In this document: one piece after another, positions 1-63,958 of the stretch | Layout: every line of letters begins with the position of its first letter | Position numbering within the stretch: position 1 is the stretch's first letter | DNA from: an uncultured Planctomycetales bacterium | GTDB lineage: Bacteria > Omnitrophota > Gorgyraeia > Zapsychrales > Zapsychraceae | Direction: 5' to 3' | DNA: 63,958 nt | Assembly (NCBI GenBank): GCA_964630825.1 | Contig: CAZVZR010000007.1 | Location: forward strand, 1-63,958 | The notes under the pieces: generated by a model | Told to the model about the DNA's origin: nothing | Databases searched by the model: none | The model's input: the letters and a program-made list of their open reading frames with translations, nothing else | Translations under genes and position numbers: made by a program

Positions 1-567
1 GCCGCCGATAATAGCCCATTGCTTAATTGTAAATTTCTTAACAAGATCCCGATGAGACTGTTTCTTAGGCTTTTCTTTGTGGGGCTCGCCAACAAGCGTG
101 ATGACTTCCGAAGACTTTTGCACCGGTGCTGCCTCTTGTGCCTGTTTTGTCTGTTGTACGGCCGAAGTTATCACAGGCAAAGACGTTGCCTGGGGCTGTT
201 TTTTTTCTATCATTTCTTCTTTCGGTGGAATGATTGTTTCCGGCTGTTCCTTTATAGTATTTGTAACCGAAGAAGAGGCCTCTTGATTATTAACCGCATT
301 AACCGGTTGTTCCAGTTGTGGTCTCGAATTCTGGGGTTGCGCTCCCTTAACAACACTCTCAATATCCTCCCGTAAAAATTCTGACAACTGACCTTCCTTA
401 TATTCTTTGATACGGACAAAAACATCATTTTCGGCAAGTACCTCGCCTTCTACTTTCTTCCCAGATTTAAGCGTAATGGTATCAGCAGAAATTACCGAGG
501 AAAGGAAAATTAACGAAACAAAAAAAGCAGCTTTGCTCAATTTCTCCCATTTAAAAATTTTATTCAT
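1..567 (-). CDS. Secreted hypothetical protein, partial (N-terminal 189 codons; runs off the window start)
   Basis: Own minus-strand translation from ATG 567-565 gives MNKIFKWEKLSKAAFFVSLIFLSSVISADTITLKSGKKVEGEV..., open to base 1. It is not in the ORF track because it has no stop in the window. The N-terminus is signal-peptide-like. It shares an A-D-T-x-x-(L/F)-K-x-G...GEV module with the next gene. Confidence 0.6.
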   Translation of the reverse strand, partial: MNKIFKWEKLSKAAFFVSLIFLSSVISADTITLKSGKKVEGEVLAENDVFVRIKEYKEGQLSEFLREDIESVVKGAQPQNSRPQLEQPVNAVNNQEASSSVTNTIKEQPETIIPPKEEMIEKKQPQATSLPVITSAVQQTKQAQEAAPVQKSSEVITLVGEPHKEKPKKQSHRDLVKKFTIKQWAIIGG

Positions 568-578
568 AATATACGGAT

Positions 579-1292
579 TTACTCCCATTTAACATTCCCT
601 TCTGTGTCAATCTTAATTCCTTTTTTCAAAGGATTCCTGTTGTACTCATCGTATTGTGTTTCGGACGACGGGTTTCCTTGATTTTGTGTCCTTTGGTAGC
701 TTCCCGATGTCGAGTGATAAACATTTTGTCGATACTGAGTTACCGGACTATTGTTTTCTTTTGGGGCGCTTGCCTGCCCCATCCCCACGTCATCGTTTTC
801 TTCCATCGCTCGAATTTCTCTTTCCCTCATCATTTGCTGTTGGTCAGCCTGCATTTTTAATTGCTGTGCCTGCTGCAATACTCCGACCTGGGTTGCCATA
901 TACCCTTGATAGGCGCCAACACCCTGTTCCAATACTCCTTGTTGCGGTTCTGTTAAATGCGCCGATGTTGCAGCAGATACCCCAGAAGAAGGCTGTGCCG
1001 TTTGGGATTGTATTTTATCTTTTTCTTTAAGGCCCCCAAAACTGGAAAGGACATTGTCTATCCAGGATTTTTGTTTTTCGACTTTAACAGGACTTTTTTC
1101 GATGCGCTCAATTTCATCTTTTTTAAAAAACCCGCCGTCGACCCACGCGCCTTCGGAAGTTTCTTTTACTTCACCTTCGTGACGAAATCCATTTTTGAAA
1201 TAAACAGTATCGGCAAGAGCAATGTTACAGAACAACAAACTGCCGATTGTTAGAGCGCTATTGACAATTTTGCAATTCATGCGCATATTCAT
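579..1292 (-). CDS. Secreted Gln/Ser-rich hypothetical protein
   Basis: ORF 579..1343. The likely start is the internal MNMRMNCKIVNSALTIGSLLFCNIALA|DTVYFKNG, which is signal-peptide-like. No catalytic motif recognised. Confidence 0.55.
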   Translation of the reverse strand: MNMRMNCKIVNSALTIGSLLFCNIALADTVYFKNGFRHEGEVKETSEGAWVDGGFFKKDEIERIEKSPVKVEKQKSWIDNVLSSFGGLKEKDKIQSQTAQPSSGVSAATSAHLTEPQQGVLEQGVGAYQGYMATQVGVLQQAQQLKMQADQQQMMREREIRAMEENDDVGMGQASAPKENNSPVTQYRQNVYHSTSGSYQRTQNQGNPSSETQYDEYNRNPLKKGIKIDTEGNVKWE

Positions 1293-1347
1293 ATACTTTA
1301 AAAGTTTAAACTTATAAGAAAACAAATGCAAGCAGTCATGCAAAAAA

Positions 1348-2688
1348 TTATAATCCTTTATTCTTTAGCTTCAACCTTTCCTTGATCTCTTTCTCTTCCC
1401 CCATCTCCGTAGGCTCATAATAAACAGTTTGCAAAGGCATGTATTCCTGCTCAACATAATGACCAGCAAAATCGTGCGCGTATTTATAATCCTTCCCGCG
1501 GCCGAGCGTTTTGGCCCCTTTATATGACGCGTCTTTCAAATGAACCGGGACGTCTTGTATTTTTTTATTTTTTACATCATCCAAGGCTTTCTCTATTCCC
1601 AAATAAACGGCATTTGATTTTGGTGCACAAGCGACATAGACAGCGGCCTGCGCCAGAGGAATGCGCGCCTCCGGCAACCCGACAAATTCAGAAATTTGTA
1701 ACGCCGCGCTGGCTAAGACCAATGCCTGCGGGTCAGCATTGCCGACATCTTCTGCGGCACAGATACATATCCGGCGGGCAATAAAGCGCGGGTCTTCACC
1801 GGCATACAGCATTTTGGCCATCCAATATAACGCGGCATCCGGATCAGAGCCGCGCATCGATTTAATAAATGCCGACGCCGTATCATAATGCTGATCGCCG
1901 TCTTGGTCATATACGACCTGCTTTTTCTGAATCGATTCTTGCGCCGCACCCAGGTCAAAAATAATTTCACCGCTTGCGTTTTTAGGTGTCGTTAAACACC
2001 CGACCTCAAGGGCGTTTAAGGCCCGACGGGCATCGCCGTCATAGGCTTCGACCAAAAACCTGAGCGCCTTTTCATCGGCCTTGATATTCAAAGCCCCTAA
2101 ACCGCGTTCCTTGTCATCTAAGGCACGCTTAAGAAGGATTAATAGTTCTTCGTTTGAAAGAGCCTTCAATTCAAATACCAGTGACCGCGAAAGTAGCGGG
2201 CTAATAATAGAGAAGAAAGGATTTAAAACAGTAGCGCCGATTAAGATAACGTTCCCGCTTTCCACATCCGGCATCAAAACATCTTGTTGGGCTTTATTAA
2301 AACGGTGGATTTCATCGATAAACAGAATGGTTTTATGCTGCGTTGTTTCACGGCGGTGTTTTGCGGCAGCAAGTATTCGGCGAACGTCATCCACGCTGGC
2401 AGCAACAGCATTCAACGATTCAAAATGGGCTTGTGTCTTTTCTTTAATACAATGCGCCAGGGTTGTTTTTCCGCATCCCGGCGGACCGTATAAAATAATT
2501 GAAGTCAACCGGTCAGCCTCGATGGCACGCGCCAAAAGCTTTCCCTCCCCAAGAATGTGGCCTTGGCCGACATATTCTTCCAATGTCCGTGGCCGCATGC
2601 GCACGCTTAAGGGAGATTGTTTAAAAATTTTATCTTGGTTGGCGAGCGAGAACAAATTCTCTGAGGAAGGGGGAATACTGCGTTTCAT
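1348..2688 (-). CDS. rarA: Replication-associated recombination protein A (AAA+ ATPase RarA/MgsA)
   Basis: Walker A GPPGCGKTTLAH, Walker B LFIDEIHRF, and a C-terminal MgsA-type helical domain (ALYWMAKMLYAGEDPRFIARR). Confidence 0.93.
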   Translation of the reverse strand: MKRSIPPSSENLFSLANQDKIFKQSPLSVRMRPRTLEEYVGQGHILGEGKLLARAIEADRLTSIILYGPPGCGKTTLAHCIKEKTQAHFESLNAVAASVDDVRRILAAAKHRRETTQHKTILFIDEIHRFNKAQQDVLMPDVESGNVILIGATVLNPFFSIISPLLSRSLVFELKALSNEELLILLKRALDDKERGLGALNIKADEKALRFLVEAYDGDARRALNALEVGCLTTPKNASGEIIFDLGAAQESIQKKQVVYDQDGDQHYDTASAFIKSMRGSDPDAALYWMAKMLYAGEDPRFIARRICICAAEDVGNADPQALVLASAALQISEFVGLPEARIPLAQAAVYVACAPKSNAVYLGIEKALDDVKNKKIQDVPVHLKDASYKGAKTLGRGKDYKYAHDFAGHYVEQEYMPLQTVYYEPTEMGEEKEIKERLKLKNKGL

Positions 2689-2975
2689 GGTTTCCTAAAG
2701 GTCAATAAGCAGAGACGAGGCATCTGTGACTATTCGTCAAGCACGCCTCGTCTCTAGAATTAAACCCCGCTTATGCCGTCGGGTGAATATAAAGAGAACC
2801 TGATAACAGGTGGGTACCACCCCGAAAGCTCCTAAGAGCGGACGGAGGTTTGGCAATCCCTTTATATTCTTAAGGTCCTTTATGAATCACCCTAACGAAC
2901 ACAGCAGGGATATTTCGCATGGACTTATGGTAACACAACCTTTATTTATTATGCCACTGATTTTTTTGCAAATCT

Positions 2976-5006
2976 TTACCGCTGAATGGCCCCTAATTCA
3001 TCGGCCAAAGCTTTAATAATTTTTTGCTGTGCGAATTTTATTTCTTCATCCGTCAAAGTGCGCTTAAAAGATTGATACTGAAGAGAGAAAATTACGCCGC
3101 GGCAACCCGGCGGAAGTTTTTCACCAAGATATTGTTCTTTAAATTCGATTCCCGTTAAGATTTCTCCGCCTTCGCGACGGGCAATGTCTTTTACCTGCCG
3201 GAATAAAATGCCGTCTTTGACAGCGAGACTGATATCATGAACCGCTGCGGGGTATTCATTGAGCACCTTAAATTTCCTTGGCGGTTGGGCCTGCCGATAA
3301 AATTCTCCAAAATCCACTTGAACAAAATACAAACTATTTTGTTTGATGTCCCATTTATCCAATACTTCTCTATCAATTTTGCCGATTACACCTATTTTTT
3401 CACCGGCGACATAGATCCCGGCAGCTTGTGTATTATCAAAATACGGATCCTGACAATCCTGAAGATCAACACTCCCCACTCCCAAGTTGCACGCAATTGC
3501 TTCAACGGCACCTTTGATATCATAAAAGTCTACCACTAACTTCTGTGTTACCCGCCAATCTTCTATATTCACCCCGCCGGCAATAATTCCCAACGTATCT
3601 CTTTCCCCATTTTTTGTATATATTTTCCCTATTTCAAAAAGCTTAAAATCTTTATTCCCGCGGTTAATATTGGTTGCGGCAACGGAAAGTAAAAGCGGCA
3701 GCACCGACGGCCGCATGAATTCCTGATCCTGAGTTAAAGGATTTTTGATTTTGATTGCCTCTACATTGCCCAAATTTGATTTTGCCAGCGCGGCACGATT
3801 GGTCATGGCATAGGTAACCATTTCACTATACCCTTGCGCTAACAAACATTCTCGAACCTTGTTACGGATCCGTCGCTGTGAATTTTCAGGAATCTCTGTT
3901 GCCTTGATTTGCGGAAGTGCCGTGGGAATATTTTCATAACCGTAAATACGGGCAACTTCTTCGATAACATCTTTGTCGGATTTAACGTCGTTACGAAAAG
4001 TCGGTGGGGTTACTTTTAATCCGTTTGCTTTTATTTTACTTATCTTAAAATCGAGTTTGTGTAGCATACCGGAAACAGCCGGTAGTTTTATATCTACTCC
4101 TAAATACGAATTTATTTCTGCACCGGTAATGTTTATATCGATCACTTTTGTTTTTCTTTTTTCCGTAACGACATCCCTATATTTAACCACTTTGCCTTTG
4201 GCGCTTTCCAAAATTAAATCAACCGCCCGGCCAGCGCCGATTTTCACCATATCCCAATCTACACCGCGTTCAAAACGATATGATGAATCGCTCGACAACC
4301 CCAGCTTGCGCGCAGCGCGCCTGATTAAAATGGGATCAAAATATGCGCTCTCCAATAAAATGTTCTTTGTCTTTTCTGTCACTTCCGTGTCTTTGCCGCC
4401 CATCACGCCGGCAATGGCCACCGGTTTTTGTTCGTCAGCAATGATGAGGATTGATTCATCGAGAACCCGCTCGTCGCCATCAATAGTAATAATCTTCTCG
4501 CCTTTTCTTGCCCGCCGAACAATAATTTTTCTGCCCGCAAGCTTGTCAAGATCAAAAGCGTGCATCGGCTGGCCGGTTTCCAGCAAACAAAAATTGGTAA
4601 TATCGACAATATTGTTAATAGACCTTAATCCCAAAGCGGTAATACGTTTCTTAATCCACGCTGGTGTTTCCATCACAGAAACGCCTTCGATTACTGTACC
4701 GATATACCTTGTGCAGCCTTTTTTATCCAAGATACTGATATCACATTTCTTTGCTGGGAAACGCAGCTTGCTTTGTTTAAAAGGCATGTACTTTTTATTG
4801 AAAACAGCGCCGACCTCGCGGGCAATGCCGAGCATGTTTAAACAATCCGGCCGATTAGGCGTGACCTCGATTTCAAAAACCGTATCGCCGTCGACCGAAT
4901 GAATCTTCTCGACTTCCAGGCCGGCCATCGTCAACGCATGCGCCAGCTTTTCCGGTGCGACCGTGACATTCACATAATCTTTAAGCCAGTTAAGAGATAT
5001 TTTCAT
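2976..5006 (-). CDS. pheT: Phenylalanine--tRNA ligase beta subunit
   Basis: 676 aa. N-terminus MKISLNWLKDYV, B3/4 and B5 regions, C-terminal FDX-ACB-like end. Lies directly downstream of pheS. Confidence 0.95.
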   Translation of the reverse strand: MKISLNWLKDYVNVTVAPEKLAHALTMAGLEVEKIHSVDGDTVFEIEVTPNRPDCLNMLGIAREVGAVFNKKYMPFKQSKLRFPAKKCDISILDKKGCTRYIGTVIEGVSVMETPAWIKKRITALGLRSINNIVDITNFCLLETGQPMHAFDLDKLAGRKIIVRRARKGEKIITIDGDERVLDESILIIADEQKPVAIAGVMGGKDTEVTEKTKNILLESAYFDPILIRRAARKLGLSSDSSYRFERGVDWDMVKIGAGRAVDLILESAKGKVVKYRDVVTEKRKTKVIDINITGAEINSYLGVDIKLPAVSGMLHKLDFKISKIKANGLKVTPPTFRNDVKSDKDVIEEVARIYGYENIPTALPQIKATEIPENSQRRIRNKVRECLLAQGYSEMVTYAMTNRAALAKSNLGNVEAIKIKNPLTQDQEFMRPSVLPLLLSVAATNINRGNKDFKLFEIGKIYTKNGERDTLGIIAGGVNIEDWRVTQKLVVDFYDIKGAVEAIACNLGVGSVDLQDCQDPYFDNTQAAGIYVAGEKIGVIGKIDREVLDKWDIKQNSLYFVQVDFGEFYRQAQPPRKFKVLNEYPAAVHDISLAVKDGILFRQVKDIARREGGEILTGIEFKEQYLGEKLPPGCRGVIFSLQYQSFKRTLTDEEIKFAQQKIIKALADELGAIQR

Positions 5007-5010
5007 TAAA

Positions 5011-6021
5011 TTAAAATTGTTCTAAAAACCTCATATCGTTTTCATAAAACGTCCGAATATCATTAATGCCGTACTTTAACATTGCGATGCGTTCGACGCC
5101 CAAACCAAAAGCCAAACCGGTGTATTTTCCTCTAGGATAACCCGCTGCTTCAAATACTTTCGGATGTACCATACCGCAGCCCATAATTTCCAGCCAATCT
5201 TTCTTGCCCTTGCTCCAAGAAATGTCTACTTCTGCCGACGGCTCGGTAAACGGAAAAAAATGCGGGCGAAACCGCATTTTAATATCTTTATCAAAAAGGC
5301 GTTTGCAAAATGTGGTTAGTAACCCTTTGAGGTGAGAAAATTTTACATTGTCGTCAATCAAGAGCCCTTCGATCTGATGAAACATAAACGAATGACTTGC
5401 GTCAACCGCATCGGGACGATAAACTTTCCCCGGGATAATAACTGCTAACGGCGGCTGGTGCGCTTTCATAATCCTGATTTGACCCGGCGAGGTATGACTT
5501 CTAAGCAATAGAAAGCGCCCTTTATTCGAAGGATCATCTTCCTCTAAATAAAATGTATCGAAAGCATCGCGGGAAGGATGATCAACGGGAATATTTAATG
5601 CGGTGAAATTATTAAATTCAGTCTCAATCTCCGGGCCTTCTTGAATAACAAAACCCATCTTCTCGAATATCGAACAAATTTCCTCGACAGTTTGGGTGAT
5701 GAGATGTTTGTGGCCCGTTGGAAAAGCAACTCCCGGAATAGTAATATCTAATTTTTGTTTCGCTGGCCCTTTGTGCGCATCTTTAACGATGTTCTTTTTT
5801 TGTTCTATAAGAGCATTGATGTGATTTCGTAGTTCGTTGGCGCTTTTTCCGGCCGCGGGTTTTTGATCGGCGGGCAATGCACCCAGGGAGGAAAAGACAT
5901 CTTGGATAATACCTTTGCGACCTAAATATTTGATGCGGAATTGTTCAAGGGCGTTTTCATCGGCAATATTTTCCGCTTCTTTAGTTGCCTGCTCGCTGAT
6001 TTCTTGGAAATTCCAGTGCAT
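5011..6021 (-). CDS. pheS: Phenylalanine--tRNA ligase alpha subunit
   Basis: Class II aaRS motifs (FRPHFFPFTEPS, GCGMVHP, GLAFGLGVERIAM). The start was moved to the internal MHWNFQEISEQ because the first 11 track codons overlap a GC hairpin at 6033-6061. Confidence 0.93.
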   Translation of the reverse strand: MHWNFQEISEQATKEAENIADENALEQFRIKYLGRKGIIQDVFSSLGALPADQKPAAGKSANELRNHINALIEQKKNIVKDAHKGPAKQKLDITIPGVAFPTGHKHLITQTVEEICSIFEKMGFVIQEGPEIETEFNNFTALNIPVDHPSRDAFDTFYLEEDDPSNKGRFLLLRSHTSPGQIRIMKAHQPPLAVIIPGKVYRPDAVDASHSFMFHQIEGLLIDDNVKFSHLKGLLTTFCKRLFDKDIKMRFRPHFFPFTEPSAEVDISWSKGKKDWLEIMGCGMVHPKVFEAAGYPRGKYTGLAFGLGVERIAMLKYGINDIRTFYENDMRFLEQF

Positions 6022-6096
6022 TGTGTAATGAATAACAATTAGCCCCGCGGGCAATCCCTGCGGGGCTATCTACTTTGCGAAACGTATTATTTTTAT

Positions 6097-6450
6097 TTAA
6101 GATTTCCCTTGGGCAACTGCAATTAATTTCTTAAACGTCGCCGGAGAATTCACCGCCATATCAGCAATCAATTTGCGGTCAACCTGTACTTTGGCATTTT
6201 GCAATCCGCGGATGAAACGGCTGTAAGTAATGCCGTTCTCCCGGCAAGCAGCATTAATACGGACAATCCACAACCGCCGAAACTCTCTTTTCTTAACTTT
6301 GCGGTCACGGTAAGCATACACCATCCCTTTGATAACGGAACGGCGTGCCTGTACATATCGAGTGGACCTGTGCCCGAATTGTCCTTTTGCTTGTTTTAAA
6401 AACTTTTTTCTTCGCCGTTTCGCGGCGAGAACACCTCTAACTCTAGCCAT
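6097..6450 (-). CDS. rplT: 50S ribosomal protein L20
   Basis: MARVRGVLAAKRRRKKFLKQAKG... is a canonical L20. SD AAGGAGG lies 9 nt upstream. Order infC-rpmI-rplT is conserved. Confidence 0.97.
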   Translation of the reverse strand: MARVRGVLAAKRRRKKFLKQAKGQFGHRSTRYVQARRSVIKGMVYAYRDRKVKKREFRRLWIVRINAACRENGITYSRFIRGLQNAKVQVDRKLIADMAVNSPATFKKLIAVAQGKS

Positions 6451-6562
6451 AAGGCAACAACCTCCTTATACGTTTTGTTTCAACTTTGAAAAGATACCAA
6501 TTACTCTAGCCATAAGGCAACAGCTTCCTTATACGCTTTGCTTCTACCTTGGAAAGATACCA
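6440..6562. repeat. Tandem duplication (2 x 60 nt, period 63, 53/60 identical) of the rplT translation-initiation region
   Basis: 6440-6499 versus 6503-6562, aligned by eye. Copy A holds the real rplT SD and ATG. Copy B forms the last 14 codons and stop of rpmI. Confidence 0.85.
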
Positions 6563-6703
6563 GTTCTTGCGCATCTTTCGTTTAGCCTTGCGTGATTTTT
6601 TTCCTAACATGTGCCCCCGACGAGCACTGCGTTTTTTGATCTTACCTTTTTTGGTAAATTTAAACCGTTTTGCGGCTGAACGGTTAGTTTTTAGCTTAGG
6701 CAT
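6506..6703 (-). CDS. rpmI: 50S ribosomal protein L35
   Basis: MPKLKTNRSAAKRFKFTKKGKIKKR... is a canonical L35. Lies between infC and rplT. Confidence 0.95.
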   Translation of the reverse strand: MPKLKTNRSAAKRFKFTKKGKIKKRSARRGHMLGKKSRKAKRKMRKNWYLSKVEAKRIRKLLPYG

Positions 6704-6743
6704 ATTTCACCTTTCGTTATTGGTCTTTTCCTTACCAAAAAAA

Positions 6744-7283
6744 TTATACTTTCTTTGCTACCACTGCTGCTGTCGTTGTTGCAGGAGACAAAACAACTGA
6801 CATAACCCGCCCTTCCATGCTGGGCGCCTTTTCAGGTTGTGCATGGCCTGCGGTATCAGCAATCATACGATCCAGAATTTGCAAACCTAACTCTTTATGC
6901 ATCATTTCCCGCCCACGATAAAACATATTTACTTTAACTTTATCTTTCTTTTCTAGAAACGCGATGACCTGCCTTAATTTGATTTCGTAATCGTGATCAT
7001 CGATGTGTGGTTTAAGCCGAATCTGTTTTAAATGTGTTACGCGCTGATTTTTTCTGATGCGCCGTTCTTTCTTGGCTTGGTCATATTTATATTTACTGTA
7101 ATCCATTATCCGGCAAACAGGGGGCTTGGCTTCTGGGGCGATTTCCACGAGATCCAATTCATACTGTTCTGCCATTTCTAAAGCCCGTTTTATTGCATGA
7201 ATCCCTAATTGTTCAGCCTCCGGGCCGATAATACGAACCTCGGGTGATCTTATTCTGTCATTAACACGCACGAACTTTTGTAT
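6744..7283 (-). CDS. infC: Translation initiation factor IF-3 (probable non-canonical ATA start)
   Basis: IF-3 N and C domains (VNDRIRSPEVRIIGPE..., LVEIAPEAKPPVCRIMDY..., HLKQIRLKPHIDDHDYEIK). SD AAGGAGG (7296-7290), a 6-nt spacer, then ATA (7283-7281). The track GTG start lies 18 nt from the SD. Confidence 0.88.
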   Translation of the reverse strand: MQKFVRVNDRIRSPEVRIIGPEAEQLGIHAIKRALEMAEQYELDLVEIAPEAKPPVCRIMDYSKYKYDQAKKERRIRKNQRVTHLKQIRLKPHIDDHDYEIKLRQVIAFLEKKDKVKVNMFYRGREMMHKELGLQILDRMIADTAGHAQPEKAPSMEGRVMSVVLSPATTTAAVVAKKV

Positions 7284-7315
7284 GGGACACCTCCTTAATT
7301 ATAATTAAGACTGGT

Positions 7316-9046
7316 TTATGTTTTTGTAGTTAATTTTTCGTTTGCTTGTTTAATAAAATCTTCGATTGAACATATTCCTTTGTCGCCTTCTTTATAACTG
7401 CGGACAGCAACGGATTTGCTTTGCACTTCTTTGTCACCAACAACTAATAAATACGGAGTTTTCTTAACGGTGCCTTCGCGAATCCTTTTACCTAAACTCT
7501 CGTTGCGACCATCAATTATAACGCGCAAACCTAAATTTTGTAAATTTTCTTTTAGCTCTTCTGCAAAGGCATTGTGTTGTTCACCAATAGGAATAATGAT
7601 CGCCTGCACCGGTGCCAGCCATAATGGGAATGCGCCGCCGTAATGTTCGATGAGCGTGCCAATAAATCTTTCCATGCTGCCAAGAATTGCGCGGTGAATC
7701 ATCGTCGGCCGCGACTCTTTCCCATCTTCGTCAATATAGCTTAAATTAAATCTGGCCGGCAAAGCAAAATCACATTGTATGGTAGCGCACTGCCACTGCC
7801 GTCCCAACGCATCTTTTAATTTTATATCAATCTTTGGGCCATAAAATGCGCCATCGCCTTCATTGATTTGGTATTTTAGTTGCATTTCTTTTAACGAATT
7901 TTCCAAAGCATTCGTCGCAGTTTCCCATTCTTTAAGTTCGCCAATATAATCTTCGGGCCGTGTACTTAATTCGATATCCATCGATGTAAATCCAAAATCT
8001 TTCATGACATCAAACACAAATTGGACAACATTTTTAACCTCGTCCTTGACTTGTTCCGGCCGGCAAAAAATATGCGCGTCGTCTTGGGTAAAACCGCGCA
8101 CGCGCAACAATCCATGCAATACACCTGCTTTTTCCCGTCGATAAACGCTGCCGAGCTCAAAATACCGAACTGGCAGTTCCCGATACGAGCGCCCTCGCGA
8201 TTTATAAATTAAAATGTGCCCCGGACAATTCATCGGCTTAACGGCGTACTCTTCCTCGTCAACTTCAAAATAATACATATTTTGCCGGTAATGATCCGCG
8301 TGCCCACTTTGTTCCCATAATTTACCTTTTAAGATATGCGGCGTCATAACAAGTTGATAACCGTGTTTTAAATGTTGCTCGCGCACATAGTCTTCGATTA
8401 TTTTTCGCAACATCGCGCCATTAGGATGATAAAAAACAAGCCCGGCCCCGGCTTGCTCGTGATAAAAATTAAATAAATCCAATTGAACACCGAGTTTGCG
8501 ATGATCGCGTTTGTCCGCCTCTTCGAGCATCTTTAAATGATCGTCTAATTCTTTTTGCGAAGCAAACGCCGTTCCATAAATCCGCTGCAATGCAGGATTC
8601 TTTTCGTTGCCACGCCAGTAAGCCCCGGCGACAGATAACAATTTGAAAGCCTTGATTTCGCCGGCATTATCCACGTGCGGCCCTTTGCATAAATCAAACC
8701 ACTTGTCGCCCGTATCGAAAATGGATACCTCTTCATCAGGAATACCTTCGATAAGTTCGACCTTAAAATCTTCCTTCATTGAACCAAAAAGTTTTTTGGC
8801 TTCTTCCTTTTTCATAAACCGTTGGGTGAATTTGGGTTTATGTTTAATGATTTCTTTCATTCGTTTTTCAATCTTCTTCAAATCATCGTCGGTAAACGGC
8901 TCTTTCTTATCAAAATCGTAATAAAAACCGCTTTCGATAGCCGGGCCAATGGTGACCTTGGCTTCAGGCCAAATCTCTTTCACCGCCTGTGCCATCACGT
9001 GCGAGCAGCTGTGTCGTAATTTATCTAAATCGGTTTTGTATTCCAT
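7316..9046 (-). CDS. thrS: Threonine--tRNA ligase lacking the N-terminal TGS domain
   Basis: Starts at MEYKTDLDKLRHSCSHVMAQAVKEIWPEAKVTIGPAIESGFYYDFD, the N2/editing-domain entry and equivalent to about residue 66 of E. coli ThrRS. Class II motifs and anticodon-binding domain present. The 41 upstream track codons are basic and low-complexity and overlap a terminator-like hairpin. Confidence 0.92.
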   Translation of the reverse strand: MEYKTDLDKLRHSCSHVMAQAVKEIWPEAKVTIGPAIESGFYYDFDKKEPFTDDDLKKIEKRMKEIIKHKPKFTQRFMKKEEAKKLFGSMKEDFKVELIEGIPDEEVSIFDTGDKWFDLCKGPHVDNAGEIKAFKLLSVAGAYWRGNEKNPALQRIYGTAFASQKELDDHLKMLEEADKRDHRKLGVQLDLFNFYHEQAGAGLVFYHPNGAMLRKIIEDYVREQHLKHGYQLVMTPHILKGKLWEQSGHADHYRQNMYYFEVDEEEYAVKPMNCPGHILIYKSRGRSYRELPVRYFELGSVYRREKAGVLHGLLRVRGFTQDDAHIFCRPEQVKDEVKNVVQFVFDVMKDFGFTSMDIELSTRPEDYIGELKEWETATNALENSLKEMQLKYQINEGDGAFYGPKIDIKLKDALGRQWQCATIQCDFALPARFNLSYIDEDGKESRPTMIHRAILGSMERFIGTLIEHYGGAFPLWLAPVQAIIIPIGEQHNAFAEELKENLQNLGLRVIIDGRNESLGKRIREGTVKKTPYLLVVGDKEVQSKSVAVRSYKEGDKGICSIEDFIKQANEKLTTKT

Positions 9047-9130
9047 AATTGTTTTTAATTTTACTTTCAACGCTCGGGTCCTAATTCGGCAGATCCTCAT
9101 TAGGGGCCCCTTGTACTTTTTCTTATCAGC

Positions 9131-9163
9131 ACAAAACCTCCGCCCTTTCGGGTTGTCGGTTTT
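9131..9163 (-). terminator. Candidate intrinsic terminator of the tRNA operon
   Basis: Minus strand reads AAAACCGACAACCCGAAAGGGCGGAGGTTTTGT: AAAACC/GGTTTT stem, inner CCC-GAAA-GGG, then a U-tract. Confidence 0.4.
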
Positions 9164-9182
9164 ATGCATAAGATCAGTACAA

Positions 9183-9265
9183 TGGGCAAGGAGGGAGTCG
9201 AACCCTCACGGTCTTACAACCACAGGATTTTAAGTCCTGCGTGTATACCATTCCACCACTTGCCC
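9183..9265 (-). tRNA. tRNA-Leu (anticodon UAA), type II with long variable arm
   Basis: GGGCAAG...CAGGA-CUUAAAA-UCCUG...GAGGG-TTCGACT-CCCTC-CTTGCCC-A folded by hand. CCA is not encoded. Confidence 0.9.
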
Positions 9266-9277
9266 ATCCATTTCAAA

Positions 9278-9518
9278 AGGCGGGAATCGGAATTGAACCG
9301 ATGCATAGAAGTTTTGTCCCTCGCCTGTAGTATTTACAAAGGCGCGAGTCGGAATTGAACCGACGTATAGAAGTTTTGCAGACTTCTGCCTTACCACTTG
9401 GCTATCGCGCCGATATTCATGCTCGGGATTACTTGCCTAAAAAAATCCCGAAGCCATACCTTCAAAAAACTTTAATGGCAAGGGACAGACTTCTGCCTTA
9501 CCACTTGGCTACCCCGCC
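9278..9518 (-). tRNA. Interrupted tRNA-Cys(GCA): 5' part 9518-9486, 169-nt intervening sequence 9485-9317, 3' part 9316-9278
   Basis: GGCGGGGTAGCCAAGTGGTAAGGCAGAAGTCTG plus CAAAACTTCTATGCATCGGTTCAATTCCGATTCCCGCC-T join into a perfect cloverleaf. The insert ends TCCCTTGCC and GGCGAGGGA are complementary. See the corresponding finding. Confidence 0.6.
9340..9411 (-). tRNA. tRNA-Cys (anticodon GCA), complete, lying inside the intervening sequence of the interrupted tRNA-Cys
   Basis: GGCGCGA-TA-GCCA-AGTGGTA-AGGC-A-GAAGT-CTGCAAA-ACTTC-TATAC-GTCGG-TTCAATT-CCGAC-TCGCGCC-T. Discriminator is U. Confidence 0.92.
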
Positions 9519-9532
9519 ATATTTAATAAAAA

Positions 9533-9606
9533 TGGACCCGAGAGGTCTCGAACCCCTAACCCCCTCCACGTCAAGGAAGTGCTCTAACCAATTGAGCTAC
9601 GGGTCC
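9533..9606 (-). tRNA. tRNA-Val (anticodon GAC)
   Basis: GGACCCG-TA-GCTC-AATTGGTTA-GAGC-A-CTTCC-TTGACGT-GGAGG-GGGTT-AGGGG-TTCGAGA-CCTCT-CGGGTCC-A. Confidence 0.9.
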
Positions 9607-9612
9607 AAATTC

Positions 9613-10158
9613 TTATTTCAATGATTGCATAACCGTCTGAACAATGGTGTTTTCATCGGCGAGATGCCCTTCTCCCACCACCCCGCAAGCTAATTTGCCG
9701 GCAACTGGATCAATAAACTTTACACCATGTTCTTTAAGCTTACGGCAGTTTTCTTGAACAAAAACGTTTTTATACATTTGAGTATTCATGGCAGGAGCGA
9801 TCAGAAGTTTTGCTTTTGTTGCCAACACAATGCATGTCAAAAGATCATCCGCGATACCGTTGGCGATTTTGCCTATAATATTTGCCGTCGCCGGGGCAAT
9901 TAAAATAAGATCGGTTTCTTCGGCTAACCGAATGTGCGGCATTTGCCAAGGATCTTGGCTTTCATCCCACATCGACGTATAAACACGTTTACCGGCTAAA
10001 CTTGACAACGTCAAAGAAGTGATAAAGCTTTCGGCTTCCTTAGTCATCACAACCGAAACTTCTACACCCTTTTCCCCCAAATCCCTGATGATATCAGCTG
10101 CTTTATACGCGGCAATGCTACCAGTTACGCCTAAAAGTACTTTTTTATTTCTAGCCAC
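9613..10158 (-). CDS. coaC: Phosphopantothenoylcysteine decarboxylase-type flavoprotein (stand-alone CoaC domain)
   Basis: VLLGVTGSIAAYKAADIIRDL, HIRLAEETDLILIAPATANIIGKIANGIADDLLT. 181 aa, with no CoaB half attached. Confidence 0.82.
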   Translation of the reverse strand: MARNKKVLLGVTGSIAAYKAADIIRDLGEKGVEVSVVMTKEAESFITSLTLSSLAGKRVYTSMWDESQDPWQMPHIRLAEETDLILIAPATANIIGKIANGIADDLLTCIVLATKAKLLIAPAMNTQMYKNVFVQENCRKLKEHGVKFIDPVAGKLACGVVGEGHLADENTIVQTVMQSLK

Positions 10159-10160
10159 GG

Positions 10161-10433
10161 CTATTCTTTTTCGTTATCGGCTTCTTCTTTTTTTGTTTCT
10201 TGGAGCGAAACCGCTTCGGGGGCGACCTTGCTCGTCTTCCCATTTCTGTAAACTACTTTTCCCTGGGCAATTTCCTCTAAAGCCGTCGTTGTTGGTTTGT
10301 CTGTGGTGGGGTTTTTGATCAAAGGAGGTTGACCTTCGGAAAGTTCCAGCGCACGCCTGGCAGCCATGCGCACTAGTCTATAGACGCTCCCATTTGCGTG
10401 AGATAACAATTTTTCAATGGAATCAATTGCCAT
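10161..10433 (-). CDS. rpoZ: DNA-directed RNA polymerase subunit omega
   Basis: SVYRLVRMAARRALELSEG and TTTALEEIAQGKV match the RpoZ core. The gmk-rpoZ neighbourhood is conserved. Confidence 0.85.
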   Translation of the reverse strand: MAIDSIEKLLSHANGSVYRLVRMAARRALELSEGQPPLIKNPTTDKPTTTALEEIAQGKVVYRNGKTSKVAPEAVSLQETKKEEADNEKE

Positions 10434-10508
10434 AATCCATCACCCCTTTTTAATATTGTTATTATATAAGATATTATTAATTAAAATTCTATTTTAAATA
10501 AGGGAATA

Positions 10509-10537
10509 TATATATCACAGCTGGTGCGGCTTGTCAA
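10509..10537 (-). promoter_or_regulatory. Candidate sigma70-type promoter for rpoZ
   Basis: Minus strand reads TTGACA (10537-10532), 17 nt, then TGa-TATATA (10514-10509). Confidence 0.45.
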
Positions 10538-10617
10538 AAGAAACTTACCTGCCAAAGAAATGACCATTAAAAACAAAACGTTTCTTAACTTATTGAATAG
10601 CTTCTGGTTAGAGCGCT

Positions 10618-11190
10618 TTAAAAATTAATTTCACGCAAAACAATGGACCTAAGTTTTTGGAAGGCTTTATTTAAATCATCGTTTATAACAATATGTTTAT
10701 AATTTTTAGCTTCTTTTAGTTCTTCACTAGCTGTTTTTAGCCTCAAATTGATAACTTGCTTTATTTCGGACCCGCGCCTTAATAAACGTTTCTTCAAAGA
10801 CGCCAAAGAAGGTGTTTTGACAAAAATCGTCACTGCTTTGGGAAATTTTTTTAAAACCACTCTTGCTCCCTTTACATCAATGCATAACAAAACATTCTTT
10901 CCCTTACGTAAAACGTCCGCCACGTTCTTTTTAGGCGTTCCGTAGTAATTGGTAAAGACCTTTTGAAATTCCAAAAAGTGATTGGCGTGTTTTTTATAAA
11001 TAAATTTCTTTTGCGAAACAAAAATATAGTCGCGTCCGTTGATTTCACCCGGCCGTTGCGGCCGCGTGGTCACAGAAACAGATTTGATAAGCCTGTTTTT
11101 TAATCGTGGGTCTATAAGAAGCTTACTGTAGAGGGTGGTTTTGCCGGATCCCGAAGGGCCGGAAAGGATAATCACAATGCCCTTTTTCAT
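10618..11190 (-). CDS. gmk: Guanylate kinase
   Basis: P-loop GPSGSGKTTL, TTRPQRPGEINGRDYIFV. Confidence 0.95.
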   Translation of the reverse strand: MKKGIVIILSGPSGSGKTTLYSKLLIDPRLKNRLIKSVSVTTRPQRPGEINGRDYIFVSQKKFIYKKHANHFLEFQKVFTNYYGTPKKNVADVLRKGKNVLLCIDVKGARVVLKKFPKAVTIFVKTPSLASLKKRLLRRGSEIKQVINLRLKTASEELKEAKNYKHIVINDDLNKAFQKLRSIVLREINF

Positions 11191-11205
11191 GGGGAAGAGA
11201 CAACT

Positions 11206-12033
11206 TTATTCGACGTTTTGGGACTGCTCTCTAATCTTTTCAATTTTACTTTTAATAACAATGACCGCGTTGGAAACAACCTTATCCTGCAGTTTAGAGC
11301 CGATGGTATTGGCTTCGCGCTGCATTTCCTGTGCAATGAAATCCATTTTTTTCCCGACGGAGACAGCACTGTTTAGAAGGCCCTTGAGTTCTTTAACGTA
11401 ATGCTGTAACCGTGCCAGCTCTTCGTTGATATCACTACTTTTTTGAACTGAGCTAAATTCTTCTTCCAGTAATTTTTTTTTCTGCTCCAGCAAAATATTC
11501 TTGGCTCGCAATTTTATTTCTTTTGCTTTTGAGTCCATTGTATTTAGTTGCTGGCGGATGTCGTCCGCAAGGCTTTTGCCTTCCCTTCGCCGCATATTTA
11601 AAACGCCTTGCAGTGCTTTTCTAATAGCTTTTTCAAGAAACGGCCACGCCGCAACAGGATCCAGCGTTGATTCTGTTGTTTCCAACACGCCGGGCAACCT
11701 CAACAAATCCGATAATGTTAAATTATCATCGAGTTTAAATTTTTTTTTCAGTTGATTGGCAATTTTTATGTGCTGCTTTACAACATCGTCCTTCAATAAA
11801 ATTGTCTGTTTCGGTTTTTCAATAACCTTAACCGAAATGGTTACACGCCCGCGCTCAATATGTTTTTTTATTATTTCGGTAATTTTTTCTTCCGCTGCGC
11901 CAAAACTGCCCGGCAAAAAACACGATGCGTCCACATAACGATGATTGAGGCTTTTTATCTCGACGGCAATTTTGAAACTTCCAACAGAAATTACGTCATG
12001 TCCATACCCTGTCATCCCTTTAATCATTTCCAA
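11206..12033 (-). CDS. yicC: YicC-family protein (stress-induced endoribonuclease family)
   Basis: MTGYG start region, EIKSLNHRYVD, C-terminal GKKMDFIAQEMQREANTIGSK. The true start may be M3 or M7. Confidence 0.88.
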   Translation of the reverse strand: MEMIKGMTGYGHDVISVGSFKIAVEIKSLNHRYVDASCFLPGSFGAAEEKITEIIKKHIERGRVTISVKVIEKPKQTILLKDDVVKQHIKIANQLKKKFKLDDNLTLSDLLRLPGVLETTESTLDPVAAWPFLEKAIRKALQGVLNMRRREGKSLADDIRQQLNTMDSKAKEIKLRAKNILLEQKKKLLEEEFSSVQKSSDINEELARLQHYVKELKGLLNSAVSVGKKMDFIAQEMQREANTIGSKLQDKVVSNAVIVIKSKIEKIREQSQNVE

Positions 12034-12527
12034 ACTCTTTCTTTATGGGCCTTGATCATTTTTTCCTTGGAAGGATATAAATTTACAGTAATATACCCCG
12101 GCTTAAACCAAAGTTGTATTTCCCGCTTGGCTTCATTGCGATCCGAAGAAACATGGACAACATTTTCAAAAACACCGTTACGCAAAATACGCCCATATGA
12201 ACCCCGGATACTATGCGGGCTAGCGTCTTCGGGGTTAGTCGCACCAGCGATACGGCGGCATTTTTTAATCGCATTGTTACCGTAAAAAATAACAGCTATG
12301 AGTTTTTTTTCTTTATGAAAATCTCCCATGATATACCGGATGACACCGTCGAAAAAAGGCGTCCCTTTAATATGCCGATAATGCTCCTCGGCCAAATTTC
12401 TCGTCGCCAGAGCGATTCTTAAGGCAACGATTTCCAATCCGGTATGATTAAACTTAGTCAGAATGTTGCCAACAAGGCCCTTGCTGACGCCGTCAGGTTT
12501 AATGATAACTAAGGCAGGTTCTTTCAT
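12024..12527 (-). CDS. ndk: Nucleoside-diphosphate kinase (with C-terminal extension)
   Basis: ALVIIKPDGV, GATNPEDASPHSIRGSYG, NVVHVSSD. Overlaps the yicC start by 10 nt. Confidence 0.85.
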   Translation of the reverse strand: MKEPALVIIKPDGVSKGLVGNILTKFNHTGLEIVALRIALATRNLAEEHYRHIKGTPFFDGVIRYIMGDFHKEKKLIAVIFYGNNAIKKCRRIAGATNPEDASPHSIRGSYGRILRNGVFENVVHVSSDRNEAKREIQLWFKPGYITVNLYPSKEKMIKAHKERVWK

Positions 12528-13372
12528 GATTTAATAATAATTTTGATAATGCGCTCTAACTCTTCGGGGGAATAAAATTCAACAACTATCTTCCCTCTTT
12601 TCTTTTTCGTTTCAATACGTACTTTCGTGCCCAACAATTTTTGCAGCCCGTCTTCTAAATTTAAAATTTGTTGGTTTTTGGTTCCATGTAGTTTTTCTCG
12701 ACGAGATCCGGCGCCGGTCCCAACTTTAATAAGATTTTCCAGTTCGCGAACGGAAAGGTCTTTCTTTAACACCAGTTGAAATAACCGTTTTTGTTCCGCC
12801 GTTGAATCGGCACCCAACAGAGAACGAGCGTGGCCGCTAGAGAGTTTTCCCTCGTACACACTTTGCTTGATTTCTTCCGGAAGATTTAATAATCTTAAAA
12901 GATTCCCGATCGTCGAGCGGTCCTTGCCCACGGATTGGGCGACACTTTCTTGCGTGAAATCAAATTCTTCGATGAGCTTACGAAATGCCTCGGCTTCTTC
13001 AATAGGGTTTAATTCCTCTCGCTGAATATTTTCGACCAAGGCTAAAACCAAAGCTTCTTGATCCGAAACAGATTTAACAATGGCCGGCACTTCTTCGTAG
13101 GAAAGCTCTCGCGCTGCCCGCAACCTTCGTTCGCCGGCGATAACTTCATACCCGCCATCTTTTTCACGCACCAGGATTGGTTGTAAAACACCTTTTTCAC
13201 GAATCGAGTTTTTTAACTCTTCAAGTTTTTGTTTGTCGTAATTGGTGCGCGGCTGAAAACTGCTGTTACGGATTTCGCTAATTTTTATTGTGGCCGCAGG
13301 ATCACTTTTTTGTTTTTCATCCCGTTCCGGAATTAAAGCCGATAACCCCTTACCTAGCGCCCGTTTTTCCAT
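12524..13372 (-). CDS. parB: Chromosome partitioning protein ParB
   Basis: ParB box GERRLRAA, HTH region, parA-parB order. Confidence 0.95.
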   Translation of the reverse strand: MEKRALGKGLSALIPERDEKQKSDPAATIKISEIRNSSFQPRTNYDKQKLEELKNSIREKGVLQPILVREKDGGYEVIAGERRLRAARELSYEEVPAIVKSVSDQEALVLALVENIQREELNPIEEAEAFRKLIEEFDFTQESVAQSVGKDRSTIGNLLRLLNLPEEIKQSVYEGKLSSGHARSLLGADSTAEQKRLFQLVLKKDLSVRELENLIKVGTGAGSRREKLHGTKNQQILNLEDGLQKLLGTKVRIETKKKRGKIVVEFYSPEELERIIKIIIKS

Positions 13373-13430
13373 TATTTGTTCCCCTTATTTTTAAAAACGT
13401 TCATTTTATGAACAATACAAATAATCACCA

Positions 13431-14234
13431 TTAATTCTCTATCTTATTATCTTCCAATATATTACGATCAATCTGTGGATACCCTAATAATTCTTCTGCA
13501 AGCTGCCGATATCTTTTTGCCCCTATCGATGTACTATCGTATTGTGTGATTGGCTTGCCATGGCTTGGTGCTTCGCTTAATCTTATGTTACGTGGAATGA
13601 CTGTGGTATAAACTTTATCTTTAAAATAATTTTTAATTTCATTAATAACTTCAGTCGTTAAGTTAGTTCGAAAATCAGCCATTGTCAATAACACACCTTC
13701 AATTTCTAATTTTGCGTTTAAATTTTCTTTAATTAAATGAACCGTGTTTAATAATTGTGAAACTCCTTCTAGTGCATAAAATTCGCATTGAATTGGGATA
13801 AGAACCGATTCGCTGGCAACTAGCGCATTTAAGGTTAACAAACCTAACGACGGTGGCGAATCAATAAAAATAAAATCATATTCATTTTTTATCGTTTCCA
13901 AAGCTTGTCGCAGACGAGTTTCTCTGGACAAAATGCCAACCAGTTCTATTTCTGCGCCGGTTAAATTTATATTGCAAGGAATTAAATCAAGAGTTTTGTA
14001 AACGTTTTTTCTGACAACTTCACTGGCTTTTGCTTTATGCAAAAGGACTTCGTAAACTGATGTCCCAAGTTCATTTTTATTTACCCCCACCCCGCTCGTT
14101 GCATTTCCTTGAGGATCAACATCAACTAACAACACTTTTTTCCCCATTTCAGCTAAAGCACACGAAAGATTAACCGCTGTTGTTGTTTTTCCTGTGCCGC
14201 CTTTTTGATTACATATTAAAATAGTTTTTACCAT
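13431..14234 (-). CDS. parA: Chromosome partitioning ATPase ParA/Soj
   Basis: Deviant Walker A NQKGGTGKTTT. Start set at MVKTILICNQKGG. Confidence 0.95.
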   Translation of the reverse strand: MVKTILICNQKGGTGKTTTAVNLSCALAEMGKKVLLVDVDPQGNATSGVGVNKNELGTSVYEVLLHKAKASEVVRKNVYKTLDLIPCNINLTGAEIELVGILSRETRLRQALETIKNEYDFIFIDSPPSLGLLTLNALVASESVLIPIQCEFYALEGVSQLLNTVHLIKENLNAKLEIEGVLLTMADFRTNLTTEVINEIKNYFKDKVYTTVIPRNIRLSEAPSHGKPITQYDSTSIGAKRYRQLAEELLGYPQIDRNILEDNKIEN

Positions 14235-14261
14235 ATAAAACCTTTTGCACAATTTTATAAA

Positions 14262-14277
14262 TGTTTCACGTGAAACA
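14262..14277. promoter_or_regulatory. parS centromere-like site (perfect 16-bp palindrome)
   Basis: TGTTTCACGTGAAACA equals the canonical parS consensus. It lies 28 bp upstream of parA. Confidence 0.88.
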
Positions 14278-14343
14278 TTGTTTATTGGCGAATATTTTTA
14301 GTTTGTGTTTCTATGTTCTATTTTCTAATAATATAACCAAATT

Positions 14344-14553
14344 TCAAGCAATTTTATTTTTTTTCTTAAGAGACACTTTAATCTTAGCCGGCTTAGCCCC
14401 TCCCATCCCAAAAAGTCCTTTTTTTTCTTCACAAACAATTTTCACAATAATATCATCCTTGCCAACATTAAAGGCTTTTAAAGCATTTTTAATCGCATCT
14501 TCGACATCGGCACCCTCAAATTCTCTACCGTCAGCCAAAGACTTATCCACCAT
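14344..14553 (-). CDS. Small Jag_N-domain protein (N-terminal domain of Jag/SpoIIIJ-associated protein only)
   Basis: MVDKSLADGREFEGADVEDAIKNALKAFNVGKDDIIVKIVCEEKKGLFGMGGAKPAKIKV. Its start overlaps the yidC stop (TAATG). yidC-jag order is conserved. Confidence 0.7.
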   Translation of the reverse strand: MVDKSLADGREFEGADVEDAIKNALKAFNVGKDDIIVKIVCEEKKGLFGMGGAKPAKIKVSLKKKNKIA

Positions 14554-16187
14554 TACTCTCCTTTTTTTGTATCCTTCGATACAGCCCACTGCGTTAATGC
14601 ACTTAATGTAAAATATATACAAAAATACATCGTTAATCCGCTGGCAAATCGATAAAAAAGCACCGCAAACATCACAGGAAATATTTTAGCCATCATTTTT
14701 TGTGCTTCTGCCTGTGATGGATCAGCCGCAACCATAGTTTTTGTCTGTAGTTTTTGCTGAAAAGCCATAATAGCTGCATAATATAAAGGTAAAATATTGA
14801 TTTCGTTGCCGATAATTGGAAAATTGAACGGTAAAACAAACAATCTATCTGGTTGAGAAAGGTCCTTTATCCATAAAAAATGCGCACCCTTAAAATAGTA
14901 AGTTCGCCACAACAATTGATATAAACTGATAAAAATTGGCATTTGCAAAAAAAGCGGCAGGCATCCTCCCAACGAGCTTAATGGGTTAAAATGGTGTTTT
15001 TTATATAATTCCATCAATGCTTGATTTAATTTAGTTGGATTATTACTATACTTCTCTCTTAATTTCGTTATTTCTGGTTGAATAATTTGCATTCTTGTTT
15101 GTGTATCTTTCATATTAGCCATTGTACGACGCGTAATGGGATATGTGACAGCATATAGAAAAAATGCTATTAAAATTATTGTAATGCCCCAATTAGGTAT
15201 AATTTTATGAAAAAACTGCATAATCGTTAATAATATATTTGCAATTGGGTCAATAAGCCCGAAAGACATAACATTAAAATACCCTCCTAAACTGTAAGTA
15301 ATAATTTTCTCAAAATCAGTCTTATAAGATTTTAGAATACTCTTATCTTGTGGCCCCACATAGAGTAACGAGTTAAATAAAACTGTTTCCTGGGGAGCTA
15401 GTTGAATTGTATCGGTTATGCCTCCCATTTCCAATTTTTTATCGGAAAGGCTGTGAATAAAATATTCTTTCATTTTATACTCTGGCTTGGCTACAGCACA
15501 AAAATATTGATCACGAAAACCAAGCCATTGAACATCACCCGTTAAAACCTTGTCATCCTTTACGGCAAATCGAACAGCATTGTGCTTACGTTCAACAATT
15601 CCGTTATCGTAAACAGAATATTCGAACAACATGGCTGATCTTGAATTGCTAACTTTTTCACTTGCAGCATCAACAACAAAATTGTCCAATCTAAATTTTT
15701 CCTGTTTGGACATTTCAGATTCATTTAAAATAGTTATACTTGAATGAATAAGATAATCATTTGGAACCAATGTATAATTTTTTATAACTTTTATATCCTT
15801 TAATGTTGCTTCATATGTAACGGCGTTAACCTTTAATTCCGTTAATTTAAATGGGAGCTTATCGTAATTTTCAAGACTAAAAAAATTAGTTAATGGCAAA
15901 GATTGGTTGAATTTTTTAACAATAACCTCTTTTAAATTTCCTCCAATATTTGAAAAGTGCGCGACCAAAAGATCTGATTCGATTATTTGTATTTCTTCAG
16001 CAAGCGGCTTGTCCACAACAGGCGGAGTGGATGGTGGTTGAAAAGTCACAACTTCTTTATTTTCAATATTTTGTGATATTTCTATTGTATTTTTTTTATT
16101 CGTTGGGTGGGGAGTTAGGGCCGACCAAACATATAAAACCACAAACGAAAGAAGCATTGCCAATAATAGTCTTTTTTCAGTATTCAT
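14553..16187 (-). CDS. yidC: Membrane protein insertase YidC
   Basis: 544 aa. N-terminal TM, large periplasmic domain, and conserved 60-kDa insertase core (PLSSLGGCLPLFLQMPIFISLY). Confidence 0.95.
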   Translation of the reverse strand: MNTEKRLLLAMLLSFVVLYVWSALTPHPTNKKNTIEISQNIENKEVVTFQPPSTPPVVDKPLAEEIQIIESDLLVAHFSNIGGNLKEVIVKKFNQSLPLTNFFSLENYDKLPFKLTELKVNAVTYEATLKDIKVIKNYTLVPNDYLIHSSITILNESEMSKQEKFRLDNFVVDAASEKVSNSRSAMLFEYSVYDNGIVERKHNAVRFAVKDDKVLTGDVQWLGFRDQYFCAVAKPEYKMKEYFIHSLSDKKLEMGGITDTIQLAPQETVLFNSLLYVGPQDKSILKSYKTDFEKIITYSLGGYFNVMSFGLIDPIANILLTIMQFFHKIIPNWGITIILIAFFLYAVTYPITRRTMANMKDTQTRMQIIQPEITKLREKYSNNPTKLNQALMELYKKHHFNPLSSLGGCLPLFLQMPIFISLYQLLWRTYYFKGAHFLWIKDLSQPDRLFVLPFNFPIIGNEINILPLYYAAIMAFQQKLQTKTMVAADPSQAEAQKMMAKIFPVMFAVLFYRFASGLTMYFCIYFTLSALTQWAVSKDTKKGE

Positions 16188-16188
16188 A

Positions 16189-16404
16189 TCATTTAACCGG
16201 GTCGATTCCTCCTGGGGAAAGAGGAGAACAGCGCAAAACTCGCCATAGAGCTTTTAACGTTCCTTTTACTACACCAAATTGTTGAATTGCTTCATAAGCA
16301 TATTGTGAGCAGGTGGGATAAAAACGGCAGGAGGGAGGTAAAAACCTTCCCCGAATCCATTGATAATTTCTAATGAAAAAACAAAATGCTTTGGTCACCA
16401 ACAA
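16189..16404 (-). CDS. yidD: Membrane protein insertion efficiency factor YidD
   Basis: CRFYPTCSQYAYEAI...GTLKALWRVLRCSPLSPGGIDPV. Probable TTG or GTG start. Confidence 0.9.
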   Translation of the reverse strand: MLVTKAFCFFIRNYQWIRGRFLPPSCRFYPTCSQYAYEAIQQFGVVKGTLKALWRVLRCSPLSPGGIDPVK

Positions 16405-16412
16405 CCTATAAT

Positions 16413-16550
16413 TTATTTTGTTAAACGCTTTCGGCCCTTAGCGCGTCTTCTGGCGAGGACTTGTCGACCGTCTTGGGTGCGCATGCGCCGGAGAAAACCA
16501 TGCAGCCTTTTGCCTTTTATATTTGATCTGGGTTTTAAATGCTTTTTCAT
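16413..16550 (-). CDS. rpmH: 50S ribosomal protein L34
   Basis: Own translation gives [45 protein letters not shown] (45 aa, below the track cutoff). Confidence 0.92.
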
Positions 16551-17083
16551 AGTTTGACAATTATAACATAGGGTCTTTTGTAGTCAACATTTATAATTTG
16601 AGAAATGGTGATTTTGTTTTTAAAGTCGTTAAAATCCCTCCCACCACTTATATCGACGGAGAATTGCTGCGGCAGAGAGTAAACTTTTTACCGGAGAAGA
16701 AGTTACGTCCCAAATAAAAATTAATTGTATTCGAAGTTTTCTTTGCTATAATAAGCCCACTTTAAAAATAATTTTTGAATTGCAATTGTATAAAATAGTT
16801 TTTAACCAATCTTGGCTTGTTCATTGTTAATTATCTAACGGTTTTGATTTACCCGGCTCCGCCATACAGCCATATCTTATCACCTTAAGATAAAACACAT
16901 AAAAATTTTTGCCCCTTTAGACAAAAGAGTTTTAGTGGTTATTTTATAGCTGTGGAAAACTTGTTAATTAATTTTTTGATACACGCGTAAACGTATTGTT
17001 TGCAGCATATTATGATTTTTTTATCATCCCCTAATTCTGCACACCCAGAGTTAAAAATAAGTTCCTTCGATAAGGGCTGTTCC
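16551..17083. other. Candidate oriC / dnaA promoter region
   Basis: The rpmH|dnaA divergent gap is AT-rich and marks the point where coding strand switches from all-minus to all-plus. It has one near-consensus DnaA box, TGTGGAAAA (16951-16959), and weaker TTATCACCT and TTATCATCC sites. Confidence 0.5.
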
Positions 17084-18421
17084 ATGAACCTGACAACGAT
17101 TTGGCAAAAAGCTCAAGAAAACATACGCGAAAAAGTTGGTATATCCTCGTATGAAACATGGTTCTCAACCATACAAGTCAAAGAAAAAGATTCGCACACG
17201 TTAATAATCGAAGCCCCAGACGATTTTTTTAAAAACTGGCTTGTCGATCATTACCAGGATTTTATCAAAGATACTTTGCGGGTCGTTGCCAACAAAACCA
17301 TTGAATTGGAGTTTGCCGTCAATTTGCATATTTTAAAGGAGCCCACCCAAAGGCAGCTGGCCCAACTAGAAAAAAATTTCCGCAATGTTCCGGCAACAAA
17401 CCAGTCTCCGCTTATTTCCAGATTTACATTTGAAAATTTTGTTATCGGGCCTTCGAATCGTTTTGCCTGTGCGGCATCATTGGCCGTCGCTGAAGCGCCT
17501 GCAAAAGCATATAATCCGCTCTTTATTTACGGGCAAGTGGGACTGGGAAAAACTCATTTGATTCAAGCCGTAACACACAAAATCCGCGAACTGCACCCGC
17601 ATCTAAAAATTTGCTACTTATCTTCCGAACAATTTACAAACGAATTGATCGAGGCAATTCGCCATCAATCAACCAGTCAATTTCGTAAAAAATATCGAGA
17701 AATGGATATTCTTCTTATTGATGATATCAGTTTTATTGCCGGCAAAGAATCAACCCAGGAAGAATTTTTCCATACTTTTAATTCCTTACACAACAACCGC
17801 AAACAAATTATCATCACTTCTGATCGACCGCCTAAAGACATTGCCAATCTCGAAGAGCGCTTGCGCTCACGTTTTGCTTGGGGTTTAATAACCGATATTC
17901 AACCACCCACCTTTGAAACAAGAGTAGCCATTTTAAAAAAACGGCTGGAATACGAACCCCTTAACGTTCCCGATGATGTGATTAGCTTTATCGCCCAGGA
18001 GGTTAAAACTAATGTCCGCGAACTGGAAGGGGCACTTATGCGAGTTTCGGCCTATTCTGTACTGGAGAAAAGGTCAATCACCCTTGACATCGCCCGCATG
18101 GTCTTAAAAGACATTATTAAAGAAGCGGCCTTGACGGTTAATATTGATACAATTCAAAAGACTGTTTCAAAATACTTTCAAATACCGCTTTCGGAATTAA
18201 GAGCAAAAAGAAGAAGTAAAAATATCGTCTTAGCAAGACAAGTGGCCATGTATCTATCACGAAAATTGGCAAATTTATCGCTTCCCGAGATTGGTTACGC
18301 CTTTGGCGGGAAAGACCATACAACGGTTATGCATTCGTGTAGAAAAATTGAAGATTTGCTAATGGAAGATACGGCCTTGCAAAATGCCGTTGGCGAGTTA
18401 ACAACATCTTTAACTCGATAA
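17084..18421 (+). CDS. dnaA: Chromosomal replication initiator DnaA
   Basis: MNLTTIWQKAQENIREKV..., Walker A GQVGLGKTHL, box VII, and a C-terminal DNA-binding HTH (FGGKDHTTVMHSCRKI). Confidence 0.96.
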   Translation: MNLTTIWQKAQENIREKVGISSYETWFSTIQVKEKDSHTLIIEAPDDFFKNWLVDHYQDFIKDTLRVVANKTIELEFAVNLHILKEPTQRQLAQLEKNFRNVPATNQSPLISRFTFENFVIGPSNRFACAASLAVAEAPAKAYNPLFIYGQVGLGKTHLIQAVTHKIRELHPHLKICYLSSEQFTNELIEAIRHQSTSQFRKKYREMDILLIDDISFIAGKESTQEEFFHTFNSLHNNRKQIIITSDRPPKDIANLEERLRSRFAWGLITDIQPPTFETRVAILKKRLEYEPLNVPDDVISFIAQEVKTNVRELEGALMRVSAYSVLEKRSITLDIARMVLKDIIKEAALTVNIDTIQKTVSKYFQIPLSELRAKRRSKNIVLARQVAMYLSRKLANLSLPEIGYAFGGKDHTTVMHSCRKIEDLLMEDTALQNAVGELTTSLTR

Positions 18422-18574
18422 TTCACAGGATAAAAAATTTTTATACACAGAGATTTTTACCGTAACTTCAATGTTCAGTAGTATTTTTAAGCTTGTTCCA
18501 ATTTTCCACAGAGATTACTACTGCCATTACTATTTTAAATATTTAAAAATAACTTAGTGGGGAGAAATTAAAAC
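18422..18574. promoter_or_regulatory. dnaA-dnaN spacer with two DnaA-box-like 9-mers
   Basis: TTATACACA (18441-18449) and TTTTCCACA (18502-18510). Each is one mismatch from TTATCCACA and both are followed by GAGATT. Confidence 0.45.
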
Positions 18575-19663
18575 ATGAAAATCAAAGCAATAAAAGAAGA
18601 TTTAATGAAAGGAATTCAGGTTGTACAAAATATTGTCTCAACAAAAGCAACATTACCGATTCTTTCTAATATACTTATAGAAACAAGGAAAAACACACTC
18701 AGGTTAAACTCTACCGATTTAGATATTGGCATATCCTGTGAAATACCTGTGGAAGTCAGTGAAGAAGGGGGGATAACTATTCCCGCTAAAAGATTTAGTG
18801 ATATTGTTAAAGAATTACCTGATGGGGAAGTGGTTGTTCATGTTAAAAAGAACAATCAGATCGATATTGAGGGAGTAAATTGCCGGTTTAAATTAATGGG
18901 TTTACCTAAAGATGAGTTTCCTAAATTCCCTGAATTTAAAGATAAAGAAGTTATTAAGATAGCCCAGGGGTTGTTAAAGGAAATGTTTCGATTAACAACT
19001 TTTGCTGTGTCACATGAAGAGTCGAGGTATGTATTAAATGGTGTATTATTGGAAATAGCCGGGGATGTGATTCGTATTGTCGCCACGGATGGCCGAAGAT
19101 TGGCTAAGGCAGAAAAAAAATTAAGCTTAAACACGACGAAGAACATTATCGCTATTATTCCCATTAAAGCTATCCAAGAATTAAATCGCAATTTAAAAGA
19201 TGAAGGGGAAGTCGCGTTGATTGTGGGTAATAACCAAGCTTTATTTGATATTGATGGAGTTTTAATTGCGACCCGCATTATCGAAGGAGAGTTTCCGAAT
19301 TATAATCAAGTCATCCCCAAACCTGTTAAAAACCGCATTAAGATGAACACCCAGGTTTTCCTTTCTTCCATCCGCCGCGCCAATCTATTGTCCACACCGG
19401 ATTTTCAAGCTGTGAAATTCGAGGTTTTCCCTAATAAAATGGTTGTTTCAAAAACAACACCGGACATCGGCGAATCGAGAGAAGAACTGCCTATTGAATA
19501 CGGCGGGTCAGAAATGGTCGTCGGTTTTAATCCACAATTTCTCATCGATTTTCTAAAAAATATCAACGATGAGAATATTGAAATGGAATTATTAGGTGCC
19601 GATAAGCCAGCGGTGATGCGGCTAGATGATTATTTGTATTTGGCCCTACCGATGCGCATTTAG
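18575..19663 (+). CDS. dnaN: DNA polymerase III beta sliding clamp
   Basis: 362 aa, three-domain clamp, directly after dnaA. Confidence 0.95.
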   Translation: MKIKAIKEDLMKGIQVVQNIVSTKATLPILSNILIETRKNTLRLNSTDLDIGISCEIPVEVSEEGGITIPAKRFSDIVKELPDGEVVVHVKKNNQIDIEGVNCRFKLMGLPKDEFPKFPEFKDKEVIKIAQGLLKEMFRLTTFAVSHEESRYVLNGVLLEIAGDVIRIVATDGRRLAKAEKKLSLNTTKNIIAIIPIKAIQELNRNLKDEGEVALIVGNNQALFDIDGVLIATRIIEGEFPNYNQVIPKPVKNRIKMNTQVFLSSIRRANLLSTPDFQAVKFEVFPNKMVVSKTTPDIGESREELPIEYGGSEMVVGFNPQFLIDFLKNINDENIEMELLGADKPAVMRLDDYLYLALPMRI

Positions 19664-19726
19664 CAAAAATTTTAAAAAATTTCTAGCCCCCTTAATATAC
19701 GGCGGCTATACTATGGTTCTTGTGAT

Positions 19727-22509
<2,783 letters not shown>

Positions 22510-22518
22510 GGAATACCG

Positions 22519-24990
22519 ATGGCCCGCGATTTAACTGCTAAAGAAAAAATAGTCCCAATTCATATCGAACAGGAAATGAAAAGCTCCTATCTTTCCTATT
22601 CGATGAGCGTCATTGTTGGCCGTGCCTTGCCGGACGTCCGTGACGGCGTGAAGCCTGTTCACCGCCGCATCTTGTACGCGATGAAAGAGTTGGGGCTCGA
22701 ATATCCCAAGACATATAAAAAATGTGCTCGTATCGTCGGGGAAGTTTTAGGTAAATACCATCCGCACGGCGATGTTGCGGTGTATGAAACATTGGTACGT
22801 TTGGTTCAAGATTTTTCGATGCGGTACCCATTAGTCGATGGCCAGGGAAACTTTGGTTCCGTGGACGGCGATGCCGCAGCCGCGATGCGCTATACCGAAG
22901 CGCGCATGGCAGCGATCACCAGCGAAATGCTGGGCGATATCGACAAGGAAACGGTTAATTTTGCTCCCAATTTTGATGCCACGCTAGAAGAGCCCACGAT
23001 TCTTCCGGCGGCTTTGCCGAATTTAATGGTCAACGGTTCAAGCGGAATTGCCGTTGGGATGGCTACCAATATGCCGCCGCACAATTTAGGCGAGGTTGTC
23101 GAAGCCATTATTCATTTGATTGATAATCCCGAAGTCACGATTAAAGATCTCGGAAAATTTATCAAAGGCCCGGATTTTCCGACGGGCGGAATTATTTGCG
23201 GCCGTGAGGGAATTCACGATGCTTACAACACCGGCCGCGGTAAAATTATTGTTCGTGCCAAAGCCAGTATTGAACGGCAAAAAGGGAACAAAGATACCAT
23301 TGTTGTTACTGAACTTCCTTATCAGGTCAACAAAGCGAATCTGATAGAAGCCATCGCTGATTTAGTGCAGGAAAAAAAGGTCGAAGGCATTTCGGATATC
23401 CGCGATGAATCCGACAAAGACGGCATTCGAGTTGTCATTGAACTGCGCCGCGATGTCGAGGCGCAGATAGTTTTGAATTATCTTTATAAACATACTCAGC
23501 TGGAAACCACCTTTGGTATTATCAACCTTGCTCTGGCCAACAGCCGCCCGGAAGTTTTAAACTTAAAACAAATTTTAGTTCATTACATTAATCATCGCCG
23601 CACAGTTATCCGTCGGCGAACACAGTTTGATTTAGACCGTGCTTTGCGCCGCGCGCATATTCTCGAAGGATTGCGCATCGCGATTAATCATATCAATCAA
23701 ATTATCAAGACGATCCGCGAGTCTAAAAATACACCGCAGGCCAAAGTAAATTTAATGGACGGGTTTGGCCTTTCCGAAATTCAGGCGCAGGCCATTTTGG
23801 AAATGCAGTTGCAGCGCCTAACCGCGCTTGAGCGTGATAAAATTGATAGTGAATATCAAGAACTTTTAAAGGCGATCGATGAATATCGGGCGATTTTAGC
23901 TTCGGAGAAAAGAATTGAAGCGATCATTAGGACTGAGCTCGAAGAGATTAAAAAGAAATTCAATGATGAACGACGGACAGAAATTACCGGGAAGGCGGAA
24001 GAAATTGAAGTCGAAGACTTGATTGCCGAAGAAGACATGGCGATCACTATCAGCAATGAAGGTTATATCAAACGTTTGGCCGTGTCCGCATACCGCAAAC
24101 AAAAACGCGGCGGGCGCGGTGTTTCCGCGATGACGATGAAAGAAGAAGATTTTATTAAACAGCTTTTTGTCGCTTCATCCAAAGATTACTTGTTGGTTTT
24201 TTCCAGTAAGGGGATTGTCCGCTGGCTTAAGGTTTATGAAATTCCGATCGCTTCGCGGACAGCGAAAGGGAAAAATATCGTCAATCTTCTTTCGGTAAAC
24301 AAGGATGAAGAAATTAGCGCTATTGTGGCGGTGCGGGAGTTTACCGACGATCAATATTTGGTAATGGCCACGGCACTGGGCAATGTTAAAAAGACTAAGT
24401 TGTCAGCTTTCAGCAATCCGCGCAAGGCCGGGATTGTCGGGATAACATTGGATAAAAGCGACCGGCTTATCGGGACAACGTTAAGCAACGGGAAACAGGA
24501 AGTTTTGGTGGCAACACGACAGGGGAAATCTCTGCGGTTTTCTGAAAAAGATATTCGCGACATGGGGCGCGGGGCCAAAGGCGTGCGCGGAATTAGGTTG
24601 GGTAAAGGCGACGAAGTCGTCGGTATGGAAGTTTTTCAGCCAGAGGTTGCCAAGACTGGAGCAAATCTTTTGACGGTGACGAAATTGGGTTTTGCCAAAA
24701 TGTCAGATTTTGAGGAATACCGTATTCAATCGCGCGGCGGAAAAGGCATTATTAATATTAAGGTAACAGAGAAAAACGGATTGGTCGTCGGTGTTTTATC
24801 GGTTATGCCCGATGATGAAGCAATGACGGTGACTAAGCAGGGAATGGTTGTCCGGTGCCCGCTTAAAGAAATTCGACAAACCGGACGCAGTACCATGGGT
24901 GTAAGGTTAATGGCCTTGGAAAAAGGCGATGAAGTTGTTTCGGTGGCGCATCTTGTCGCGAGAGACGGTGAGGAAGAAGAGCAGGCTTGA
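22519..24990 (+). CDS. gyrA: DNA gyrase subunit A
   Basis: AMRYTEARM active-site Tyr region, QRDR-like [18 protein letters not shown], and C-terminal beta-pinwheel repeats. Confidence 0.97.
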
Positions 24991-25082
24991 GGTCGCGGAA
25001 TTTTTCTTGACCAGCTTTAATCGGTAATTATAATAGGGACACATTTCATAATCCGAAACGTAGATTTCGGATTTTTAATTTC

Positions 25083-25156
25083 GACCCCATCGTCTAGCCT
25101 GGTCAGGACACGAGCTTTTCAAGCTCGCAGCACGGGTTCAAATCCCGTTGGGGTCG
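25083..25156 (+). tRNA. tRNA-Glu (anticodon UUC)
   Basis: GACCCCA-TC-GTCT-AGCCTGGTCA-GGAC-A-CGAGC-TTTTCAA-GCTCG-CAGC-ACGGG-TTCAAAT-CCCGT-TGGGGTC-G. Confidence 0.9.
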
Positions 25157-25242
25157 TGATTTTTTTTGTGCAACTAAATAGATATTAAAGAAAAATTACT
25201 CCGAGCGATTATGGAGAGCGAGGAGTTGCCCATTTTTTAAAT

Positions 25243-25276
25243 AACCCTGCAAAAATGATTGCAGGGTTTCTTTTTG
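25243..25276 (+). terminator. Intrinsic terminator
   Basis: AACCCTGCAA-aaatga-TTGCAGGGTT followed by TCTTTTT. Confidence 0.7.
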
Positions 25277-25288
25277 ATAATTGGGTAA

Positions 25289-25315
25289 TTGTCAGCAGAT
25301 TATTTGTGATATACT
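25289..25315 (+). promoter_or_regulatory. Candidate promoter of the PilZ-PilT gene
   Basis: TTGTCA, 15 nt, then TGa-TATACT (extended -10). Confidence 0.4.
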
Positions 25316-25333
25316 TTAATAGATACCAACCAT

Positions 25334-26704
25334 ATGTCGCAAGAACAACGAAAAACTTTGAGGCGCAACATCCGTATCCCGGTTTTTATTTGGGGTAGCG
25401 AAGAAGAGCGTCGTGCTGGTGCGGGACAGGAAGTCGTGACGAAAAATTTAAGCGCCACGGGGCTGGCCTTCTATTCCAAAAAAGTTTATCCCATCGACAT
25501 GAAATTACCCGTAGAAATATTCCTTCCAAGTAGAAAATCTCCTGTTAACTGCAAAGCAAGGATTATGAATTTAGAGGCGCTGCCGAATAAAGAAGAGTAT
25601 CTTTTGGGGGCGCAATTTATGGATTTAAATGAGGAGGACCAGCTTTTAATCGCGTCGTCTGTAGATAAAATGGATTTGTATTTACTTTTAGACAATGCCC
25701 TTAAAGGCGGAGCTTCCGATTTGCATTTAACGGTTGGGCGTCCGCCGCTGGTCCGCTGCGACGGACGGCTTTTCCCGATGGCAGCCGAGGTTGTTGAAGA
25801 AGGCCAAGTCGAAGCCATGCTCTATCCTTTGTTGACAGAACAACAGCTGGCTTATTTTGAAGAGAAGCATGAATTGGATTTTGCGTTTTCCCCGGATGTC
25901 GGGCAGCGGTTTCGGGTGAATATGCACAAACAAAAAGGTTTTGTAGAAGCGGCTATTCGCAGCGTGGCGACGAGTATCCGCTCTTTTGCCGAGCTCGGGT
26001 TGCCAGAAGATATTATGGAACAATTTTGCAGCGAAAGGTCAGGGCTTATTTTAATTGCCGGAATTACCGGCGCCGGTAAAACAACGACGATGTCATCAAT
26101 GGTTGATTTTATGAATCAAACACAGGAACGCGTTATTATTACTATTGAGGATCCTATTGAATATACTTTGAAAAGTGAAAAAAGCATTGTTAAGCAAAGG
26201 GAGTTAGGCACAGATACATTTTCTTATGCCGAAGCTTTACGGCGGTCATTGCGCCAGGATCCGGATGTGATTTGCGTCGGCGAGCTTTTAGACGGCGACT
26301 CTCTTTTGGCGGCGTTGCGTGCGGCCGAAACAGGGCACTTGGTTATCACAACTATCCATGCACCCAGTACTATTGCCGCGATTGAACGGCTGGTAAATTT
26401 ATTTCCTGTTGAGCACGCCTTGAATGTCCGCCAACAATTATCTTCGTGTTTGGTCGGTATAATATATCAGAGTTTGTTGCCGGGACGAATGAGCGGCCGA
26501 GTTTTAGCCACAGAAGTATTAATCAATAATAATGCGATGCGCCATCTTATCCGCGAAGGGCAGTATTCGCAAATGACCAATGTGTTGCAAACAGGCCGTC
26601 AACTCGGAATGTATACCATTCATAATCATTTGCAAAAACTTGTCAAAGAAGGATTGGTCGAGGAAGATGTTGCCGGGGAATTTTTAAAGAAGGAATATGC
26701 GTAA
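25334..26704 (+). CDS. pilT: PilZ-domain / PilT-family type IV pilus retraction ATPase fusion
   Basis: N-terminal PilZ motifs RRNIR and NLSATG. Then PilT core: ASDLHLTVGRPPLVRCDGRL, Walker A GITGAGKTTT, His box TGHLVITTIHA, and AMRHLIREGQ. Confidence 0.85.
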   Translation: MSQEQRKTLRRNIRIPVFIWGSEEERRAGAGQEVVTKNLSATGLAFYSKKVYPIDMKLPVEIFLPSRKSPVNCKARIMNLEALPNKEEYLLGAQFMDLNEEDQLLIASSVDKMDLYLLLDNALKGGASDLHLTVGRPPLVRCDGRLFPMAAEVVEEGQVEAMLYPLLTEQQLAYFEEKHELDFAFSPDVGQRFRVNMHKQKGFVEAAIRSVATSIRSFAELGLPEDIMEQFCSERSGLILIAGITGAGKTTTMSSMVDFMNQTQERVIITIEDPIEYTLKSEKSIVKQRELGTDTFSYAEALRRSLRQDPDVICVGELLDGDSLLAALRAAETGHLVITTIHAPSTIAAIERLVNLFPVEHALNVRQQLSSCLVGIIYQSLLPGRMSGRVLATEVLINNNAMRHLIREGQYSQMTNVLQTGRQLGMYTIHNHLQKLVKEGLVEEDVAGEFLKKEYA

Positions 26705-26787
26705 GCGTTAAATCCTACCAGCTGCATGAAATATCTTTCCATAAAAATTTTTATCAAAAGACAGTTTAGGGGTAAAGGATTATAAAA

Positions 26788-27759
26788 ATGTACGACGTGG
26801 TTTTCTACGAAACATTTAAAGAAGAGGAAGAGGCGCTGAGGAAATATATGCCCGAGCAGGTGCATGCGCTTTACGTTACGCAGACAATACAAGGTGCGGG
26901 GCATAAAAAATCGCCGGCAAAACTTATCAGCATCAGGACACAATCGTACATTCCGCCAAGTTGGGCAAACGAGCTTTCCGGAATCTTGACGCGCAGCCAG
27001 GGATACGATCATTTAGTGGCGTATCGACGAGAAATTAAAAAAGAAATTTCATGTGGATATTTGGGGAATTATTGTGCGCGGGCCATGGCTGAGCATGCGA
27101 TTATGGTGATGTTGATGTTGTTGAGAAAGGCCAAGGCACAACTAAGAAAATTTGAAACATTTGATCGCGATCATCTAACGGGTGGTGAAGCACAGAATAA
27201 AAAGGCGTTAGTTGTCGGAGTGGGGAATATTGGTTCTCAGATCGTTGATATTGTGAAAGCTTTAAAGATGCCGGTGAAAGGCGTGGATGTTGTCAAAAGA
27301 GTAAAGGACTTACAATATGTTTCTTTAGAAAGCGGCGTGGCGTGGGCAGAGGTGATATTTTGCGCGCTTCCTTTAACTGATAAGACAGAAGGATTGCTTG
27401 ATTATCAATTATTAAAAAAAGCCAAGCCAGGGGTAACGTTTATTAATATTTCCCGCGCAGAAACCTCGCCGATTAAAGATATAAAAAAACTCTTGGATGA
27501 AGGCGTCTTGGGGGCACTTAGCTTGGATGTTTATCCTGAAGAAGGAGTTTTGGCTGGATATATGAGGGGAAACACGAAAAACAAAACAAAAACTATCGAT
27601 ACAATTCTGGAACTCAAAGACAAAGAGAATGTTTTATTTACGCCGCACAACGCTTTTAATACCAAGGAATCCCTGGAGTTAAAAGTGCGTCTAAGTGCGC
27701 AGTCTGTAGTTGCTTTTCTTAAGGCTGGAAAATTCCCTACCGCCGTACCCCGCGAATAG
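26788..27759 (+). CDS. D-isomer-specific 2-hydroxyacid dehydrogenase family protein
   Basis: NAD fold VVGVGNIGSQIV and a C-terminal FTPHNAF catalytic His region. Confidence 0.8.
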   Translation: MYDVVFYETFKEEEEALRKYMPEQVHALYVTQTIQGAGHKKSPAKLISIRTQSYIPPSWANELSGILTRSQGYDHLVAYRREIKKEISCGYLGNYCARAMAEHAIMVMLMLLRKAKAQLRKFETFDRDHLTGGEAQNKKALVVGVGNIGSQIVDIVKALKMPVKGVDVVKRVKDLQYVSLESGVAWAEVIFCALPLTDKTEGLLDYQLLKKAKPGVTFINISRAETSPIKDIKKLLDEGVLGALSLDVYPEEGVLAGYMRGNTKNKTKTIDTILELKDKENVLFTPHNAFNTKESLELKVRLSAQSVVAFLKAGKFPTAVPRE

Positions 27760-27978
27760 CTCAATATGAATATACTTGAAAAGATTTTATATTCTTTAAG
27801 GAGACCCTTCGACTCACTTTCGTTCGCTCAAGGTGGTTCGACGTTCAGGTCTAATGGTGAGCAAGCCCAGACCGGGTGATTTTTAATGGCAAGGCGCGTC
27901 GAACCATAAACCCGTTGCAAATTTATTTAAAAACATTAGAATATTAAAATCACAATTTATTAATAAGGAGACAATGCC

Positions 27979-28626
27979 ATGTTAAAAATTTACGGTTCTG
28001 ATTTGTCTAGTCCGTGCAACAAGGTACGTTTTACCGCTAACCACCTTGGCCTTAAGTACGAATATCAGCGGATGAATTTAAGAAACGGCGAACAGCGCGA
28101 AGAATGGTTTGTAAAGCTTAATCCCGTCGGAAAAGTACCGGTCATCGATGATGACGGGTTCATTCTTTTTGAAAGCAACACTATTTGTAAATATCTTGCC
28201 ACCAAAAACAAATCCGAAATTTACCCGCAAGATTTGAAACAAAGGGCCATTGTTGACCAGTGGATTGATTTCGGGACGCTTCATGTCGGCACAGCGATGA
28301 GCCGAGTGTTTTATAATCGCGTGCTTGCCCCCATACGCAACCTTCCTGTCGATGAACAATCATTGAAAGATGGCGTAAAATTCCTAGATCAATTCCTTCC
28401 ACTCGTTGAACAACAGCTTGCCAAGAGTAAATATTTTGCCGGAAATAATTTTACCTTGGCCGATATAAACCTGGTGGCTCTTTTGGACCCCGCTGAAGTA
28501 TCTGATATCGATATTGCGCGATACGCTAAACTTTCTCAGTGGCGCAACGACTTGAGGAAACAAAGTTTTTACACACAGTGTTATAAAGAGTACGGCGAGT
28601 CGTTAAAACAACCGGCAAAAAAGTAA
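27979..28626 (+). CDS. Glutathione S-transferase family protein
   Basis: N-terminal thioredoxin-like GST fold (KVPVIDDDGFILFESNTICKYL) and a C-terminal alpha domain. Confidence 0.85.
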   Translation: MLKIYGSDLSSPCNKVRFTANHLGLKYEYQRMNLRNGEQREEWFVKLNPVGKVPVIDDDGFILFESNTICKYLATKNKSEIYPQDLKQRAIVDQWIDFGTLHVGTAMSRVFYNRVLAPIRNLPVDEQSLKDGVKFLDQFLPLVEQQLAKSKYFAGNNFTLADINLVALLDPAEVSDIDIARYAKLSQWRNDLRKQSFYTQCYKEYGESLKQPAKK

Positions 28627-28655
28627 GAGCGCAGTTTTAATGAGGTACTTAGCGG

Positions 28656-29453
28656 ATGAGAGTAGCTATTATTCAGCTTTCAGCGGGTAGTGATATAGCG
28701 CGCAATGTCGATAAGGCTTTAAGAAATGTTAGGAAAGCTGTTGCCGGAGGCGCAAAATTTATTTTACTTCCGGAATTATTTGTCTACCGCGGGCAGTTGT
28801 CCCAAAATAATGTTTTAAAACATCTCGCCCAACCAATCCCATCGTTGCAGTTAAAGCCGTTTCAGCGTTTGGCCCAAAACTCCAGGGTTTTTATTTTGGC
28901 AGGATCGTGGTACGAAAAGGCAAAAGGAACGAATAAGGCGTACAACACCGCAGTTTTAATTAATCCGCAAGGCAAGATTCAGGTAAAATATCGCAAGCAG
29001 AACTTATTTAATGCCGTTTTGGGCAGAAAAAAATTAAACGAATCTGCTAGGTTTCTTCCGGGCAAAGATTTTGTTGTTGCCAACGTCGATGGCTTTAAAA
29101 CAGGCCTGACCGTTTGTTATGATTTGCGCTTTCCTTTATTATATCGCGAGCTTGCCCAGCGAGGAGCACAAATTTTGTGCGTGCCATCGAATTTTACAAG
29201 AAAAACGGGGCAAGCCCATTGGGAAGTTCTTTTAAGGGCTAGGGCGATTGAAAATCAATGTTATGTTTTGGCGCCCAATCAAATTGGAACGGATTCACGC
29301 GGTGTCGCCAGTTATGGGAACAGCATGATTATTGACCCGTGGGGGCGAATTTTGGCCCGGGCATCCGGTAATAAGGAAGAAATTATTTATACCGATATTA
29401 AGAGAAATGTTTTTAACGAGGCAAGATCGATTTTGCCTGGGATAAGAAATTAA
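28656..29453 (+). CDS. Carbon-nitrogen hydrolase (nitrilase superfamily)
   Basis: E-K-C triad contexts LLPELF, YRKQNLF, LTVCYDLRFP. Confidence 0.85.
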   Translation: MRVAIIQLSAGSDIARNVDKALRNVRKAVAGGAKFILLPELFVYRGQLSQNNVLKHLAQPIPSLQLKPFQRLAQNSRVFILAGSWYEKAKGTNKAYNTAVLINPQGKIQVKYRKQNLFNAVLGRKKLNESARFLPGKDFVVANVDGFKTGLTVCYDLRFPLLYRELAQRGAQILCVPSNFTRKTGQAHWEVLLRARAIENQCYVLAPNQIGTDSRGVASYGNSMIIDPWGRILARASGNKEEIIYTDIKRNVFNEARSILPGIRN

Positions 29454-29482
29454 CAGGATGTTGATAATCACAAGGGGGATGT

Positions 29483-30469
29483 ATGGCAAATAAAACCGTT
29501 CGAGTGGCTGTTACCGGCGCTGCCGGTCAAATAGGTTATGCGCTGTTGTTTCGTATTGCTTCCGGGCAAATGTTTGGCGCCGACGTTAATGTGCATTTGA
29601 ATTTATTGGAGCTCGAGGCGGCTTTGCCGGCGTTAAAAGGGGTGGCGATGGAATTAGACGATTGCGCCTTCCCTCTTCTTAAATCTGTCGTTCAGACGTC
29701 TAAGCCGGAAGTTGCGTTTAAGGACATTGATTGGGCGCTTTTGGTGGGGAGTGTCCCGCGCAAAGAAGGGATGGAGCGCGGTGATTTGTTAAGAATCAAC
29801 GGAGGAGTATTTACCGTTCAAGGGAAAGCCATTTCAGATAACGCGAAACCAACTTGTAAAGTCTTGGTCGTCGGCAATCCCTGCAATACGAACGCATATA
29901 TTGCCAAATCGGTCGCCGCTAAAATTCCAGCAAAGAATTTTTTCGCCATGACTATGCTGGACCAGAACCGCGCGTTGACTCAATTGGCACAAAAAGCCGG
30001 CGTCGATGTCACGGATGTAAAAAACGTTGCTATTTGGGGGAATCATTCGGCAACTCAGTATCCGGATTTTTATAATGCTAATATTAAAGGAAAGCCGGTA
30101 ACCGAAAGTATTCGTGATGAAGCTTGGTTAAAAGGGGAATTTATTGAAACCGTACAGAAGCGCGGGGCGGCGATTATTAAAGCCCGCGGCTTATCATCCG
30201 CTGCTTCGGCGGCCAATGCGGTGGTTGATACGGTGCGCAATTTAATTACGCCGACCCCTAAAGGAGAATTTTTTTCCGTGGCGGTTTCTTCGGATGGCAG
30301 CTATGGCATAGAAAAAGGGATTATGTTTGGTTATCCGGTTCGTTCGGATGGCAAGGATTGGGAAATTGTCCAGGGAATTAATCATAATACCTTTGGGCAG
30401 GAGAAAATTTCTGTAACTTATAAAGAACTTTTGTCCGAAAAAGAAGCTGTCCAAGGGATGTTGGTCTAA
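29483..30469 (+). CDS. mdh: Malate dehydrogenase (LDH-like type 2)
   Basis: [44 protein letters not shown]. Confidence 0.92.
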
Positions 30470-30548
30470 GCTCATAATTTTTAAGCAGTTGGAGCAGACC
30501 AAGGGACATCAAAAATTGTCCTATTTGCAAAAATTTTCTGAAAAACCC

Positions 30549-30577
30549 TTGTTATTTAATTTTTGACTCACTATACT
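30549..30577 (+). promoter_or_regulatory. Candidate promoter
   Basis: TTGTTA, 17 nt, TATACT. Ends 12 nt before the PPIase ATG. Confidence 0.4.
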
Positions 30578-30588
30578 TATAAATACCT

Positions 30589-31533
30589 ATGAAAAAATCA
30601 GTTTTAATTTTTTTATGTGCGACGAGCTTTGCGGTTAGCGGATGCGATATCATTAAATCCATCAAAGAAGCTTTTTCTAAGCCCGACAAGAAAAATGTGG
30701 TTACAGCGCCGGCAGAAACGGTAACAGCCCCACAACCAGAAACAATACAACCTCAAGAAACATCCACGCCGCCAACAGGGGATGTTTTAGCTAGCATAGG
30801 CAATTGGACTATTACCAAAGATGAATTTCAGGAAAGGTTAAACGCTTTGAAAACTGTTTTGCCGGATTATGACATCACAAATCCACAAAACAGGCGCGAT
30901 GTACTTGATGAGCTTGTTCGTCAGCAACTTTTGGTTTTGGAAGCCGAAAAAAGCGGATTAGATAAAGGAAAAGATATTGTGAATGCCGTTGATGAATTCC
31001 GTCGCACGGTCATTGTTCGGGAAGCCGTACGCAAGCTTACGGAAAATATCAGTGTTACCGAAGAGGAAGCAAAAGCATTTTATGAAGAACGAAAGCAACT
31101 TTTTCGTGAAGCAGAAAAATGGCATATAAGGGAAATTGCCGTAGCTGATAAGGCAACAGCGGATAAACTTTTGGCGGGAATTTTAAATGGAGCAGATTTT
31201 GCTGAAACGGCAAAACAGAATTCTACTAATCCGACGGCAAAAGACGGTGGCGACTTGGGTTTTATCACACAAGCTCCATTTCCACAAATGCTTAATGCGC
31301 TTATTCCTTTAGATGTGGGTTCGGTCAGCAGCGTCTTTAAAGGGCCGGAAGATAAATATTATATTGTTAAATTAGAAGAGAAGAGCGGCGGGGAACAGAT
31401 TCCTTATGAGAAAGTCAAGGACGATGTCCTTGCAAGTTTGAAACAAGAAAAGCAAAAAAAGATTATCGTTGATCATCTTGGGCAATTGGAAAAAGATTTT
31501 AGCGTTAAAATCAACGACGCGCTTTTGAAATAA
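30589..31533 (+). CDS. Parvulin-type peptidyl-prolyl isomerase lipoprotein (SurA/PrsA-like)
   Basis: Lipobox AVSGC. SurA_N-like helical region followed by a PpiC rotamase (DGGDLGFI..., YYIVKLEEK). Confidence 0.8.
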   Translation: MKKSVLIFLCATSFAVSGCDIIKSIKEAFSKPDKKNVVTAPAETVTAPQPETIQPQETSTPPTGDVLASIGNWTITKDEFQERLNALKTVLPDYDITNPQNRRDVLDELVRQQLLVLEAEKSGLDKGKDIVNAVDEFRRTVIVREAVRKLTENISVTEEEAKAFYEERKQLFREAEKWHIREIAVADKATADKLLAGILNGADFAETAKQNSTNPTAKDGGDLGFITQAPFPQMLNALIPLDVGSVSSVFKGPEDKYYIVKLEEKSGGEQIPYEKVKDDVLASLKQEKQKKIIVDHLGQLEKDFSVKINDALLK

Positions 31534-31570
31534 TGGTTTTTGTTAAAGGGGCACGGGAGGTGTCCATATT

Positions 31571-32452
31571 ATGGCAATTAATTTAGAAAACAAAAAACAA
31601 ATCGCCACCATTTTTTCTGCCATAGCGTTAGGCGCTGTTGCTGTTTTTTTGACTGCAAATTATGTGCAAACGAGCATTCAAAGCCAGACTAAACAATTGG
31701 CACAGGAATATCAGAAAAGAAATGCGGGGGTATTTGATGAGCTTGAATTAGTTAAAAGAGGGTTAAAGCAATCCGAGGCTGCCCAGGCCGCTTTAGAAAA
31801 GCAAATTGAGCAAGTACGGAAACAGCCGGCACAGGTTATTGTGCAACAGGGCGGGCCAGCAACACAACCGGGTGAAAAAGGTATTGATACAACGGTATTT
31901 TCTGGTTTAACACCGCCCGGGAAAAGAGCGATGACGGTAGATATAGAATCATTGGATGCCGTGGGTGGACTGGTTAATCCAGGAGATTTTGTGGATGTTA
32001 TTGGGCATATGAAAATTCCCAAATCTGCAGACGCGGATGAAAAAGCAAAGCCGCAAGAGGTCACATCAGTCTTGTTTCAAAACGTTCAGGTTTTGGCGGT
32101 TGGAACAAATTTTAAACCGTCTGGGAATTCTAAAGTTTACGAGGATCAATATAAATCAAAAGACTTAAAGGTAACATTGGCTTTGGACCCGGAAGAAGCT
32201 TCGTTGCTCACATTTGTGAAGAAAAATGGGAATATACAGCTTATGTTAAGGCCACCCAATGAACTTCAAACCGAACGTATGCAGGTGGCCTCATGGGAAC
32301 TGTTGTCTGATTATGTTTTAGACAAGCAAGGGACAGAGCTTAAAGTTCCCACCGGGAAGGCAGATATTCATTCTGTTTCCGAGGGAGGATCTTCTTCTTC
32401 AGAGGTTAAGCCGTTTATTGAGATTTACCGCGGGGGAAAAGAACTTTTTTAA
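31571..32452 (+). CDS. cpaB: Flp pilus assembly protein CpaB/RcpC
   Basis: N-terminal TM, then RAMTVDIESLDAVGGLVNPGDFVDVIG...FQNVQVLAVG, typical of CpaB. Confidence 0.8.
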   Translation: MAINLENKKQIATIFSAIALGAVAVFLTANYVQTSIQSQTKQLAQEYQKRNAGVFDELELVKRGLKQSEAAQAALEKQIEQVRKQPAQVIVQQGGPATQPGEKGIDTTVFSGLTPPGKRAMTVDIESLDAVGGLVNPGDFVDVIGHMKIPKSADADEKAKPQEVTSVLFQNVQVLAVGTNFKPSGNSKVYEDQYKSKDLKVTLALDPEEASLLTFVKKNGNIQLMLRPPNELQTERMQVASWELLSDYVLDKQGTELKVPTGKADIHSVSEGGSSSSEVKPFIEIYRGGKELF

Positions 32453-32470
32453 TTTGGATTTTATCAAGGG

Positions 32471-34219
32471 ATGAGATTGCTAAAATTAGCCGTTCGACAA
32501 GGGGTTAAAAATTTAACGCACGCGTTTTTTGTGCTTTGCCTTTTCTTGATTTGTGCAAACAGTGTTTTTGCGCTGGATGCATCCTACCTGGAATCACCTT
32601 TCGTGAAAGCCAGTACGCCTTTAGATTCTGCCTTTACACAAGATGTTTATTTGGTCGTCGGTGAATTGGCCGAAATCAGTGTTCATTCTTTGACGCGTAT
32701 TTCGGTTACAGATCCGGGAATTGCCGATATCCTTGAAGCCAAAGAGGGAATTGTTAATCTTATTGCCAAACAACCCGGTCAGACCGCATTATTTATTTGG
32801 GACGAAAATGGAAAAGTTATCATGACAATCCACGTATCCAATCAGGATTTAGGAATGATAAAAGATCGTGTTAAAAATTTGCTTGTTGATGCAGGGATTA
32901 AAGAAGTAACGGTTCAACCCAATGAAGATGAAAGCAAGGTCGTTTTGTCGGGGGATTTGCCTGAATATAAGCGCGAAGCGTATGAGAGTATTAAAGGGAT
33001 ATTTAAGGATAATATTATTGATTTGGTTGGAAAAGAAGAACTTTTGGATTTGATTCAGGTGGATATGCAGGTAACGGAATTGAGTACAACGCTCAGTAAA
33101 AATCTTGGTATCAAATGGTCTCCGGCAAGCGCCACTGGGAGCACGGATGGTGATTTGGCTTTAAACTATAAGGAAGACCAAAATACTAAGTTTGACGGTT
33201 CGATTGGCGATTTTTTTAAAATAGGAGATTTTCGCCGGGACACTTTTTTGCAGGCAAAGGTGAATGCGCTTATTGAGGAAGGCAAGGCACGTATTCTCTC
33301 TAAGCCCAAAATAGTTGTCGCTAGCGGTCAAGAGGCAAAATTTCTCGTCGGCGGCGAAGTTCCCATAAGGACAACAACTACTTCAACGGGCGGGGCATCG
33401 ACCCAGGAAAATGTTCAATTTAAATCATTCGGCGTGGGGATGACGCTTACACCGACAATTCGCAAAGGAAAAATCAATGTAGTTTTAAACGTACAGATTA
33501 GCGATATTGATCGGGCCAATTCTGCTGGTAGCGACATCGCCTTTGAGACACGCACGGCTAGCACTAATTTAAATTTAGATGATGGGCAGTTGGTTGTTTT
33601 AGCTGGTTTGATTAAACACAATGAAAGTGAAACGCTTTCGCGGGTCCCTTTTTTAAGCAAGATTCCTATTGCTGGGATTTTATTTCGTAATCGTAAAACA
33701 CCCGCTCCTAATCAAGACCAGGAAGTGGTAATTTCTTTAGTCCCTACAATATTAAAATCAACGCGAGCGCCATCGGCGCAGGCGAAATATTCAGAAAACA
33801 AAGTTGTGGCCCACCATCCCACGCAAGGAGAAGCTAAAATAGCTTCTGAAATGCCGAGTGCCGGCGAAGATCAGGCACAATCCGTGCCAGCAGAGAAAAA
33901 TAAATCATACGTGGGAATCCCTAAGGACATGGAAGATTATGTGCGCCAAATTCAGCGACAAATTTCGCAATCAATAATTTATCCTCGCGAGGCCCAGGAA
34001 CAAGGGTTAGAGGGAACGGTCAGGTTGGGGATGTTAATACTGCGTGACGGGACACTCGCTTATGCTTCTGTTCAACAATCTTCAGGGTCTGCAATTATCG
34101 ATGATTATGCCCTAAATACCGCTAAAAATACAGCGCCGTATGCCGGTTTTCCGCCCACCTCAAAACTCGAAGAAATTAACGTCGTAGTTCCGATTGTTTA
34201 TAGTTTGAAAAGAAATTAA
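32471..34219 (+). CDS. cpaC: CpaC/RcpA-type secretin with C-terminal TonB_C-like domain
   Basis: Pilus N-domain (ISVTDPGIADILEAKEGIVNLIAKQPGQTALFIWDENG), secretin core (ILSKPKIVVASGQEAKFLVGGEVPI, VPFLSKIPIAGILFR), and a final ~90 aa reading YPREAQEQGLEGTVRLGMLILRDGTL... Confidence 0.85.
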   Translation: MRLLKLAVRQGVKNLTHAFFVLCLFLICANSVFALDASYLESPFVKASTPLDSAFTQDVYLVVGELAEISVHSLTRISVTDPGIADILEAKEGIVNLIAKQPGQTALFIWDENGKVIMTIHVSNQDLGMIKDRVKNLLVDAGIKEVTVQPNEDESKVVLSGDLPEYKREAYESIKGIFKDNIIDLVGKEELLDLIQVDMQVTELSTTLSKNLGIKWSPASATGSTDGDLALNYKEDQNTKFDGSIGDFFKIGDFRRDTFLQAKVNALIEEGKARILSKPKIVVASGQEAKFLVGGEVPIRTTTTSTGGASTQENVQFKSFGVGMTLTPTIRKGKINVVLNVQISDIDRANSAGSDIAFETRTASTNLNLDDGQLVVLAGLIKHNESETLSRVPFLSKIPIAGILFRNRKTPAPNQDQEVVISLVPTILKSTRAPSAQAKYSENKVVAHHPTQGEAKIASEMPSAGEDQAQSVPAEKNKSYVGIPKDMEDYVRQIQRQISQSIIYPREAQEQGLEGTVRLGMLILRDGTLAYASVQQSSGSAIIDDYALNTAKNTAPYAGFPPTSKLEEINVVVPIVYSLKRN

Positions 34220-34233
34220 TTCGAGTATATACT
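34205..34233 (+). promoter_or_regulatory. Candidate internal promoter
   Basis: TTGAAA, 17 nt, TATACT. Confidence 0.35.
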
Positions 34234-34309
34234 ACAAGTGTTAAATCTCAAAGACAGCTTTGAATAAAATAAGGATAAAAATTTTAAATTGTTTTTATAA
34301 AAAATTCTT

Positions 34310-36484
34310 ATGAGCGCAAAAATTATTACAATTTTCAGCAATAAAGGGGGGGTCGGCAAAACATTTGTCGCGGTTAATTTAGCCACCGCGTTGGCTGTTG
34401 CCGGCCGTCGGACGCTGTTGGTGGATTTGGATTTTCAAGGCGGGCAGGATATGGCCCGCATGATTAACACAACTCCAGGGAATTCCATCGTCGATCTTTT
34501 ACCGCAACTGGAAGGGACTGACGACCCTGACATCATAAAGAGAAGCGCTGCAACACATACTTCCGGCTTAAGTTTCGTTCCCGCTGTTCGAAATACTAAA
34601 CAGGTAGGACATGTCACACCAGATAATATTAAACCGTTTTTCAAAAAAGCCAATACCGTTTATGATTACATCATTGTAGATGGTGGTCAGACTTTTAGCG
34701 AAACCCTTATTACCGTCCTGGATTTTTCGAATCTTATTTTATTAGTAGCGACACCGGATATTTTAGCCGTATATCAAATCAAATGGTGTCTGGAAGTTCT
34801 GCAAAGTTTACAATTTCCCGTAAAGATGGTCCGGTTGATTTTAAACCGTTCAGAAAGCCGCGGCTCGGTGGCTTGGCAGGAAGTCCGCTCTGCTTTGCAG
34901 TGTGAAATTTTTGGGCACATTCCTTCCGACGGGAAAACGGTGGGGATGGCGTTAAATCGTGGCGTGCCCTGTGTGATGGACAGCCCTAGCAGCAAGGTGG
35001 CGGAATCGTTTGAGAAAATGGCGAGCTTATTAACCAAAGAAGAAATTTATGTTGCCACCAAAGAAGTAGAGCGTGGCAGGACTACGCCGGGGAAGGGGGA
35101 AACTAGCGAATTTTGGGCGAAGCTCGGTGTAACGCCGTCAACCGCTGTGCCCGTAGCTGCTTATACAACTACAGAGGAAGACGAAATCGCGGCGTTAAAA
35201 AAGAGGATTCATGAAAGGCTGATCGAGCGTTTTAATTTAGATGGGATTACACCAGATTCTTTGAGTGACCCGGAGGCTATTGCCCGCGTCAAAAAGACTG
35301 CTGAAGACATCGTCGGTAATTTATTGTTGGAAGAAGGCGGTGGGCGCATTGCCGCTCATGAGGAAAGAATGCGATTGGCTAAAGATGTGGTTAATGAAGC
35401 GTTGGGTTTAGGCCCATTGGAAGATTTCCTGGCCGACCCGGAAGTGACTGATATTATGGTGAATAACCGCAGTCAGATTTATGTTGAAAAAAGCGGAAAG
35501 ATTATTCTAACTAATAAAAAATTTATATCTAATGAACGTGTGCGTGCGGTTATCGATCGCATTATTGCCCCGTTGGGCCGGCGTATTGATGAGTCAGTGC
35601 CGATGGTTGACGCCCGTCTTCCCGATGGATCGCGCATCAACGCCATCATTCCACCTTTGTCTTTGGGAGGCCCGATGATTACCATCCGTAAATTCGGGCA
35701 AGAGCGCTTGAGGATGGAAGACTTGCTGGAAAAATATAAAAGTTTAACAAGGCCAATCATTGATTTTATGCAGGCGTGTGTTTTAACCAGAAAAAATGTC
35801 ATTGTTTCCGGTGGGACAGGTTCAGGGAAAACAACGCTTCTTAATGTTTTATCGGAGTTTATCCCCGAGGGAGAACGCATTATAACTCTCGAAGATGCCG
35901 CGGAGCTTCAATTAAAAAAGACACATTGGGTTAGGTTGGAGTCTCGCCCTTCCAACGTGGAAGGCCGGGGCGCGGTTAGCATCCGCGATTTGTTTATAAA
36001 TTCGCTTCGTATGCGGCCTGATCGGATTCTCATCGGTGAATGCCGTGGCCCAGAGGTTCTGGACATGCTTCAAGCGATGAATACCGGGCACGACGGGTCC
36101 ATGACAACACTGCATGCCAATTCCACTCGGGACGTTTTAACGCGCCTTCAGTCAATGATTCTTTTAAGCGGGCTGGAACTCCCCCAGAGGGCAATCAATG
36201 AAATGATCTCTACCGCCATCGACGTCATTGTTCATGTCAATCGATTTTCCGATGGAACAAGAAAACTGACCGGGGTTTCGGAAATTGTCGGGTTAGACAA
36301 AGATTGGCTGTGCGAGTTAAAAGACGTTTTTATTTTTAAGCAGTCCGGTGTTGATGAAAATGGTAAAGTTTTAGGTGAGTACAAGTCAACAGGTTATGTC
36401 CCGAGCTGTTTTGAGGATTTTACGACACGCGGGATAAAACTCGACAAAGAAATATTCTCCACGCAGTATAAACATATAGTCTAG
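34310..36484 (+). CDS. Fused CpaE/TadZ-like (MinD/ParA-type) and CpaF/TadA secretion ATPase
   Basis: N-terminal IITIFSNKGGVGKTFVAVNLA. C-terminal CpaF core with Walker A GGTGSGKTTLLN, Walker B ILIGECRG and His box GHDGSMTTLHAN. Confidence 0.85.
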   Translation: MSAKIITIFSNKGGVGKTFVAVNLATALAVAGRRTLLVDLDFQGGQDMARMINTTPGNSIVDLLPQLEGTDDPDIIKRSAATHTSGLSFVPAVRNTKQVGHVTPDNIKPFFKKANTVYDYIIVDGGQTFSETLITVLDFSNLILLVATPDILAVYQIKWCLEVLQSLQFPVKMVRLILNRSESRGSVAWQEVRSALQCEIFGHIPSDGKTVGMALNRGVPCVMDSPSSKVAESFEKMASLLTKEEIYVATKEVERGRTTPGKGETSEFWAKLGVTPSTAVPVAAYTTTEEDEIAALKKRIHERLIERFNLDGITPDSLSDPEAIARVKKTAEDIVGNLLLEEGGGRIAAHEERMRLAKDVVNEALGLGPLEDFLADPEVTDIMVNNRSQIYVEKSGKIILTNKKFISNERVRAVIDRIIAPLGRRIDESVPMVDARLPDGSRINAIIPPLSLGGPMITIRKFGQERLRMEDLLEKYKSLTRPIIDFMQACVLTRKNVIVSGGTGSGKTTLLNVLSEFIPEGERIITLEDAAELQLKKTHWVRLESRPSNVEGRGAVSIRDLFINSLRMRPDRILIGECRGPEVLDMLQAMNTGHDGSMTTLHANSTRDVLTRLQSMILLSGLELPQRAINEMISTAIDVIVHVNRFSDGTRKLTGVSEIVGLDKDWLCELKDVFIFKQSGVDENGKVLGEYKSTGYVPSCFEDFTTRGIKLDKEIFSTQYKHIV

Positions 36485-36492
36485 CCGCCCCC

Positions 36493-36834
36493 TTGCGAAT
36501 TTTTAACGCTACAAAGAAAACCCTTGTTGCCGATAATGCTCGGCTGGCCGATACCTTTCTTTCCCGTCTTATCGGCTTGATTAACCGGGCACACCTTTCT
36601 TTGGGCGAAGCGCTGATTATTACTCGTTGCCAGTCTATCCATATGTTTTTTATGCGCTTTGCTATAGATGCGATATTTATCGATAAAGAAAATAAAGTGG
36701 TCGGTTTGGTATCCAATATTCAACCCTGGCAGCTAAGCCCTATTTTTTTTAGGGCGACACGTGTTTTAGAATGCCCTCCCCAAACAATATCCCTTACAAA
36801 AACCACTTTAAGCGATTTAATTAGCATAGAATAA
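36493..36834 (+). CDS. DUF192 (UPF0127) family protein
   Basis: LADTFLSRLIGL...ALIITRCQSIHMFFMRFAIDAIFIDKENKVV. TTG start. Confidence 0.65.
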   Translation: MRIFNATKKTLVADNARLADTFLSRLIGLINRAHLSLGEALIITRCQSIHMFFMRFAIDAIFIDKENKVVGLVSNIQPWQLSPIFFRATRVLECPPQTISLTKTTLSDLISIE

Positions 36835-36845
36835 TTCAAAGTGGT

Positions 36846-36873
36846 TTGACCACAGCTTCTTGTATGGTATACT
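36846..36873 (+). promoter_or_regulatory. Candidate promoter
   Basis: TTGACC, 16 nt, TGg-TATACT. Confidence 0.5.
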
Positions 36874-36877
36874 GCAT

Positions 36878-36891
36878 TTAATGTCCAATCT
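36878..36891 (+). repeat. Copy 1 of 13/14-nt motif TTAATGTCCAATCT
   Basis: Exact 13-mer TAATGTCCAATCT. Also present at 55938, 55958 and 56692. Confidence 0.8.
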
Positions 36892-36900
36892 GTTTTTATT

Positions 36901-36968
36901 GTTGCCAGTTTCCAGATACCAGTAACCAGTGTCAATTATATAGAAACTGGCAACTGGAAACTGGTAAC
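36901..36968 (+). repeat. Long imperfect inverted repeat built from CCAGT/ACTGG units
   Basis: GTTGCCAGTTTCCAGATACCAGTAAC ... GAAACTGGCAACTGGAAACTGGTAAC. 21 of 26 positions pair, with a 16-nt loop. Confidence 0.7.
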
Positions 36969-36987
36969 TACTTAGGATGAGCGTTAA

Positions 36988-38856
36988 ATGGGTGTTGTTT
37001 ATAAACTTAAAGAAGAGGTCATTGACTTTATTCTTGAACAAAAGAAGTACGATCCCGCCATAAGTGTCCGCCGGCTTGCCAGCGTAGCGGCCGCAAAATT
37101 TCAAATCGAAATCTCCAAATCCTCAATAAATACTATCCTTAAAAACGCAAATTTAAGCAGTATGGTTGGCCGGCGCTCCGCGGCGTCTAAAGCTCCAAAG
37201 AAATTTACCATCCCCACAGAAAAGAAAAAACAGCTTTCCGCACAAGTTTTTCAATTGAGCGGACAAGAAGAGCAAGCAGTAAAAGAGCTCCCGGTTGTTC
37301 CAGAAAAACCTTCGTTGGTCCAACCCGCGAAAAAGGAAGAAGTGCCACCAGCACCGGCGTTGCCAGTAATCAACAATTCTGAAATTGTCCCAATCATTCC
37401 GGCAGCAACAAAACCCATTGTTACTCAAGAAGTTGTAGAAAAAGAAAATTTAACATCACCAAGTGTTTTTAAGCAAAGCTTTATCGACGAAATAGTATAC
37501 AGGCGTTTTGAGCATCGCGCGCAATATGGCCAGGCCTATAAAGGCATGGGGTGCGTTTTTTTGAAGGCAGCACAGTGGGAGGTGTTTTCTTTTCGGCGTT
37601 TTGATGAACTGCTTAGGCGTTATAGCCAAGGAGCTTTGCCGGAAGATTTTTCGGAACAGTGTTCACATTTGGTTTATCTAAATATTTTGGCGCAGCAAAA
37701 TTGTAATAATATAAAAGAATACCGCGGTTATGGCTTGCCGGTACTCAATGAATCAACAGGCTCAGTACCTGATGAGGCGGCTTTTCAGGCCCTCATCGAA
37801 ATGCCGTTTCGGATTCCTTCTTTGGTTTCTGATTATCTTGCCCTTAAAGCGGAAAACCGTTTGTGGGTTTCATATTTCAAATTGTTACTCGAAGACGGAA
37901 CGTCTTTGATTCTCGACGGTTGTTTATTATCTTTCTGGCCGGACGAGCGTGCCATTCCCAATTTTCTTTCTTGGCCGGTGGATAAAGCCACGACCTTGCT
38001 TTCACGGGATTTGGTCAGCAATGCGGAAGGGCTCAAGCTTTTCTTTACCGGTCAAGAGGCAAGCTTCTCAACGGAGTTTTTTAAAGCGGTAGGTTTTTTA
38101 GAGAACCTCAAAAATTTTCATGTTAAAGAAATAATTGGTTGTGATGCTCAGGGGCAAAAAATTATTGCGTTGACAACTATCCCCCGCCTGAAAAGAAATT
38201 ATATTGTCGGGATTTGGCCGCGGCAGAAAGAATTTGCCGAATTAACCAAATCATTGCGGTTTGCGGCGAAAAAACCGTTTTATGAAAAAAGCGTGGATAA
38301 AGCGGTTTATTATACGGAAACCCGTACGGATTTCTTCGTTTCACGTATCGATGAAACGCTGATCGGCAAGAGAATTATTACTTTGTGGTTTGAGGAAACA
38401 CAAGAACCAGCAGTTTCCATTTTAACGAATTGTGAAACCGTGGCCGCCGAAAAGATCACTTCTTTATTTTTAAGGCGTTGGCCGAATTGGGAAAGCAAGG
38501 GAGTGCTTTTTAATCGGGATGAGGGGGCAAGCCAGATTTCCGATGACAAAAAAGACAGAGACACTTCCCTTAATAATCTTTGGGCAGTTATCAGTGATTA
38601 TGCGCAAGGGCTGGAGAAACACATTTGCGCGAACTATCTGCCGCTTAATATGGATAAAGAAAGGCAGCGTCAAACCTTGAGGGCGATTTATCAATTAGAA
38701 GGCGGTGTTAAAGCAGGCAAAAGAGATTTTGCTGTTTTGTTAAAGACGGAAGAAGATTTTGCTTATAAAGAAACACTTGCCTGTATGCAAAAGGCGGTAA
38801 ATGAGAGTTGTGTTTTAGATGAGCGCGGCCGGCAGCTCATTATTGAAATTTGTTAA
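36988..38856 (+). CDS. Hypothetical protein with N-terminal HTH-like segment and Pro-rich linker
   Basis: 622 aa. ISVRRLASVAAAKFQIEISKSSINTILKNANL, then a PEKPSLVQPAKKEEVPPAPALP linker, then an unrecognised ~450-aa domain. SD AGGATGAG. Confidence 0.6.
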   Translation: MGVVYKLKEEVIDFILEQKKYDPAISVRRLASVAAAKFQIEISKSSINTILKNANLSSMVGRRSAASKAPKKFTIPTEKKKQLSAQVFQLSGQEEQAVKELPVVPEKPSLVQPAKKEEVPPAPALPVINNSEIVPIIPAATKPIVTQEVVEKENLTSPSVFKQSFIDEIVYRRFEHRAQYGQAYKGMGCVFLKAAQWEVFSFRRFDELLRRYSQGALPEDFSEQCSHLVYLNILAQQNCNNIKEYRGYGLPVLNESTGSVPDEAAFQALIEMPFRIPSLVSDYLALKAENRLWVSYFKLLLEDGTSLILDGCLLSFWPDERAIPNFLSWPVDKATTLLSRDLVSNAEGLKLFFTGQEASFSTEFFKAVGFLENLKNFHVKEIIGCDAQGQKIIALTTIPRLKRNYIVGIWPRQKEFAELTKSLRFAAKKPFYEKSVDKAVYYTETRTDFFVSRIDETLIGKRIITLWFEETQEPAVSILTNCETVAAEKITSLFLRRWPNWESKGVLFNRDEGASQISDDKKDRDTSLNNLWAVISDYAQGLEKHICANYLPLNMDKERQRQTLRAIYQLEGGVKAGKRDFAVLLKTEEDFAYKETLACMQKAVNESCVLDERGRQLIIEIC

Positions 38857-38878
38857 ATTAGGATATATCGGATATACT
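38850..38878 (+). promoter_or_regulatory. Candidate promoter
   Basis: TTGTTA, 17 nt, TATACT. Confidence 0.4.
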
Positions 38879-38884
38879 TAGGTT

Positions 38885-38994
38885 AGTTGGACGAAAAGGT
38901 GCGTTAGCCGCAAGGCTAATTACACAAAGCAACGGTTCCTTTTTCGAAGGAAGGCCGGGCTGCCGAAACAACTAGCTCAAAATTTGGACCATTG
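38885..38994 (+). ncRNA. Structured 5' leader, possibly a GEMM-I-like (c-di-GMP class I) riboswitch aptamer
   Basis: GNRA hairpin TTAGCC-GCAA-GGCTAA, then ACACAAAGCAACGG, a second hairpin, and GGCCGGGCTGCCGAAA. Compare my recollection of the GEMM-I consensus, ACGCAAAGC..CCGG ... GCCGGGUUACCGAAA. By eye only. Confidence 0.3.
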
Positions 38995-39029
38995 GCCTAT
39001 TTCTTCGAGAAAGGAATAGGCTTTTTTTG
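38995..39029 (+). terminator. Intrinsic terminator (possible riboswitch expression platform)
   Basis: GCCTATTTCTT-cgaga-AAGGAATAGGC followed by TTTTTTT. Confidence 0.7.
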
Positions 39030-39077
39030 TTGTTTTGATAAAATATTAAGATAATGATTGGCAAGGAGGGGCAAGGC

Positions 39078-39560
39078 ATGAAGTGGTTTATATTTCTCGT
39101 CGGTGTTTTTTTCTTTACTGCTGTTCAGCCGTATTTGGCGCAGGCGCAAAACAAGGTGAGTTTATCGACCTATTACCCTGCCCCGTCTGGGAATTTCCAA
39201 CAAATTAAAATAGAACCAGAATCAACGCCGCCGGCATGTACGACCGCAGATGTTGGTTTGATATATTATCAGGGCTCCACGGACAATGAGTTAAAGATTT
39301 GCGACGGAAGCCAATGGCTGAATGTCGTCGGCCCATGGCAGGAAAATAGTACAGACGTTTATTTTTCCGGCGGGAATGTGGGGATTGGCATAATTTCTCC
39401 CAAAGAAACTTTACATATACAATCGACAAGCAACGCAACAGTTTATATTAATGGTTCGGGTGGGGGAAAAATAATTTTAAAGGATTCTTCAGGAACAGGG
39501 TGCACAATGATTACGACTTTAAATGGGGCCATATCCCCGACGCCGATAGCGTGCCCGTAA
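39078..39560 (+). CDS. Secreted fibre-like protein, short paralogue
   Basis: Signal peptide MKWFIFLVGVFFFTAVQPYLAQA|QNKVSLSTYYPAPSGNF, GLIYYQGSTDNELKICDGSQW, and one GNVGIGIISPKETLHIQS repeat. Confidence 0.65.
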   Translation: MKWFIFLVGVFFFTAVQPYLAQAQNKVSLSTYYPAPSGNFQQIKIEPESTPPACTTADVGLIYYQGSTDNELKICDGSQWLNVVGPWQENSTDVYFSGGNVGIGIISPKETLHIQSTSNATVYINGSGGGKIILKDSSGTGCTMITTLNGAISPTPIACP

Positions 39561-39601
39561 AAGAAATTTTTAGTAAGGAGATGGTAAAAGGAGATGGAAA
39601 A

Positions 39602-41332
39602 ATGAAAAAAATATTCAAGCTATTTGCCGCCAGCAGTATTTTTTTAATGACCGCGTTGCCCTCGTGGGCACAAAACACAGTAACATTGTCGACGTATTAT
39701 CCCGCTCCATCCGGGAACTACAATCAAACACAATTTAAACCTCTTTCGGGAGATCCTGTAACATGTGGTTCCGGCACGGAAGGGACAGTCTATTATAGTT
39801 CAGCAACACATGAGTTAAAAGTATGTACTGGTACAGCCCCTTTTGGCTCGATTGGCGGAATATTCTCCCATACAAAACCTGGAAGCGTTGATAATGTTTT
39901 TCTTGACCCAGCCAAATATCCTCAACAAGCGTTCGGGATAGGTACTTCAACGCCGGGATATTTATTGGACGTTGAAGCGGGTAGTGGCGCCGACGGGGTT
40001 TTTTCGCTCATGTCAAATCTGGGGGCGGGATCAACAGATAAGTGGCTTTTTAATGCCAACAATTTGGATAAGGCACTTCATGTCAGAAATGGCGGGAACG
40101 TGGCGGCAAATGATCGCTTGACTCTCACTAATGATGGGAAATTAGGCATTGGTACTACAGCGGTGGGAGATGTAATCAGCCCTTTAACCATCAAATCACC
40201 TGTATTGGGTGGTTTGGGGCTTTTGCATACAAATTCAAATGCTGGCGGTACTACTACTATTCAACTCAATACGTATCTTGACAAACTTGATGGGAGTGTC
40301 GCTAGTCCTGCTGCTTGGATTGGTATGGGTACAACACAGCCGCTTAATTTTTATGTAAACAATACACTCACCCCATTAATGTCTCTAAATCCACCAGTAA
40401 CAGCCACAACGGGGACATTAAATACAATAAGCATTAATCCTACCAATACTGTTTTCACAGGAAACGTGGGGATTGGGGCTTCAAATCAGATTTCACCTTT
40501 GGTAGTTCCTGCTATCCCAGGAAACCTTGGCATTGGGATAACGGCTCCTGGACAAAGATTGGATGTATATGGAGCAGGGTCTCAAATAATAAGATTAAGA
40601 TCGATGGGAAACACAAGTCCTACACCGACGGCGGCGATGGGCGCAGGGATAGTCATGGGTGATGTCTATACAGGAGATTCTCCTCCAACACCTGTAACTT
40701 ATACGATGGGTGTTAACGGGATTCAAAATAAATTTTTAATTTCCTCAGGAGGAGCCATAATACTTAGCACCTTTATGCCTGCTAATCCATATTTCTTAAT
40801 TGATAGTTCTAATACCCTCGTTCCCGGTAATATAGGGATGGGGACAAGTGCACCAGCGGCGCACTTGCATGTATCTGGGGCAGGCAATCAATTTATAAAG
40901 GTAGAATCAACTGATTCGAACGGTCTGGGAGCTGGAATTACGTTCACTGGGGCAGACACAGGAGGTCCGGTGACGATTCCGCAGGCAAAAAGTTTTACTA
41001 TCGGCTATGCGGACGGAGAATTGTACTCAGCACCCAATTTTAATTCTTTTGTTATATCGACAGGGGCAGATCTTACTCAGCCCAAGCTTGTTGTTGCTCC
41101 GAATGGAAACGTTGGTATTAATCTACCTACTGCTTCTCCTAATGCCAGCTTAGATGTTTATGGTACGGTGCACATCAATAATCTTTTGCAATTAGAGCCG
41201 CAGTCCACCGTACCAAACTGCGTTAACAATGGGTTACTTTATGTGAGATCGACGTCTCCAGGAACCTTATGCTTTTGTGATGGCTCAGGCATTTGGAAGG
41301 CTGTGTATCCAACAACAGGAACATGTAACTAA
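39602..41332 (+). CDS. Secreted fibre-like repeat protein
   Basis: Signal peptide ...ALPSWA|QNTVTLSTYYPAPSGNY, at least 6 G-N-(V/I/L)-G-(I/M)-G-x-x-x-P...L-(H/D)-V-x-G repeats, and a C-terminal GLLYVRSTSPGTLCFCDGSGIWKAV. SD AAGGAG. Confidence 0.7.
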   Translation: MKKIFKLFAASSIFLMTALPSWAQNTVTLSTYYPAPSGNYNQTQFKPLSGDPVTCGSGTEGTVYYSSATHELKVCTGTAPFGSIGGIFSHTKPGSVDNVFLDPAKYPQQAFGIGTSTPGYLLDVEAGSGADGVFSLMSNLGAGSTDKWLFNANNLDKALHVRNGGNVAANDRLTLTNDGKLGIGTTAVGDVISPLTIKSPVLGGLGLLHTNSNAGGTTTIQLNTYLDKLDGSVASPAAWIGMGTTQPLNFYVNNTLTPLMSLNPPVTATTGTLNTISINPTNTVFTGNVGIGASNQISPLVVPAIPGNLGIGITAPGQRLDVYGAGSQIIRLRSMGNTSPTPTAAMGAGIVMGDVYTGDSPPTPVTYTMGVNGIQNKFLISSGGAIILSTFMPANPYFLIDSSNTLVPGNIGMGTSAPAAHLHVSGAGNQFIKVESTDSNGLGAGITFTGADTGGPVTIPQAKSFTIGYADGELYSAPNFNSFVISTGADLTQPKLVVAPNGNVGINLPTASPNASLDVYGTVHINNLLQLEPQSTVPNCVNNGLLYVRSTSPGTLCFCDGSGIWKAVYPTTGTCN

Positions 41333-41376
41333 ATTATTGGGACTTAATTTTTGGGATATAATTTAAGGATCGAATC

Positions 41377-41404
41377 TTGACAGCGACGATTTGTATGTTA
41401 TACT
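41377..41404 (+). promoter_or_regulatory. Candidate strong promoter
   Basis: TTGACA, 16 nt, TGt-TATACT. Confidence 0.55.
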
Positions 41405-41432
41405 TTAATCACTTTATATGTATTAACATAAA

Positions 41433-41474
41433 CACAGTCCTTTGCCACGGGAGGATGCTGTGAATCTTTTTTTT
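41433..41474 (+). terminator. Terminator-like hairpin 1 in the flp leader
   Basis: CACAGTCC...GGATGCTGTG followed by AATCTTTTTTTT. Confidence 0.45.
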
Positions 41475-41544
41475 CGTATTATTAATATAGTTAAGCGTTA
41501 TTATCAGAGATATAACTATTTGGGAGAATTAAGGTTACTAACAC

Positions 41545-41576
41545 AACCTCTTGTTGAAAACAAGAGGTTTTTTTAT
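41545..41576 (+). terminator. Terminator-like hairpin 2 in the flp leader
   Basis: AACCTCTTGT-tgaaa-ACAAGAGGTT followed by TTTTTAT. Confidence 0.65.
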
Positions 41577-41624
41577 TTGTCTACCAATAATTATTCAGAA
41601 AAGGCAAATAAACCACGCAACACT

Positions 41625-41647
41625 ACCCTCTTAAAGAGGGTTTTTTG
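41625..41647 (+). terminator. Terminator-like hairpin 3 in the flp leader
   Basis: ACCCTCT-taa-AGAGGGT followed by TTTTTGG. Confidence 0.5.
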
Positions 41648-41752
41648 GTCATAAATAGCCCTAAGGGCTGTCTCTTTGGCAGATAGTAGAGCAAAGAGGG
41701 GGGCTAAGAGTTGTCTGAAAATACGTTAAAGGTCGATGAGATGAGGCATCAA

Positions 41753-41905
41753 ATGAAACAAATGGGAAACAAGGGACAACAAATACTAGAGTATGCCATC
41801 ATCGCATCTGTCGTGGCCGCGGTCGCGCTGGCCATGAGTACCTACGTGTTTCGGTCGGTGCAAGCCACCCAACAGGCAATTCAAAAAGAAGCCGGGAATG
41901 AATAA
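41753..41905 (+). CDS. flp: Flp-family type IVb prepilin (canonical size, 50 aa)
   Basis: MKQMGNKG|QQILEYAIIASVVAAVALAM, showing the G/xxxxEY Flp motif plus a hydrophobic helix. GAGG lies 6 nt before this ATG. Confidence 0.75.
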   Translation: MKQMGNKGQQILEYAIIASVVAAVALAMSTYVFRSVQATQQAIQKEAGNE

Positions 41906-41934
41906 TGGTTTAAGTTATTAAGGAGGAAAAATAC

Positions 41935-42156
41935 ATGCTTAAACAGTATATAAAAACAAACCAAAAAGCAAAAAGAAAAGGACAAAGTACCGTCGAGTAC
42001 ATTATCCTTGTAGCAGCGATTATCGCCGCTATCATCGTCTTTTTGCGCCCCGGAGGTATTTTCCAGAAAGCATATAACAGCACATTGGTTTCTGGTACTA
42101 ACGGGATGAATGAAATGGCCGACAGACTGCAAAGTTCACGGCCGGCTAGTCCGTAA
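41935..42156 (+). CDS. Flp-like prepilin (73 aa)
   Basis: ...KAKRKG|QSTVEYIILVAAIIAAIIVFL. Strong SD AAGGAGG. Confidence 0.75.
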   Translation: MLKQYIKTNQKAKRKGQSTVEYIILVAAIIAAIIVFLRPGGIFQKAYNSTLVSGTNGMNEMADRLQSSRPASP

Positions 42157-42198
42157 TTGTCTTAAGAAACATTAAGAACATTATTAGGAGGAATCTAA

Positions 42199-42564
42199 AT
42201 GTTTAGAAAACTTATTAAAAATAAAAAGGCACAGAACACCGCCGAATACGCGATCTTGATTTCCTTGGTCGTGGCGGGGATTATTGCCATGCAGACGTAT
42301 GCACAACGAGCATTGCAAGCCAGAGTCCGTGATGCGTCGCTTTACTTGGCAAACCAAACCTCATTAGGAGGCAGAAACTCAGTTCAGTATGAACCGTATT
42401 ATTTAAAAACCAACTATCTTGTCACGCGTGATGAAAATAACATTCAACAGTATGACAACAAAACAACAGCTACGAAGACAGATAGTACCAGAAACCGTGA
42501 TGTTGGTGGTTTCCAGGAATCAAGCTACAATACTTCAGTTAAAGGTATTGTGGGAGGTCTTTAA
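42199..42564 (+). CDS. Flp-like prepilin with extended C-terminal domain (121 aa)
   Basis: MFRKLIKNKKA|QNTAEYAILISLVVAGIIAM. SD AGGAGG. EPYY motif shared with 43168. Confidence 0.7.
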   Translation: MFRKLIKNKKAQNTAEYAILISLVVAGIIAMQTYAQRALQARVRDASLYLANQTSLGGRNSVQYEPYYLKTNYLVTRDENNIQQYDNKTTATKTDSTRNRDVGGFQESSYNTSVKGIVGGL

Positions 42565-42635
42565 TACGGTTTTGTGAGGAGGTTAACGAAAATTTCCTCA
42601 AAATAATATAAGAGGATTAATTAGGAGGAAAAGCA

Positions 42636-42971
42636 ATGTTTAAGTTCTTCATACAAAGACGAAAAAAAGGACAAAGTACTCTCGAGTACGCCATCTTGAT
42701 CATCATTGTCCTCGCCGCACTTTTGTCTATCCAGGTTTACGTGAAGCGCGGCATCCAAGGACGATTCAAATCGGCCGCGGATGACATTGGTGAACAGTTT
42801 TCACCGGGAAATACAAATGTAATGAAAATTAGCGGGACTCGTTCTCAATCACGAGATACGTTTGCAGCCGGTGCTACCAAATCCCAGTTAACCAAAACAG
42901 AAACACAGTTTGACATCATGAATTCTTCAATCGTGAATGTTCAACAGGAATTCTGGGGTAAGAATCCGTAA
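42636..42971 (+). CDS. Flp-like prepilin with extended C-terminal domain (111 aa)
   Basis: MFKFFIQRRKKG|QSTLEYAILIIIVLAALL, then YVKRGIQGRFKSAADDIGEQFSP. SD AGGAGG. Confidence 0.75.
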   Translation: MFKFFIQRRKKGQSTLEYAILIIIVLAALLSIQVYVKRGIQGRFKSAADDIGEQFSPGNTNVMKISGTRSQSRDTFAAGATKSQLTKTETQFDIMNSSIVNVQQEFWGKNP

Positions 42972-42990
42972 GGGTTATGTAGTTTAAAAA

Positions 42991-43031
42991 AAAGGACAGT
43001 CTCGGGCGTAACCCGGGGCTGTCCTTTTTTG
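42991..43031 (+). terminator. Intrinsic terminator after the first four flp genes
   Basis: AAAGGACAG-tctcgggcgtaacccgggg-CTGTCCTTT followed by TTT. Confidence 0.7.
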
Positions 43032-43167
43032 TGGTTTTGGGGAAGAGATATCCCGCCCTGTTCTTCAAGAAATTTCTTGATTAAGGTGTTGGTTTTTTAA
43101 TCTGTTATCGTATATAATTATATTAGAGTTAGTATTTTTAATAATATATAACCTGCCGAAAAATTTT

Positions 43168-43557
43168 ATGCTAAGAAATTTTCACGATAAAAAAGCTCAA
43201 ATGAGCGTTGGTGAATATGCATTAACATTTTTTTTGGTGGTTGCTGTAGTTTTAGCCATGTCGGTAATGTTTCGCAGAGTAGTTCAAGCCAGGATCCACG
43301 ATACACGCGATTATATGGTTAATTATGTTGTTCAAAATACAGGCCCCCACTACGACGGGAATTTGTATTTATGGTATGAACCTTATTATATGAACATCGT
43401 TTCTAATACAGATACCATAGGTGTCACGCGTAGATCGCTGGGTGCTGGCGGATCATCGGGGATTTATGGCTCGACGATTAATCAAGAAACCCGTGTGCAG
43501 GCAATAAGTAATACGGCGGTTCCCCGTCTTTATCGGCAGAACTTGCCGGGAGGTTAG
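43168..43557 (+). CDS. Flp-like prepilin, divergent (129 aa)
   Basis: MLRNFHDKKAQMSVGEYALTFFLVVAVVLAM, with EY one residue further from the A/Q junction. LWYEPYY motif. Weak SD. Confidence 0.55.
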   Translation: MLRNFHDKKAQMSVGEYALTFFLVVAVVLAMSVMFRRVVQARIHDTRDYMVNYVVQNTGPHYDGNLYLWYEPYYMNIVSNTDTIGVTRRSLGAGGSSGIYGSTINQETRVQAISNTAVPRLYRQNLPGG

Positions 43558-43562
43558 CTGAT

Positions 43563-43880
43563 ATGAGAAAAATACAAACTGGGCAAACGTATCTTGAATA
43601 CACACTTATCCTGACGGCGGTGTTGGGGATTATTATGGCGATGACTCCGATGATCAAGAGAGTTTTGCAGGGAATGATTATTCCTGTGGCTGATCAGTTG
43701 GGCCGGCAGCCCGATTCAGACCAATCAGTTGATCAGCGCGGAATAATGCTGAAATCGGCCATTAGGCAACAAGCCAGCACAGATAAAGCAGAGGTAGATT
43801 ACGGGAATTATGTTTATAATGACACTGTCCGGGGGAAAACGTCACAGGTTTCCGATTTGGGTTTTACTCCAAGTCAATAA
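43563..43880 (+). CDS. Flp-like prepilin (105 aa)
   Basis: MRKIQTG|QTYLEYTLILTAVLGIIMAM. SD GGAGG. Confidence 0.7.
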   Translation: MRKIQTGQTYLEYTLILTAVLGIIMAMTPMIKRVLQGMIIPVADQLGRQPDSDQSVDQRGIMLKSAIRQQASTDKAEVDYGNYVYNDTVRGKTSQVSDLGFTPSQ

Positions 43881-43915
43881 AAGTTTTTATCGGATATTAT
43901 TAAAGGATGAGGCAT

Positions 43916-44233
43916 ATGCATAAAAACAGAAGACGTAAAGGGCAAACAACCATCGAGTATACGGTTCTTATGATCGTTGTTTTAGGGGCTTTTGTGGCCG
44001 CTGGAAACTATATTAAGCGCGGGCTCCAGGGCCGCTGGAAATCAGCGATTGATGATATGGGTGATCAATATGACCCCCGTACCGCCGTCGGTAACGTTAG
44101 GCATATCGTGATGGTAAATTCCCTTACCAATATAATCGCCGTGCCGACAACCAATGGTTTTGATACAACACGGCTGGATATTTCCAATTCACTGGATCGA
44201 CATGTTGGAAGCATGAGTGTCGGAGGGTATTAA
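43916..44233 (+). CDS. Flp-like prepilin (105 aa)
   Basis: MHKNRRRKG|QTTIEYTVLMIVVLGAFVAA, then YIKRGLQGRWKSAIDDMGDQYDP. Start moved to the second ATG for SD spacing. Confidence 0.7.
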   Translation: MHKNRRRKGQTTIEYTVLMIVVLGAFVAAGNYIKRGLQGRWKSAIDDMGDQYDPRTAVGNVRHIVMVNSLTNIIAVPTTNGFDTTRLDISNSLDRHVGSMSVGGY

Positions 44234-44310
44234 AAAATCCGCGATCAGTGCTCAGATTAAACCATCGGGCACCGCTTAGCCGGCTGGCTGACTACAGATT
44301 ATCAATAATA

Positions 44311-45591
44311 ATGAATTCCTTTTTTAACATAGGAAATAACAATAAGGCTCAAACAGCAATCGAATTGGCTATCTTTGGCGCAATATTAATTTTTGTTATC
44401 GGCCTTATCGTTCGCACGGGGTTAAATAATGCCTATCAACAAAATCAGCAGTTACGGGCAATGCGCATGGCGATGAAGCTTTCGTATGAAAATTCTGAAG
44501 GATTAATTGGCAGTAGCGGGGGAGATTGGTCGGGGAATGCATCCAGAAATTCTGCGAGCGTCACAATTGTTGAAGATCGGTTAACAGCGAGTTCTGATAA
44601 AACAGGGGCTATTGATCGTATCCCGTGGATTTTAAGCGGATCAGCGACATTCACCCGGAATTTAAATATGCCTGTTGATGCCGGAGAAGATTGGAATCTC
44701 CCGATGATGGACATTATTATCAATGGACAGCAATTTCCGTTGGCGGTGGCAGGTTTTAGCAGCCCCATTTCAGTAGCCGATGCCGCTTGTAACGTAAGAG
44801 ATTTTCCCGTAAAGATTCCCAATTCCCCCGAACTTAGGACGGCAGGTTCCAGATTGTTTTATAACCCAAATTGTGCTGATTGTTTTAATTTAGATCAGGC
44901 CGGCGGCTTATGCACGGTCGACTCTTCCGGCAATCCGATGGGAACCTCGGCGATTGAAGTTCCGGCCGCCGAGCGTGATGTTTTTGCCTGGCAGTGGGGG
45001 AAGCTTAAAGGAGACAGTTTACAAGTCGGTGACTCCGTTGACGTGGATTGTGATTTGAAAGAAGAACGTGTTATTAATGTGTTTCCTGAAAAAGGGCCGG
45101 TGCAGACGATTACTGTCATGGATTTTCAAAAAGGAGATCTTGATACTACATATGATTCTAATGATAAGGCTAAGGACAAAGCTTTAGGGAGAACAGGCCC
45201 CGGGTTGACTAATGATATGGCATTATACACTCAGGTTGGAGACGGGACATACCTTTTGTTAGAGGAAAACGGTGTCAGAAAAATTTCAATGCAAAAGAAA
45301 CAATCAGTCGATTTGGTAGAGAGGATATTACAGTTATCATATAATACGGGACGGTTTTGCGATGGAAACGTACGCCTTCCCACAGTTAAGGGGACGGATA
45401 TTCCTAATCCGGTCGAGATCTGTCATCCTGACTGCCGGAGCGCTTTGGCAGCGGCCAGGACTTGTTATGATACTGATGCGGATCCGCCAAGAATTTATAT
45501 CCGTAGCCGTATACGGGATATCCACGGCCGTAAATGGATTACAGATTTTGGCGGGGACAAATCTATTAACTTTAAAGTGCCGGGATTTTAA
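44311..45591 (+). CDS. Large TadE-like pseudopilin (426 aa)
   Basis: MNSFFNIGNNNKA|QTAIELAIFGAILIFVIGLIV followed by an unrecognised ~390-aa domain. Start uncertain (track GTG at 44248). Confidence 0.6.
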   Translation: MNSFFNIGNNNKAQTAIELAIFGAILIFVIGLIVRTGLNNAYQQNQQLRAMRMAMKLSYENSEGLIGSSGGDWSGNASRNSASVTIVEDRLTASSDKTGAIDRIPWILSGSATFTRNLNMPVDAGEDWNLPMMDIIINGQQFPLAVAGFSSPISVADAACNVRDFPVKIPNSPELRTAGSRLFYNPNCADCFNLDQAGGLCTVDSSGNPMGTSAIEVPAAERDVFAWQWGKLKGDSLQVGDSVDVDCDLKEERVINVFPEKGPVQTITVMDFQKGDLDTTYDSNDKAKDKALGRTGPGLTNDMALYTQVGDGTYLLLEENGVRKISMQKKQSVDLVERILQLSYNTGRFCDGNVRLPTVKGTDIPNPVEICHPDCRSALAAARTCYDTDADPPRIYIRSRIRDIHGRKWITDFGGDKSINFKVPGF

Positions 45592-45621
45592 ATTTATAGT
45601 AATTTTTAAAAGGTTTAATCG

Positions 45622-45888
45622 ATGCCACGGTACAAAAAAAATAGCGGGCAGACAACCATTGAATTTGCTTTCAGCATGATTATCATTATGTTGATGATTT
45701 ATGGAATGGTAATGATTTTTTATTGGACAGGTTCGGACTTAATAGGAAGAAGCAAAGGCCACGACGCACAGCTCATCACAGCCATTAATCCAAATTATTC
45801 TTCTGGGAGCCCAGAAGATGGGCCTTTAAAGCAGATTGCCCCATATTTTTATTACCCACAGAAAATGAATGCAGTGTTCGGCCAATAA
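45622..45888 (+). CDS. TadE-like minor pseudopilin (88 aa)
   Basis: MPRYKKNSG|QTTIEFAFSMIIIMLMIYGMVMIF. Confidence 0.65.
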   Translation: MPRYKKNSGQTTIEFAFSMIIIMLMIYGMVMIFYWTGSDLIGRSKGHDAQLITAINPNYSSGSPEDGPLKQIAPYFYYPQKMNAVFGQ

Positions 45889-45901
45889 AGAATATTAAAT
45901 A

Positions 45902-48900
45902 ATGTTAATTTTGCTAAAAAAAATTATCCGCCACAGTTTCCGTCAAAAATTCAAGAATTCTTCCAAAGGACAAGTAGCGGTTATCCTTATATTGATCACT
46001 GCCGTTGCATTAATCTTTTACGCGGTGAGCCTCAATATGGGCCGCGTTGCTATTGTGAAAACTCAAACCCAAATCGCCTCAGCTTCGGGAGCTAGTGAGT
46101 TGGCCTCCGAGATGGCAAGCTATGGGCAAAGCCTTTTTATGGAAGTCCTCGGGGGGAAGCGCAAAGTTTGTGATAGCAGTTCTGTTTTGGGCGCTATTGT
46201 AGCCGTTGTTCTCGCAATACTTATTATTATTATTCTTGTTGTCTTAGCAGTTTTTACTTGGGGATCGAGTTTGATAGGCATACCATATGTTATATTGGTG
46301 GCGGGGTCTGTGCTTGGGTTGGCTGCAGCAACGGCTGGGCTTATTATGGCAACGATTGCTCTTTATGAACAGGCATTCATAATACAGCCGAGCATAACAG
46401 ATCTATGGAATAAATCTTTGGCCGCAGTATTGTCCAGAGAAGATATGTATTTAGAGCAAGGGATATCAGCAGGTTGGGGGAGAATTGTAACCGACAACAA
46501 ACAAGTCCCAGACATTCTTGATTTTAATGCCGATGGAGTTTATGGTTTTGATGGCCAAGGTAAGCCGAAGGATTGGGTATCACGCCCGGCAATTTATTAT
46601 GACATGAGGGTTAGGGGTGCCCAAAACAAGCCTGTTCCGGAAATAGACGCTTTTGTTAAAGCCCTCGGGGAATTTTTATACAAAGATCCTGATGGAACGG
46701 GAAACACGTGGGGATTGATTGATCCGTTGCCTTGTTGCGATGCCTCTAATCCTAAGTGCAACCCTAATCATCCTTGTTGCCAAAGCCCGCCGCCGTCTGA
46801 GTGCAACCCTTGCTGTGTTCCGGAATTTGTTAATGATCCGACGGATCAAGGTGGAACTGGCCAAGTCCGTATTAGGCCGGAATGTTGTGACAATAACACG
46901 CCACCGAATGCTTGCGGCGTAGCAACCACGTCCTGTGGTACAGCCGCGAGCTGCGGTTCATTAAGTCCTTACGGGAATGCTTATCCGTATGTTTATAACT
47001 CGATCTTTCAAAATCAAGAAAACAACAACACGACTGACCCGAATTTCTTTTTATCCTTTTTGGAGCAATTGGGGCATGACGATGAAAACGATAAGTATAC
47101 TATTCCGGAACCTGCTTCCCAAGCAAACCCTTCACTGTATGACCCTACAGCATTACAGCAAAGTATTGATCCGGAAGGGCCTCTGCGGTGGCGATTTACC
47201 GACGCAACAGGATTTTATCATGATCCCGTTTGGCCTTACCCTGAGCCACGGCCGCCGGGGGATAAACAGTCAGGGATATTTCCATTTTTATATAAAATTC
47301 AAGATTGGGGGATGGACCTCAATCAATTGAATAAATTACAAACAGTATCGTGGTCAGGAACCCCTCTTAAAGACGGAATGCATTGTTATTGGTATGATTG
47401 GGCTTGGGATCAGGCTTATGATACTTCCGGAAACGACTGCACCAGTTTGTTGACGGGAAAGGAAATGCCCCAGGAACTTCGTCGACAGATTGACTGGCCG
47501 GCAACGAACGGAATATTCAATGCTAATCCTATGCAGGCATTAATTTTGCCCCAAGACCCCAATAAATTGATTTTTGATAAAACCTGGTGGGTTGACGGAA
47601 CACGAGACAATGTTTGCACGAGCGGTGTTTGTAATCCACCATTAGCGGCTGATAAAGTTATAGTTCCCCAGGGGATTATTGCTGGTGAGAATGAATGCGC
47701 TCAAAACGGGCTTGAACAAACAGATCCGAATACAGGGGCAAAGCTGGGTTTTTGGAAACGCGGCGATGTTCAGTTTTGTTCAACACAATGGCCTTATGAC
47801 GCGCATTGTACACAGCATCTTTGGGACCCTGTAAATAATACCAGTGCGTGTGTTGTTGATCAGGGGCTGCCAACTCAACAATATGTAGATTGTAATTGTA
47901 TGGACCCAGCGGTAGATAAAACTTTGTTCAGGGATGATGTTTTAGATACAATGGTCCATGGGTTTAAAGACTTTATTTCGCTCGCGGAATCGGTTCTTGC
48001 CATGAAATCAATGGAACGGAAAAATTCATTGAGTTATTGGGGGCCGCAGATGTATGAATGGGTTAATCCTACGGATGGTTTTATCGCAATCATTAGGGCA
48101 CGCATTCAAGAAATATTAGTTAGGCTCAAAACTAATTGGCGCGATCTTTCTTTTCAAGGGACGACTTGCGAGGAAGTCTGGTGCGTGCCGCCGGCAACAG
48201 ATCTCAACAATGGGAGGGATTGCCAAAGCGCTTTAAACATTCCTTTAAGGGAACGAGCCACTTTTGATATTAATGGTAATACTATTCGCGGGGATATGGC
48301 AGATATTATTGCCTGCTTGGAGTGGAATTCGGGTTCTGTGAATCAGAATAACCTTAATACTTATGCGGATGGGACAACCGCCAGAGACAATGCTTTGAAG
48401 TTTGAAAAATGCCGCGAATCTTGTTCATGGGATACATGCCGCGCTCCGCGGCTACCGCGGTCGTTGGTTCCTCCGGCGGATTTTAGCCGTATTGCTTTTG
48501 AACCGGCGGACCCGAACCCGGCGGTAGCAACGCTTTTGGAAACGGATATCAAAAAGATGTTGAATTGTTACGACAGTATTCCGATAGGCAATAACACAAA
48601 TTGTACTACCGGGCCAGGGAGTCAATTGGAAAAATGCCAGGCCATGCCCATGACAAAGTTTAATCAGTCGTGTCAAAAATATTTTACCGATGATCCCGCG
48701 ACTTTTAATGCGGATGCCATTGATTTTGATTGCGGGCACCGGTATTTTGATTTTGTTCCGGATTCGTTAAGGCGCGGCCCGCCCGGGGATCCGGCTGCTG
48801 TTTGCTACGGAGCAACGTATTTTCCCACTTATTGGCCGGCGGATATTGATTTTTCAGTCCCCGGAACATGGACATATGCTGACATCGGGAATGCGGCAAG

Positions 48901-50677
48901 CGCTGCTTCCGCGGCCGGCGAAACAAATGATCTTAATACTATTCAAGCTTGCCAGCTTTCTTGCAATGGCTCCCCGACGGTTTGCGATAACACCAAATGC
49001 CAGATAATGCCGCGGTATCAAAATATTTTTGCATCAGGAACTTCCGTTGACCCATTAGCAGGGATTTCTTACAGGCAAGAGATTGAAAATGCTTATAACT
49101 GGTATATCGATCCAGCTCATTTTGGCCCCCTACGGGCGGGTGATCCTGACCCTACCAAGATAAAGGCGTGCCTAACTGATGCTCTGGATCCTCTTAGGCC
49201 ATGTCTTAATTTCCCCACTACTTGCCGGGTAATGCCGCAATATTTAAATCAATGGGCGGCGGGAAACCAATGGTATGACGATGTGCAGGCGGCTCTTACT
49301 TGGCTCCAGGCACAAACACCAAGCCGCGGGCCGGGTGACCCGGATTATGACGCGATAGTGGCATGTGACACAGCATGTGCTTATACTGAAAATATCCCCA
49401 ATGTTCCTTTGGGGAATCCGGGAAATCCAGGCGGCGATCCGGCTCCCGGGGCGACGACAACCTGCCGGGCTATGCCGTGGTTTGATTCACAATGCGTGGC
49501 GGATTTGTATTTTACCGAAAACCCCAATCAAGATAACATTCCTCCAGGGGCTCCGGGGGACGGTATTGGATTTGAGGTTCAGGATTGCGGAAGCGTGGTT
49601 CCATGGGGACCGGGCAATGATTGGTACGATAGAATTGTAGGTACATTGCCTATGGGAGCAAGTCCTCCGGGCCAAATAGATAATGGTGCGTTGATGCTGG
49701 CGAACAAATGGTGTGATTTGCGTATGGGCGACGCAGATCCGACTACAACTCAGAATAACGGTTGGTTATTGAACGCAGAAAAAAGTTGGCATGAAGCGGA
49801 GAATCAAGTGCCTAAATTTAAGTTACGTGCGGAGTTTCTACAGCAACGTTTGGATGAATTAAACAATATTATTTCTGTTTTCGAAAAAGCTTTACCGGAA
49901 TTTGATGCGCTATTAAATGCAGCAAAAGATTTAATTGATTGTTATCAGAATTCGTCAACATGTTTAAATGAAGAATCCGGGCTTCCCTATACTTTAATTT
50001 ACGGCTGGCAGAGCGACCCGCCACAAACCACTAGAAAGTCGGCACCAGGTGAAGGATATTGGCATATAGTTAAGGTGGAGGCACGGTCACCTAAAAGATG
50101 TGACGGGGCTTGTGGAGTCCCCGGTACTTGTTCAAGTGGGGGGGCTACTTGTCCCGACCCAGCATTCCCAACAGTAAAAACCAGTGTTAGTGGTTTTATG
50201 GACACAACACGTTGTTATGAACTTGAAAACACTGATGGATTAGTTAAGTTTCGGGTGACGCGTTGGGATGAAGACAGAGATTCGAATTTGATAACATTCC
50301 CCGGTGGGATTCCGATTTGGCAATTTCACTTGCCTGAACACCCTGCCCGTGGGAAAGGGACAATTGGAAATACAACAGCAGCGGGTTTGTATACGGCTTG
50401 TAAGGATCAGTTTTATCAACCTCCATCAGCAATAAGCATTCCTGCACAGTATAAAGATGTTTTTGGTAGAGCGTTTCTGTTAAGTGAACGAATTGACGGC
50501 AGCGACGGTGTTGATCCTTCTATCGGGCGTACCGTAAACATTCCCTGTTGGCAAAAAGCGGTTGATTTGGTTTCACAAGGTGTTATGACCGAGGTTTGTG
50601 CACAATATTATTATCATGAAAATGGTCTAGCAAAGGGGATGAGTTTTAAATTTGTCCCTTGTCCGGATAAATTCTAA
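45902..50677 (+). CDS. Giant TadG-like protein (1591 aa) with Cys/Pro/Trp-rich extracellular region
   Basis: N-terminus SKGQVAVILILITAVALIFYAVSLNMGRVAIVKTQTQIASASGASELA resembles the TadE/G-like N-terminal motif. Three further hydrophobic helices follow, then a Cys-dense region (PLPCCDASNPKCNPNHPCCQSPPPSECNPCCVPEF). Confidence 0.7.
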   Translation: MLILLKKIIRHSFRQKFKNSSKGQVAVILILITAVALIFYAVSLNMGRVAIVKTQTQIASASGASELASEMASYGQSLFMEVLGGKRKVCDSSSVLGAIVAVVLAILIIIILVVLAVFTWGSSLIGIPYVILVAGSVLGLAAATAGLIMATIALYEQAFIIQPSITDLWNKSLAAVLSREDMYLEQGISAGWGRIVTDNKQVPDILDFNADGVYGFDGQGKPKDWVSRPAIYYDMRVRGAQNKPVPEIDAFVKALGEFLYKDPDGTGNTWGLIDPLPCCDASNPKCNPNHPCCQSPPPSECNPCCVPEFVNDPTDQGGTGQVRIRPECCDNNTPPNACGVATTSCGTAASCGSLSPYGNAYPYVYNSIFQNQENNNTTDPNFFLSFLEQLGHDDENDKYTIPEPASQANPSLYDPTALQQSIDPEGPLRWRFTDATGFYHDPVWPYPEPRPPGDKQSGIFPFLYKIQDWGMDLNQLNKLQTVSWSGTPLKDGMHCYWYDWAWDQAYDTSGNDCTSLLTGKEMPQELRRQIDWPATNGIFNANPMQALILPQDPNKLIFDKTWWVDGTRDNVCTSGVCNPPLAADKVIVPQGIIAGENECAQNGLEQTDPNTGAKLGFWKRGDVQFCSTQWPYDAHCTQHLWDPVNNTSACVVDQGLPTQQYVDCNCMDPAVDKTLFRDDVLDTMVHGFKDFISLAESVLAMKSMERKNSLSYWGPQMYEWVNPTDGFIAIIRARIQEILVRLKTNWRDLSFQGTTCEEVWCVPPATDLNNGRDCQSALNIPLRERATFDINGNTIRGDMADIIACLEWNSGSVNQNNLNTYADGTTARDNALKFEKCRESCSWDTCRAPRLPRSLVPPADFSRIAFEPADPNPAVATLLETDIKKMLNCYDSIPIGNNTNCTTGPGSQLEKCQAMPMTKFNQSCQKYFTDDPATFNADAIDFDCGHRYFDFVPDSLRRGPPGDPAAVCYGATYFPTYWPADIDFSVPGTWTYADIGNAASAASAAGETNDLNTIQACQLSCNGSPTVCDNTKCQIMPRYQNIFASGTSVDPLAGISYRQEIENAYNWYIDPAHFGPLRAGDPDPTKIKACLTDALDPLRPCLNFPTTCRVMPQYLNQWAAGNQWYDDVQAALTWLQAQTPSRGPGDPDYDAIVACDTACAYTENIPNVPLGNPGNPGGDPAPGATTTCRAMPWFDSQCVADLYFTENPNQDNIPPGAPGDGIGFEVQDCGSVVPWGPGNDWYDRIVGTLPMGASPPGQIDNGALMLANKWCDLRMGDADPTTTQNNGWLLNAEKSWHEAENQVPKFKLRAEFLQQRLDELNNIISVFEKALPEFDALLNAAKDLIDCYQNSSTCLNEESGLPYTLIYGWQSDPPQTTRKSAPGEGYWHIVKVEARSPKRCDGACGVPGTCSSGGATCPDPAFPTVKTSVSGFMDTTRCYELENTDGLVKFRVTRWDEDRDSNLITFPGGIPIWQFHLPEHPARGKGTIGNTTAAGLYTACKDQFYQPPSAISIPAQYKDVFGRAFLLSERIDGSDGVDPSIGRTVNIPCWQKAVDLVSQGVMTEVCAQYYYHENGLAKGMSFKFVPCPDKF

Positions 50678-50758
50678 GAAAAAGAAAATGGTGGCACGAA
50701 ACACGTGACATGCGACAAGTGTCACTTGTTACGTGTCGCGTGTTACAAGCTTGTGTAT

Positions 50759-51091
50759 ATGTTTAAGCTAATCAGAAAACATAGAGCCCAATCAACTTTA
50801 GAGTACGTAGTTTTGCTTATTTTTGTTATGGGTGCTTTTCTTGTTTTTCAGAAATATATTGTCCGTGGGTTTTCTGGCCGCTGGAAATCCGTCGGGGATT
50901 CTTGGGGTAACGGGCGTTTATACGATCCCAAGAAAACAGTGGAATGCGCTAATGATATGTTTAATGATCGCGAAAATGTTTGGTATAACGTGCCTTGTTT
51001 TGAAGCCGCATGTGTCGACTCGTGTTTAAAGGTGTATGTTCCGGCAACTTGTACCAGCTGTATTGACAGCTGCCAAGCAGGCTGTAATTAG
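50759..51091 (+). CDS. Flp-like prepilin with Cys-rich C-terminus (110 aa)
   Basis: MFKLIRKHRA|QSTLEYVVLLIFVMGAFLVF, YIVRGFSGRWKS, then 10 Cys in the last ~60 residues (CFEAACVDSCLKVYVPATCTSCIDSCQAGCN). Confidence 0.65.
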   Translation: MFKLIRKHRAQSTLEYVVLLIFVMGAFLVFQKYIVRGFSGRWKSVGDSWGNGRLYDPKKTVECANDMFNDRENVWYNVPCFEAACVDSCLKVYVPATCTSCIDSCQAGCN

Positions 51092-51148
51092 TTTTTCTTA
51101 GGAATTCGTCTACATGAAATTATAATTTAATGTTATAATACCCCCACT

Positions 51149-52006
51149 ATGTTGGTTCTAATTTTCTTCTTAGTTTTTACCACGGCAGGGATGTGTGCCT
51201 ACATGATCATTCCTGCTGTTACCAACCAAGTCCTCGTTGTCAATGAAAAAAGGCAGCAGCGTTTATCCAACCGCATGGAGCAGGTTATTACCCGTCAGGA
51301 AGCAAAAAAAATAAGCCGGTTTCTTATTTTTGCTCCGTTTGGTTTTGGCGCTTTGTTTGCCACTTTTTTCGATCCGCAATTTCGTTTGGCCGGATTTTTC
51401 ATGGGTTTGGTGGCCGGGTATGTTTTCCCCAGTATTTATATCAAACTTCTTACCGGGCAGACACAGCGTAAATTTCATGATCAATTGGTCGATTCATTGA
51501 TGATTATGTCGAGTTCCTTTCGCGGCGGATTAAGTTTGGTCCAGGCCATGGAGGCGGTAACCGATGAAATGCCTGACCCGATCCGGCGGGAATTTGAGGT
51601 TGTTTTAGGTGAAAATAAAATGGGAGTTTCCCTCGAAGAAGCATTATATCATCTTTATAACCGTATGCCGTCGGCGGCGATGCAGCAGATGATCACGGCG
51701 ATTTTATTGGCTCGCGAAACTGGGGGAAACTTGCCGGCAATTTTTACCCGTATCGTCGGAAATATTCGGGAAACTAAAAAAATTCAACAGAACCTTGCGA
51801 CCCTTACTATTCAGGGAAAGATTCAAGGGTTTATTATGGCGCTTTTGCCGGTAGCATTCGCCATGATCGTTTATTCGTCAAACCGCCGGCTTTTTGATAA
51901 CATGCTTGCTTCTGATTTTGGCCGCGGGTTGCTTATATTTTGTGTGATTTGGGAGATTATCGGGGCGTTTTTGATTATAAAGATAAGTACTTTTAAGGAT
52001 TTTTAA
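51149..52006 (+). CDS. tadB: Tad/type II secretion F-family inner-membrane protein TadB
   Basis: T2SSF domain (SFRGGLSLVQAMEAVTDEMPDPIRREFEVVLGENKMGVSLEEAL) flanked by TM helices. Confidence 0.85.
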   Translation: MLVLIFFLVFTTAGMCAYMIIPAVTNQVLVVNEKRQQRLSNRMEQVITRQEAKKISRFLIFAPFGFGALFATFFDPQFRLAGFFMGLVAGYVFPSIYIKLLTGQTQRKFHDQLVDSLMIMSSSFRGGLSLVQAMEAVTDEMPDPIRREFEVVLGENKMGVSLEEALYHLYNRMPSAAMQQMITAILLARETGGNLPAIFTRIVGNIRETKKIQQNLATLTIQGKIQGFIMALLPVAFAMIVYSSNRRLFDNMLASDFGRGLLIFCVIWEIIGAFLIIKISTFKDF

Positions 52007-52009
52007 TGA

Positions 52010-52064
52010 GTCCCTGCCGTTTTGTTTCGTTCTTTGCAAGGAAACAAAACGAAACAGCAGGGAC
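52010..52064 (+). other. Long imperfect hairpin between tadB and tadC
   Basis: GTCCCTGC (52010-52017) pairs with GCAGGGAC (52057-52064). Inner GTTTTGTTT/AAACAAAAC pairing. No U-tract. Confidence 0.6.
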
Positions 52065-52137
52065 GAATTAACCCCCCAAACGGTTTGTTTTGCCTTTTTA
52101 TGAAATTGGCAAAACAGTGGGGGCAACGGAGACACAA

Positions 52138-53034
52138 ATGGACTTTTTTCTTTTTATAGCTTTTTTCACCGCCTACTGCTGCGGTTTTGCTTTTGTTGTC
52201 GGTTTCATAGGCTTAGAGTGGGAAGAGCGGGCAACGTTAAGTGCGTTTGGCTTAACCGGTGAGGAGTCGGGGAAGAAAAAGAAAGGCGGGCTTTTCGGGG
52301 TTTTACGCAAATTCGCGATCATTAACAGGCCTTTATGCCCGGAAGGTTTTCGCCGCGGCATCACCAAACGTTTGATGATGGCCCGTTGGAACATTTCCGT
52401 CGAGGAATTTATATTTTTTAAGCAGATTTGTATGTTGGTTATTTTAATAGTTCTTTTCCCGGCTACGCCGCCGGATATGCGCGGATTGTGGCTGATTTTG
52501 GGCTTTTCTTTGGGGTACCTGGTCCCGGACTTTATCCTCAACGGAAAAATCAAGAAAGTTAAATATATCATAGTTAAAGAACTTCCCGATGCCATTGATT
52601 TATTGGGGCTTTGCGTGAACGCGGGCTTGGACTTTATGTTGGCGCTGAAATGGGTTGTGGAAAAATCCCAGCCCTCAGTTATGGTCGATGAATTAAATAC
52701 CGTTTTGCAGGAAATTAATGTTGGGAAAACTAGGCGCGATGCCATCCGTGATTTGGCCGGGCGCTACGAGCTGCCGGATTTGTCGACTTTTTCGCGTACG
52801 TTGATTCAAGCCGACAAGATGGGGACGTCGGTCACCGAAGCATTAAATATTCTTTCCGAAGATATGCGCCTGGCTCGTTACCGTCGAGGGGAACAGCTGG
52901 CATTAAAAGCGCCTTTAAAAATGCTTATTCCTCTGTTGGTTTTTATTTTTCCTGTCGTTTTTGTCCTGGTCGCCGGTCCTGTCATGATCGATTTCATCCA
53001 GAATAATCCTTTTAAGTCGCTCGGTGGCGGTTAA
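52138..53034 (+). CDS. tadC: Tad/type II secretion F-family inner-membrane protein TadC
   Basis: T2SSF domain (DAIDLLGLCVNAGLDFMLALKWV...GKTRRDAIRDLAGRYELPDLSTFSRTLIQADKMGTSVTEAL). Start set at MDFFLFIAFF. Confidence 0.85.
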   Translation: MDFFLFIAFFTAYCCGFAFVVGFIGLEWEERATLSAFGLTGEESGKKKKGGLFGVLRKFAIINRPLCPEGFRRGITKRLMMARWNISVEEFIFFKQICMLVILIVLFPATPPDMRGLWLILGFSLGYLVPDFILNGKIKKVKYIIVKELPDAIDLLGLCVNAGLDFMLALKWVVEKSQPSVMVDELNTVLQEINVGKTRRDAIRDLAGRYELPDLSTFSRTLIQADKMGTSVTEALNILSEDMRLARYRRGEQLALKAPLKMLIPLLVFIFPVVFVLVAGPVMIDFIQNNPFKSLGGG

Positions 53035-53049
53035 GGAAACTAATCTTAA

Positions 53050-53649
53050 ATGGCTTTTGATAACGCCGTCAGTAGCATTGAATCAATCACTGCCACTATT
53101 GAAAATGACAGCGACACTTTTCATTGGTTTAGTTATGTTATTTGCCAGCCAGCTGTAATTTCCCGTTTGTCGGCACAAGCCGACATCAAGATTGCCTATC
53201 AATTATTTAAAAAAACAATGCTTCAGCAAAGATTAACAGCAGTAACTTTGCTGATTTTTTTGTTGGTTATTGTTTGTTTGCAAAAATATAAATATTTTTG
53301 GTTGGCTTTCTTGTTTATCTATCCGCTAATTAAGCTAAATCAGGCCAAGAAAGGCTGCGTTGTTGAAATTAGCCGGAGGCTGCTTTTGGAGGATTTTGCG
53401 GAATCGGTTTTGTGTCAAAAAACGCTTTACCAGATCGCTGAGGAATACAGCCGTCGGCTGGAGATCCCTTCTTTGGTAGACAGTATTTATTTTAGGGATA
53501 GATTCCTGCGCCGGAGCATTTTGGTGGGCTTGGTGGGGGGAGTTTTGATTTTTACATTTAGCCCGTTGCAGGCTCTTTTAATTGTGGGAGGAAGTTTTTT
53601 TATTGTATGTGTTTTTCTTAATTCACACTTATTTTATCGTTTTATATAG
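53050..53649 (+). CDS. Hypothetical membrane protein (last gene of the Tad-like cluster)
   Basis: 199 aa with 3-4 hydrophobic helices. No peptidase A24 motifs seen. Confidence 0.5.
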   Translation: MAFDNAVSSIESITATIENDSDTFHWFSYVICQPAVISRLSAQADIKIAYQLFKKTMLQQRLTAVTLLIFLLVIVCLQKYKYFWLAFLFIYPLIKLNQAKKGCVVEISRRLLLEDFAESVLCQKTLYQIAEEYSRRLEIPSLVDSIYFRDRFLRRSILVGLVGGVLIFTFSPLQALLIVGGSFFIVCVFLNSHLFYRFI

Positions 53650-55566
53650 AATAATAATAATCAAAGAAATAAAACCAAGCAATTTATAACCAAGCTTGTT
53701 GGTTGTGAGCAAAAAAATAAGCGATATTAGAGGGAAGAACAAGAAGGATATTAATTTATTATTAAGATGGGGATGTTTGATTACCAAATCAAGGGCAGCA
53801 TATTTTTTCCAGTTGAGGTTGATAATACGCTGGGCCTTTAGCATGTCGTAGTACAGCTTTGATCCTGGGATGGGTGTTAGTACGGAGATGGACATCATGT
53901 TAGGATTTAAACGAAAAGCAAACCACCATAAACGGAGTAAATGTAAGATATCATCGGAATCAAAACCGAAAATGAAATTTCCTTTAACCTTAATCCCCGC
54001 TTTTTTAATGGTTTGAGTATAGTTGATATACCGTTCTGCCATCGCAAATTTCCCTTTTTGTTTTTTTTCCACCGAATCACCGGAGATTTCATAACCAAAA
54101 ACAAGCATTTCGCAGCCCCCCCTCTTTGCTAGTTGGAGAGTTTTTTCGTTTTTGGCAATATCAATAGTAGAAAACGATTGCCATTTTATATCTAATGGTT
54201 TCAACGCAGTAAAAAGTTCAACGGCATAAGACGGATCATTATAAATATTATTGTCCAGGAAAGCGATTTGAGAGTATTTCTTTTTAACCTTATTAATCAG
54301 TTCCACTACTTCATTAACCGGTTTTTTGCGCACCCGCCCATTATTGAGAGCAGGGATAGTACAGAATGAGCAATGAAATTTACAGCCCCTGGAGGTTTCG
54401 ATAAATTCTTTAATGATCTGCGGTTTTGAGGTCATAAGTTCATTATGGACAGCAGCGTAATACTCTGTCATAGCCCCGCCGGCATAAGTTTTTTTCAAAC
54501 AGCCATTTTCATAATCATTGATTATGTTTTTCCAAACTCCCTCTGCTTCGCCGATAACTACGCTGTCACAAAATTCCAGGGCTTCGTCTGGGAGGTAAGT
54601 AACATGGGGGCCTCCCATAACGACTTTGGAACCGCGTTTTTTAAACTCTTTAGCAATTTTGTATGCTTCGGAAGCGTTCGATGTATAGCAGGTTATAGCA
54701 ACCAGTCGGTTTTTTTTACAATAATGATCACGCCAAACAATGCGATTGAATTCACGGAATTTATAATTTGGGGGAGTAAGGGCTTTTAAAACTACAAAGA
54801 ATGGTGGGTAAGCTCTATAAAACAAATTTATGACAAGCCCATTAATAATTCCTCCAGCAAGTGGATTAATGAGAAAGATCTCTTTGGGCGCATTAAATTT
54901 TTCTTGAATTTCCGGGTACGGTTTAAGGGCAAGTAATACCAAATACACAAATGTTAGAAAATGAAAGTATGCGGATACGAAACGCAAGATGTTGCTTAAA
55001 TGAAAAGATTCTGTTTCTATGAACAGGGGAAGGTAATAAACAGTAACATCAGCAAGGTAGAGCGTCAAAATAACTTTGCTTTCTGGCCAACTTATATTCA
55101 AAGGCCTGGGGGGGACAGGAGAATTTTTGATGTATTTCTGATAAATGGCATGTTTAGCAAAAAAGAAAAAAATAATTATGTTTAAATGGGCGGTAATGGT
55201 AGAGGCGCTTAACGTCGCAGCCAAAGGAATAAAGATGTGCAGGCAAAAATGTATTAAGATAGGAATTAGCGATAAAAGAAAAAATGCACCAGTAAATTGC
55301 CTAATGTTTGGGAAAAAATTGTGTAATACCGGGAACATCTCCTGCCCGCTGGAAATTTCAACCAGTGTTCCCAGCAGCCCTCCATAAAGCATAATTTTAA
55401 TTAATATTAAACTTAGCAATACTAGAGGCCCAAGGCCTTCTGTCGTAACGATATCATAGAGAAGGCTGAGGGAATAGGCAATGACAACAAAGGACAGGTT
55501 TGCGTGAAGAATGGCAAAGGCCCTGCGCAGTTGAGACGGCTCTTTGTTCATAGTAATAGTATACAA
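53629..55566 (-). CDS. Membrane-anchored B12-binding radical SAM protein
   Basis: ~240-aa polytopic N-terminal region, B12-binding-like VAITCYTSNASEAYKIAKEFKKRGSKVVMGGPHVTY, radical SAM cluster motif SRGCKFHCSFCTIP, and a C-terminal TM helix. Confidence 0.8.
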   Translation of the reverse strand: MYTITMNKEPSQLRRAFAILHANLSFVVIAYSLSLLYDIVTTEGLGPLVLLSLILIKIMLYGGLLGTLVEISSGQEMFPVLHNFFPNIRQFTGAFFLLSLIPILIHFCLHIFIPLAATLSASTITAHLNIIIFFFFAKHAIYQKYIKNSPVPPRPLNISWPESKVILTLYLADVTVYYLPLFIETESFHLSNILRFVSAYFHFLTFVYLVLLALKPYPEIQEKFNAPKEIFLINPLAGGIINGLVINLFYRAYPPFFVVLKALTPPNYKFREFNRIVWRDHYCKKNRLVAITCYTSNASEAYKIAKEFKKRGSKVVMGGPHVTYLPDEALEFCDSVVIGEAEGVWKNIINDYENGCLKKTYAGGAMTEYYAAVHNELMTSKPQIIKEFIETSRGCKFHCSFCTIPALNNGRVRKKPVNEVVELINKVKKKYSQIAFLDNNIYNDPSYAVELFTALKPLDIKWQSFSTIDIAKNEKTLQLAKRGGCEMLVFGYEISGDSVEKKQKGKFAMAERYINYTQTIKKAGIKVKGNFIFGFDSDDILHLLRLWWFAFRLNPNMMSISVLTPIPGSKLYYDMLKAQRIINLNWKKYAALDLVIKHPHLNNKLISFLFFPLISLIFLLTTNKLGYKLLGFISLIIIILYKTIK

Positions 55567-55936
55567 TAAATAAATTTTTTTATCGGTTGTTTATTCAAAT
55601 TATTAACAAATTTAATGGTTTTGAATCAAAGGTGTCGACAAATTCTATTTGATTTTAATTCACTTTATGTATATGTTATTTTGTTCTGAGAGATTTTTAG
55701 AAAGCCCAATTTCAAAGGTAAAAGAGAAGCTAAAAAGTGGCTGCCTTGACCTGGTTTAATAGTCTGATTGATTGTGGGGTTATCAGGGTCTTTCGAAAAA
55801 CACGGTTAAGGTTGGGGGGTGTTAAGTGTGTTTGCATAGTTGTTTAAAAAAAATCTTAAAAATATAGCCATGAAACATAAAGTTGCTCTGTTTGGTTATA
55901 TGTTTTAAGGATATTCAATGGCTTTTGTGTTAAAGT

Positions 55937-55970
55937 TAATGTCCAATCTATATTAATTAATGTCCAATCT
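55937..55970 (+). repeat. Two direct copies (20-bp register) of TTAATGTCCAATCTA
   Basis: 55937-55950 and 55957-55970. Same 13-mer as at 36879 and 56692. Confidence 0.85.
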
Positions 55971-56182
55971 AGTTATTATGTATGTAATTAATTGGATTTT
56001 AAGGGGAAAAATTTGATCAAAAAATTAAAAATAGTAGCTTAAAGTTGATATAGGATCTGGTATTTTGTCGTCGAGAAAGATATTAGTAGAAATTTTATTG
56101 TAAAAAATAAAAAATATTTTACAAATTATCACAACATGTTGGTAATAAGCATTTTATATTAAATATAAATCTTGTCTGCACC

Positions 56183-56210
56183 TTGCCATCATGTATCTTC
56201 GTGTTATACT
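56183..56210 (+). promoter_or_regulatory. Candidate promoter
   Basis: TTGCCA, 16 nt, TGt-TATACT. Confidence 0.5.
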
Positions 56211-56284
56211 CTCTACATCCCTAGCTAGCAAGGGATAACCCTGATGTGCAATAAGGGTTTAAAAGAAGGATTTGGTACCTGATC

Positions 56285-56443
56285 ATGAATAAAGCCACGG
56301 AAATCAGGAAGCAAATTCAGTCATCTAAAAGCAAATTTAAGGGATTGCTCTATCAGATAGGGGCAATCCTTTTTTTATTTGTTTATCACATCTTTGGTGC
56401 AATGCCTGTCTTACAATTAAAGCCAATTAAAATACGTACATAA
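56285..56443 (+). CDS. Possible 52-aa small membrane protein (alternative reading of the leader)
   Basis: Own translation gives MNKATEIRKQIQSSKSKFKGLLYQIGAILFLFVYHIFGAMPVLQLKPIKIRT. No good SD. It contains the terminator-like hairpin and is in the same frame as the giant ORF. Confidence 0.25.
   Translation: MNKATEIRKQIQSSKSKFKGLLYQIGAILFLFVYHIFGAMPVLQLKPIKIRT
56339..56376 (+). terminator. Terminator-like hairpin about 130 nt upstream of the giant ORF
   Basis: AAGGGATTGC-(CTAT-cag-ATAG)-GCAATCCTT followed by TTTTT. Confidence 0.55.
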
Positions 56444-56506
56444 CAAGGAATCATTTTTTACCCAAAAAAGGGTATAGTATTAGTATTTTTCAGTTTATTA
56501 ATAGAC

Positions 56507-59500
56507 ATGAATGAAAACCCTGACAACCAGCCTGTCCCGGAAGATAAGCCTAGTGAAGAGAATTTAGAACCGCTAGGCCAAGACGCTTCTCAAGAACCTG
56601 AAAGCATACAAAGCCTTCCGGAACAGGATCAGCCTTTGTCTGGACAGGAAAATCAAGAGTTGCCGATCTTGAAATTTGAATCTCTATCAAATAATGTCCA
56701 ATCTGAACCGTCAATAGGCGACGTTATGACTGGGGCGGATATCCAGCCAACTGAAGAAGTGGCTGAATTTTTGGACAAATGGGAAGCGCGGGAAGATGAT
56801 TTAGATCAGCCGTTTAGAAGCCGTTTTAAAACCTGGATTCGAGCCGTAGCGTTGTTGGTAGTTATTACTTTTCTCCCAGATCAGGCTAGCTGGGCTTTTA
56901 ACTATGATCCTCGCGTTATTTGGAAAGATAAATTTGCCCAACAACGAGGGGTTGTTGAAACAATAAATCCTAACGCTTCTGAAGCAGAAATTGCTTCGGT
57001 CCGCGTTGCCGAGAGCATTAATCACCTTCTGACCCAGATTGCCGAAAAAGAGAATCCCCGGATTCAGTTACAATTAAGTAAAGAAGCAAATTCACAAAAT
57101 GAAACCGTCCCCCTGCAAATAGAATCTCAATTATTTTTTAGTAATAGTAATATCGGTCAAATTACTGCTTGGCTTAAGACTCCCAGTATCCATCCGTTAA
57201 ACTGCGGCGTTTATGCCTTAAAAGATATTCTTGCCCATAACAACATCCATCCTTCTTTGGAAGAAATTTCGGTCAGCACGTTAGCCGTTGACCTTTTAGG
57301 TAACATCGTTAAACCGGGTGAAGAGAAACTCAAAACTTCGCTTTACGCGCTTAACAAAGTAGCCCGTGCTTATAATTTAAATTACCAGCCGGTTAAATTA
57401 AATCCAGAAGATGTTCTTAAAATCATGCCGCCGTATATCGCTAATTTCGGTTCAGAGCATTTTGTCACCGTTACCGCTGTTGATGAGCACAACATTTATT
57501 ACAACGACATTGGTCAATCTTACTCTATGCCGCGCAATCAGTTTGTTTCCAACTTAAGTGGTTTTGTTTTGGCGGAAAATGTTGATCTTTACAAAGATCT
57601 TTCTTTGGAAATTGTTCCGGATAACATGCAAGCGTTTGTTTGGGGAAACAGGTGGCGCGACAGTTCCGATGATTTGCCGGGGTTCATGAAAAAAGGTGTA
57701 ATCGAAAAGATGCTCATTAGTTTTGCCATTCAAGTTGTAATTGCGCTCGCAGGTTATGGGCTTGGTGCGCTTGCTGGAGGGGTTGGAGGTGCAGCCAATG
57801 CGGCAGGACAAGCAGGCAGCACAACAGGATCTTTTGCCAACGTTGCGGCAGACGCAGCCGTGGTTGGCAACGCTTTGACATCAGTACAAATTGGGATGAT
57901 AGGAACGCAAATAGGCGCTAATTCATTTGCGGAGGCGGTAGCAACGGCGTGTGTTGTGAAAGGTAAATGCACGGAACAACAAGCCATGTCCATGGCTAAT
58001 TCAATTTCTGGCGGAGTTCAGCTTGCCGGCCAGATCATCGGTTATATCGCGATGGCAGTGGCCCTGGCCACAATACTTAATGGAGTATTTGAGGGTTTTA
58101 GTCAGGCGGGTGGAGCCGCTGCGAAGGAAGGATTTAGTCAAGCGGTAGTCAAGGGGGTGGAGCCAGGTGTCACACCGGCTGCTACAGAAGTGGCAAAACA
58201 AACTACCACTCAAATTCTCTGGAATATGCTGAAGAGTTCTTTGGTCGGACAGATTCTTACGCTAAATTATGGCGCTGTGTGGGATAGTATTAAAACACTT
58301 GCAACAGATATGTTGGATGTTGTTTGGGGAACCGTAGAACAACCTGGAGTAGTGAGACAAATTGGGAATGCCTTTATGGATTTCTATTCCAATATTGGAA
58401 AGGCTTTTACTGCTTTTGGTGAAGGAGGTCTTAGTGGGTTCAAAGCGGGAATGTCACAGCTTGGGCATGCTTTTGTTACTTTGGCCAAAGATTTAGGCGC
58501 GGCAGTGGATCATTTTATTTCCGGGACGCAAAAGGCAATTACAAAATTTATTTTTGGTGACCCGCAAGCGGCAGCGCATGCCGGGACCCAAGCAAAAAAA
58601 TTGGAACCGGAAGCACAGTATGTAAAGGATGAAGCTTATAAAGGCATGGGAGCAAATTCGCCAGAGAAAGCTGCTGAACTGCGAAGCCAGGCTCAGCAAG
58701 CGGGCGCTGGTGAGGCATTTGATAAGCTGGATAGCGTGACCCAAAAACTTAGCGATGCTATGCCTGAGATGCGTGCCAATGCTGAGCAGGCGGTAATAGA
58801 AGCACAATTGGATCCTTCGACCATATCAACACCCGGTTCAGCAGCAAATCAAAAATATACAGAAGTTCTTGGTAATGAAATGAAGACCTGGTGGGCTAGC
58901 AATAATCCGTTTGATTTAACCGGGGTGCTTACGGAAGGGGTAAAATATTTTGGTAAAGCAGTCGCTATGCAATATGCCCGGCAATACATTAAACAATGGA
59001 TCACTGAAAAAGTTGCCAAGGAGTTTGGCGCGGATAAAGGCGACATTATTGGTCAGGCGGTCGTCGGATATGTTTCCGGACTTGGCGCTGATTTGGCGTT
59101 AGGCATTGGGGCAACCGGGTTGGAACAAGTTGTTGGTTTAACAGGTTTTAATCTTGCGCTCACCGATGCCATTGATCCTCAGGCAAGTGAATTGAAAAAA
59201 GAACCCGGAGCGGCCACGGGCGTGGATCGTGTTTTTGGCGTGGCAGCGAGCATCGTTAGTCATAGCAATTTAAAAGATTTTATCGTCAGCACCGTAGTAC
59301 GGTTGGTTGCCAAAGAAGCTGGGGTTAAAGGCGACACGGCCCTCTCGCAAGTTTTGGGTAATGCCGGCGTGGTGTTGTTTGGCACGAACGGTTATTACGC
59401 GCAAGTATCGGCAAAAAAAGAAGAGATTGTTAAAGGGACATTGAATAAAGTAGCTTCGCAATCAGTTAACCCAGAACATCCTGAAGGCAAGGGTTTTTAT

Positions 59501-62500
59501 AAAGACTTTGCAGAAATGAAGGCCATCGATCCCGAAGGGGCTGCGGCATTAGAATCAAAAGTTAGAGGTGAAGTTGACCAAGTTTTGGCAGATGTTGAAA
59601 ATGTGAAGGTAGTTGATGTTAATGAAAGTTCAGAAGAAAACATAGGGAAAGAAACAAAGGACGAGGTTAAAGAAGAAGTATTTGCCGGAGTGCTTTCTTC
59701 GAGCCGTGATCGTCAAGACATGATTGTTCAGCAAATTGTGGATTCACGTTATTTAGAAAAGGGTGCGGAAGATTTCAAAAATATTTTTGCCAAAACATTA
59801 TTGCTTGTTGGATTTGGTATCGGAATTGATGAGGCGGAAAAAGCGGTAACTAAGGGTGATCGTTCCGGCGCGAATGTTCCTGACCAGGAAACGTTGATGG
59901 GATTACGGGCGGCGATGTTTATCGGCGGCGCTTTAATAGAATCAGGATTTGCTGCTTTAACTTATAATCCCAAAGAAGATCTTAAGGCGGAAGCTCGCGC
60001 GGCAAAAGATAAGAAAGAAATTACCGCAGAAGACAAAGCGAATAATGTTGGGGACGATGAATATGACAACGTAATGATAAACGGAAATGAACCACCCAGT
60101 ACCTTACAAGAATTTGGAAGATATTTTAAAGATGAAATGGCGGGAGTTATTCAGAAAATTAATAACCGGCAATTCCCGCATCCGCTTTTGAGTATGGGAT
60201 TTGTTTATCAGCGCGGGGCCAACGGGAAGTTTCAAGACACCAGTAATTTGAGCCCTGAAGATCGCCTGGGTTTGGGTTTTGTAAATTTTGGTAGTTTCGC
60301 TGATGATCAGATGAAAGGAACGGTTTTTACTTCGCAAAGAACGTTGCAGTTAAGTGTTTCGCATGCGCAAATAGAACAAGAAGTCAGGGCAGAAAATGCG
60401 GCTCTGCCTGCAGGCCAGAAAATGACGGAGGCGCAGGTTAAAGAAGAAATTCACAAACGTTTTGTTTTTGCTTTCTTAAAGGCTCAGCAAAATGCGTATG
60501 ACGACGGGCTTAACGGAATTTTTGGTGATGTATCGGAGGTCATGTTAGGCGAATTGATTAGTTACGATAATAATCCCTACATCAACGCGGCGGAATATGC
60601 GGCGACAAATTACGGTGTCAGTTTAGGCGCTCTTGGATTGGATAAACGTTATTTAAAATACGCTTCATCGCCGTTAGATAACGGCGGGGAAGGTGTTGTT
60701 TTGACACGCGAAGAGTCGCCAGTGGGTTTTTGGGATCAAAATATTTTAACTAGTGGGTACATAGTAGGCCAAAAGGAAAATTCTTTAGGTTTTGTGACTG
60801 GGGGATATAAATCCCGGACGATTCATCCTCAAGCGCTTCCTCAATGGCTTCAGGATGAAACGGGCTGGACAGATAAAACTATTAGAATGTCGAATTTGCA
60901 AGGCGGCGGAGAAATTGAGTGGGCAGGGGACAAAGCTCCAAAACCAGAAGACACTACTTATACTGAAGGAAAAGGCAATGAAGCGCAGATAAAAAATCGG
61001 CTTACATCACATTCGATAGTTACAGGCGGAGTTAATCCTTATGTCCTTTTAGCCTGGGCACAGGAGGGTGATGTTTCTGTTAATGTTTCCCGCGGCGATT
61101 TTGGGACAGCACAATCTTTTGATTTAAATATCAGCGTTGCTAACAGCGATAATCAATTCCAATTCGCCCGTGTTGACCGTAACAATGTCACAAGGACATT
61201 TTCACAAATTTCAGCGCAGTCGGGAATAAATAGTAATGATAAAGGAGAAAAAACTTTTAGCTCAAACGTTTTTGCACCAAATGGAATTATCACACCTGAA
61301 GGAAAACTCGTCGTGACTAATCCCAGCGGCGGTTTTTTCATGACCTCCGACATGGACGGAAAAACATTATTATACAAACTACGATCTGATGTCCCAGGAA
61401 TGACGAAGGATGAAGTGATCCATGTTATAACGTCCGGCGGCACCGTTGTTCATACATCAGAAGGCGATCAACTTATTCCTTTAACCAACCCTAATGGCCC
61501 GTTGGCACCGCTTGTTGCCCCGATTCAAGGCCTTCTTGGCCCATTGAGCAAAGCTCCAGCCACGCCTTTTGATGTAGAGTTGGTTGCCCATCCCGAAAAT
61601 ACTTTAGGCTATATCAATGAGCAGGGAAATTTTGTTTCCACGACCGGTAATAATTTCCTGGCGCAACTTTCATTTAGCCGTAGGGATCCTGCTAATGATA
61701 AAAGGATTTTTATTCGCGGTGGTCATTCTAAAGCTAACGAGGAAAATTCTTTTGTTACACAAAAAATTGTCGACGGAAATATTGTTATGGATTATAGCAA
61801 TGCAGCCTATTTTGCCGGAGAATCTTCAGGCCAAACAATTGAACAGATTTTGTTAGGGGGGTTGCAGTCAATGCCCGGGCCAGGCCAGGTACAACCAGGA
61901 CTGCTATATTTACCAAATGGAGGGAAGGGTGAACATAATCTATTGCTGTCCTTTGGTGCTTATAAAGATAGCGTGGATGGTTCTAGGGGCGGGTTTACGG
62001 TGGCATCTAAAATGACGCCGCAAGAAATGTTCGCTCAGCGATTGAATGCCCGCTTGGCGGCGAATGGGCAGGAAACAAAAGTTTCGCCGGAGCAGGCAGC
62101 CCAATTATATGACCAGATGAAAGCTTCGACGGAAGGCGCTGCAAAAGGCAACGATTCTTCCAGGGCCAGTGCTACTTTGTTGGCAATGAATTTACCGACA
62201 CTCGACGGTGTCAGCGATCAAGATGCTTTAGAATCATATAATGAGGTGACTAATCCTAACAGTCAGTTCTATGTGGGAACGGCTCCCAAAAGAATAGATG
62301 GCTCGACTGGTCAAACACCGCGCATTGCGTTGGGTTATGATACGGATGCAAAGGTTACCTATGATGAGAAGACCGGTCAGATAACAATAAAAGGCACGCT
62401 CAAGGACGGTTCCGAGGCCATTGGTTTTGATCCGGTAACGGGTAAGGCGACGCTGTATCAAACTTTTACCGCAGCAGAAAAAACAATGGAGCCGAGCCAG

Positions 62501-63958
62501 GTGGTTGAGCTTAATCGCGATCGTGCGTTAGTTGCCGCAAAAGGATTGCAATCACAAATTCCTTTTGTCGACGATCAGGTCATTGCCAACCGAGGAATTT
62601 TTATTTTTGATGATGAGGGTCTCAAGAAAACGGGCCTCCCGGGATTTACCCAGATGATGGCTAAACATGGTGGGTTAATTGGTCTTGAAATTGGTGTTAA
62701 GAATGAAAATGAAGTAAGCCTGATTCAATCCGGGAGCGAAGGCGATTTGAAATTTTTAGCCACAAGCATTACCGGTCGTAACCCGCAAGGTGAAGAAGGG
62801 AAAGACGGCACTCTTGTTGCAACACAGCGCGGGCGTTTTAAAGGTTCGTTTGAAACAGATAATGAAGAAGCGAACAAGGCAGCCGTAGCCACTGGCCAAG
62901 CGGTTTTAGTGCCCTTTGAAGATGCAAAATTAAATTTTCTTAGTGGAAGCACTGAACTCAAAGGAAAGCCAACACTACAACTGGTTGATTCAAAAGGTAA
63001 AGTTCTTGCAACATATGATGCAAAAGGGTCGGAAGTGGCTTGGGACAAAGATGGTTCATTAACTTTATCCGTCGGAAAAATTACACCAAAAGGTGCGTCG
63101 GCGAATGGGCTTAGGGCCTTAGGAGAATCCGGCGGGATAGAAGCTGATTTAAGTGACCGTGCTTTATTTTATTTTCCTGTGCCTGTTCAAGGTGAGGGAG
63201 GGAAAAACCCACCAGAACCTCCTGTTATTGTCACTTTGCCTAGTGGAGAGGAAATAGAAGTAACTTTGGCTACAGCGCAAGCGATTAGCCGTGATAATCC
63301 AGATGTGCTGCTTACGTTTGTTGTCCCTGAAAGCACTGTCAACGGGGAAGAAGAAAGGGTAACCTTGACCCCACTGGAAGCAAAAGAATGGGGTTATTTG
63401 CCGGCAAATGAAGAGACACAGGAGCCGGAAACAAATTATTTGACGGTATTTCATGCTCCGCTTGGCAGTGGAGAAGGGGATGTCCAAGTAACACAAAAAA
63501 TGGGAGATGGGAAAGAACATAGCGTGCGTTATGTATTAGGCGATTTTAGTGGCGAAGATGCTCGTATGGGTTTCCGCGGCCGGCCAGGCCTTTCTTCCGA
63601 CGTTGCCGCCGGGCCTGCCATGGATTCAATGAGAGTTACCGGGGGGGCCAGCAAAGAAGATCCATTAATTATAAGGTCTTATAATAGTGAATTTGGTGGC
63701 GAATCAGAGGAACAAAAAGCAAGTTTGGCTATGGGGGGTACACAATCATATAGTTTAGGAGTATACGATGGAGAAATAAGAATTGATCATAAAGGGAACA
63801 TGAGTGTAGCGAATGGTAGAGGTGTCGAACATTTAGTTATGAATACGTATAAGTACCAGGATTTATTTAATACCGATAAAACCAATACAGGATTTTTTGC
63901 TAACAATGTTCTTATGTATTTAACTAGCACTAAAATATTGCACGATCATTCTATAAAC
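56507..63958 (+). CDS. Giant membrane-anchored protein, partial (first 2484 codons; continues beyond the window) with an N-proximal C39-like cysteine peptidase domain
   Basis: Own translation from ATG 56507 (MNENPDNQPVPEDK...) is open to the last base, with the frame spot-checked at 57002, 60002, 60062 and 63902. TM FKTWIRAVALLVVITFLP. C39-like LNCGVYALKDIL...GSEHFVTVTAVDEHNIYYNDIG. Gly/Ala-rich hydrophobic block. Only short antisense ORFs are in the track here. Confidence 0.8.
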   Translation, partial: MNENPDNQPVPEDKPSEENLEPLGQDASQEPESIQSLPEQDQPLSGQENQELPILKFESLSNNVQSEPSIGDVMTGADIQPTEEVAEFLDKWEAREDDLDQPFRSRFKTWIRAVALLVVITFLPDQASWAFNYDPRVIWKDKFAQQRGVVETINPNASEAEIASVRVAESINHLLTQIAEKENPRIQLQLSKEANSQNETVPLQIESQLFFSNSNIGQITAWLKTPSIHPLNCGVYALKDILAHNNIHPSLEEISVSTLAVDLLGNIVKPGEEKLKTSLYALNKVARAYNLNYQPVKLNPEDVLKIMPPYIANFGSEHFVTVTAVDEHNIYYNDIGQSYSMPRNQFVSNLSGFVLAENVDLYKDLSLEIVPDNMQAFVWGNRWRDSSDDLPGFMKKGVIEKMLISFAIQVVIALAGYGLGALAGGVGGAANAAGQAGSTTGSFANVAADAAVVGNALTSVQIGMIGTQIGANSFAEAVATACVVKGKCTEQQAMSMANSISGGVQLAGQIIGYIAMAVALATILNGVFEGFSQAGGAAAKEGFSQAVVKGVEPGVTPAATEVAKQTTTQILWNMLKSSLVGQILTLNYGAVWDSIKTLATDMLDVVWGTVEQPGVVRQIGNAFMDFYSNIGKAFTAFGEGGLSGFKAGMSQLGHAFVTLAKDLGAAVDHFISGTQKAITKFIFGDPQAAAHAGTQAKKLEPEAQYVKDEAYKGMGANSPEKAAELRSQAQQAGAGEAFDKLDSVTQKLSDAMPEMRANAEQAVIEAQLDPSTISTPGSAANQKYTEVLGNEMKTWWASNNPFDLTGVLTEGVKYFGKAVAMQYARQYIKQWITEKVAKEFGADKGDIIGQAVVGYVSGLGADLALGIGATGLEQVVGLTGFNLALTDAIDPQASELKKEPGAATGVDRVFGVAASIVSHSNLKDFIVSTVVRLVAKEAGVKGDTALSQVLGNAGVVLFGTNGYYAQVSAKKEEIVKGTLNKVASQSVNPEHPEGKGFYKDFAEMKAIDPEGAAALESKVRGEVDQVLADVENVKVVDVNESSEENIGKETKDEVKEEVFAGVLSSSRDRQDMIVQQIVDSRYLEKGAEDFKNIFAKTLLLVGFGIGIDEAEKAVTKGDRSGANVPDQETLMGLRAAMFIGGALIESGFAALTYNPKEDLKAEARAAKDKKEITAEDKANNVGDDEYDNVMINGNEPPSTLQEFGRYFKDEMAGVIQKINNRQFPHPLLSMGFVYQRGANGKFQDTSNLSPEDRLGLGFVNFGSFADDQMKGTVFTSQRTLQLSVSHAQIEQEVRAENAALPAGQKMTEAQVKEEIHKRFVFAFLKAQQNAYDDGLNGIFGDVSEVMLGELISYDNNPYINAAEYAATNYGVSLGALGLDKRYLKYASSPLDNGGEGVVLTREESPVGFWDQNILTSGYIVGQKENSLGFVTGGYKSRTIHPQALPQWLQDETGWTDKTIRMSNLQGGGEIEWAGDKAPKPEDTTYTEGKGNEAQIKNRLTSHSIVTGGVNPYVLLAWAQEGDVSVNVSRGDFGTAQSFDLNISVANSDNQFQFARVDRNNVTRTFSQISAQSGINSNDKGEKTFSSNVFAPNGIITPEGKLVVTNPSGGFFMTSDMDGKTLLYKLRSDVPGMTKDEVIHVITSGGTVVHTSEGDQLIPLTNPNGPLAPLVAPIQGLLGPLSKAPATPFDVELVAHPENTLGYINEQGNFVSTTGNNFLAQLSFSRRDPANDKRIFIRGGHSKANEENSFVTQKIVDGNIVMDYSNAAYFAGESSGQTIEQILLGGLQSMPGPGQVQPGLLYLPNGGKGEHNLLLSFGAYKDSVDGSRGGFTVASKMTPQEMFAQRLNARLAANGQETKVSPEQAAQLYDQMKASTEGAAKGNDSSRASATLLAMNLPTLDGVSDQDALESYNEVTNPNSQFYVGTAPKRIDGSTGQTPRIALGYDTDAKVTYDEKTGQITIKGTLKDGSEAIGFDPVTGKATLYQTFTAAEKTMEPSQVVELNRDRALVAAKGLQSQIPFVDDQVIANRGIFIFDDEGLKKTGLPGFTQMMAKHGGLIGLEIGVKNENEVSLIQSGSEGDLKFLATSITGRNPQGEEGKDGTLVATQRGRFKGSFETDNEEANKAAVATGQAVLVPFEDAKLNFLSGSTELKGKPTLQLVDSKGKVLATYDAKGSEVAWDKDGSLTLSVGKITPKGASANGLRALGESGGIEADLSDRALFYFPVPVQGEGGKNPPEPPVIVTLPSGEEIEVTLATAQAISRDNPDVLLTFVVPESTVNGEEERVTLTPLEAKEWGYLPANEETQEPETNYLTVFHAPLGSGEGDVQVTQKMGDGKEHSVRYVLGDFSGEDARMGFRGRPGLSSDVAAGPAMDSMRVTGGASKEDPLIIRSYNSEFGGESEEQKASLAMGGTQSYSLGVYDGEIRIDHKGNMSVANGRGVEHLVMNTYKYQDLFNTDKTNTGFFANNVLMYLTSTKILHDHSIN
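56691..56704 (+). repeat. Copy 4 of TAATGTCCAATCT, inside the giant ORF
   Basis: ATAATGTCCAATCT encodes ..NNVQS.. in the giant ORF frame. Confidence 0.8.

Follow-up and report, generated by a model that had tools for sequence, protein, structure and literature searches.

The locus described here raises the question of how a bacterial tRNA gene comes to be interrupted within its anticodon by an insert that carries a second, complete gene for the same tRNA. It lies in a stretch of 64 kb (63,958 nucleotides, called the window throughout). The window is bacterial chromosome surrounding the replication origin, with parAB, yidC, dnaA, dnaN, gyrB and gyrA, and it also contains yicC-gmk-rpoZ-flavoprotein, a tRNA cluster, thrS-infC-pheST and 6S RNA. 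The proteins nearest to the flavoprotein adjoining the tRNA cluster are from Candidatus Omnitrophota (61-71% identity). We consider the feature to be real, recurrent and apparently undescribed; a search of the full-text literature, incomplete in its coverage, returned no description of a tRNA nested in its own isoacceptor or of tRNA introns in the Omnitrophota. We favour, with a probability of about 0.55, the explanation that a small mobile cassette lacking an open reading frame inserted bluntly between the TG and the CA of the anticodon loop and brought a replacement tRNA with it, the outer halves being recent remnants of the gene that it broke.

The locus is read on the minus strand, and coordinates are positions within the window. 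L082 and L088 are loci of other Omnitrophota described below, which with the window make up three lineages. In reading order, the features are as follows.

9532..9607, minus strand: tRNA-Val(GAC), next gene upstream within the cluster; Val comes after Leu in relatives.
9486..9518, minus strand: 5' half of the outer tRNA-Cys(GCA), 33 nt, ending in ...GTCTG; tRNA positions 1-34, with the wobble base G34 last.
9317..9485, minus strand: the insert, 169 nt, consisting of a 74-nt 5' arm, the 72-nt inner tRNA and a 23-nt 3' arm.
9477..9485, minus strand: left insert end, TCCCTTGCC, family consensus TSCCTYG; found in all three lineages, an inverted repeat of the right end and able to pair with it.
9421..9453, minus strand: 5'-arm hairpin CTTCGGGATT...AATCCCGAGC, with a stem motif, CTYCGG/CCYGAGC, that recurs in L082 and L088.
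9340..9411, minus strand: inner complete tRNA-Cys(GCA), the presumed working copy (ARAGORN; Rfam RF00005, 69.3 bits).
9317..9325, minus strand: right insert end, GGCGAGGGA, family consensus CGARGGA.
9278..9316, minus strand: 3' half of the outer tRNA-Cys(GCA), 39 nt, with first bases CAAAAC; C35 to the discriminator U73.
9182..9266, minus strand: tRNA-Leu(UAA), the downstream neighbour in the same cluster.

The initial annotation of this DNA had described a tRNA-Cys gene split after G34 by a 169-nt insert with a complete second tRNA-Cys(GCA), and ARAGORN and Rfam confirmed that layout. The halves had been said to give a clean cloverleaf when joined; from the in-silico join, ARAGORN indeed calls a 72-nt tRNA-Cys(GCA) with a regular cloverleaf. 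The outer gene is not reported by ARAGORN on the genomic sequence, even with introns of 0-400 nt allowed, so such loci are invisible to current annotations. The joined outer gene differs from the inner gene at six raw positions (5, 7, 46, 48, 64 and 67), where the outer-specific bases in the window are G5, G7, G46, A48, U64 and C67. The raw pairs 5:67 and 48:64 are compensatory swaps, the pair 7:65 changes from A-U to G-U, and one difference lies in the variable loop; all six had been noted earlier and were recovered. Over positions 8-45 the inner and outer genes are the same, a 38-nt identical stretch that includes the anticodon stem-loop, and the two share features absent from all other tRNA-Cys genes of the set, for example the stem GAAGT/ACTTC.

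The junction is fixed to the base, with no repeated nucleotide on either side, and is as unambiguous as had been stated. The complementarity of the insert termini (9 bp, with one G-U) was likewise reproduced. Folded to minimum energy, the 241 nt are predicted to adopt a nested double cloverleaf together with this terminal helix (-91.2 kcal/mol, z = -5.75). The 169-nt insert contains no reading frame. A Pfam scan of 38 reading frames in the window found no transposase, integrase, homing endonuclease or RNA ligase, and neither a splicing endonuclease (EndA) or RtcB-type ligase nor a candidate nuclease is encoded within the 64 kb. The initial annotation had proposed looking for further copies of the insert; within the window, no copies of the hairpin or of the insert ends were found beyond chance, and there is no second copy of the element.

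The same architecture occurs elsewhere in the Omnitrophota. In L088, the 5' half (1421-1453) is followed by 55 nt, the inner tRNA-Cys (1509-1580), 49 nt and the 3' half (1630-1668). Its insert measures 176 nt, and the identical allele was assembled from two more samples (L182 and L184), making three in total; source samples for L088 include JGI 3300013137, 3300013138 and 3300013125. In L082, the 5' half (3218-3229 and 3260-3280) is followed by 46 nt, the inner tRNA (3327-3398), 25 nt and the 3' half (3424-3462), with an insert of 143 nt at the junction. Both nested loci lie directly 3' of the orthologous flavoprotein gene. In the window, L088 and L082, the gene is broken after G34, so that CTG precedes the insert and CAAAAC follows it.

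An alignment of the three lineages identified common insert ends, T(C/G)CCT(T/C)G at the 5' side and CGA(G/A)GGA at the 3' side, and a hairpin stem, CTYCGG/CCYGAGC, that is kept in the 5' arm. The remaining arm sequence is too diverged among the three for easy alignment. The hairpin sits 12-30 nt from the left end, at a distance that varies between lineages, and the right arm (23-49 nt) has no hairpin other than the tRNA itself. In a search of 1.12 Mb of related loci and the window, the composite end and hairpin motifs were confined to the nested loci. When the left end is compared with the reverse complement of the right, the terminal inverted repeat matches at 8/10 positions in the window, 7/10 in L082 and 6/10 in L088, and the terminal helix has one or two mismatches beside the junction in L082 and L088. 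The nested double cloverleaf with terminal helix is the minimum-energy fold of L082 as well as of the window, and the minimum-energy fold of L088 is without the terminal helix. One compensatory change was found in this helix, the pair being C-G in the window and L082 and A-U in L088.

The insert always has the orientation of the tRNA operon, and in every case its cargo tRNA is the target's own isoacceptor. One acceptor stem, GGCGGCA/TGCCGCC, is common to the inner genes of L082 and L088 and is present in no resident gene of the set. Both loci have outer genes of the usual resident type, that of L082 differing by 1 nt from the intact gene of L093. The outer gene occupies the same place as the unsplit gene in relatives, and all of its stems are intact in the window, L088 and L082. 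In L082, 30 nt forming a double hairpin are inserted into the D loop of the outer gene, and the motif of these hairpins (TCCGCC-N3-4-GGCGGA) recurs in four other related loci of the set. In a further locus, L085, a complete tRNA-Cys is ringed by outer fragments only, namely a 5' piece with a D-loop insertion of its own and a central piece, with no 3' acceptor end.

The element was never met outside tRNA-Cys or in an autonomous form. The 5'-junction pattern gave 0 matches in a viral contig collection and the 3'-junction pattern gave 15 chance matches in coding sequence, and phage and plasmid records searched with the inserts by blastn matched the tRNA part alone. No sigma-70-like promoter or terminator was predicted on the tRNA strand within the inserts.

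Comparison of the same locus in relatives, which had been recommended earlier, yielded both filled and empty sites. The metagenome-assembled genome GCA_028714555.1 (NCBI; L185) has an unsplit tRNA-Cys at 2558-2629. Its flavoprotein is 89% identical to that of L088, its gene order is the same, and its intact tRNA-Cys agrees with the joined halves of L088 at 72/72 positions. Two remoter relatives, L190 (80%) and L189 (78%), are also unsplit at 34/35. Since all three are unsplit, parsimony places the gain of the insert on the L088 branch. The tRNA-Cys gene is unsplit in all of the window's nearest relatives (L162-L166, 69-71% identity), and the nested loci are scattered across the tree of the flanking protein. 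No usable downstream sequence came from an exact-protein look-up of rpoZ or from the short contigs L186-L188, L189 (partly) and L191.

Because the empty site of L185 equals the joined flanks of L088, the 176-nt insert is flush. The comparison demonstrates a blunt DNA-level insertion at the exact midpoint of the anticodon-loop palindrome TGCA, with G34 on one side and C35 on the other, and with no target-site duplication and no microhomology. The homologous inserts at one site, the filled/empty pair and the scattered distribution together indicate that a discrete element entered the same site in different lineages. The initial annotation had offered three possibilities for the locus, and the one it described as a tiny tRNA-carrying element with terminal inverted repeats is borne out by the inserts at the same nucleotide in three lineages and by the filled/empty pair. 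Another, a recently inactivated gene, stands as a natural consequence of such an insertion, and decayed versions are found in L082 and L085. For the remaining one, use of the halves at the RNA level, no positive evidence emerged; what it would entail is weighed below.

It had also been argued, from the compensatory differences, that the two halves co-evolved as one molecule while 170 nt apart. The comparison does not bear this argument out. The L088 halves are identical to the intact L185 gene at all 72 positions and therefore represent the resident gene as it was before insertion. The compensatory differences consequently predate the split and record two tRNA-Cys genes that were once independent. 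At four-fold degenerate sites of the neighbouring gene, L088 and L185 differ at 23 of 58 (Jukes-Cantor-corrected distance 0.56), and the L088 halves show 0/72 changes where about 20 would be expected if they had been neutral along the whole branch. Either constraint on the halves persists or the insertion is young, at less than about 0.04 substitutions per site under neutrality.

Several known systems resemble parts of this arrangement. Group I introns have U (rarely C) as the last exon base and G as the last intron base. In all three lineages the 5' exon ends in G34 and the insert in A, and Rfam found no match to a group I core (P3-P9) in positions 9150-9650 of the window at E <= 10 or in L082, L088 and L085 at E <= 1. 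Scanned with Rfam at the gathering threshold and at permissive E-values, these loci gave matches to tRNAs only, with no intron and no ribozyme. Group I introns are found at 34/35 of bacterial tRNA genes (bioRxiv 10.1101/2020.01.27.920355). Like them, the insert interrupts the anticodon loop of a bacterial tRNA gene precisely at 34/35, causes no target duplication and is patchily distributed, but it is shorter, nearly half of it is tRNA, and it has no catalytic core.

The archaeal bulge-helix-bulge consists of two 3-nt bulges with the cut sites, a 4-bp helix between them and flanking helices. In a pairing test made both manually and with a script, the central helix formed 2/4 pairs and the outer helix 0-1/4 in the window, L088 and L082. 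This result and the Rfam scans agree with the initial annotation, which had recognized neither group I hallmarks nor a bulge-helix-bulge. Archaea have tRNA introns, split and tri-split tRNAs and, in the Thermoproteales, tRNA introns that transpose (PMC4390854, PMC4033280, PMC10714607). As in the archaeal disrupted tRNAs, there is complementary sequence beside the break and mobile-element behaviour, and an archaeal intron can also hold a functional RNA. In contrast to the archaeal systems, which rely on the bulge-helix-bulge and a splicing endonuclease, the motif is unformable here, the host is bacterial and the insert carries an entire second copy of the tRNA.

Among DNA-level systems, prophages and islands integrate into tRNA genes by means of tyrosine integrases, at anticodon-loop or T-loop sites (bioRxiv 10.64898/2026.04.20.719267). 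As with these islands, a tRNA gene is targeted, sometimes in the anticodon loop, and the tRNA sequence of the element keeps a working gene for the cell. Integrase islands have only the 3' part of the tRNA, a direct repeat at the far end, an integrase and a length of kilobases, whereas the inserts described here have a complete tRNA in 143-176 nt and no integrase. There is no direct repeat of a tRNA segment at the ends, and neither the 169-nt insert nor the window contains an integrase gene. The anticodon loop is split into CTG and CAAA without duplication; tyrosine and serine recombinases are unlikely, since no core is repeated. The terminal inverted repeats are a feature of MITEs derived from DDE-type transposons, but zero bases are duplicated in the L088/L185 filled/empty comparison, and the lack of a target-site duplication makes DDE transposases unlikely.

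IS200/IS605 elements, their small derivatives and the REPINs moved by RAYTs cause no duplication and have a fixed short flank; they need a hairpin at both ends. The inserts resemble them in lacking a duplication, in the constant flank TCTG (the left flank is always ...GTCTG), in the left-end hairpin and in their small, non-autonomous size. They differ in having terminal inverted repeats and a hairpin in the left arm only, at a variable distance of 12-30 nt, with no right-end hairpin evident and no transposase seen. The right end of the insert resembles the tRNA-Leu anticodon stem (CGNAGGAC) too faintly for this to be given weight.

Free-standing homing-endonuclease cassettes, such as SegB of phage T4, sit in tRNA clusters. 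Like these cassettes and synthetic cleave-and-rescue drives, the insert would be a selfish unit that disrupts an essential gene and supplies a rescuing copy, and GIY-YIG and LAGLIDADG reading frames occupy the same cluster in relatives. Unlike homing cassettes, it has no endonuclease gene in or beside it, and the rescuing tRNA has no visible resistance, its anticodon stem-loop being the same. A model with a homing endonuclease to which the inner allele is immune fails, because the L082 target has the anticodon stem of the L088 inner gene (GTGGT/ACCAT); in the window, moreover, inner and outer genes are the same across positions 8-45. No known family whose defining features can be tested passes all of its tests.

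The main rival, an explanation at the RNA level that we regard as rather unlikely, is that the insert is a new kind of mobile, spliced bacterial tRNA intron and that both tRNA-Cys genes are functional. The whole unit would be transcribed, its ends would pair over 7-9 bp atop the anticodon stem so that the junctions lie side by side, the inner tRNA would be excised by RNase P and 3' enzymes, and G34 would be joined to C35 either by an endonuclease or by trimming and an RNA ligase. It is doubtful that the inner tRNA acts as an excision handle for the cell's tRNA-processing enzymes, in a protein-dependent bacterial tRNA splicing that dispenses with the bulge-helix-bulge. We similarly doubt that pairing in the acceptor stem, in the anticodon stem and between the insert ends keeps the outer halves together and that these are then trimmed and ligated into another functional tRNA-Cys. 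Splicing would account for outer halves that are intact in the window, L088 and L082, and unchanged at all 72 positions in L088 despite a four-fold-site distance of 0.56 to its empty-site relative. The nested double cloverleaf with terminal helix as the minimum-energy fold in the window and L082, and the change from C-G to A-U in that helix, point the same way, and exact presence or absence without duplication is typical of introns. However, the terminal helix is mismatched at one or two positions beside the junction in L082 and L088 and is absent from the best fold of L088. There is no group I core, with the wrong bases at both junctions (no U at -1, no G at the end), no bulge-helix-bulge in any of the three (central helix 2/4, outer helix 0-1/4 pairs), and no match to the small self-cleaving ribozymes (hammerhead, twister, pistol, hatchet and HDV-like) at E <= 10 in 9150-9650 of the window or E <= 1 in L082, L088 and L085. 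We know of no bacterial enzyme that cuts both strands at the base of such a helix and rejoins them. The 30-nt D-loop insertion of the L082 outer gene would need to be removed as well, the outer copy of L085 is broken, and an efficiently spliced intron has no need of a cargo of the same isoacceptor. Some precedent for a mobile intron with cargo comes from archaea, where tRNA introns transpose between tRNA genes and one can hold another functional RNA (Fujishima 2010, as summarised in PMC10714607).

It could also be supposed that illegitimate recombination or faulty break repair placed a copy of tRNA-Cys into its paralogue by local accident, in a tRNA cluster that other insertions often strike, leaving the outer gene as a pseudogene. 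The cluster is unstable in this phylum, being scarred in L001, L163, L003, L082, L133 and L165/166, its genes are ordered differently in the window, and the inner and outer genes of the window share lineage-specific features such as GAAGT/ACTTC. But the three lineages break at one identical nucleotide and have homologous ends and a homologous hairpin, which is not expected from independent accidents, and the L088 insertion is flush to the base with no microhomology. An accident was already improbable on these grounds, and we rate it as very unlikely. The chance that the locus is an assembly artefact, produced by a chimeric join between reads of two strains that occur together and differ in their tRNA-Cys allele, is negligible. 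The 38-nt identical stretch could confuse assemblers, and contig L081 ends inside that repeat; yet the 74-nt and 23-nt arms are unique, and no second allele would supply them. L081 itself, a separately assembled Logan contig (SRR8931233) that may share the window's sample, is identical through the 5' junction. The same architecture was recovered from three samples (L088, L182 and L184) and separately in L082, and its presence in other organisms rules out misassembly and chance.

The replacement cassette that we favour would belong to a family of Omnitrophota elements of 143-176 nt, each built of the conserved left end, the hairpin, one complete tRNA-Cys(GCA) gene whose short flanks look native, and the conserved right end. 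Its insertion would destroy the resident gene, which is normally single-copy and essential. The inner tRNA would be co-transcribed with the cluster, freed by RNase P together with the enzymes of 3' processing, and take over decoding, and the insertion would be tolerated for that reason. As the inserts have no predicted promoter or terminator on the tRNA strand, the usual enzymes probably process the inner tRNA out of the operon transcript, and its release would cut the outer RNA in two. The single orientation of the inserts fits this lack of signals on the tRNA strand, and a cargo that is always the isoacceptor of the target is expected if the cargo must replace the target. The moving enzyme is not encoded in the element and would act in trans; the inverted-repeat ends and the palindrome at the target hint at a site-specific nuclease or recombinase that works as a dimer.

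The outer halves, in the cassette explanation, would be dead remnants that decay later. The D-loop insertion of L082 and the fragments of L085 are signs of outer copies that are not maintained. That the halves still look perfect elsewhere would be due to recent insertion and possibly also to gene conversion from the near-identical inner copy. Gene conversion is suggested in the window by the identity of inner and outer genes over positions 8-45 and by the unique features that they share, and it could keep the halves tRNA-like without selection.

Some observations speak against a cassette. The intact outer stems in the three clean cases require recency or gene conversion and would equally fit a spliced gene, and the insert-end helix brings both RNA junctions together, as an intron would need. 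The inner anticodon stem-loop is the same as that of the target (window, positions 8-45), yet the inner gene is not itself a target. To our knowledge, blunt insertion without duplication by an element with terminal inverted repeats matches no well-known transposition chemistry. The 64-kb window offers no candidate enzyme, and neither a copy outside tRNA-Cys nor an autonomous version was found.

Mobile DNA that targets tRNA genes is well known, and it normally mends the gene with a copy of its 3' end and needs an integrase. In contrast, a unit of 143-176 nt without an enzyme here lands flush in the anticodon of an essential tRNA gene and brings a whole replacement gene. This would be a natural strategy of breaking a gene and bringing the spare, conceptually similar to engineered cleave-and-rescue drives. 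If the cassette explanation is correct, it points to a site-specific enzyme that cuts or recombines at the centre of TGCA in the tRNA-Cys anticodon loop. Serial replacement would then explain the large variation of tRNA-Cys acceptor stems among Omnitrophota, and the loci would illustrate in bacteria that mobile elements can give rise to split or intron-containing tRNA genes, as work on archaea has long suggested. If the outer gene is instead spliced, it would be the first bacterial tRNA intron other than group I.

The tRNA cluster is visibly unstable across the phylum, and several scars can be seen in relatives. A GIY-YIG reading frame is flanked by duplicated tRNA-Leu 3' ends in L001 and L163, and a LAGLIDADG reading frame is located after tRNA-Cys in L003. 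Orphan fragments of tRNA-Val and tRNA-Leu occur in L082, L133 and L165/166.

Fragments of tRNA genes without a partner adjoin complete genes in five of the loci of related Omnitrophota (designated by L-numbers).

Orphan tRNA fragments in relatives of the window
L082:3602-3620, 5' piece of tRNA-Leu (19 nt), upstream of the complete tRNA-Leu
L165:3615-3635, 3' piece of tRNA-Val
L166, 3' piece of tRNA-Val
L133:5168-5188, 3' piece of tRNA-Val
L096:3863-3880, 3' piece of tRNA-Leu

The three tRNA-Val pieces belong to a different allele and lie approximately 100 nt past the complete tRNA-Val. The cluster as a whole seems to be an insertion hot spot, at which the incoming DNA replaces part of a tRNA gene.

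Remains of an older tRNA-Cys surround a complete tRNA-Cys in L085:616-940. One is a 19-nt 5' piece, whose acceptor sequence GGCGCGA is of the same type as in the window's inner tRNA-Cys (the complete gene within the insert) and whose D loop holds a hairpin insertion. The other, 3' of the complete L085 gene, is a 31-nt copy of the anticodon arm. The 3' acceptor end of the older tRNA-Cys is absent from this interval.

A short GC-rich hairpin, TCCGCC-N3-4-GGCGGA, occurs repeatedly in Omnitrophota loci.

Occurrences of the TCCGCC-N3-4-GGCGGA hairpin
L082:3230-3259
L085:915
L142:2378
L158:4734
L163:1694 and 2113

In L082, one of the other lineages with a nested tRNA-Cys, a tandem pair of these hairpins occupies the D loop of the outer tRNA-Cys, after C12. 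The hairpin may be a dispersed repeat of the REP-like kind.

The tRNA-Cys is also broken after C12, between GGCGTGGTAGCC and CTGCCTGCCTGCG..., in a 79% relative of L088 (another lineage with a nested tRNA-Cys) that is represented by contigs from three samples.

Interruptions of tRNA-Cys after C12
L186:2531-2620
L187:1933-2036
L188:1690-1815

The site is that of the D-loop insertion in L082, but the inserted sequence is different and longer. It had no Rfam match, and none was found in viral contigs. Every one of the three contigs stops within about 125 nt, which suggests that the insertion is a repeated element.

Reading frames of nuclease type occur in the tRNA cluster of some relatives. A small frame of the GIY-YIG type (about 90 amino acids) lies directly 3' of tRNA-Leu(UAA) in L163:1605-2180, where it has a Pfam GIY-YIG match, and in L001:4818-5320. 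In both loci the frame is flanked on each side by a direct repeat that begins in the T loop of tRNA-Leu; the repeat comprises the 3' end of the tRNA gene and 71 nt downstream (about 88 nt in total) in L163, and the final 21 nt of the gene in L001. The unit looks like a nuclease cassette that entered the T arm of tRNA-Leu and supplied a new 3' end in place of the old one. In L003:4630-5300, a frame with LAGLIDADG-type motifs (LVGLITSDG... and LIDGDGSI) occupies the entire spacer that separates tRNA-Cys from tRNA-Leu; its surroundings showed no tRNA fragments.

We compared the gene order in the window (9182-9607) with that of about 28 Omnitrophota relatives, including L162-L166 (the closest), L088, and L082. 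The window has Val-Cys-Leu, whereas nearly all of the relatives have Cys-Leu-Val; L044 has Val-Leu-Cys. The spacer between tRNA-Leu and thrS in the window (about 9040-9180) contains GGACCCGAGCG, which is similar to the beginning of tRNA-Val in the window, or to the 3' end of that gene on the opposite strand. This may be a scar of the relocation; the match is short and might be due to chance. The mechanical thrS reading frame (7316-9169, minus strand) starts 13 nt past tRNA-Leu; judging from the relatives, the gene itself probably begins at the ATG near 9036 (MEYKTDLDKLRHSC...).

Elsewhere in the window, a single open frame from about 56440 to 63958 (plus strand) exceeds 2,480 codons and continues past the end of the window, and therefore encodes a giant protein. 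Several other large frames, such as 45902-50677 (1,591 amino acids), 36988-38856, and 39500-41332, have no Pfam match. These are interspersed with Tad/Flp pilus genes, namely those for RcpC, a secretin, two ATPases, and two TadB/C-like proteins. Two structured RNAs were also found.

Structured RNAs in the window
38888-38967, plus strand, c-di-GMP-I riboswitch (41.8 bits)
2760-2913, minus strand, 6S RNA (48.9 bits), downstream of pheT

The riboswitch lies within the pilus region, with unannotated reading frames directly downstream.

Follow-up and report, generated by a model that had tools for sequence, protein, structure and literature searches.

A divergent Tad-type locus beside a giant gene in an Omnitrophota bacterium

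The host of the contig analyzed here is an Omnitrophota bacterium, and the window (the whole stretch of 63,958 nucleotides) contains a locus of ~22 kb that is a divergent Omnitrophota form of a Tad-type machine, kept beside giant surface-protein genes. This type of locus is already known. It has been published as a "Tad complex" (Seymour 2023), and the same locus type was called a "T2SS-like locus upstream of giant genes" (West-Roberts 2023; bioRxiv 10.1101/2023.11.21.568195). An initial annotation had counted any earlier description of an identical architecture in a characterized system against itself; earlier accounts do exist for Omnitrophota, though they are coarse and the systems uncharacterized. 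The novel elements are a c-di-GMP riboswitch within the locus, archaeal-style pilin signals, a conserved promoter and terminator on either side of the first four pilin genes, and the failure to find a peptidase gene across the loci of this lineage.

The Tad cluster genes are all on the + strand, at the positions first read, and the proposal of a co-oriented 22-kb Tad/Flp super-locus with domain fusions is upheld by Pfam and PDB sequence matches and by synteny. The architecture is indeed not that of a textbook Tad system: it combines a motor in which ParA-like and CpaF domains are fused, a secretin with a TonB_C tail and 10 pilin-like genes with no peptidase in the locus. A synteny comparison, one of the checks suggested with the annotation, found the gene order recurring across related Omnitrophota loci. 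In close Omnitrophota, the order from PpiC to TadC is kept 1:1 with a giant C39-domain gene at the end (L001, L004-L007, L010/L030, L011, L031), and 17 genes are order-conserved between species with only 25-70% protein identity. Both fusions (ParA-like/CpaF and secretin-TonB_C) occur in 27/27 related loci examined. Many independent Omnitrophota assemblies repeat the gene order, so the cluster is not due to chance. The contig is situated beside the origin of replication (oriC), and dnaA is ~13 kb from the locus.

Envelope, motor and other conserved components

30589..31533, +, PpiC/SurA-like lipoprotein peptidyl-prolyl isomerase (Pfam Rotamase_2/3 and SurA_N; lipobox AVSGC)
31571..32452, +, periplasmic CpaB/RcpC with an N-terminal TM anchor (Pfam RcpC, E 1.1e-25; syntenic)
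32471..34219, +, outer-membrane secretin (RcpA/CpaC type) with a C-terminal TonB_C domain (Pfam, PDB)
34310..36484, +, ParA/MinD-like domain (TadZ/CpaE position) fused to a CpaF/TadA motor ATPase, 724 aa (Pfam, PDB)
36493..36834, +, DUF192 protein, no signal peptide (Pfam DUF192, 8.7e-15)
36988..38856, +, conserved 622-aa protein with an N-terminal HTH, a Pro-rich linker and a 460-aa globular domain
45902..50677, +, Cys-rich membrane protein of 1591 aa at the TadG position (N-terminus KG↓QVAVILIL; here and below, ↓ is the predicted cleavage site)
51149..52006, +, TadB platform protein (Pfam T2SSF, 9e-17; orthologues 58-61% identical)
52090..53034, +, TadC platform protein (Pfam T2SSF, 8e-15)

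Profile searches, also suggested as a check, agree with the annotation for CpaB/RcpC, the secretin with TonB_C, CpaE and CpaF in one polypeptide, DUF192, TadB and TadC; matches to TadE and Flp are weak, and TadG has none. The PpiC gene, outside the coordinates given in the annotation, opens the locus and is conserved there. Every related locus that extends far enough upstream has it immediately before CpaB, and it was counted within the conserved locus by West-Roberts 2023 (bioRxiv 10.1101/2023.11.21.568195). In the secretin, Pfam finds Secretin (E 8e-39), T2SS-T3SS_pil_N (1e-10) and TonB_C (5e-14), and the PDB sequence search returns RcpA (8odn, 6e-23) and TonB C-terminal domains (~1e-6, best 7e-7). 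Tblastn alignments of relatives reach residue ~580, indicating that the TonB_C tail is conserved. In contrast, the secretin of the Limnobaculum control (L028) has no such tail. Similarly, only the CpaF part of the motor matches in L028, unlike in the Omnitrophota loci. Pfam places AAA_31/CbiA/ParA at residues 4-240 of the motor and T2SSE at 365-641; in the PDB sequence search, residues 330-704 resemble Caulobacter CpaF (E 1.5e-115) and residues 3-243 resemble MinD/ParA (about 1e-16). More than 115 full-length clusters of ~720 aa are 66-73% identical to the fusion, and the named ones are from Omnitrophota. Alignments of TadC orthologues begin at residues 17-28, so translation probably starts ~17 codons downstream of the called start.

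The DUF192 gene follows the ATPase gene in nearly all related loci. Its product has no PDB sequence match, and we found no useful literature on its function. The 622-aa protein, annotated as an orphan, is a conserved component found at the same position in ~20 related loci, with 35 homologues besides itself, only two of them named (both Omnitrophica). The best Foldseek match to its AlphaFold2 model (mean pLDDT 81) is the Tn5 transposase, at a non-significant E of 0.036, and there are weak matches to IS630/Tc3 HTH profiles. The family has just one near-invariant acidic residue, so enzymatic DDE activity is improbable. We suggest that the 622-aa protein could be a DNA-binding regulator of transposase descent.

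The 1591-aa protein had been called TadG-like solely from its position and N-terminal hydrophobic motif. That name finds no support in profile searches: the protein has no profile match of any kind, Pfam Tad/TadG matches none of six orthologues either, and there is no PDB fold match. Its class-III-type N-terminus (G↓QVAVI) lacks Glu. Helices are predicted at 21-81, 95-119 and 136-176, two of them beyond the N-terminal one, and three TM helices speak against a pilin. The protein has 57 homologues besides itself, the named ones all Omnitrophota "hypothetical protein", and conservation in the family is confined to the first ~55% and includes many invariant Cys.

Pilin-like proteins

41711..41905, +, Flp-type prepilin, 64 aa, 42-aa mature (KG↓QQILEY; start TTG 41711 or ATG 41741)
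41935..42156, +, second short Flp-like prepilin, 73 aa, 57-aa mature (Class_IIIsignal 28.0 bits, cut-off 23.7; orthologues)
42199..42564, +, pilin-like, 110-aa mature (KKA↓QNTAEY; 1:1 orthologues at 50-71% identity)
42636..42971, +, pilin-like, 111 aa, 99-aa mature (KKG↓QSTLEY; Class_IIIsignal 18.4 bits, sub-threshold; orthologues)
43168..43557, +, pilin-like, 129 aa, 119-aa mature (KKA↓QMSVGEY; orthologues)
43563..43880, +, pilin-like, 98-aa mature (TG↓QTYLEY; orthologues)
43907..44233, +, pilin-like, 108 aa, 96-aa mature (RKG↓QTTIEY; Class_IIIsignal 22.5 bits, just sub-threshold; orthologues)
44311..45591, +, Cys-rich pilin-like, 426 aa, 413-aa mature (NKA↓QTAIEL; orthologues)
45622..45888, +, TadE-like pseudopilin, 88 aa (SG↓QTTIEF; Pfam TadE, E 1.4e-3, below cut-off)
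50759..51091, +, Cys-rich pilin-like, 110 aa, 8 Cys (HRA↓QSTLEY)

Eleven proteins in the cluster have class-III-type N-termini, the number first proposed, and the measured lengths likewise agree with mature parts of ~100 residues in most pilins. The pattern [G/A]↓Q-x-x-x-E-[Y/F/L] is present in 9/11; in the 129-aa protein Glu is shifted one residue further (+6). Ten proteins are prepilin-like, with a basic leader, [G/A]↓Gln-x-[S/T]-x-Glu and a hydrophobic helix. Gln is at +1 in 151/157 class-III motifs of the Omnitrophota loci, as it is in archaeal Epd pilins, whereas in L028, the control with a canonical Tad system, this position is Val/Ala.

Profile support for assigning the small pilin-like proteins to families is weak but consistent. 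Flp_Fap matches the 64-aa protein at 0.025 and, also weakly, its orthologues in L030 and L031. The mature part of this protein (41-42 aa) is strongly conserved in 8 relatives, and we regard it as a candidate major subunit. For the TadE-like 88-aa protein, the Pfam TadE match falls below the cut-off; among N-termini of orthologues or paralogues, 4/20 match TadE. Orthologues of the 426-aa protein have 246-506 aa and 8-20 Cys. This candidate tip or minor pilin has no match in Pfam, NCBIfam or PDB. The Cys-rich 110-aa protein, also without a profile match, has orthologues in L030 and L031 (48-49% identity), likewise after the TadG-position gene. Because every pilin paralogue has its own orthologue and conserved signature, these are old, specialized paralogues.

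Regulatory signals, insertions and flanking genes

25334-26704, PilZ+T2SSE gene (PilZ-PilT), from a profile search
38888..38967, +, c-di-GMP-I riboswitch aptamer (Rfam RF01051, 41.8 bits vs gathering score 35, E 8e-5)
38994..39029, +, terminator-like hairpin and T-run, putative riboswitch expression platform
39054..39560, +, secreted protein, 168 aa (probable start 39078; N-terminal module common to the next gene)
39602..41332, +, secreted repeat ("fibre") protein, 576 aa
41377..41404, +, near-consensus sigma-70 promoter of the pilin block (TTGACA-16-TATGTTATACT)
41545..41577, +, hairpin and T-run in the leader (~300 nt) of the first flp gene
42988..43036, +, strong intrinsic terminator (19-bp stem) after the first four pilin genes
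53050..53649, +, membrane protein, 199 aa (no family match; no A24 motif)
56507..63958, +, giant ORF, N-terminal 2,484 aa, open to the contig end (Peptidase_C39 27 bits, cut-off 22)

The aptamer lies after the 622-aa gene and also matches the sister model RF03167. L013, L015, L017, L018 and L025 have the element too, above the gathering score and in the same syntenic place (six loci with the window), and in those five distant relatives it immediately precedes the first pilin gene. Compensatory changes affect 11/20 pairs. In the minimum-energy fold, the 3' helix strand of the aptamer pairs with the 5' arm of the downstream hairpin, forming an alternative structure. The aptamer is absent from the nine close-clade relatives examined (seven by Rfam scan, all nine by a core-motif search), and may thus have reached this genome together with the fibre cassette.

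The two fibre genes, annotated as embedded parts of the system, are absent from every related locus, as is a radical-SAM gene. The 168-aa protein has no Pfam/NCBIfam match. The 576-aa protein has 896 distant homologues, none below 1e-30. Its relatives lie in tandem, in arrays that include tail-fibre chaperone domains (Peptidase_S74); one is named a YadA-like head domain protein. The 199-aa membrane protein, also listed as a cluster member, is not conserved in related loci (its sole homologue there, in L005, is encoded upstream in the opposite orientation) and is probably not a Tad component. Judged by comparison of the loci, both fibre genes and the genes for the 199-aa and radical-SAM proteins are insertions specific to this lineage.

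The promoter of the pilin block is kept in 9/10 close loci, and the leader hairpin and T-run are at an equivalent distance in 8/9 promoter-bearing loci; no further conserved structure was found in the leader. An equivalent of the terminator (-25 to -31 kcal/mol, with a T-run) follows the orthologous gene in 6/7 close relatives with an examinable spacer. The giant ORF is 37-43% identical to the N-termini of the genes after TadC in L030 and L031 (the L031 product has 25,892 aa), and its proposed tie to the locus is backed by this conserved adjacency. The PilZ-PilT gene is present upstream as annotated, but it is syntenic in L002 only and is not a conserved part of the system.

Alternative readings and a proposed mechanism

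We consider it likely, from sequence comparison, that the locus, immediately upstream of a giant gene, encodes a type IV filament machine of the Tad type (type IVc, Epd-like) in its Omnitrophota version, which is controlled by c-di-GMP and probably used for contact with a host or prey. Conceivable but unlikely is a machine that acts mainly as a type II-secretion-like exporter, in which a short pseudopilus, and no long adhesive pilus, pushes cargo through the secretin, be it parts of the giant protein or different effectors. Most of the 10 pilin-like proteins have mature parts of ~100 aa, closer to pseudopilins than to Flp, adjacency to the giant gene is conserved, and the Tad-like Kil system of M. 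xanthus may also deliver toxin (PMC8460266). However, the ATPase is of the CpaF type, with a match far above that to GspE (about 1e-7), the platform consists of two single-domain proteins, TadB and TadC, and the locus has CpaB/RcpC. Pfam finds no GspC/L/M, the pilins lack the G↓F/M N-methyl motif, and a strongly conserved 42-aa Flp lies behind a strong promoter. Moreover, the giant proteins bear their own SecA-like domains (West-Roberts; bioRxiv 10.1101/2023.11.21.568195).

Tad systems descend from archaeal Epd-like pili (PMC6668835). A separate, more recent acquisition of an archaeal Epd-type pilus that recruited a secretin later, in place of descent from bacterial Tad, is quite improbable. 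The Gln at +1 and the signature Q-x-[S/T]-x-E-x-x-x-L do match the archaeal Class_IIIsignal family (PF04021), and Omnitrophota such as V. archaeovorus attack archaea, giving an opportunity for transfer (PMC10066038). Against this, the motor is nearer to Caulobacter CpaF (390 bits) than to FlaI and 2oap (archaeal/archaeal-type ATPases, ~120-128 bits); CpaB/RcpC, an RcpA-like secretin with the Tad-specific T2SS-T3SS_pil_N and the TadE-like match are features of bacterial Tad; and Omnitrophota TadB/C group with bacterial homologues (Seymour 2023). We give hardly any credence to a decaying or silent remnant that is missing its prepilin peptidase. As the initial annotation stated, the cluster has no A24 (TadV/CpaA) gene, and none was overlooked: there is no Peptidase_A24 profile match on any annotated ORF of the 64-kb window, no GxGD[..]K motif in its six frames, and no prepilin peptidase in ~0.5 Mb of related loci. 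But it is accepted that a Tad peptidase can be encoded away from the locus (PMC6668835 methods; PMC8460266) and shared with T4aP (PMC6668835; PMC8460266). Every ORF is intact, the 17-gene order has survived despite the divergence between species, the promoter and terminator are conserved, and the Tad locus of V. archaeovorus LiM (12-30 kb in that genome) is reported to be expressed in co-culture with Methanosaeta (PMC10066038).

In the Tad-type machine that we favor, a prepilin peptidase with its gene elsewhere in the genome would cut after Gly/Ala, and the new N-terminal Gln may cyclize, as with archaeal Epd pilins. The motor and platform would pull pilins from the inner membrane and polymerize a filament that exits via the secretin. 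The layout of promoter and terminator suggests a split into major and minor pilins. Bulk subunits would come from the first four pilin genes, between conserved promoter and conserved terminator, with the 42-aa Flp as core. Six genes past the terminator (encoding three ~100-aa proteins, the 426-aa Cys-rich protein, the 88-aa TadE-like protein and the Cys-rich 110-aa protein) would supply minor pilins of low abundance, used to prime assembly and to build the tip. The three-helix Cys-rich 1591-aa protein would remain anchored in the inner membrane, and the riboswitch here would gate the inserted pair of fibre-adhesin genes.

The secretion-system locus is conserved upstream of giant genes (bioRxiv 10.1101/2023.11.21.568195), and what suggests a functional tie between machine and giant protein is this conserved adjacency. 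The annotated cell-contact apparatus fits the locus and has already been proposed for Omnitrophota (PMC10066038; bioRxiv 10.1101/2023.11.21.568195). The machine would probably serve, jointly with the neighboring giant protein, in contact with a host or prey cell.

The core machine and its place in Omnitrophota

The initial annotation described this stretch as an elaborated Tad/Flp "super-locus". The locus is real and the claims made for it are largely right, but the synteny check indicates that it is a lineage-typical machine of Omnitrophota and not a one-off. We scanned one genome per GTDB species and compared 29 loci, 28 from Omnitrophota MAGs and one canonical Tad locus, from Limnobaculum, that served as a control. 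The fused ParA-CpaF ATPase encoded in the locus has more than 115 full-length relatives (about 720 aa, 66-73% identity), and all those that are named come from Candidatus Omnitrophota or Omnitrophica. In the close clade, in which the ATPase is 63-72% identical, gene order is maintained one for one:

Front: PpiC-like lipoprotein, CpaB, secretin with TonB_C, ParA-CpaF fusion, DUF192 protein, HTH protein of about 620 aa
Middle: Flp (42-aa mature part), Flp-like protein of 68-73 aa, five pilin-like proteins of about 100-120 aa, pilin-like protein of 430-520 aa
End: TadE-like protein of about 80 aa, Cys-rich protein of 1,100-1,600 aa, Cys-rich pilin of about 130 aa, TadB, TadC

More distant Omnitrophota (52-58%) keep the stretch from the PpiC gene to the HTH gene, and vary in the number of pilins and the position of TadB and TadC. 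The ParA-CpaF and secretin-TonB_C fusions occur in every Omnitrophota locus examined and neither is found in the Limnobaculum control. Several of the MAGs with an Omnitrophota-type locus (those carrying loci L002, L004, L008, L013, L016 and L027) are nevertheless titled "uncultured Planctomycetales/Planctomycetia bacterium", which is probably a labelling artefact of the submissions.

The window is the entire contig and includes the region of the replication origin, with dnaA (17000-18421), dnaN, the DciA gene, gyrB and gyrA, and with parAB and yidC on the opposite side. The sign of the GC skew switches near 17 kb, between yidC/parAB and dnaA, and GC content goes down to 0.33.

14000-18500: origin region, with the low GC content and the switch of skew

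A 6S RNA gene and four tRNA genes are also in the window (coordinates given: 2760-2913, minus strand; 9183-9606, minus; 25083-25156, plus). From 30.6 to 53.0 kb all genes are on the plus strand.

Profile and structure-database searches (Pfam, PDB) support all the core assignments of the initial annotation: CpaB, the secretin with TonB_C, the fused ParA-like/CpaF protein, DUF192, TadB and TadC. RcpC/CpaB is recognized at 1.1e-25 (Pfam RcpC). The secretin has the Pfam Secretin domain, the Tad-type N-terminal domain T2SS-T3SS_pil_N and an extra C-terminal TonB_C domain; in a PDB sequence search it matches Pseudomonas aeruginosa RcpA (8odn, 6e-23) and also TonB C-terminal domains. A single 724-aa open reading frame has a ParA/MinD-class domain at residues 4-240 and, after it, a T2SSE ATPase domain (365-641; Pfam, 3e-59). 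By PDB sequence search, its residues 330-704 resemble Caulobacter CpaF (1.5e-115) and its N-terminal part resembles MinD/ParA (about 1e-16). TadZ/CpaE is a ParA/MinD-family protein with a receiver-like N-terminal domain and an atypical Walker A motif. The ParA/MinD-class part of the fusion lacks a receiver-like domain and its KGGVGKT loop is canonical, and no TadZ structure is among the PDB matches of the fusion at 1e-5. TadB (51149-52006) and TadC (52090-53034) are separate platform proteins with one T2SSF domain each (Pfam). The DUF192 assignment is confirmed by Pfam; the protein had no PDB sequence match, and a literature search on it gave nothing related to pili. Pfam searches found neither a TPR lipoprotein (TadD pilotin) nor an RcpB match in the locus, and the first position is occupied by a PpiC/SurA-like lipoprotein.

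The locus does not fit a type II secretion system. PDB sequence matches to GspE reach only about 1e-7, compared with 1e-115 for CpaF, and Pfam finds no GspC, GspL or GspM domain in the locus. The platform is split, unlike the two-domain GspF, and residue +1 is Gln in every pilin-like protein, in contrast to the G|F/M-T-L-x-E of T2SS pseudopilins.

Both flanks, a PilZ-PilT gene and a giant open frame, are as initially described, and the giant frame has a C39 domain. The PilZ-PilT gene is syntenic in one relative only (L002), and we therefore treat it as a neighbour and not as part of the system. In the only two relatives that reach past TadC (L030 and L031), a giant open reading frame with an N-terminal C39 domain comes next, within 0.7-1.1 kb; that of L031 encodes 25,892 aa. 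The frame in the window is open for at least 2,484 aa, contains Peptidase_C39 (Pfam) and is 37-43% identical to these giants at its N-terminus; it is an orthologue of the giant gene of L031. A 3.4-kb insertion lies between TadC and this frame and carries the gene for the 199-aa membrane protein and the following gene:

53629-55566, minus strand: 645-aa B12-binding radical-SAM protein, convergent with the gene at 53050-53649 (plus) and overlapping its 3' end by 21 bases

Relatives lack these two genes at this position. The radical-SAM protein, which has a hydrophobic, multi-helix N-terminal region of about 280 residues, has no homologue among the related loci. The 199-aa protein has one, in L005, where it is encoded upstream and on the opposite strand. 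Likewise, none of the related loci encodes a counterpart of the 168-aa or the 576-aa "fibre" protein, and in the relatives the first flp gene follows the HTH gene by 0.4-0.6 kb. By gene order, all four genes are insertions in this lineage. The fibre genes and the 199-aa gene, initially taken for embedded parts of the system, are by synteny local insertions. The 576-aa protein is one of a loosely related group of secreted repeat proteins (896 matches, none below 1e-30), nearly all of them unnamed. In another genome (L034, 1-7599), its distant relatives are five tandem paralogues of about 500 aa, and three of these carry Peptidase_S74, the intramolecular chaperone of tail fibres.

The 622-aa HTH protein, by contrast with its first description as an orphan, has a conserved place after DUF192 in the close-clade order and 35 homologues besides its own entry, almost all unnamed; the two named ones are from Omnitrophica. 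Its structural model is confident (pLDDT 81 overall, above 90 over most of residues 160-622). The best Foldseek match, to Tn5 transposase, is non-significant (E 0.036), HTH matches of the IS630/Tc3 type are weak, and the family has only one near-invariant acidic residue. We suspect that it is a domesticated, transposase-like DNA-binding protein.

The locus agrees in its main features with one that has been published for Omnitrophota. Seymour et al. reported a "complete Tad complex" in V. archaeovorus LiM that occupies 12-30 kb of the genome and is expressed in co-culture with Methanosaeta, surveyed TadBC/RcpA across the phylum, and found that RcpA of Velamenicoccia groups with RcpA of predatory Stigmatella and Vulgatibacter (PMC10066038). 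West-Roberts et al. described giant genes as preceded by a conserved locus, more than ten genes long, that includes homologues of gspD/E/F and rcpC, a Rotamase_2 isomerase and small genes with class III signals (bioRxiv 10.1101/2023.11.21.568195), and a 2026 Omnitrophota preprint again associates the pilus with giant genes. The window contains what West-Roberts et al. used to define their locus: a Rotamase_2 PPIase, rcpC, gspD/E/F homologues and small class-III-signal genes in conserved order. It shares with the published locus its phylum, its components, its position near the origin and before a giant C39-domain gene, and gene-for-gene synteny with other assemblies. We conclude that it is a member of the published class, from which it differs by two insertions, one of a riboswitch with the two fibre genes and the other of the 199-aa membrane protein with the radical-SAM gene. 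The 2023 papers of Seymour et al. and West-Roberts et al. and the 2026 preprint make no mention of the ParA-CpaF fusion, the TonB_C tail, the absent peptidase, Gln at +1, the HTH protein or a riboswitch.

Pilin-like proteins and the prepilin peptidase

Eleven class-III-signal proteins had been counted, and a six-frame motif scan with inspection bears out that number. Each has a basic leader, Gly or Ala, Gln and a hydrophobic helix. Glu is at +5 in nine of them; the exceptions are the 129-aa protein, in which it is at +6, and the 1591-aa protein, which has none. The 64-aa Flp (KG|QQILEY) has a mature part of 42 aa.

Profile support for the pilin-like assignments is thin. Flp_Fap matches the 64-aa Flp at 0.025 and is also weak in two orthologues. 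Class_IIIsignal (PF04021) exceeds its cut-off of 23.7 bits on the 73-aa Flp-like protein (28.0) and falls below it on two further proteins (22.5 and 18.4). Pfam TadE matches the 88-aa protein at 1.4e-3 (19.2 bits against a cut-off of 22.9), and among 20 related N-termini it matches four at E<=0.05 and none at the cut-off. The 426-aa, 1591-aa and Cys-rich 110-aa proteins have no Pfam or NCBIfam match, and PDB sequence searches with Flp and the 426-aa protein gave no match.

The signal itself is highly regular. In Omnitrophota loci, +1 is Gln in 151 of 157 class-III motifs (G|Q in 76, A|Q in 68, S|Q in 7), whereas the canonical Limnobaculum control has G|V and G|A. After Gln+1, the Omnitrophota pilins have Ser/Thr (+3), Glu (+5) and Leu/Ile (+9), which gives Q-x-S-x-E-x-x-x-L, the signature of PF04021. 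This family comprises archaeal EppA substrates. Tad pili have been proposed to descend from an archaeal Epd-like system (PMC6668835), and the Gln+1 signature fits such an origin. The motor is much nearer to bacterial CpaF than to archaeal ATPases (PDB sequence search).

Every pilin paralogue matches its own orthologue in the relatives, each with a private sequence signature, and the multiplicity is thus old and specialised and not the result of recent duplication. Upstream of the locus in some relatives, an extra orphan Flp-like gene lies between the nitrilase-family and malate dehydrogenase genes (L006, 4923-5141; L002, 4882-5040). At the same spot, L007 has a gene for a 469-aa class-III-signal protein with 51 Cys (4844-6253). 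The corresponding gap in the window is only 30 bp.

The 1591-aa protein, encoded at the position of TadG, had been called TadG-like, an assignment for which we found no profile or fold match. Pfam Tad (PF13400, the TadG N-terminal domain) gave no match at E<=0.1 on the protein and none at E<=0.05 on its first 200 residues and those of five orthologues; the N-terminal model had no fold match in the PDB (Foldseek), and there was no NCBIfam match. The protein has 57 homologues besides its own entry; those with names are all recorded as "hypothetical protein" from Omnitrophota. Conservation covers the first ~870 residues, with many invariant Cys. Helices are predicted at 21-81, 95-119 and 136-176, and with three membrane helices the protein is unlikely to enter a filament. 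The public gene call for 45902-50677 (plus strand) is 1,546 aa, starting 45 codons past the first ATG, and would cut off the conserved KG|QVAVILIL signal-anchor that is common to all orthologues.

The cluster was initially reported to lack an A24 (TadV/CpaA) peptidase gene, and Pfam and motif searches confirm this for the whole contig. No annotated open reading frame of the 64-kb contig matches Peptidase_A24 (Pfam). We also searched for the second catalytic motif as the regular expression G-x-G-D-hydrophobic-K/R, which recovers a 139-aa hydrophobic open reading frame in the Limnobaculum control and has no match in the window or across 31 Omnitrophota loci (together about 0.5 Mb). The absence is thus a trait of the locus in this lineage and not an oversight. 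An EppA-like peptidase was not seen either.

Other candidates were considered for this role and rejected. The 199-aa membrane protein could have been a divergent prepilin peptidase, and it has no Pfam or NCBIfam match, no GxGD motif and no synteny. The unannotated 254-aa open reading frame at 579-1343 (minus strand) encodes a soluble, low-complexity protein. C39 peptidases are specific for double glycine and the pilin site is Lys/Arg-Gly|Gln, and the C39 domain of the giant protein was rejected as pilin processor by this reasoning alone.

Absence of the peptidase from a Tad locus has precedents. The TXSScan model of Tad, as first written, treats tadV as a "loner" that is exchangeable with pilD (PMC6668835), and in Kil of Myxococcus the peptidase is dispensable, with PilD as a suspected substitute (PMC8460266). 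The supplementary tables of Seymour et al. 2023 have no tadV, pilD or prepilin entry (PMC10066038), and neither West-Roberts et al. 2023 nor the 2026 preprint mentions peptidases or riboswitches.

Signals for expression of the pilin and fibre genes

The pilin block has its own promoter, leader and internal terminator:

41377-41404, plus strand: near-consensus sigma-70 promoter (TTGACA-16/18-TATGnTATACT) upstream of the first flp gene
41545-41577 and 41625-41646, plus strand: hairpin and T-run elements in an AT-rich leader of about 300 nt that has one or two such elements
42988-43036, plus strand: intrinsic terminator with a 19-bp stem, between the fourth and fifth pilin genes

Equivalents of the promoter and leader are present in eight relatives (L001, L004, L005, L006, L008, L010, L011 and L031), and in the window and the close clade a hairpin with a T-run follows the promoter by about 130-170 nt, in a leader that shows no other conservation. 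Because this terminator hairpin is the sole conserved RNA structure in the close-clade flp leader, it could be an attenuator or mark a separate small RNA. A 70-aa open reading frame (41442-41654) that overlaps the leader is probably spurious. The internal terminator has equivalents of -25 to -31 kcal/mol in six of the seven close relatives with an examinable spacer. A strong terminator after the fourth pilin gene would set the first four genes apart as highly expressed and leave the rest of the block to read-through.

A c-di-GMP-I riboswitch, absent from the initial annotation, precedes the two inserted fibre genes:

38888-38967, plus strand: c-di-GMP-I aptamer (Rfam RF01051, 41.8 bits against a gathering score of 35, model positions 1-87)
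38994-39029, plus strand: hairpin and T-run platform, a predicted terminator after the aptamer

The aptamer starts 32 nt past the stop codon of the HTH gene and is also matched by a sister Rfam model. Folding indicates that the 3' strand of an aptamer helix is able to pair with the 5' arm of the platform hairpin. The same aptamer is in syntenic position in five distant relatives, at 37.2-39.9 bits and thus above the gathering score; with its platform it covers

L013, 7137-7274
L015, 14644-14782
L017, 14305-14433
L018, 9498-9643
L025, 12837-12925

In these five, a T-run follows the aptamer, and a ribosome-binding site and an Flp-type prepilin gene lie within about 50-140 nt of it. Across the seven sequences aligned, 11 of 20 aptamer pairs have compensatory changes, which keep both RF01051 helices. 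The aptamer was not found in the close clade, including the HTH-flp spacer of the closest relative, which was searched for a divergent form.

The recurrence of a syntenic aptamer before pilin genes suggests that control of the pilin block by c-di-GMP is a recurrent feature of this type of locus, and in this genome the riboswitch is predicted to govern the inserted fibre genes instead. None of the papers searched links a c-di-GMP riboswitch to Flp/Tad genes. A c-di-GMP-II riboswitch is upstream of pilA1 in Clostridioides difficile, and Vc1 is upstream of gbpA in Vibrio cholerae. As in those cases, an aptamer with a terminator platform is directly before pilin genes (in distant Omnitrophota) or adhesin-like fibre genes (in the window). 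However, the aptamer here is of class I and is in a Tad-type locus of an uncultivated phylum.

Relation to other filament systems and to the Omnitrophota lifestyle

With the canonical Tad/Cpa systems (tad of Aggregatibacter actinomycetemcomitans, cpa of Caulobacter crescentus and rcp/tad of Pseudomonas aeruginosa), the locus shares the CpaF/TadA motor, TadB, TadC, RcpA/CpaC and RcpC/CpaB. It also has a short Flp with G|xxxxEY like theirs, and a candidate counterpart of their TadE-like pseudopilins that scores below the Pfam cut-off. It differs from them in several respects. Its motor is fused to the ParA/MinD-like partner, which has no TadZ receiver-like N-terminal domain, and its secretin ends in a TonB_C tail. 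The pilin-like genes number ten, compared with about three or four, and +1 is Gln and not Ala or Val. TadV/CpaA, TadD and RcpB are missing from the locus and profiles do not relate the protein encoded in the place of TadG to it, whereas PPIase, DUF192 and HTH genes are added.

The Kil system of Myxococcus xanthus is a Tad-derived predator machine with many associated genes of unknown function that acts at sites of contact with prey. Its motor ATPase has an extra N-terminal (FHA) domain, its three pilins are partly redundant, its secretin is short and its genes form two clusters (Seef et al. 2021, PMC8460266). By description the two systems are alike in their Tad ancestry, the extra N-terminal domain of the ATPase and the several pilins, and in Kil the peptidase is dispensable or possibly supplied by PilD. 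They are unlike in that Kil has two clusters, an FHA and not a ParA/MinD fusion, three pilins and a short secretin.

Archaeal EppA-dependent (Epd) pili, with class III signal peptides, were reportedly characterized by Szabo et al. in 2007 and Ng et al. in 2011. Like the Omnitrophota machine, they have short pilins with Gln+1 and Q-x-S/T-x-E-x-x-x-L, a two-part platform, and a secondary P-loop ATPase beside the motor (PMC6668835). In contrast, a secretin and CpaB are present here, in a diderm bacterium, and the motor is nearest to bacterial CpaF.

It is conceivable, although we think it unlikely when all its parts are taken together, that the machine of Omnitrophota represents a branch of its own among type IV filament systems. 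Under this joint proposal, archaeal Epd-like pilins (Gln+1, possibly as pyroglutamate) would have been kept in a diderm envelope, and four co-expressed pilins would form a heteropolymeric filament. The motor would be permanently fused to a ParA-like positioning ATPase, the pilins would be cut by an outside peptidase that is possibly not a classical TadV, and c-di-GMP would gate the system at the RNA level. The machine would also form one unit with the neighbouring giant protein of the "archaeovorin" type, which would be displayed or delivered to prey. If all this were true, the result would be a pilus/secretion-system hybrid for predation.

Omnitrophota are abundant, uncultivated, ultra-small and suspected of being predators or parasites. 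Gene-by-gene dissection turns the coarse published annotation of their locus into testable hypotheses about which pilins form the bulk of the filament and which its tip, where the peptidase is encoded, whether a riboswitch places pilin or adhesin expression under c-di-GMP control, and what roles the conserved HTH, DUF192 and 1,100-1,600-aa Cys-rich proteins have. Of the details added here, two lend themselves most directly to testing: the c-di-GMP-I riboswitch in syntenic position and the pilin signals of archaeal type. The near-universal Gln+1 is also relevant to the proposal that Tad pili arose from an archaeal (Epd-like) system. The locus and its adjoining giant gene are the best candidate for the contact apparatus of Omnitrophota.
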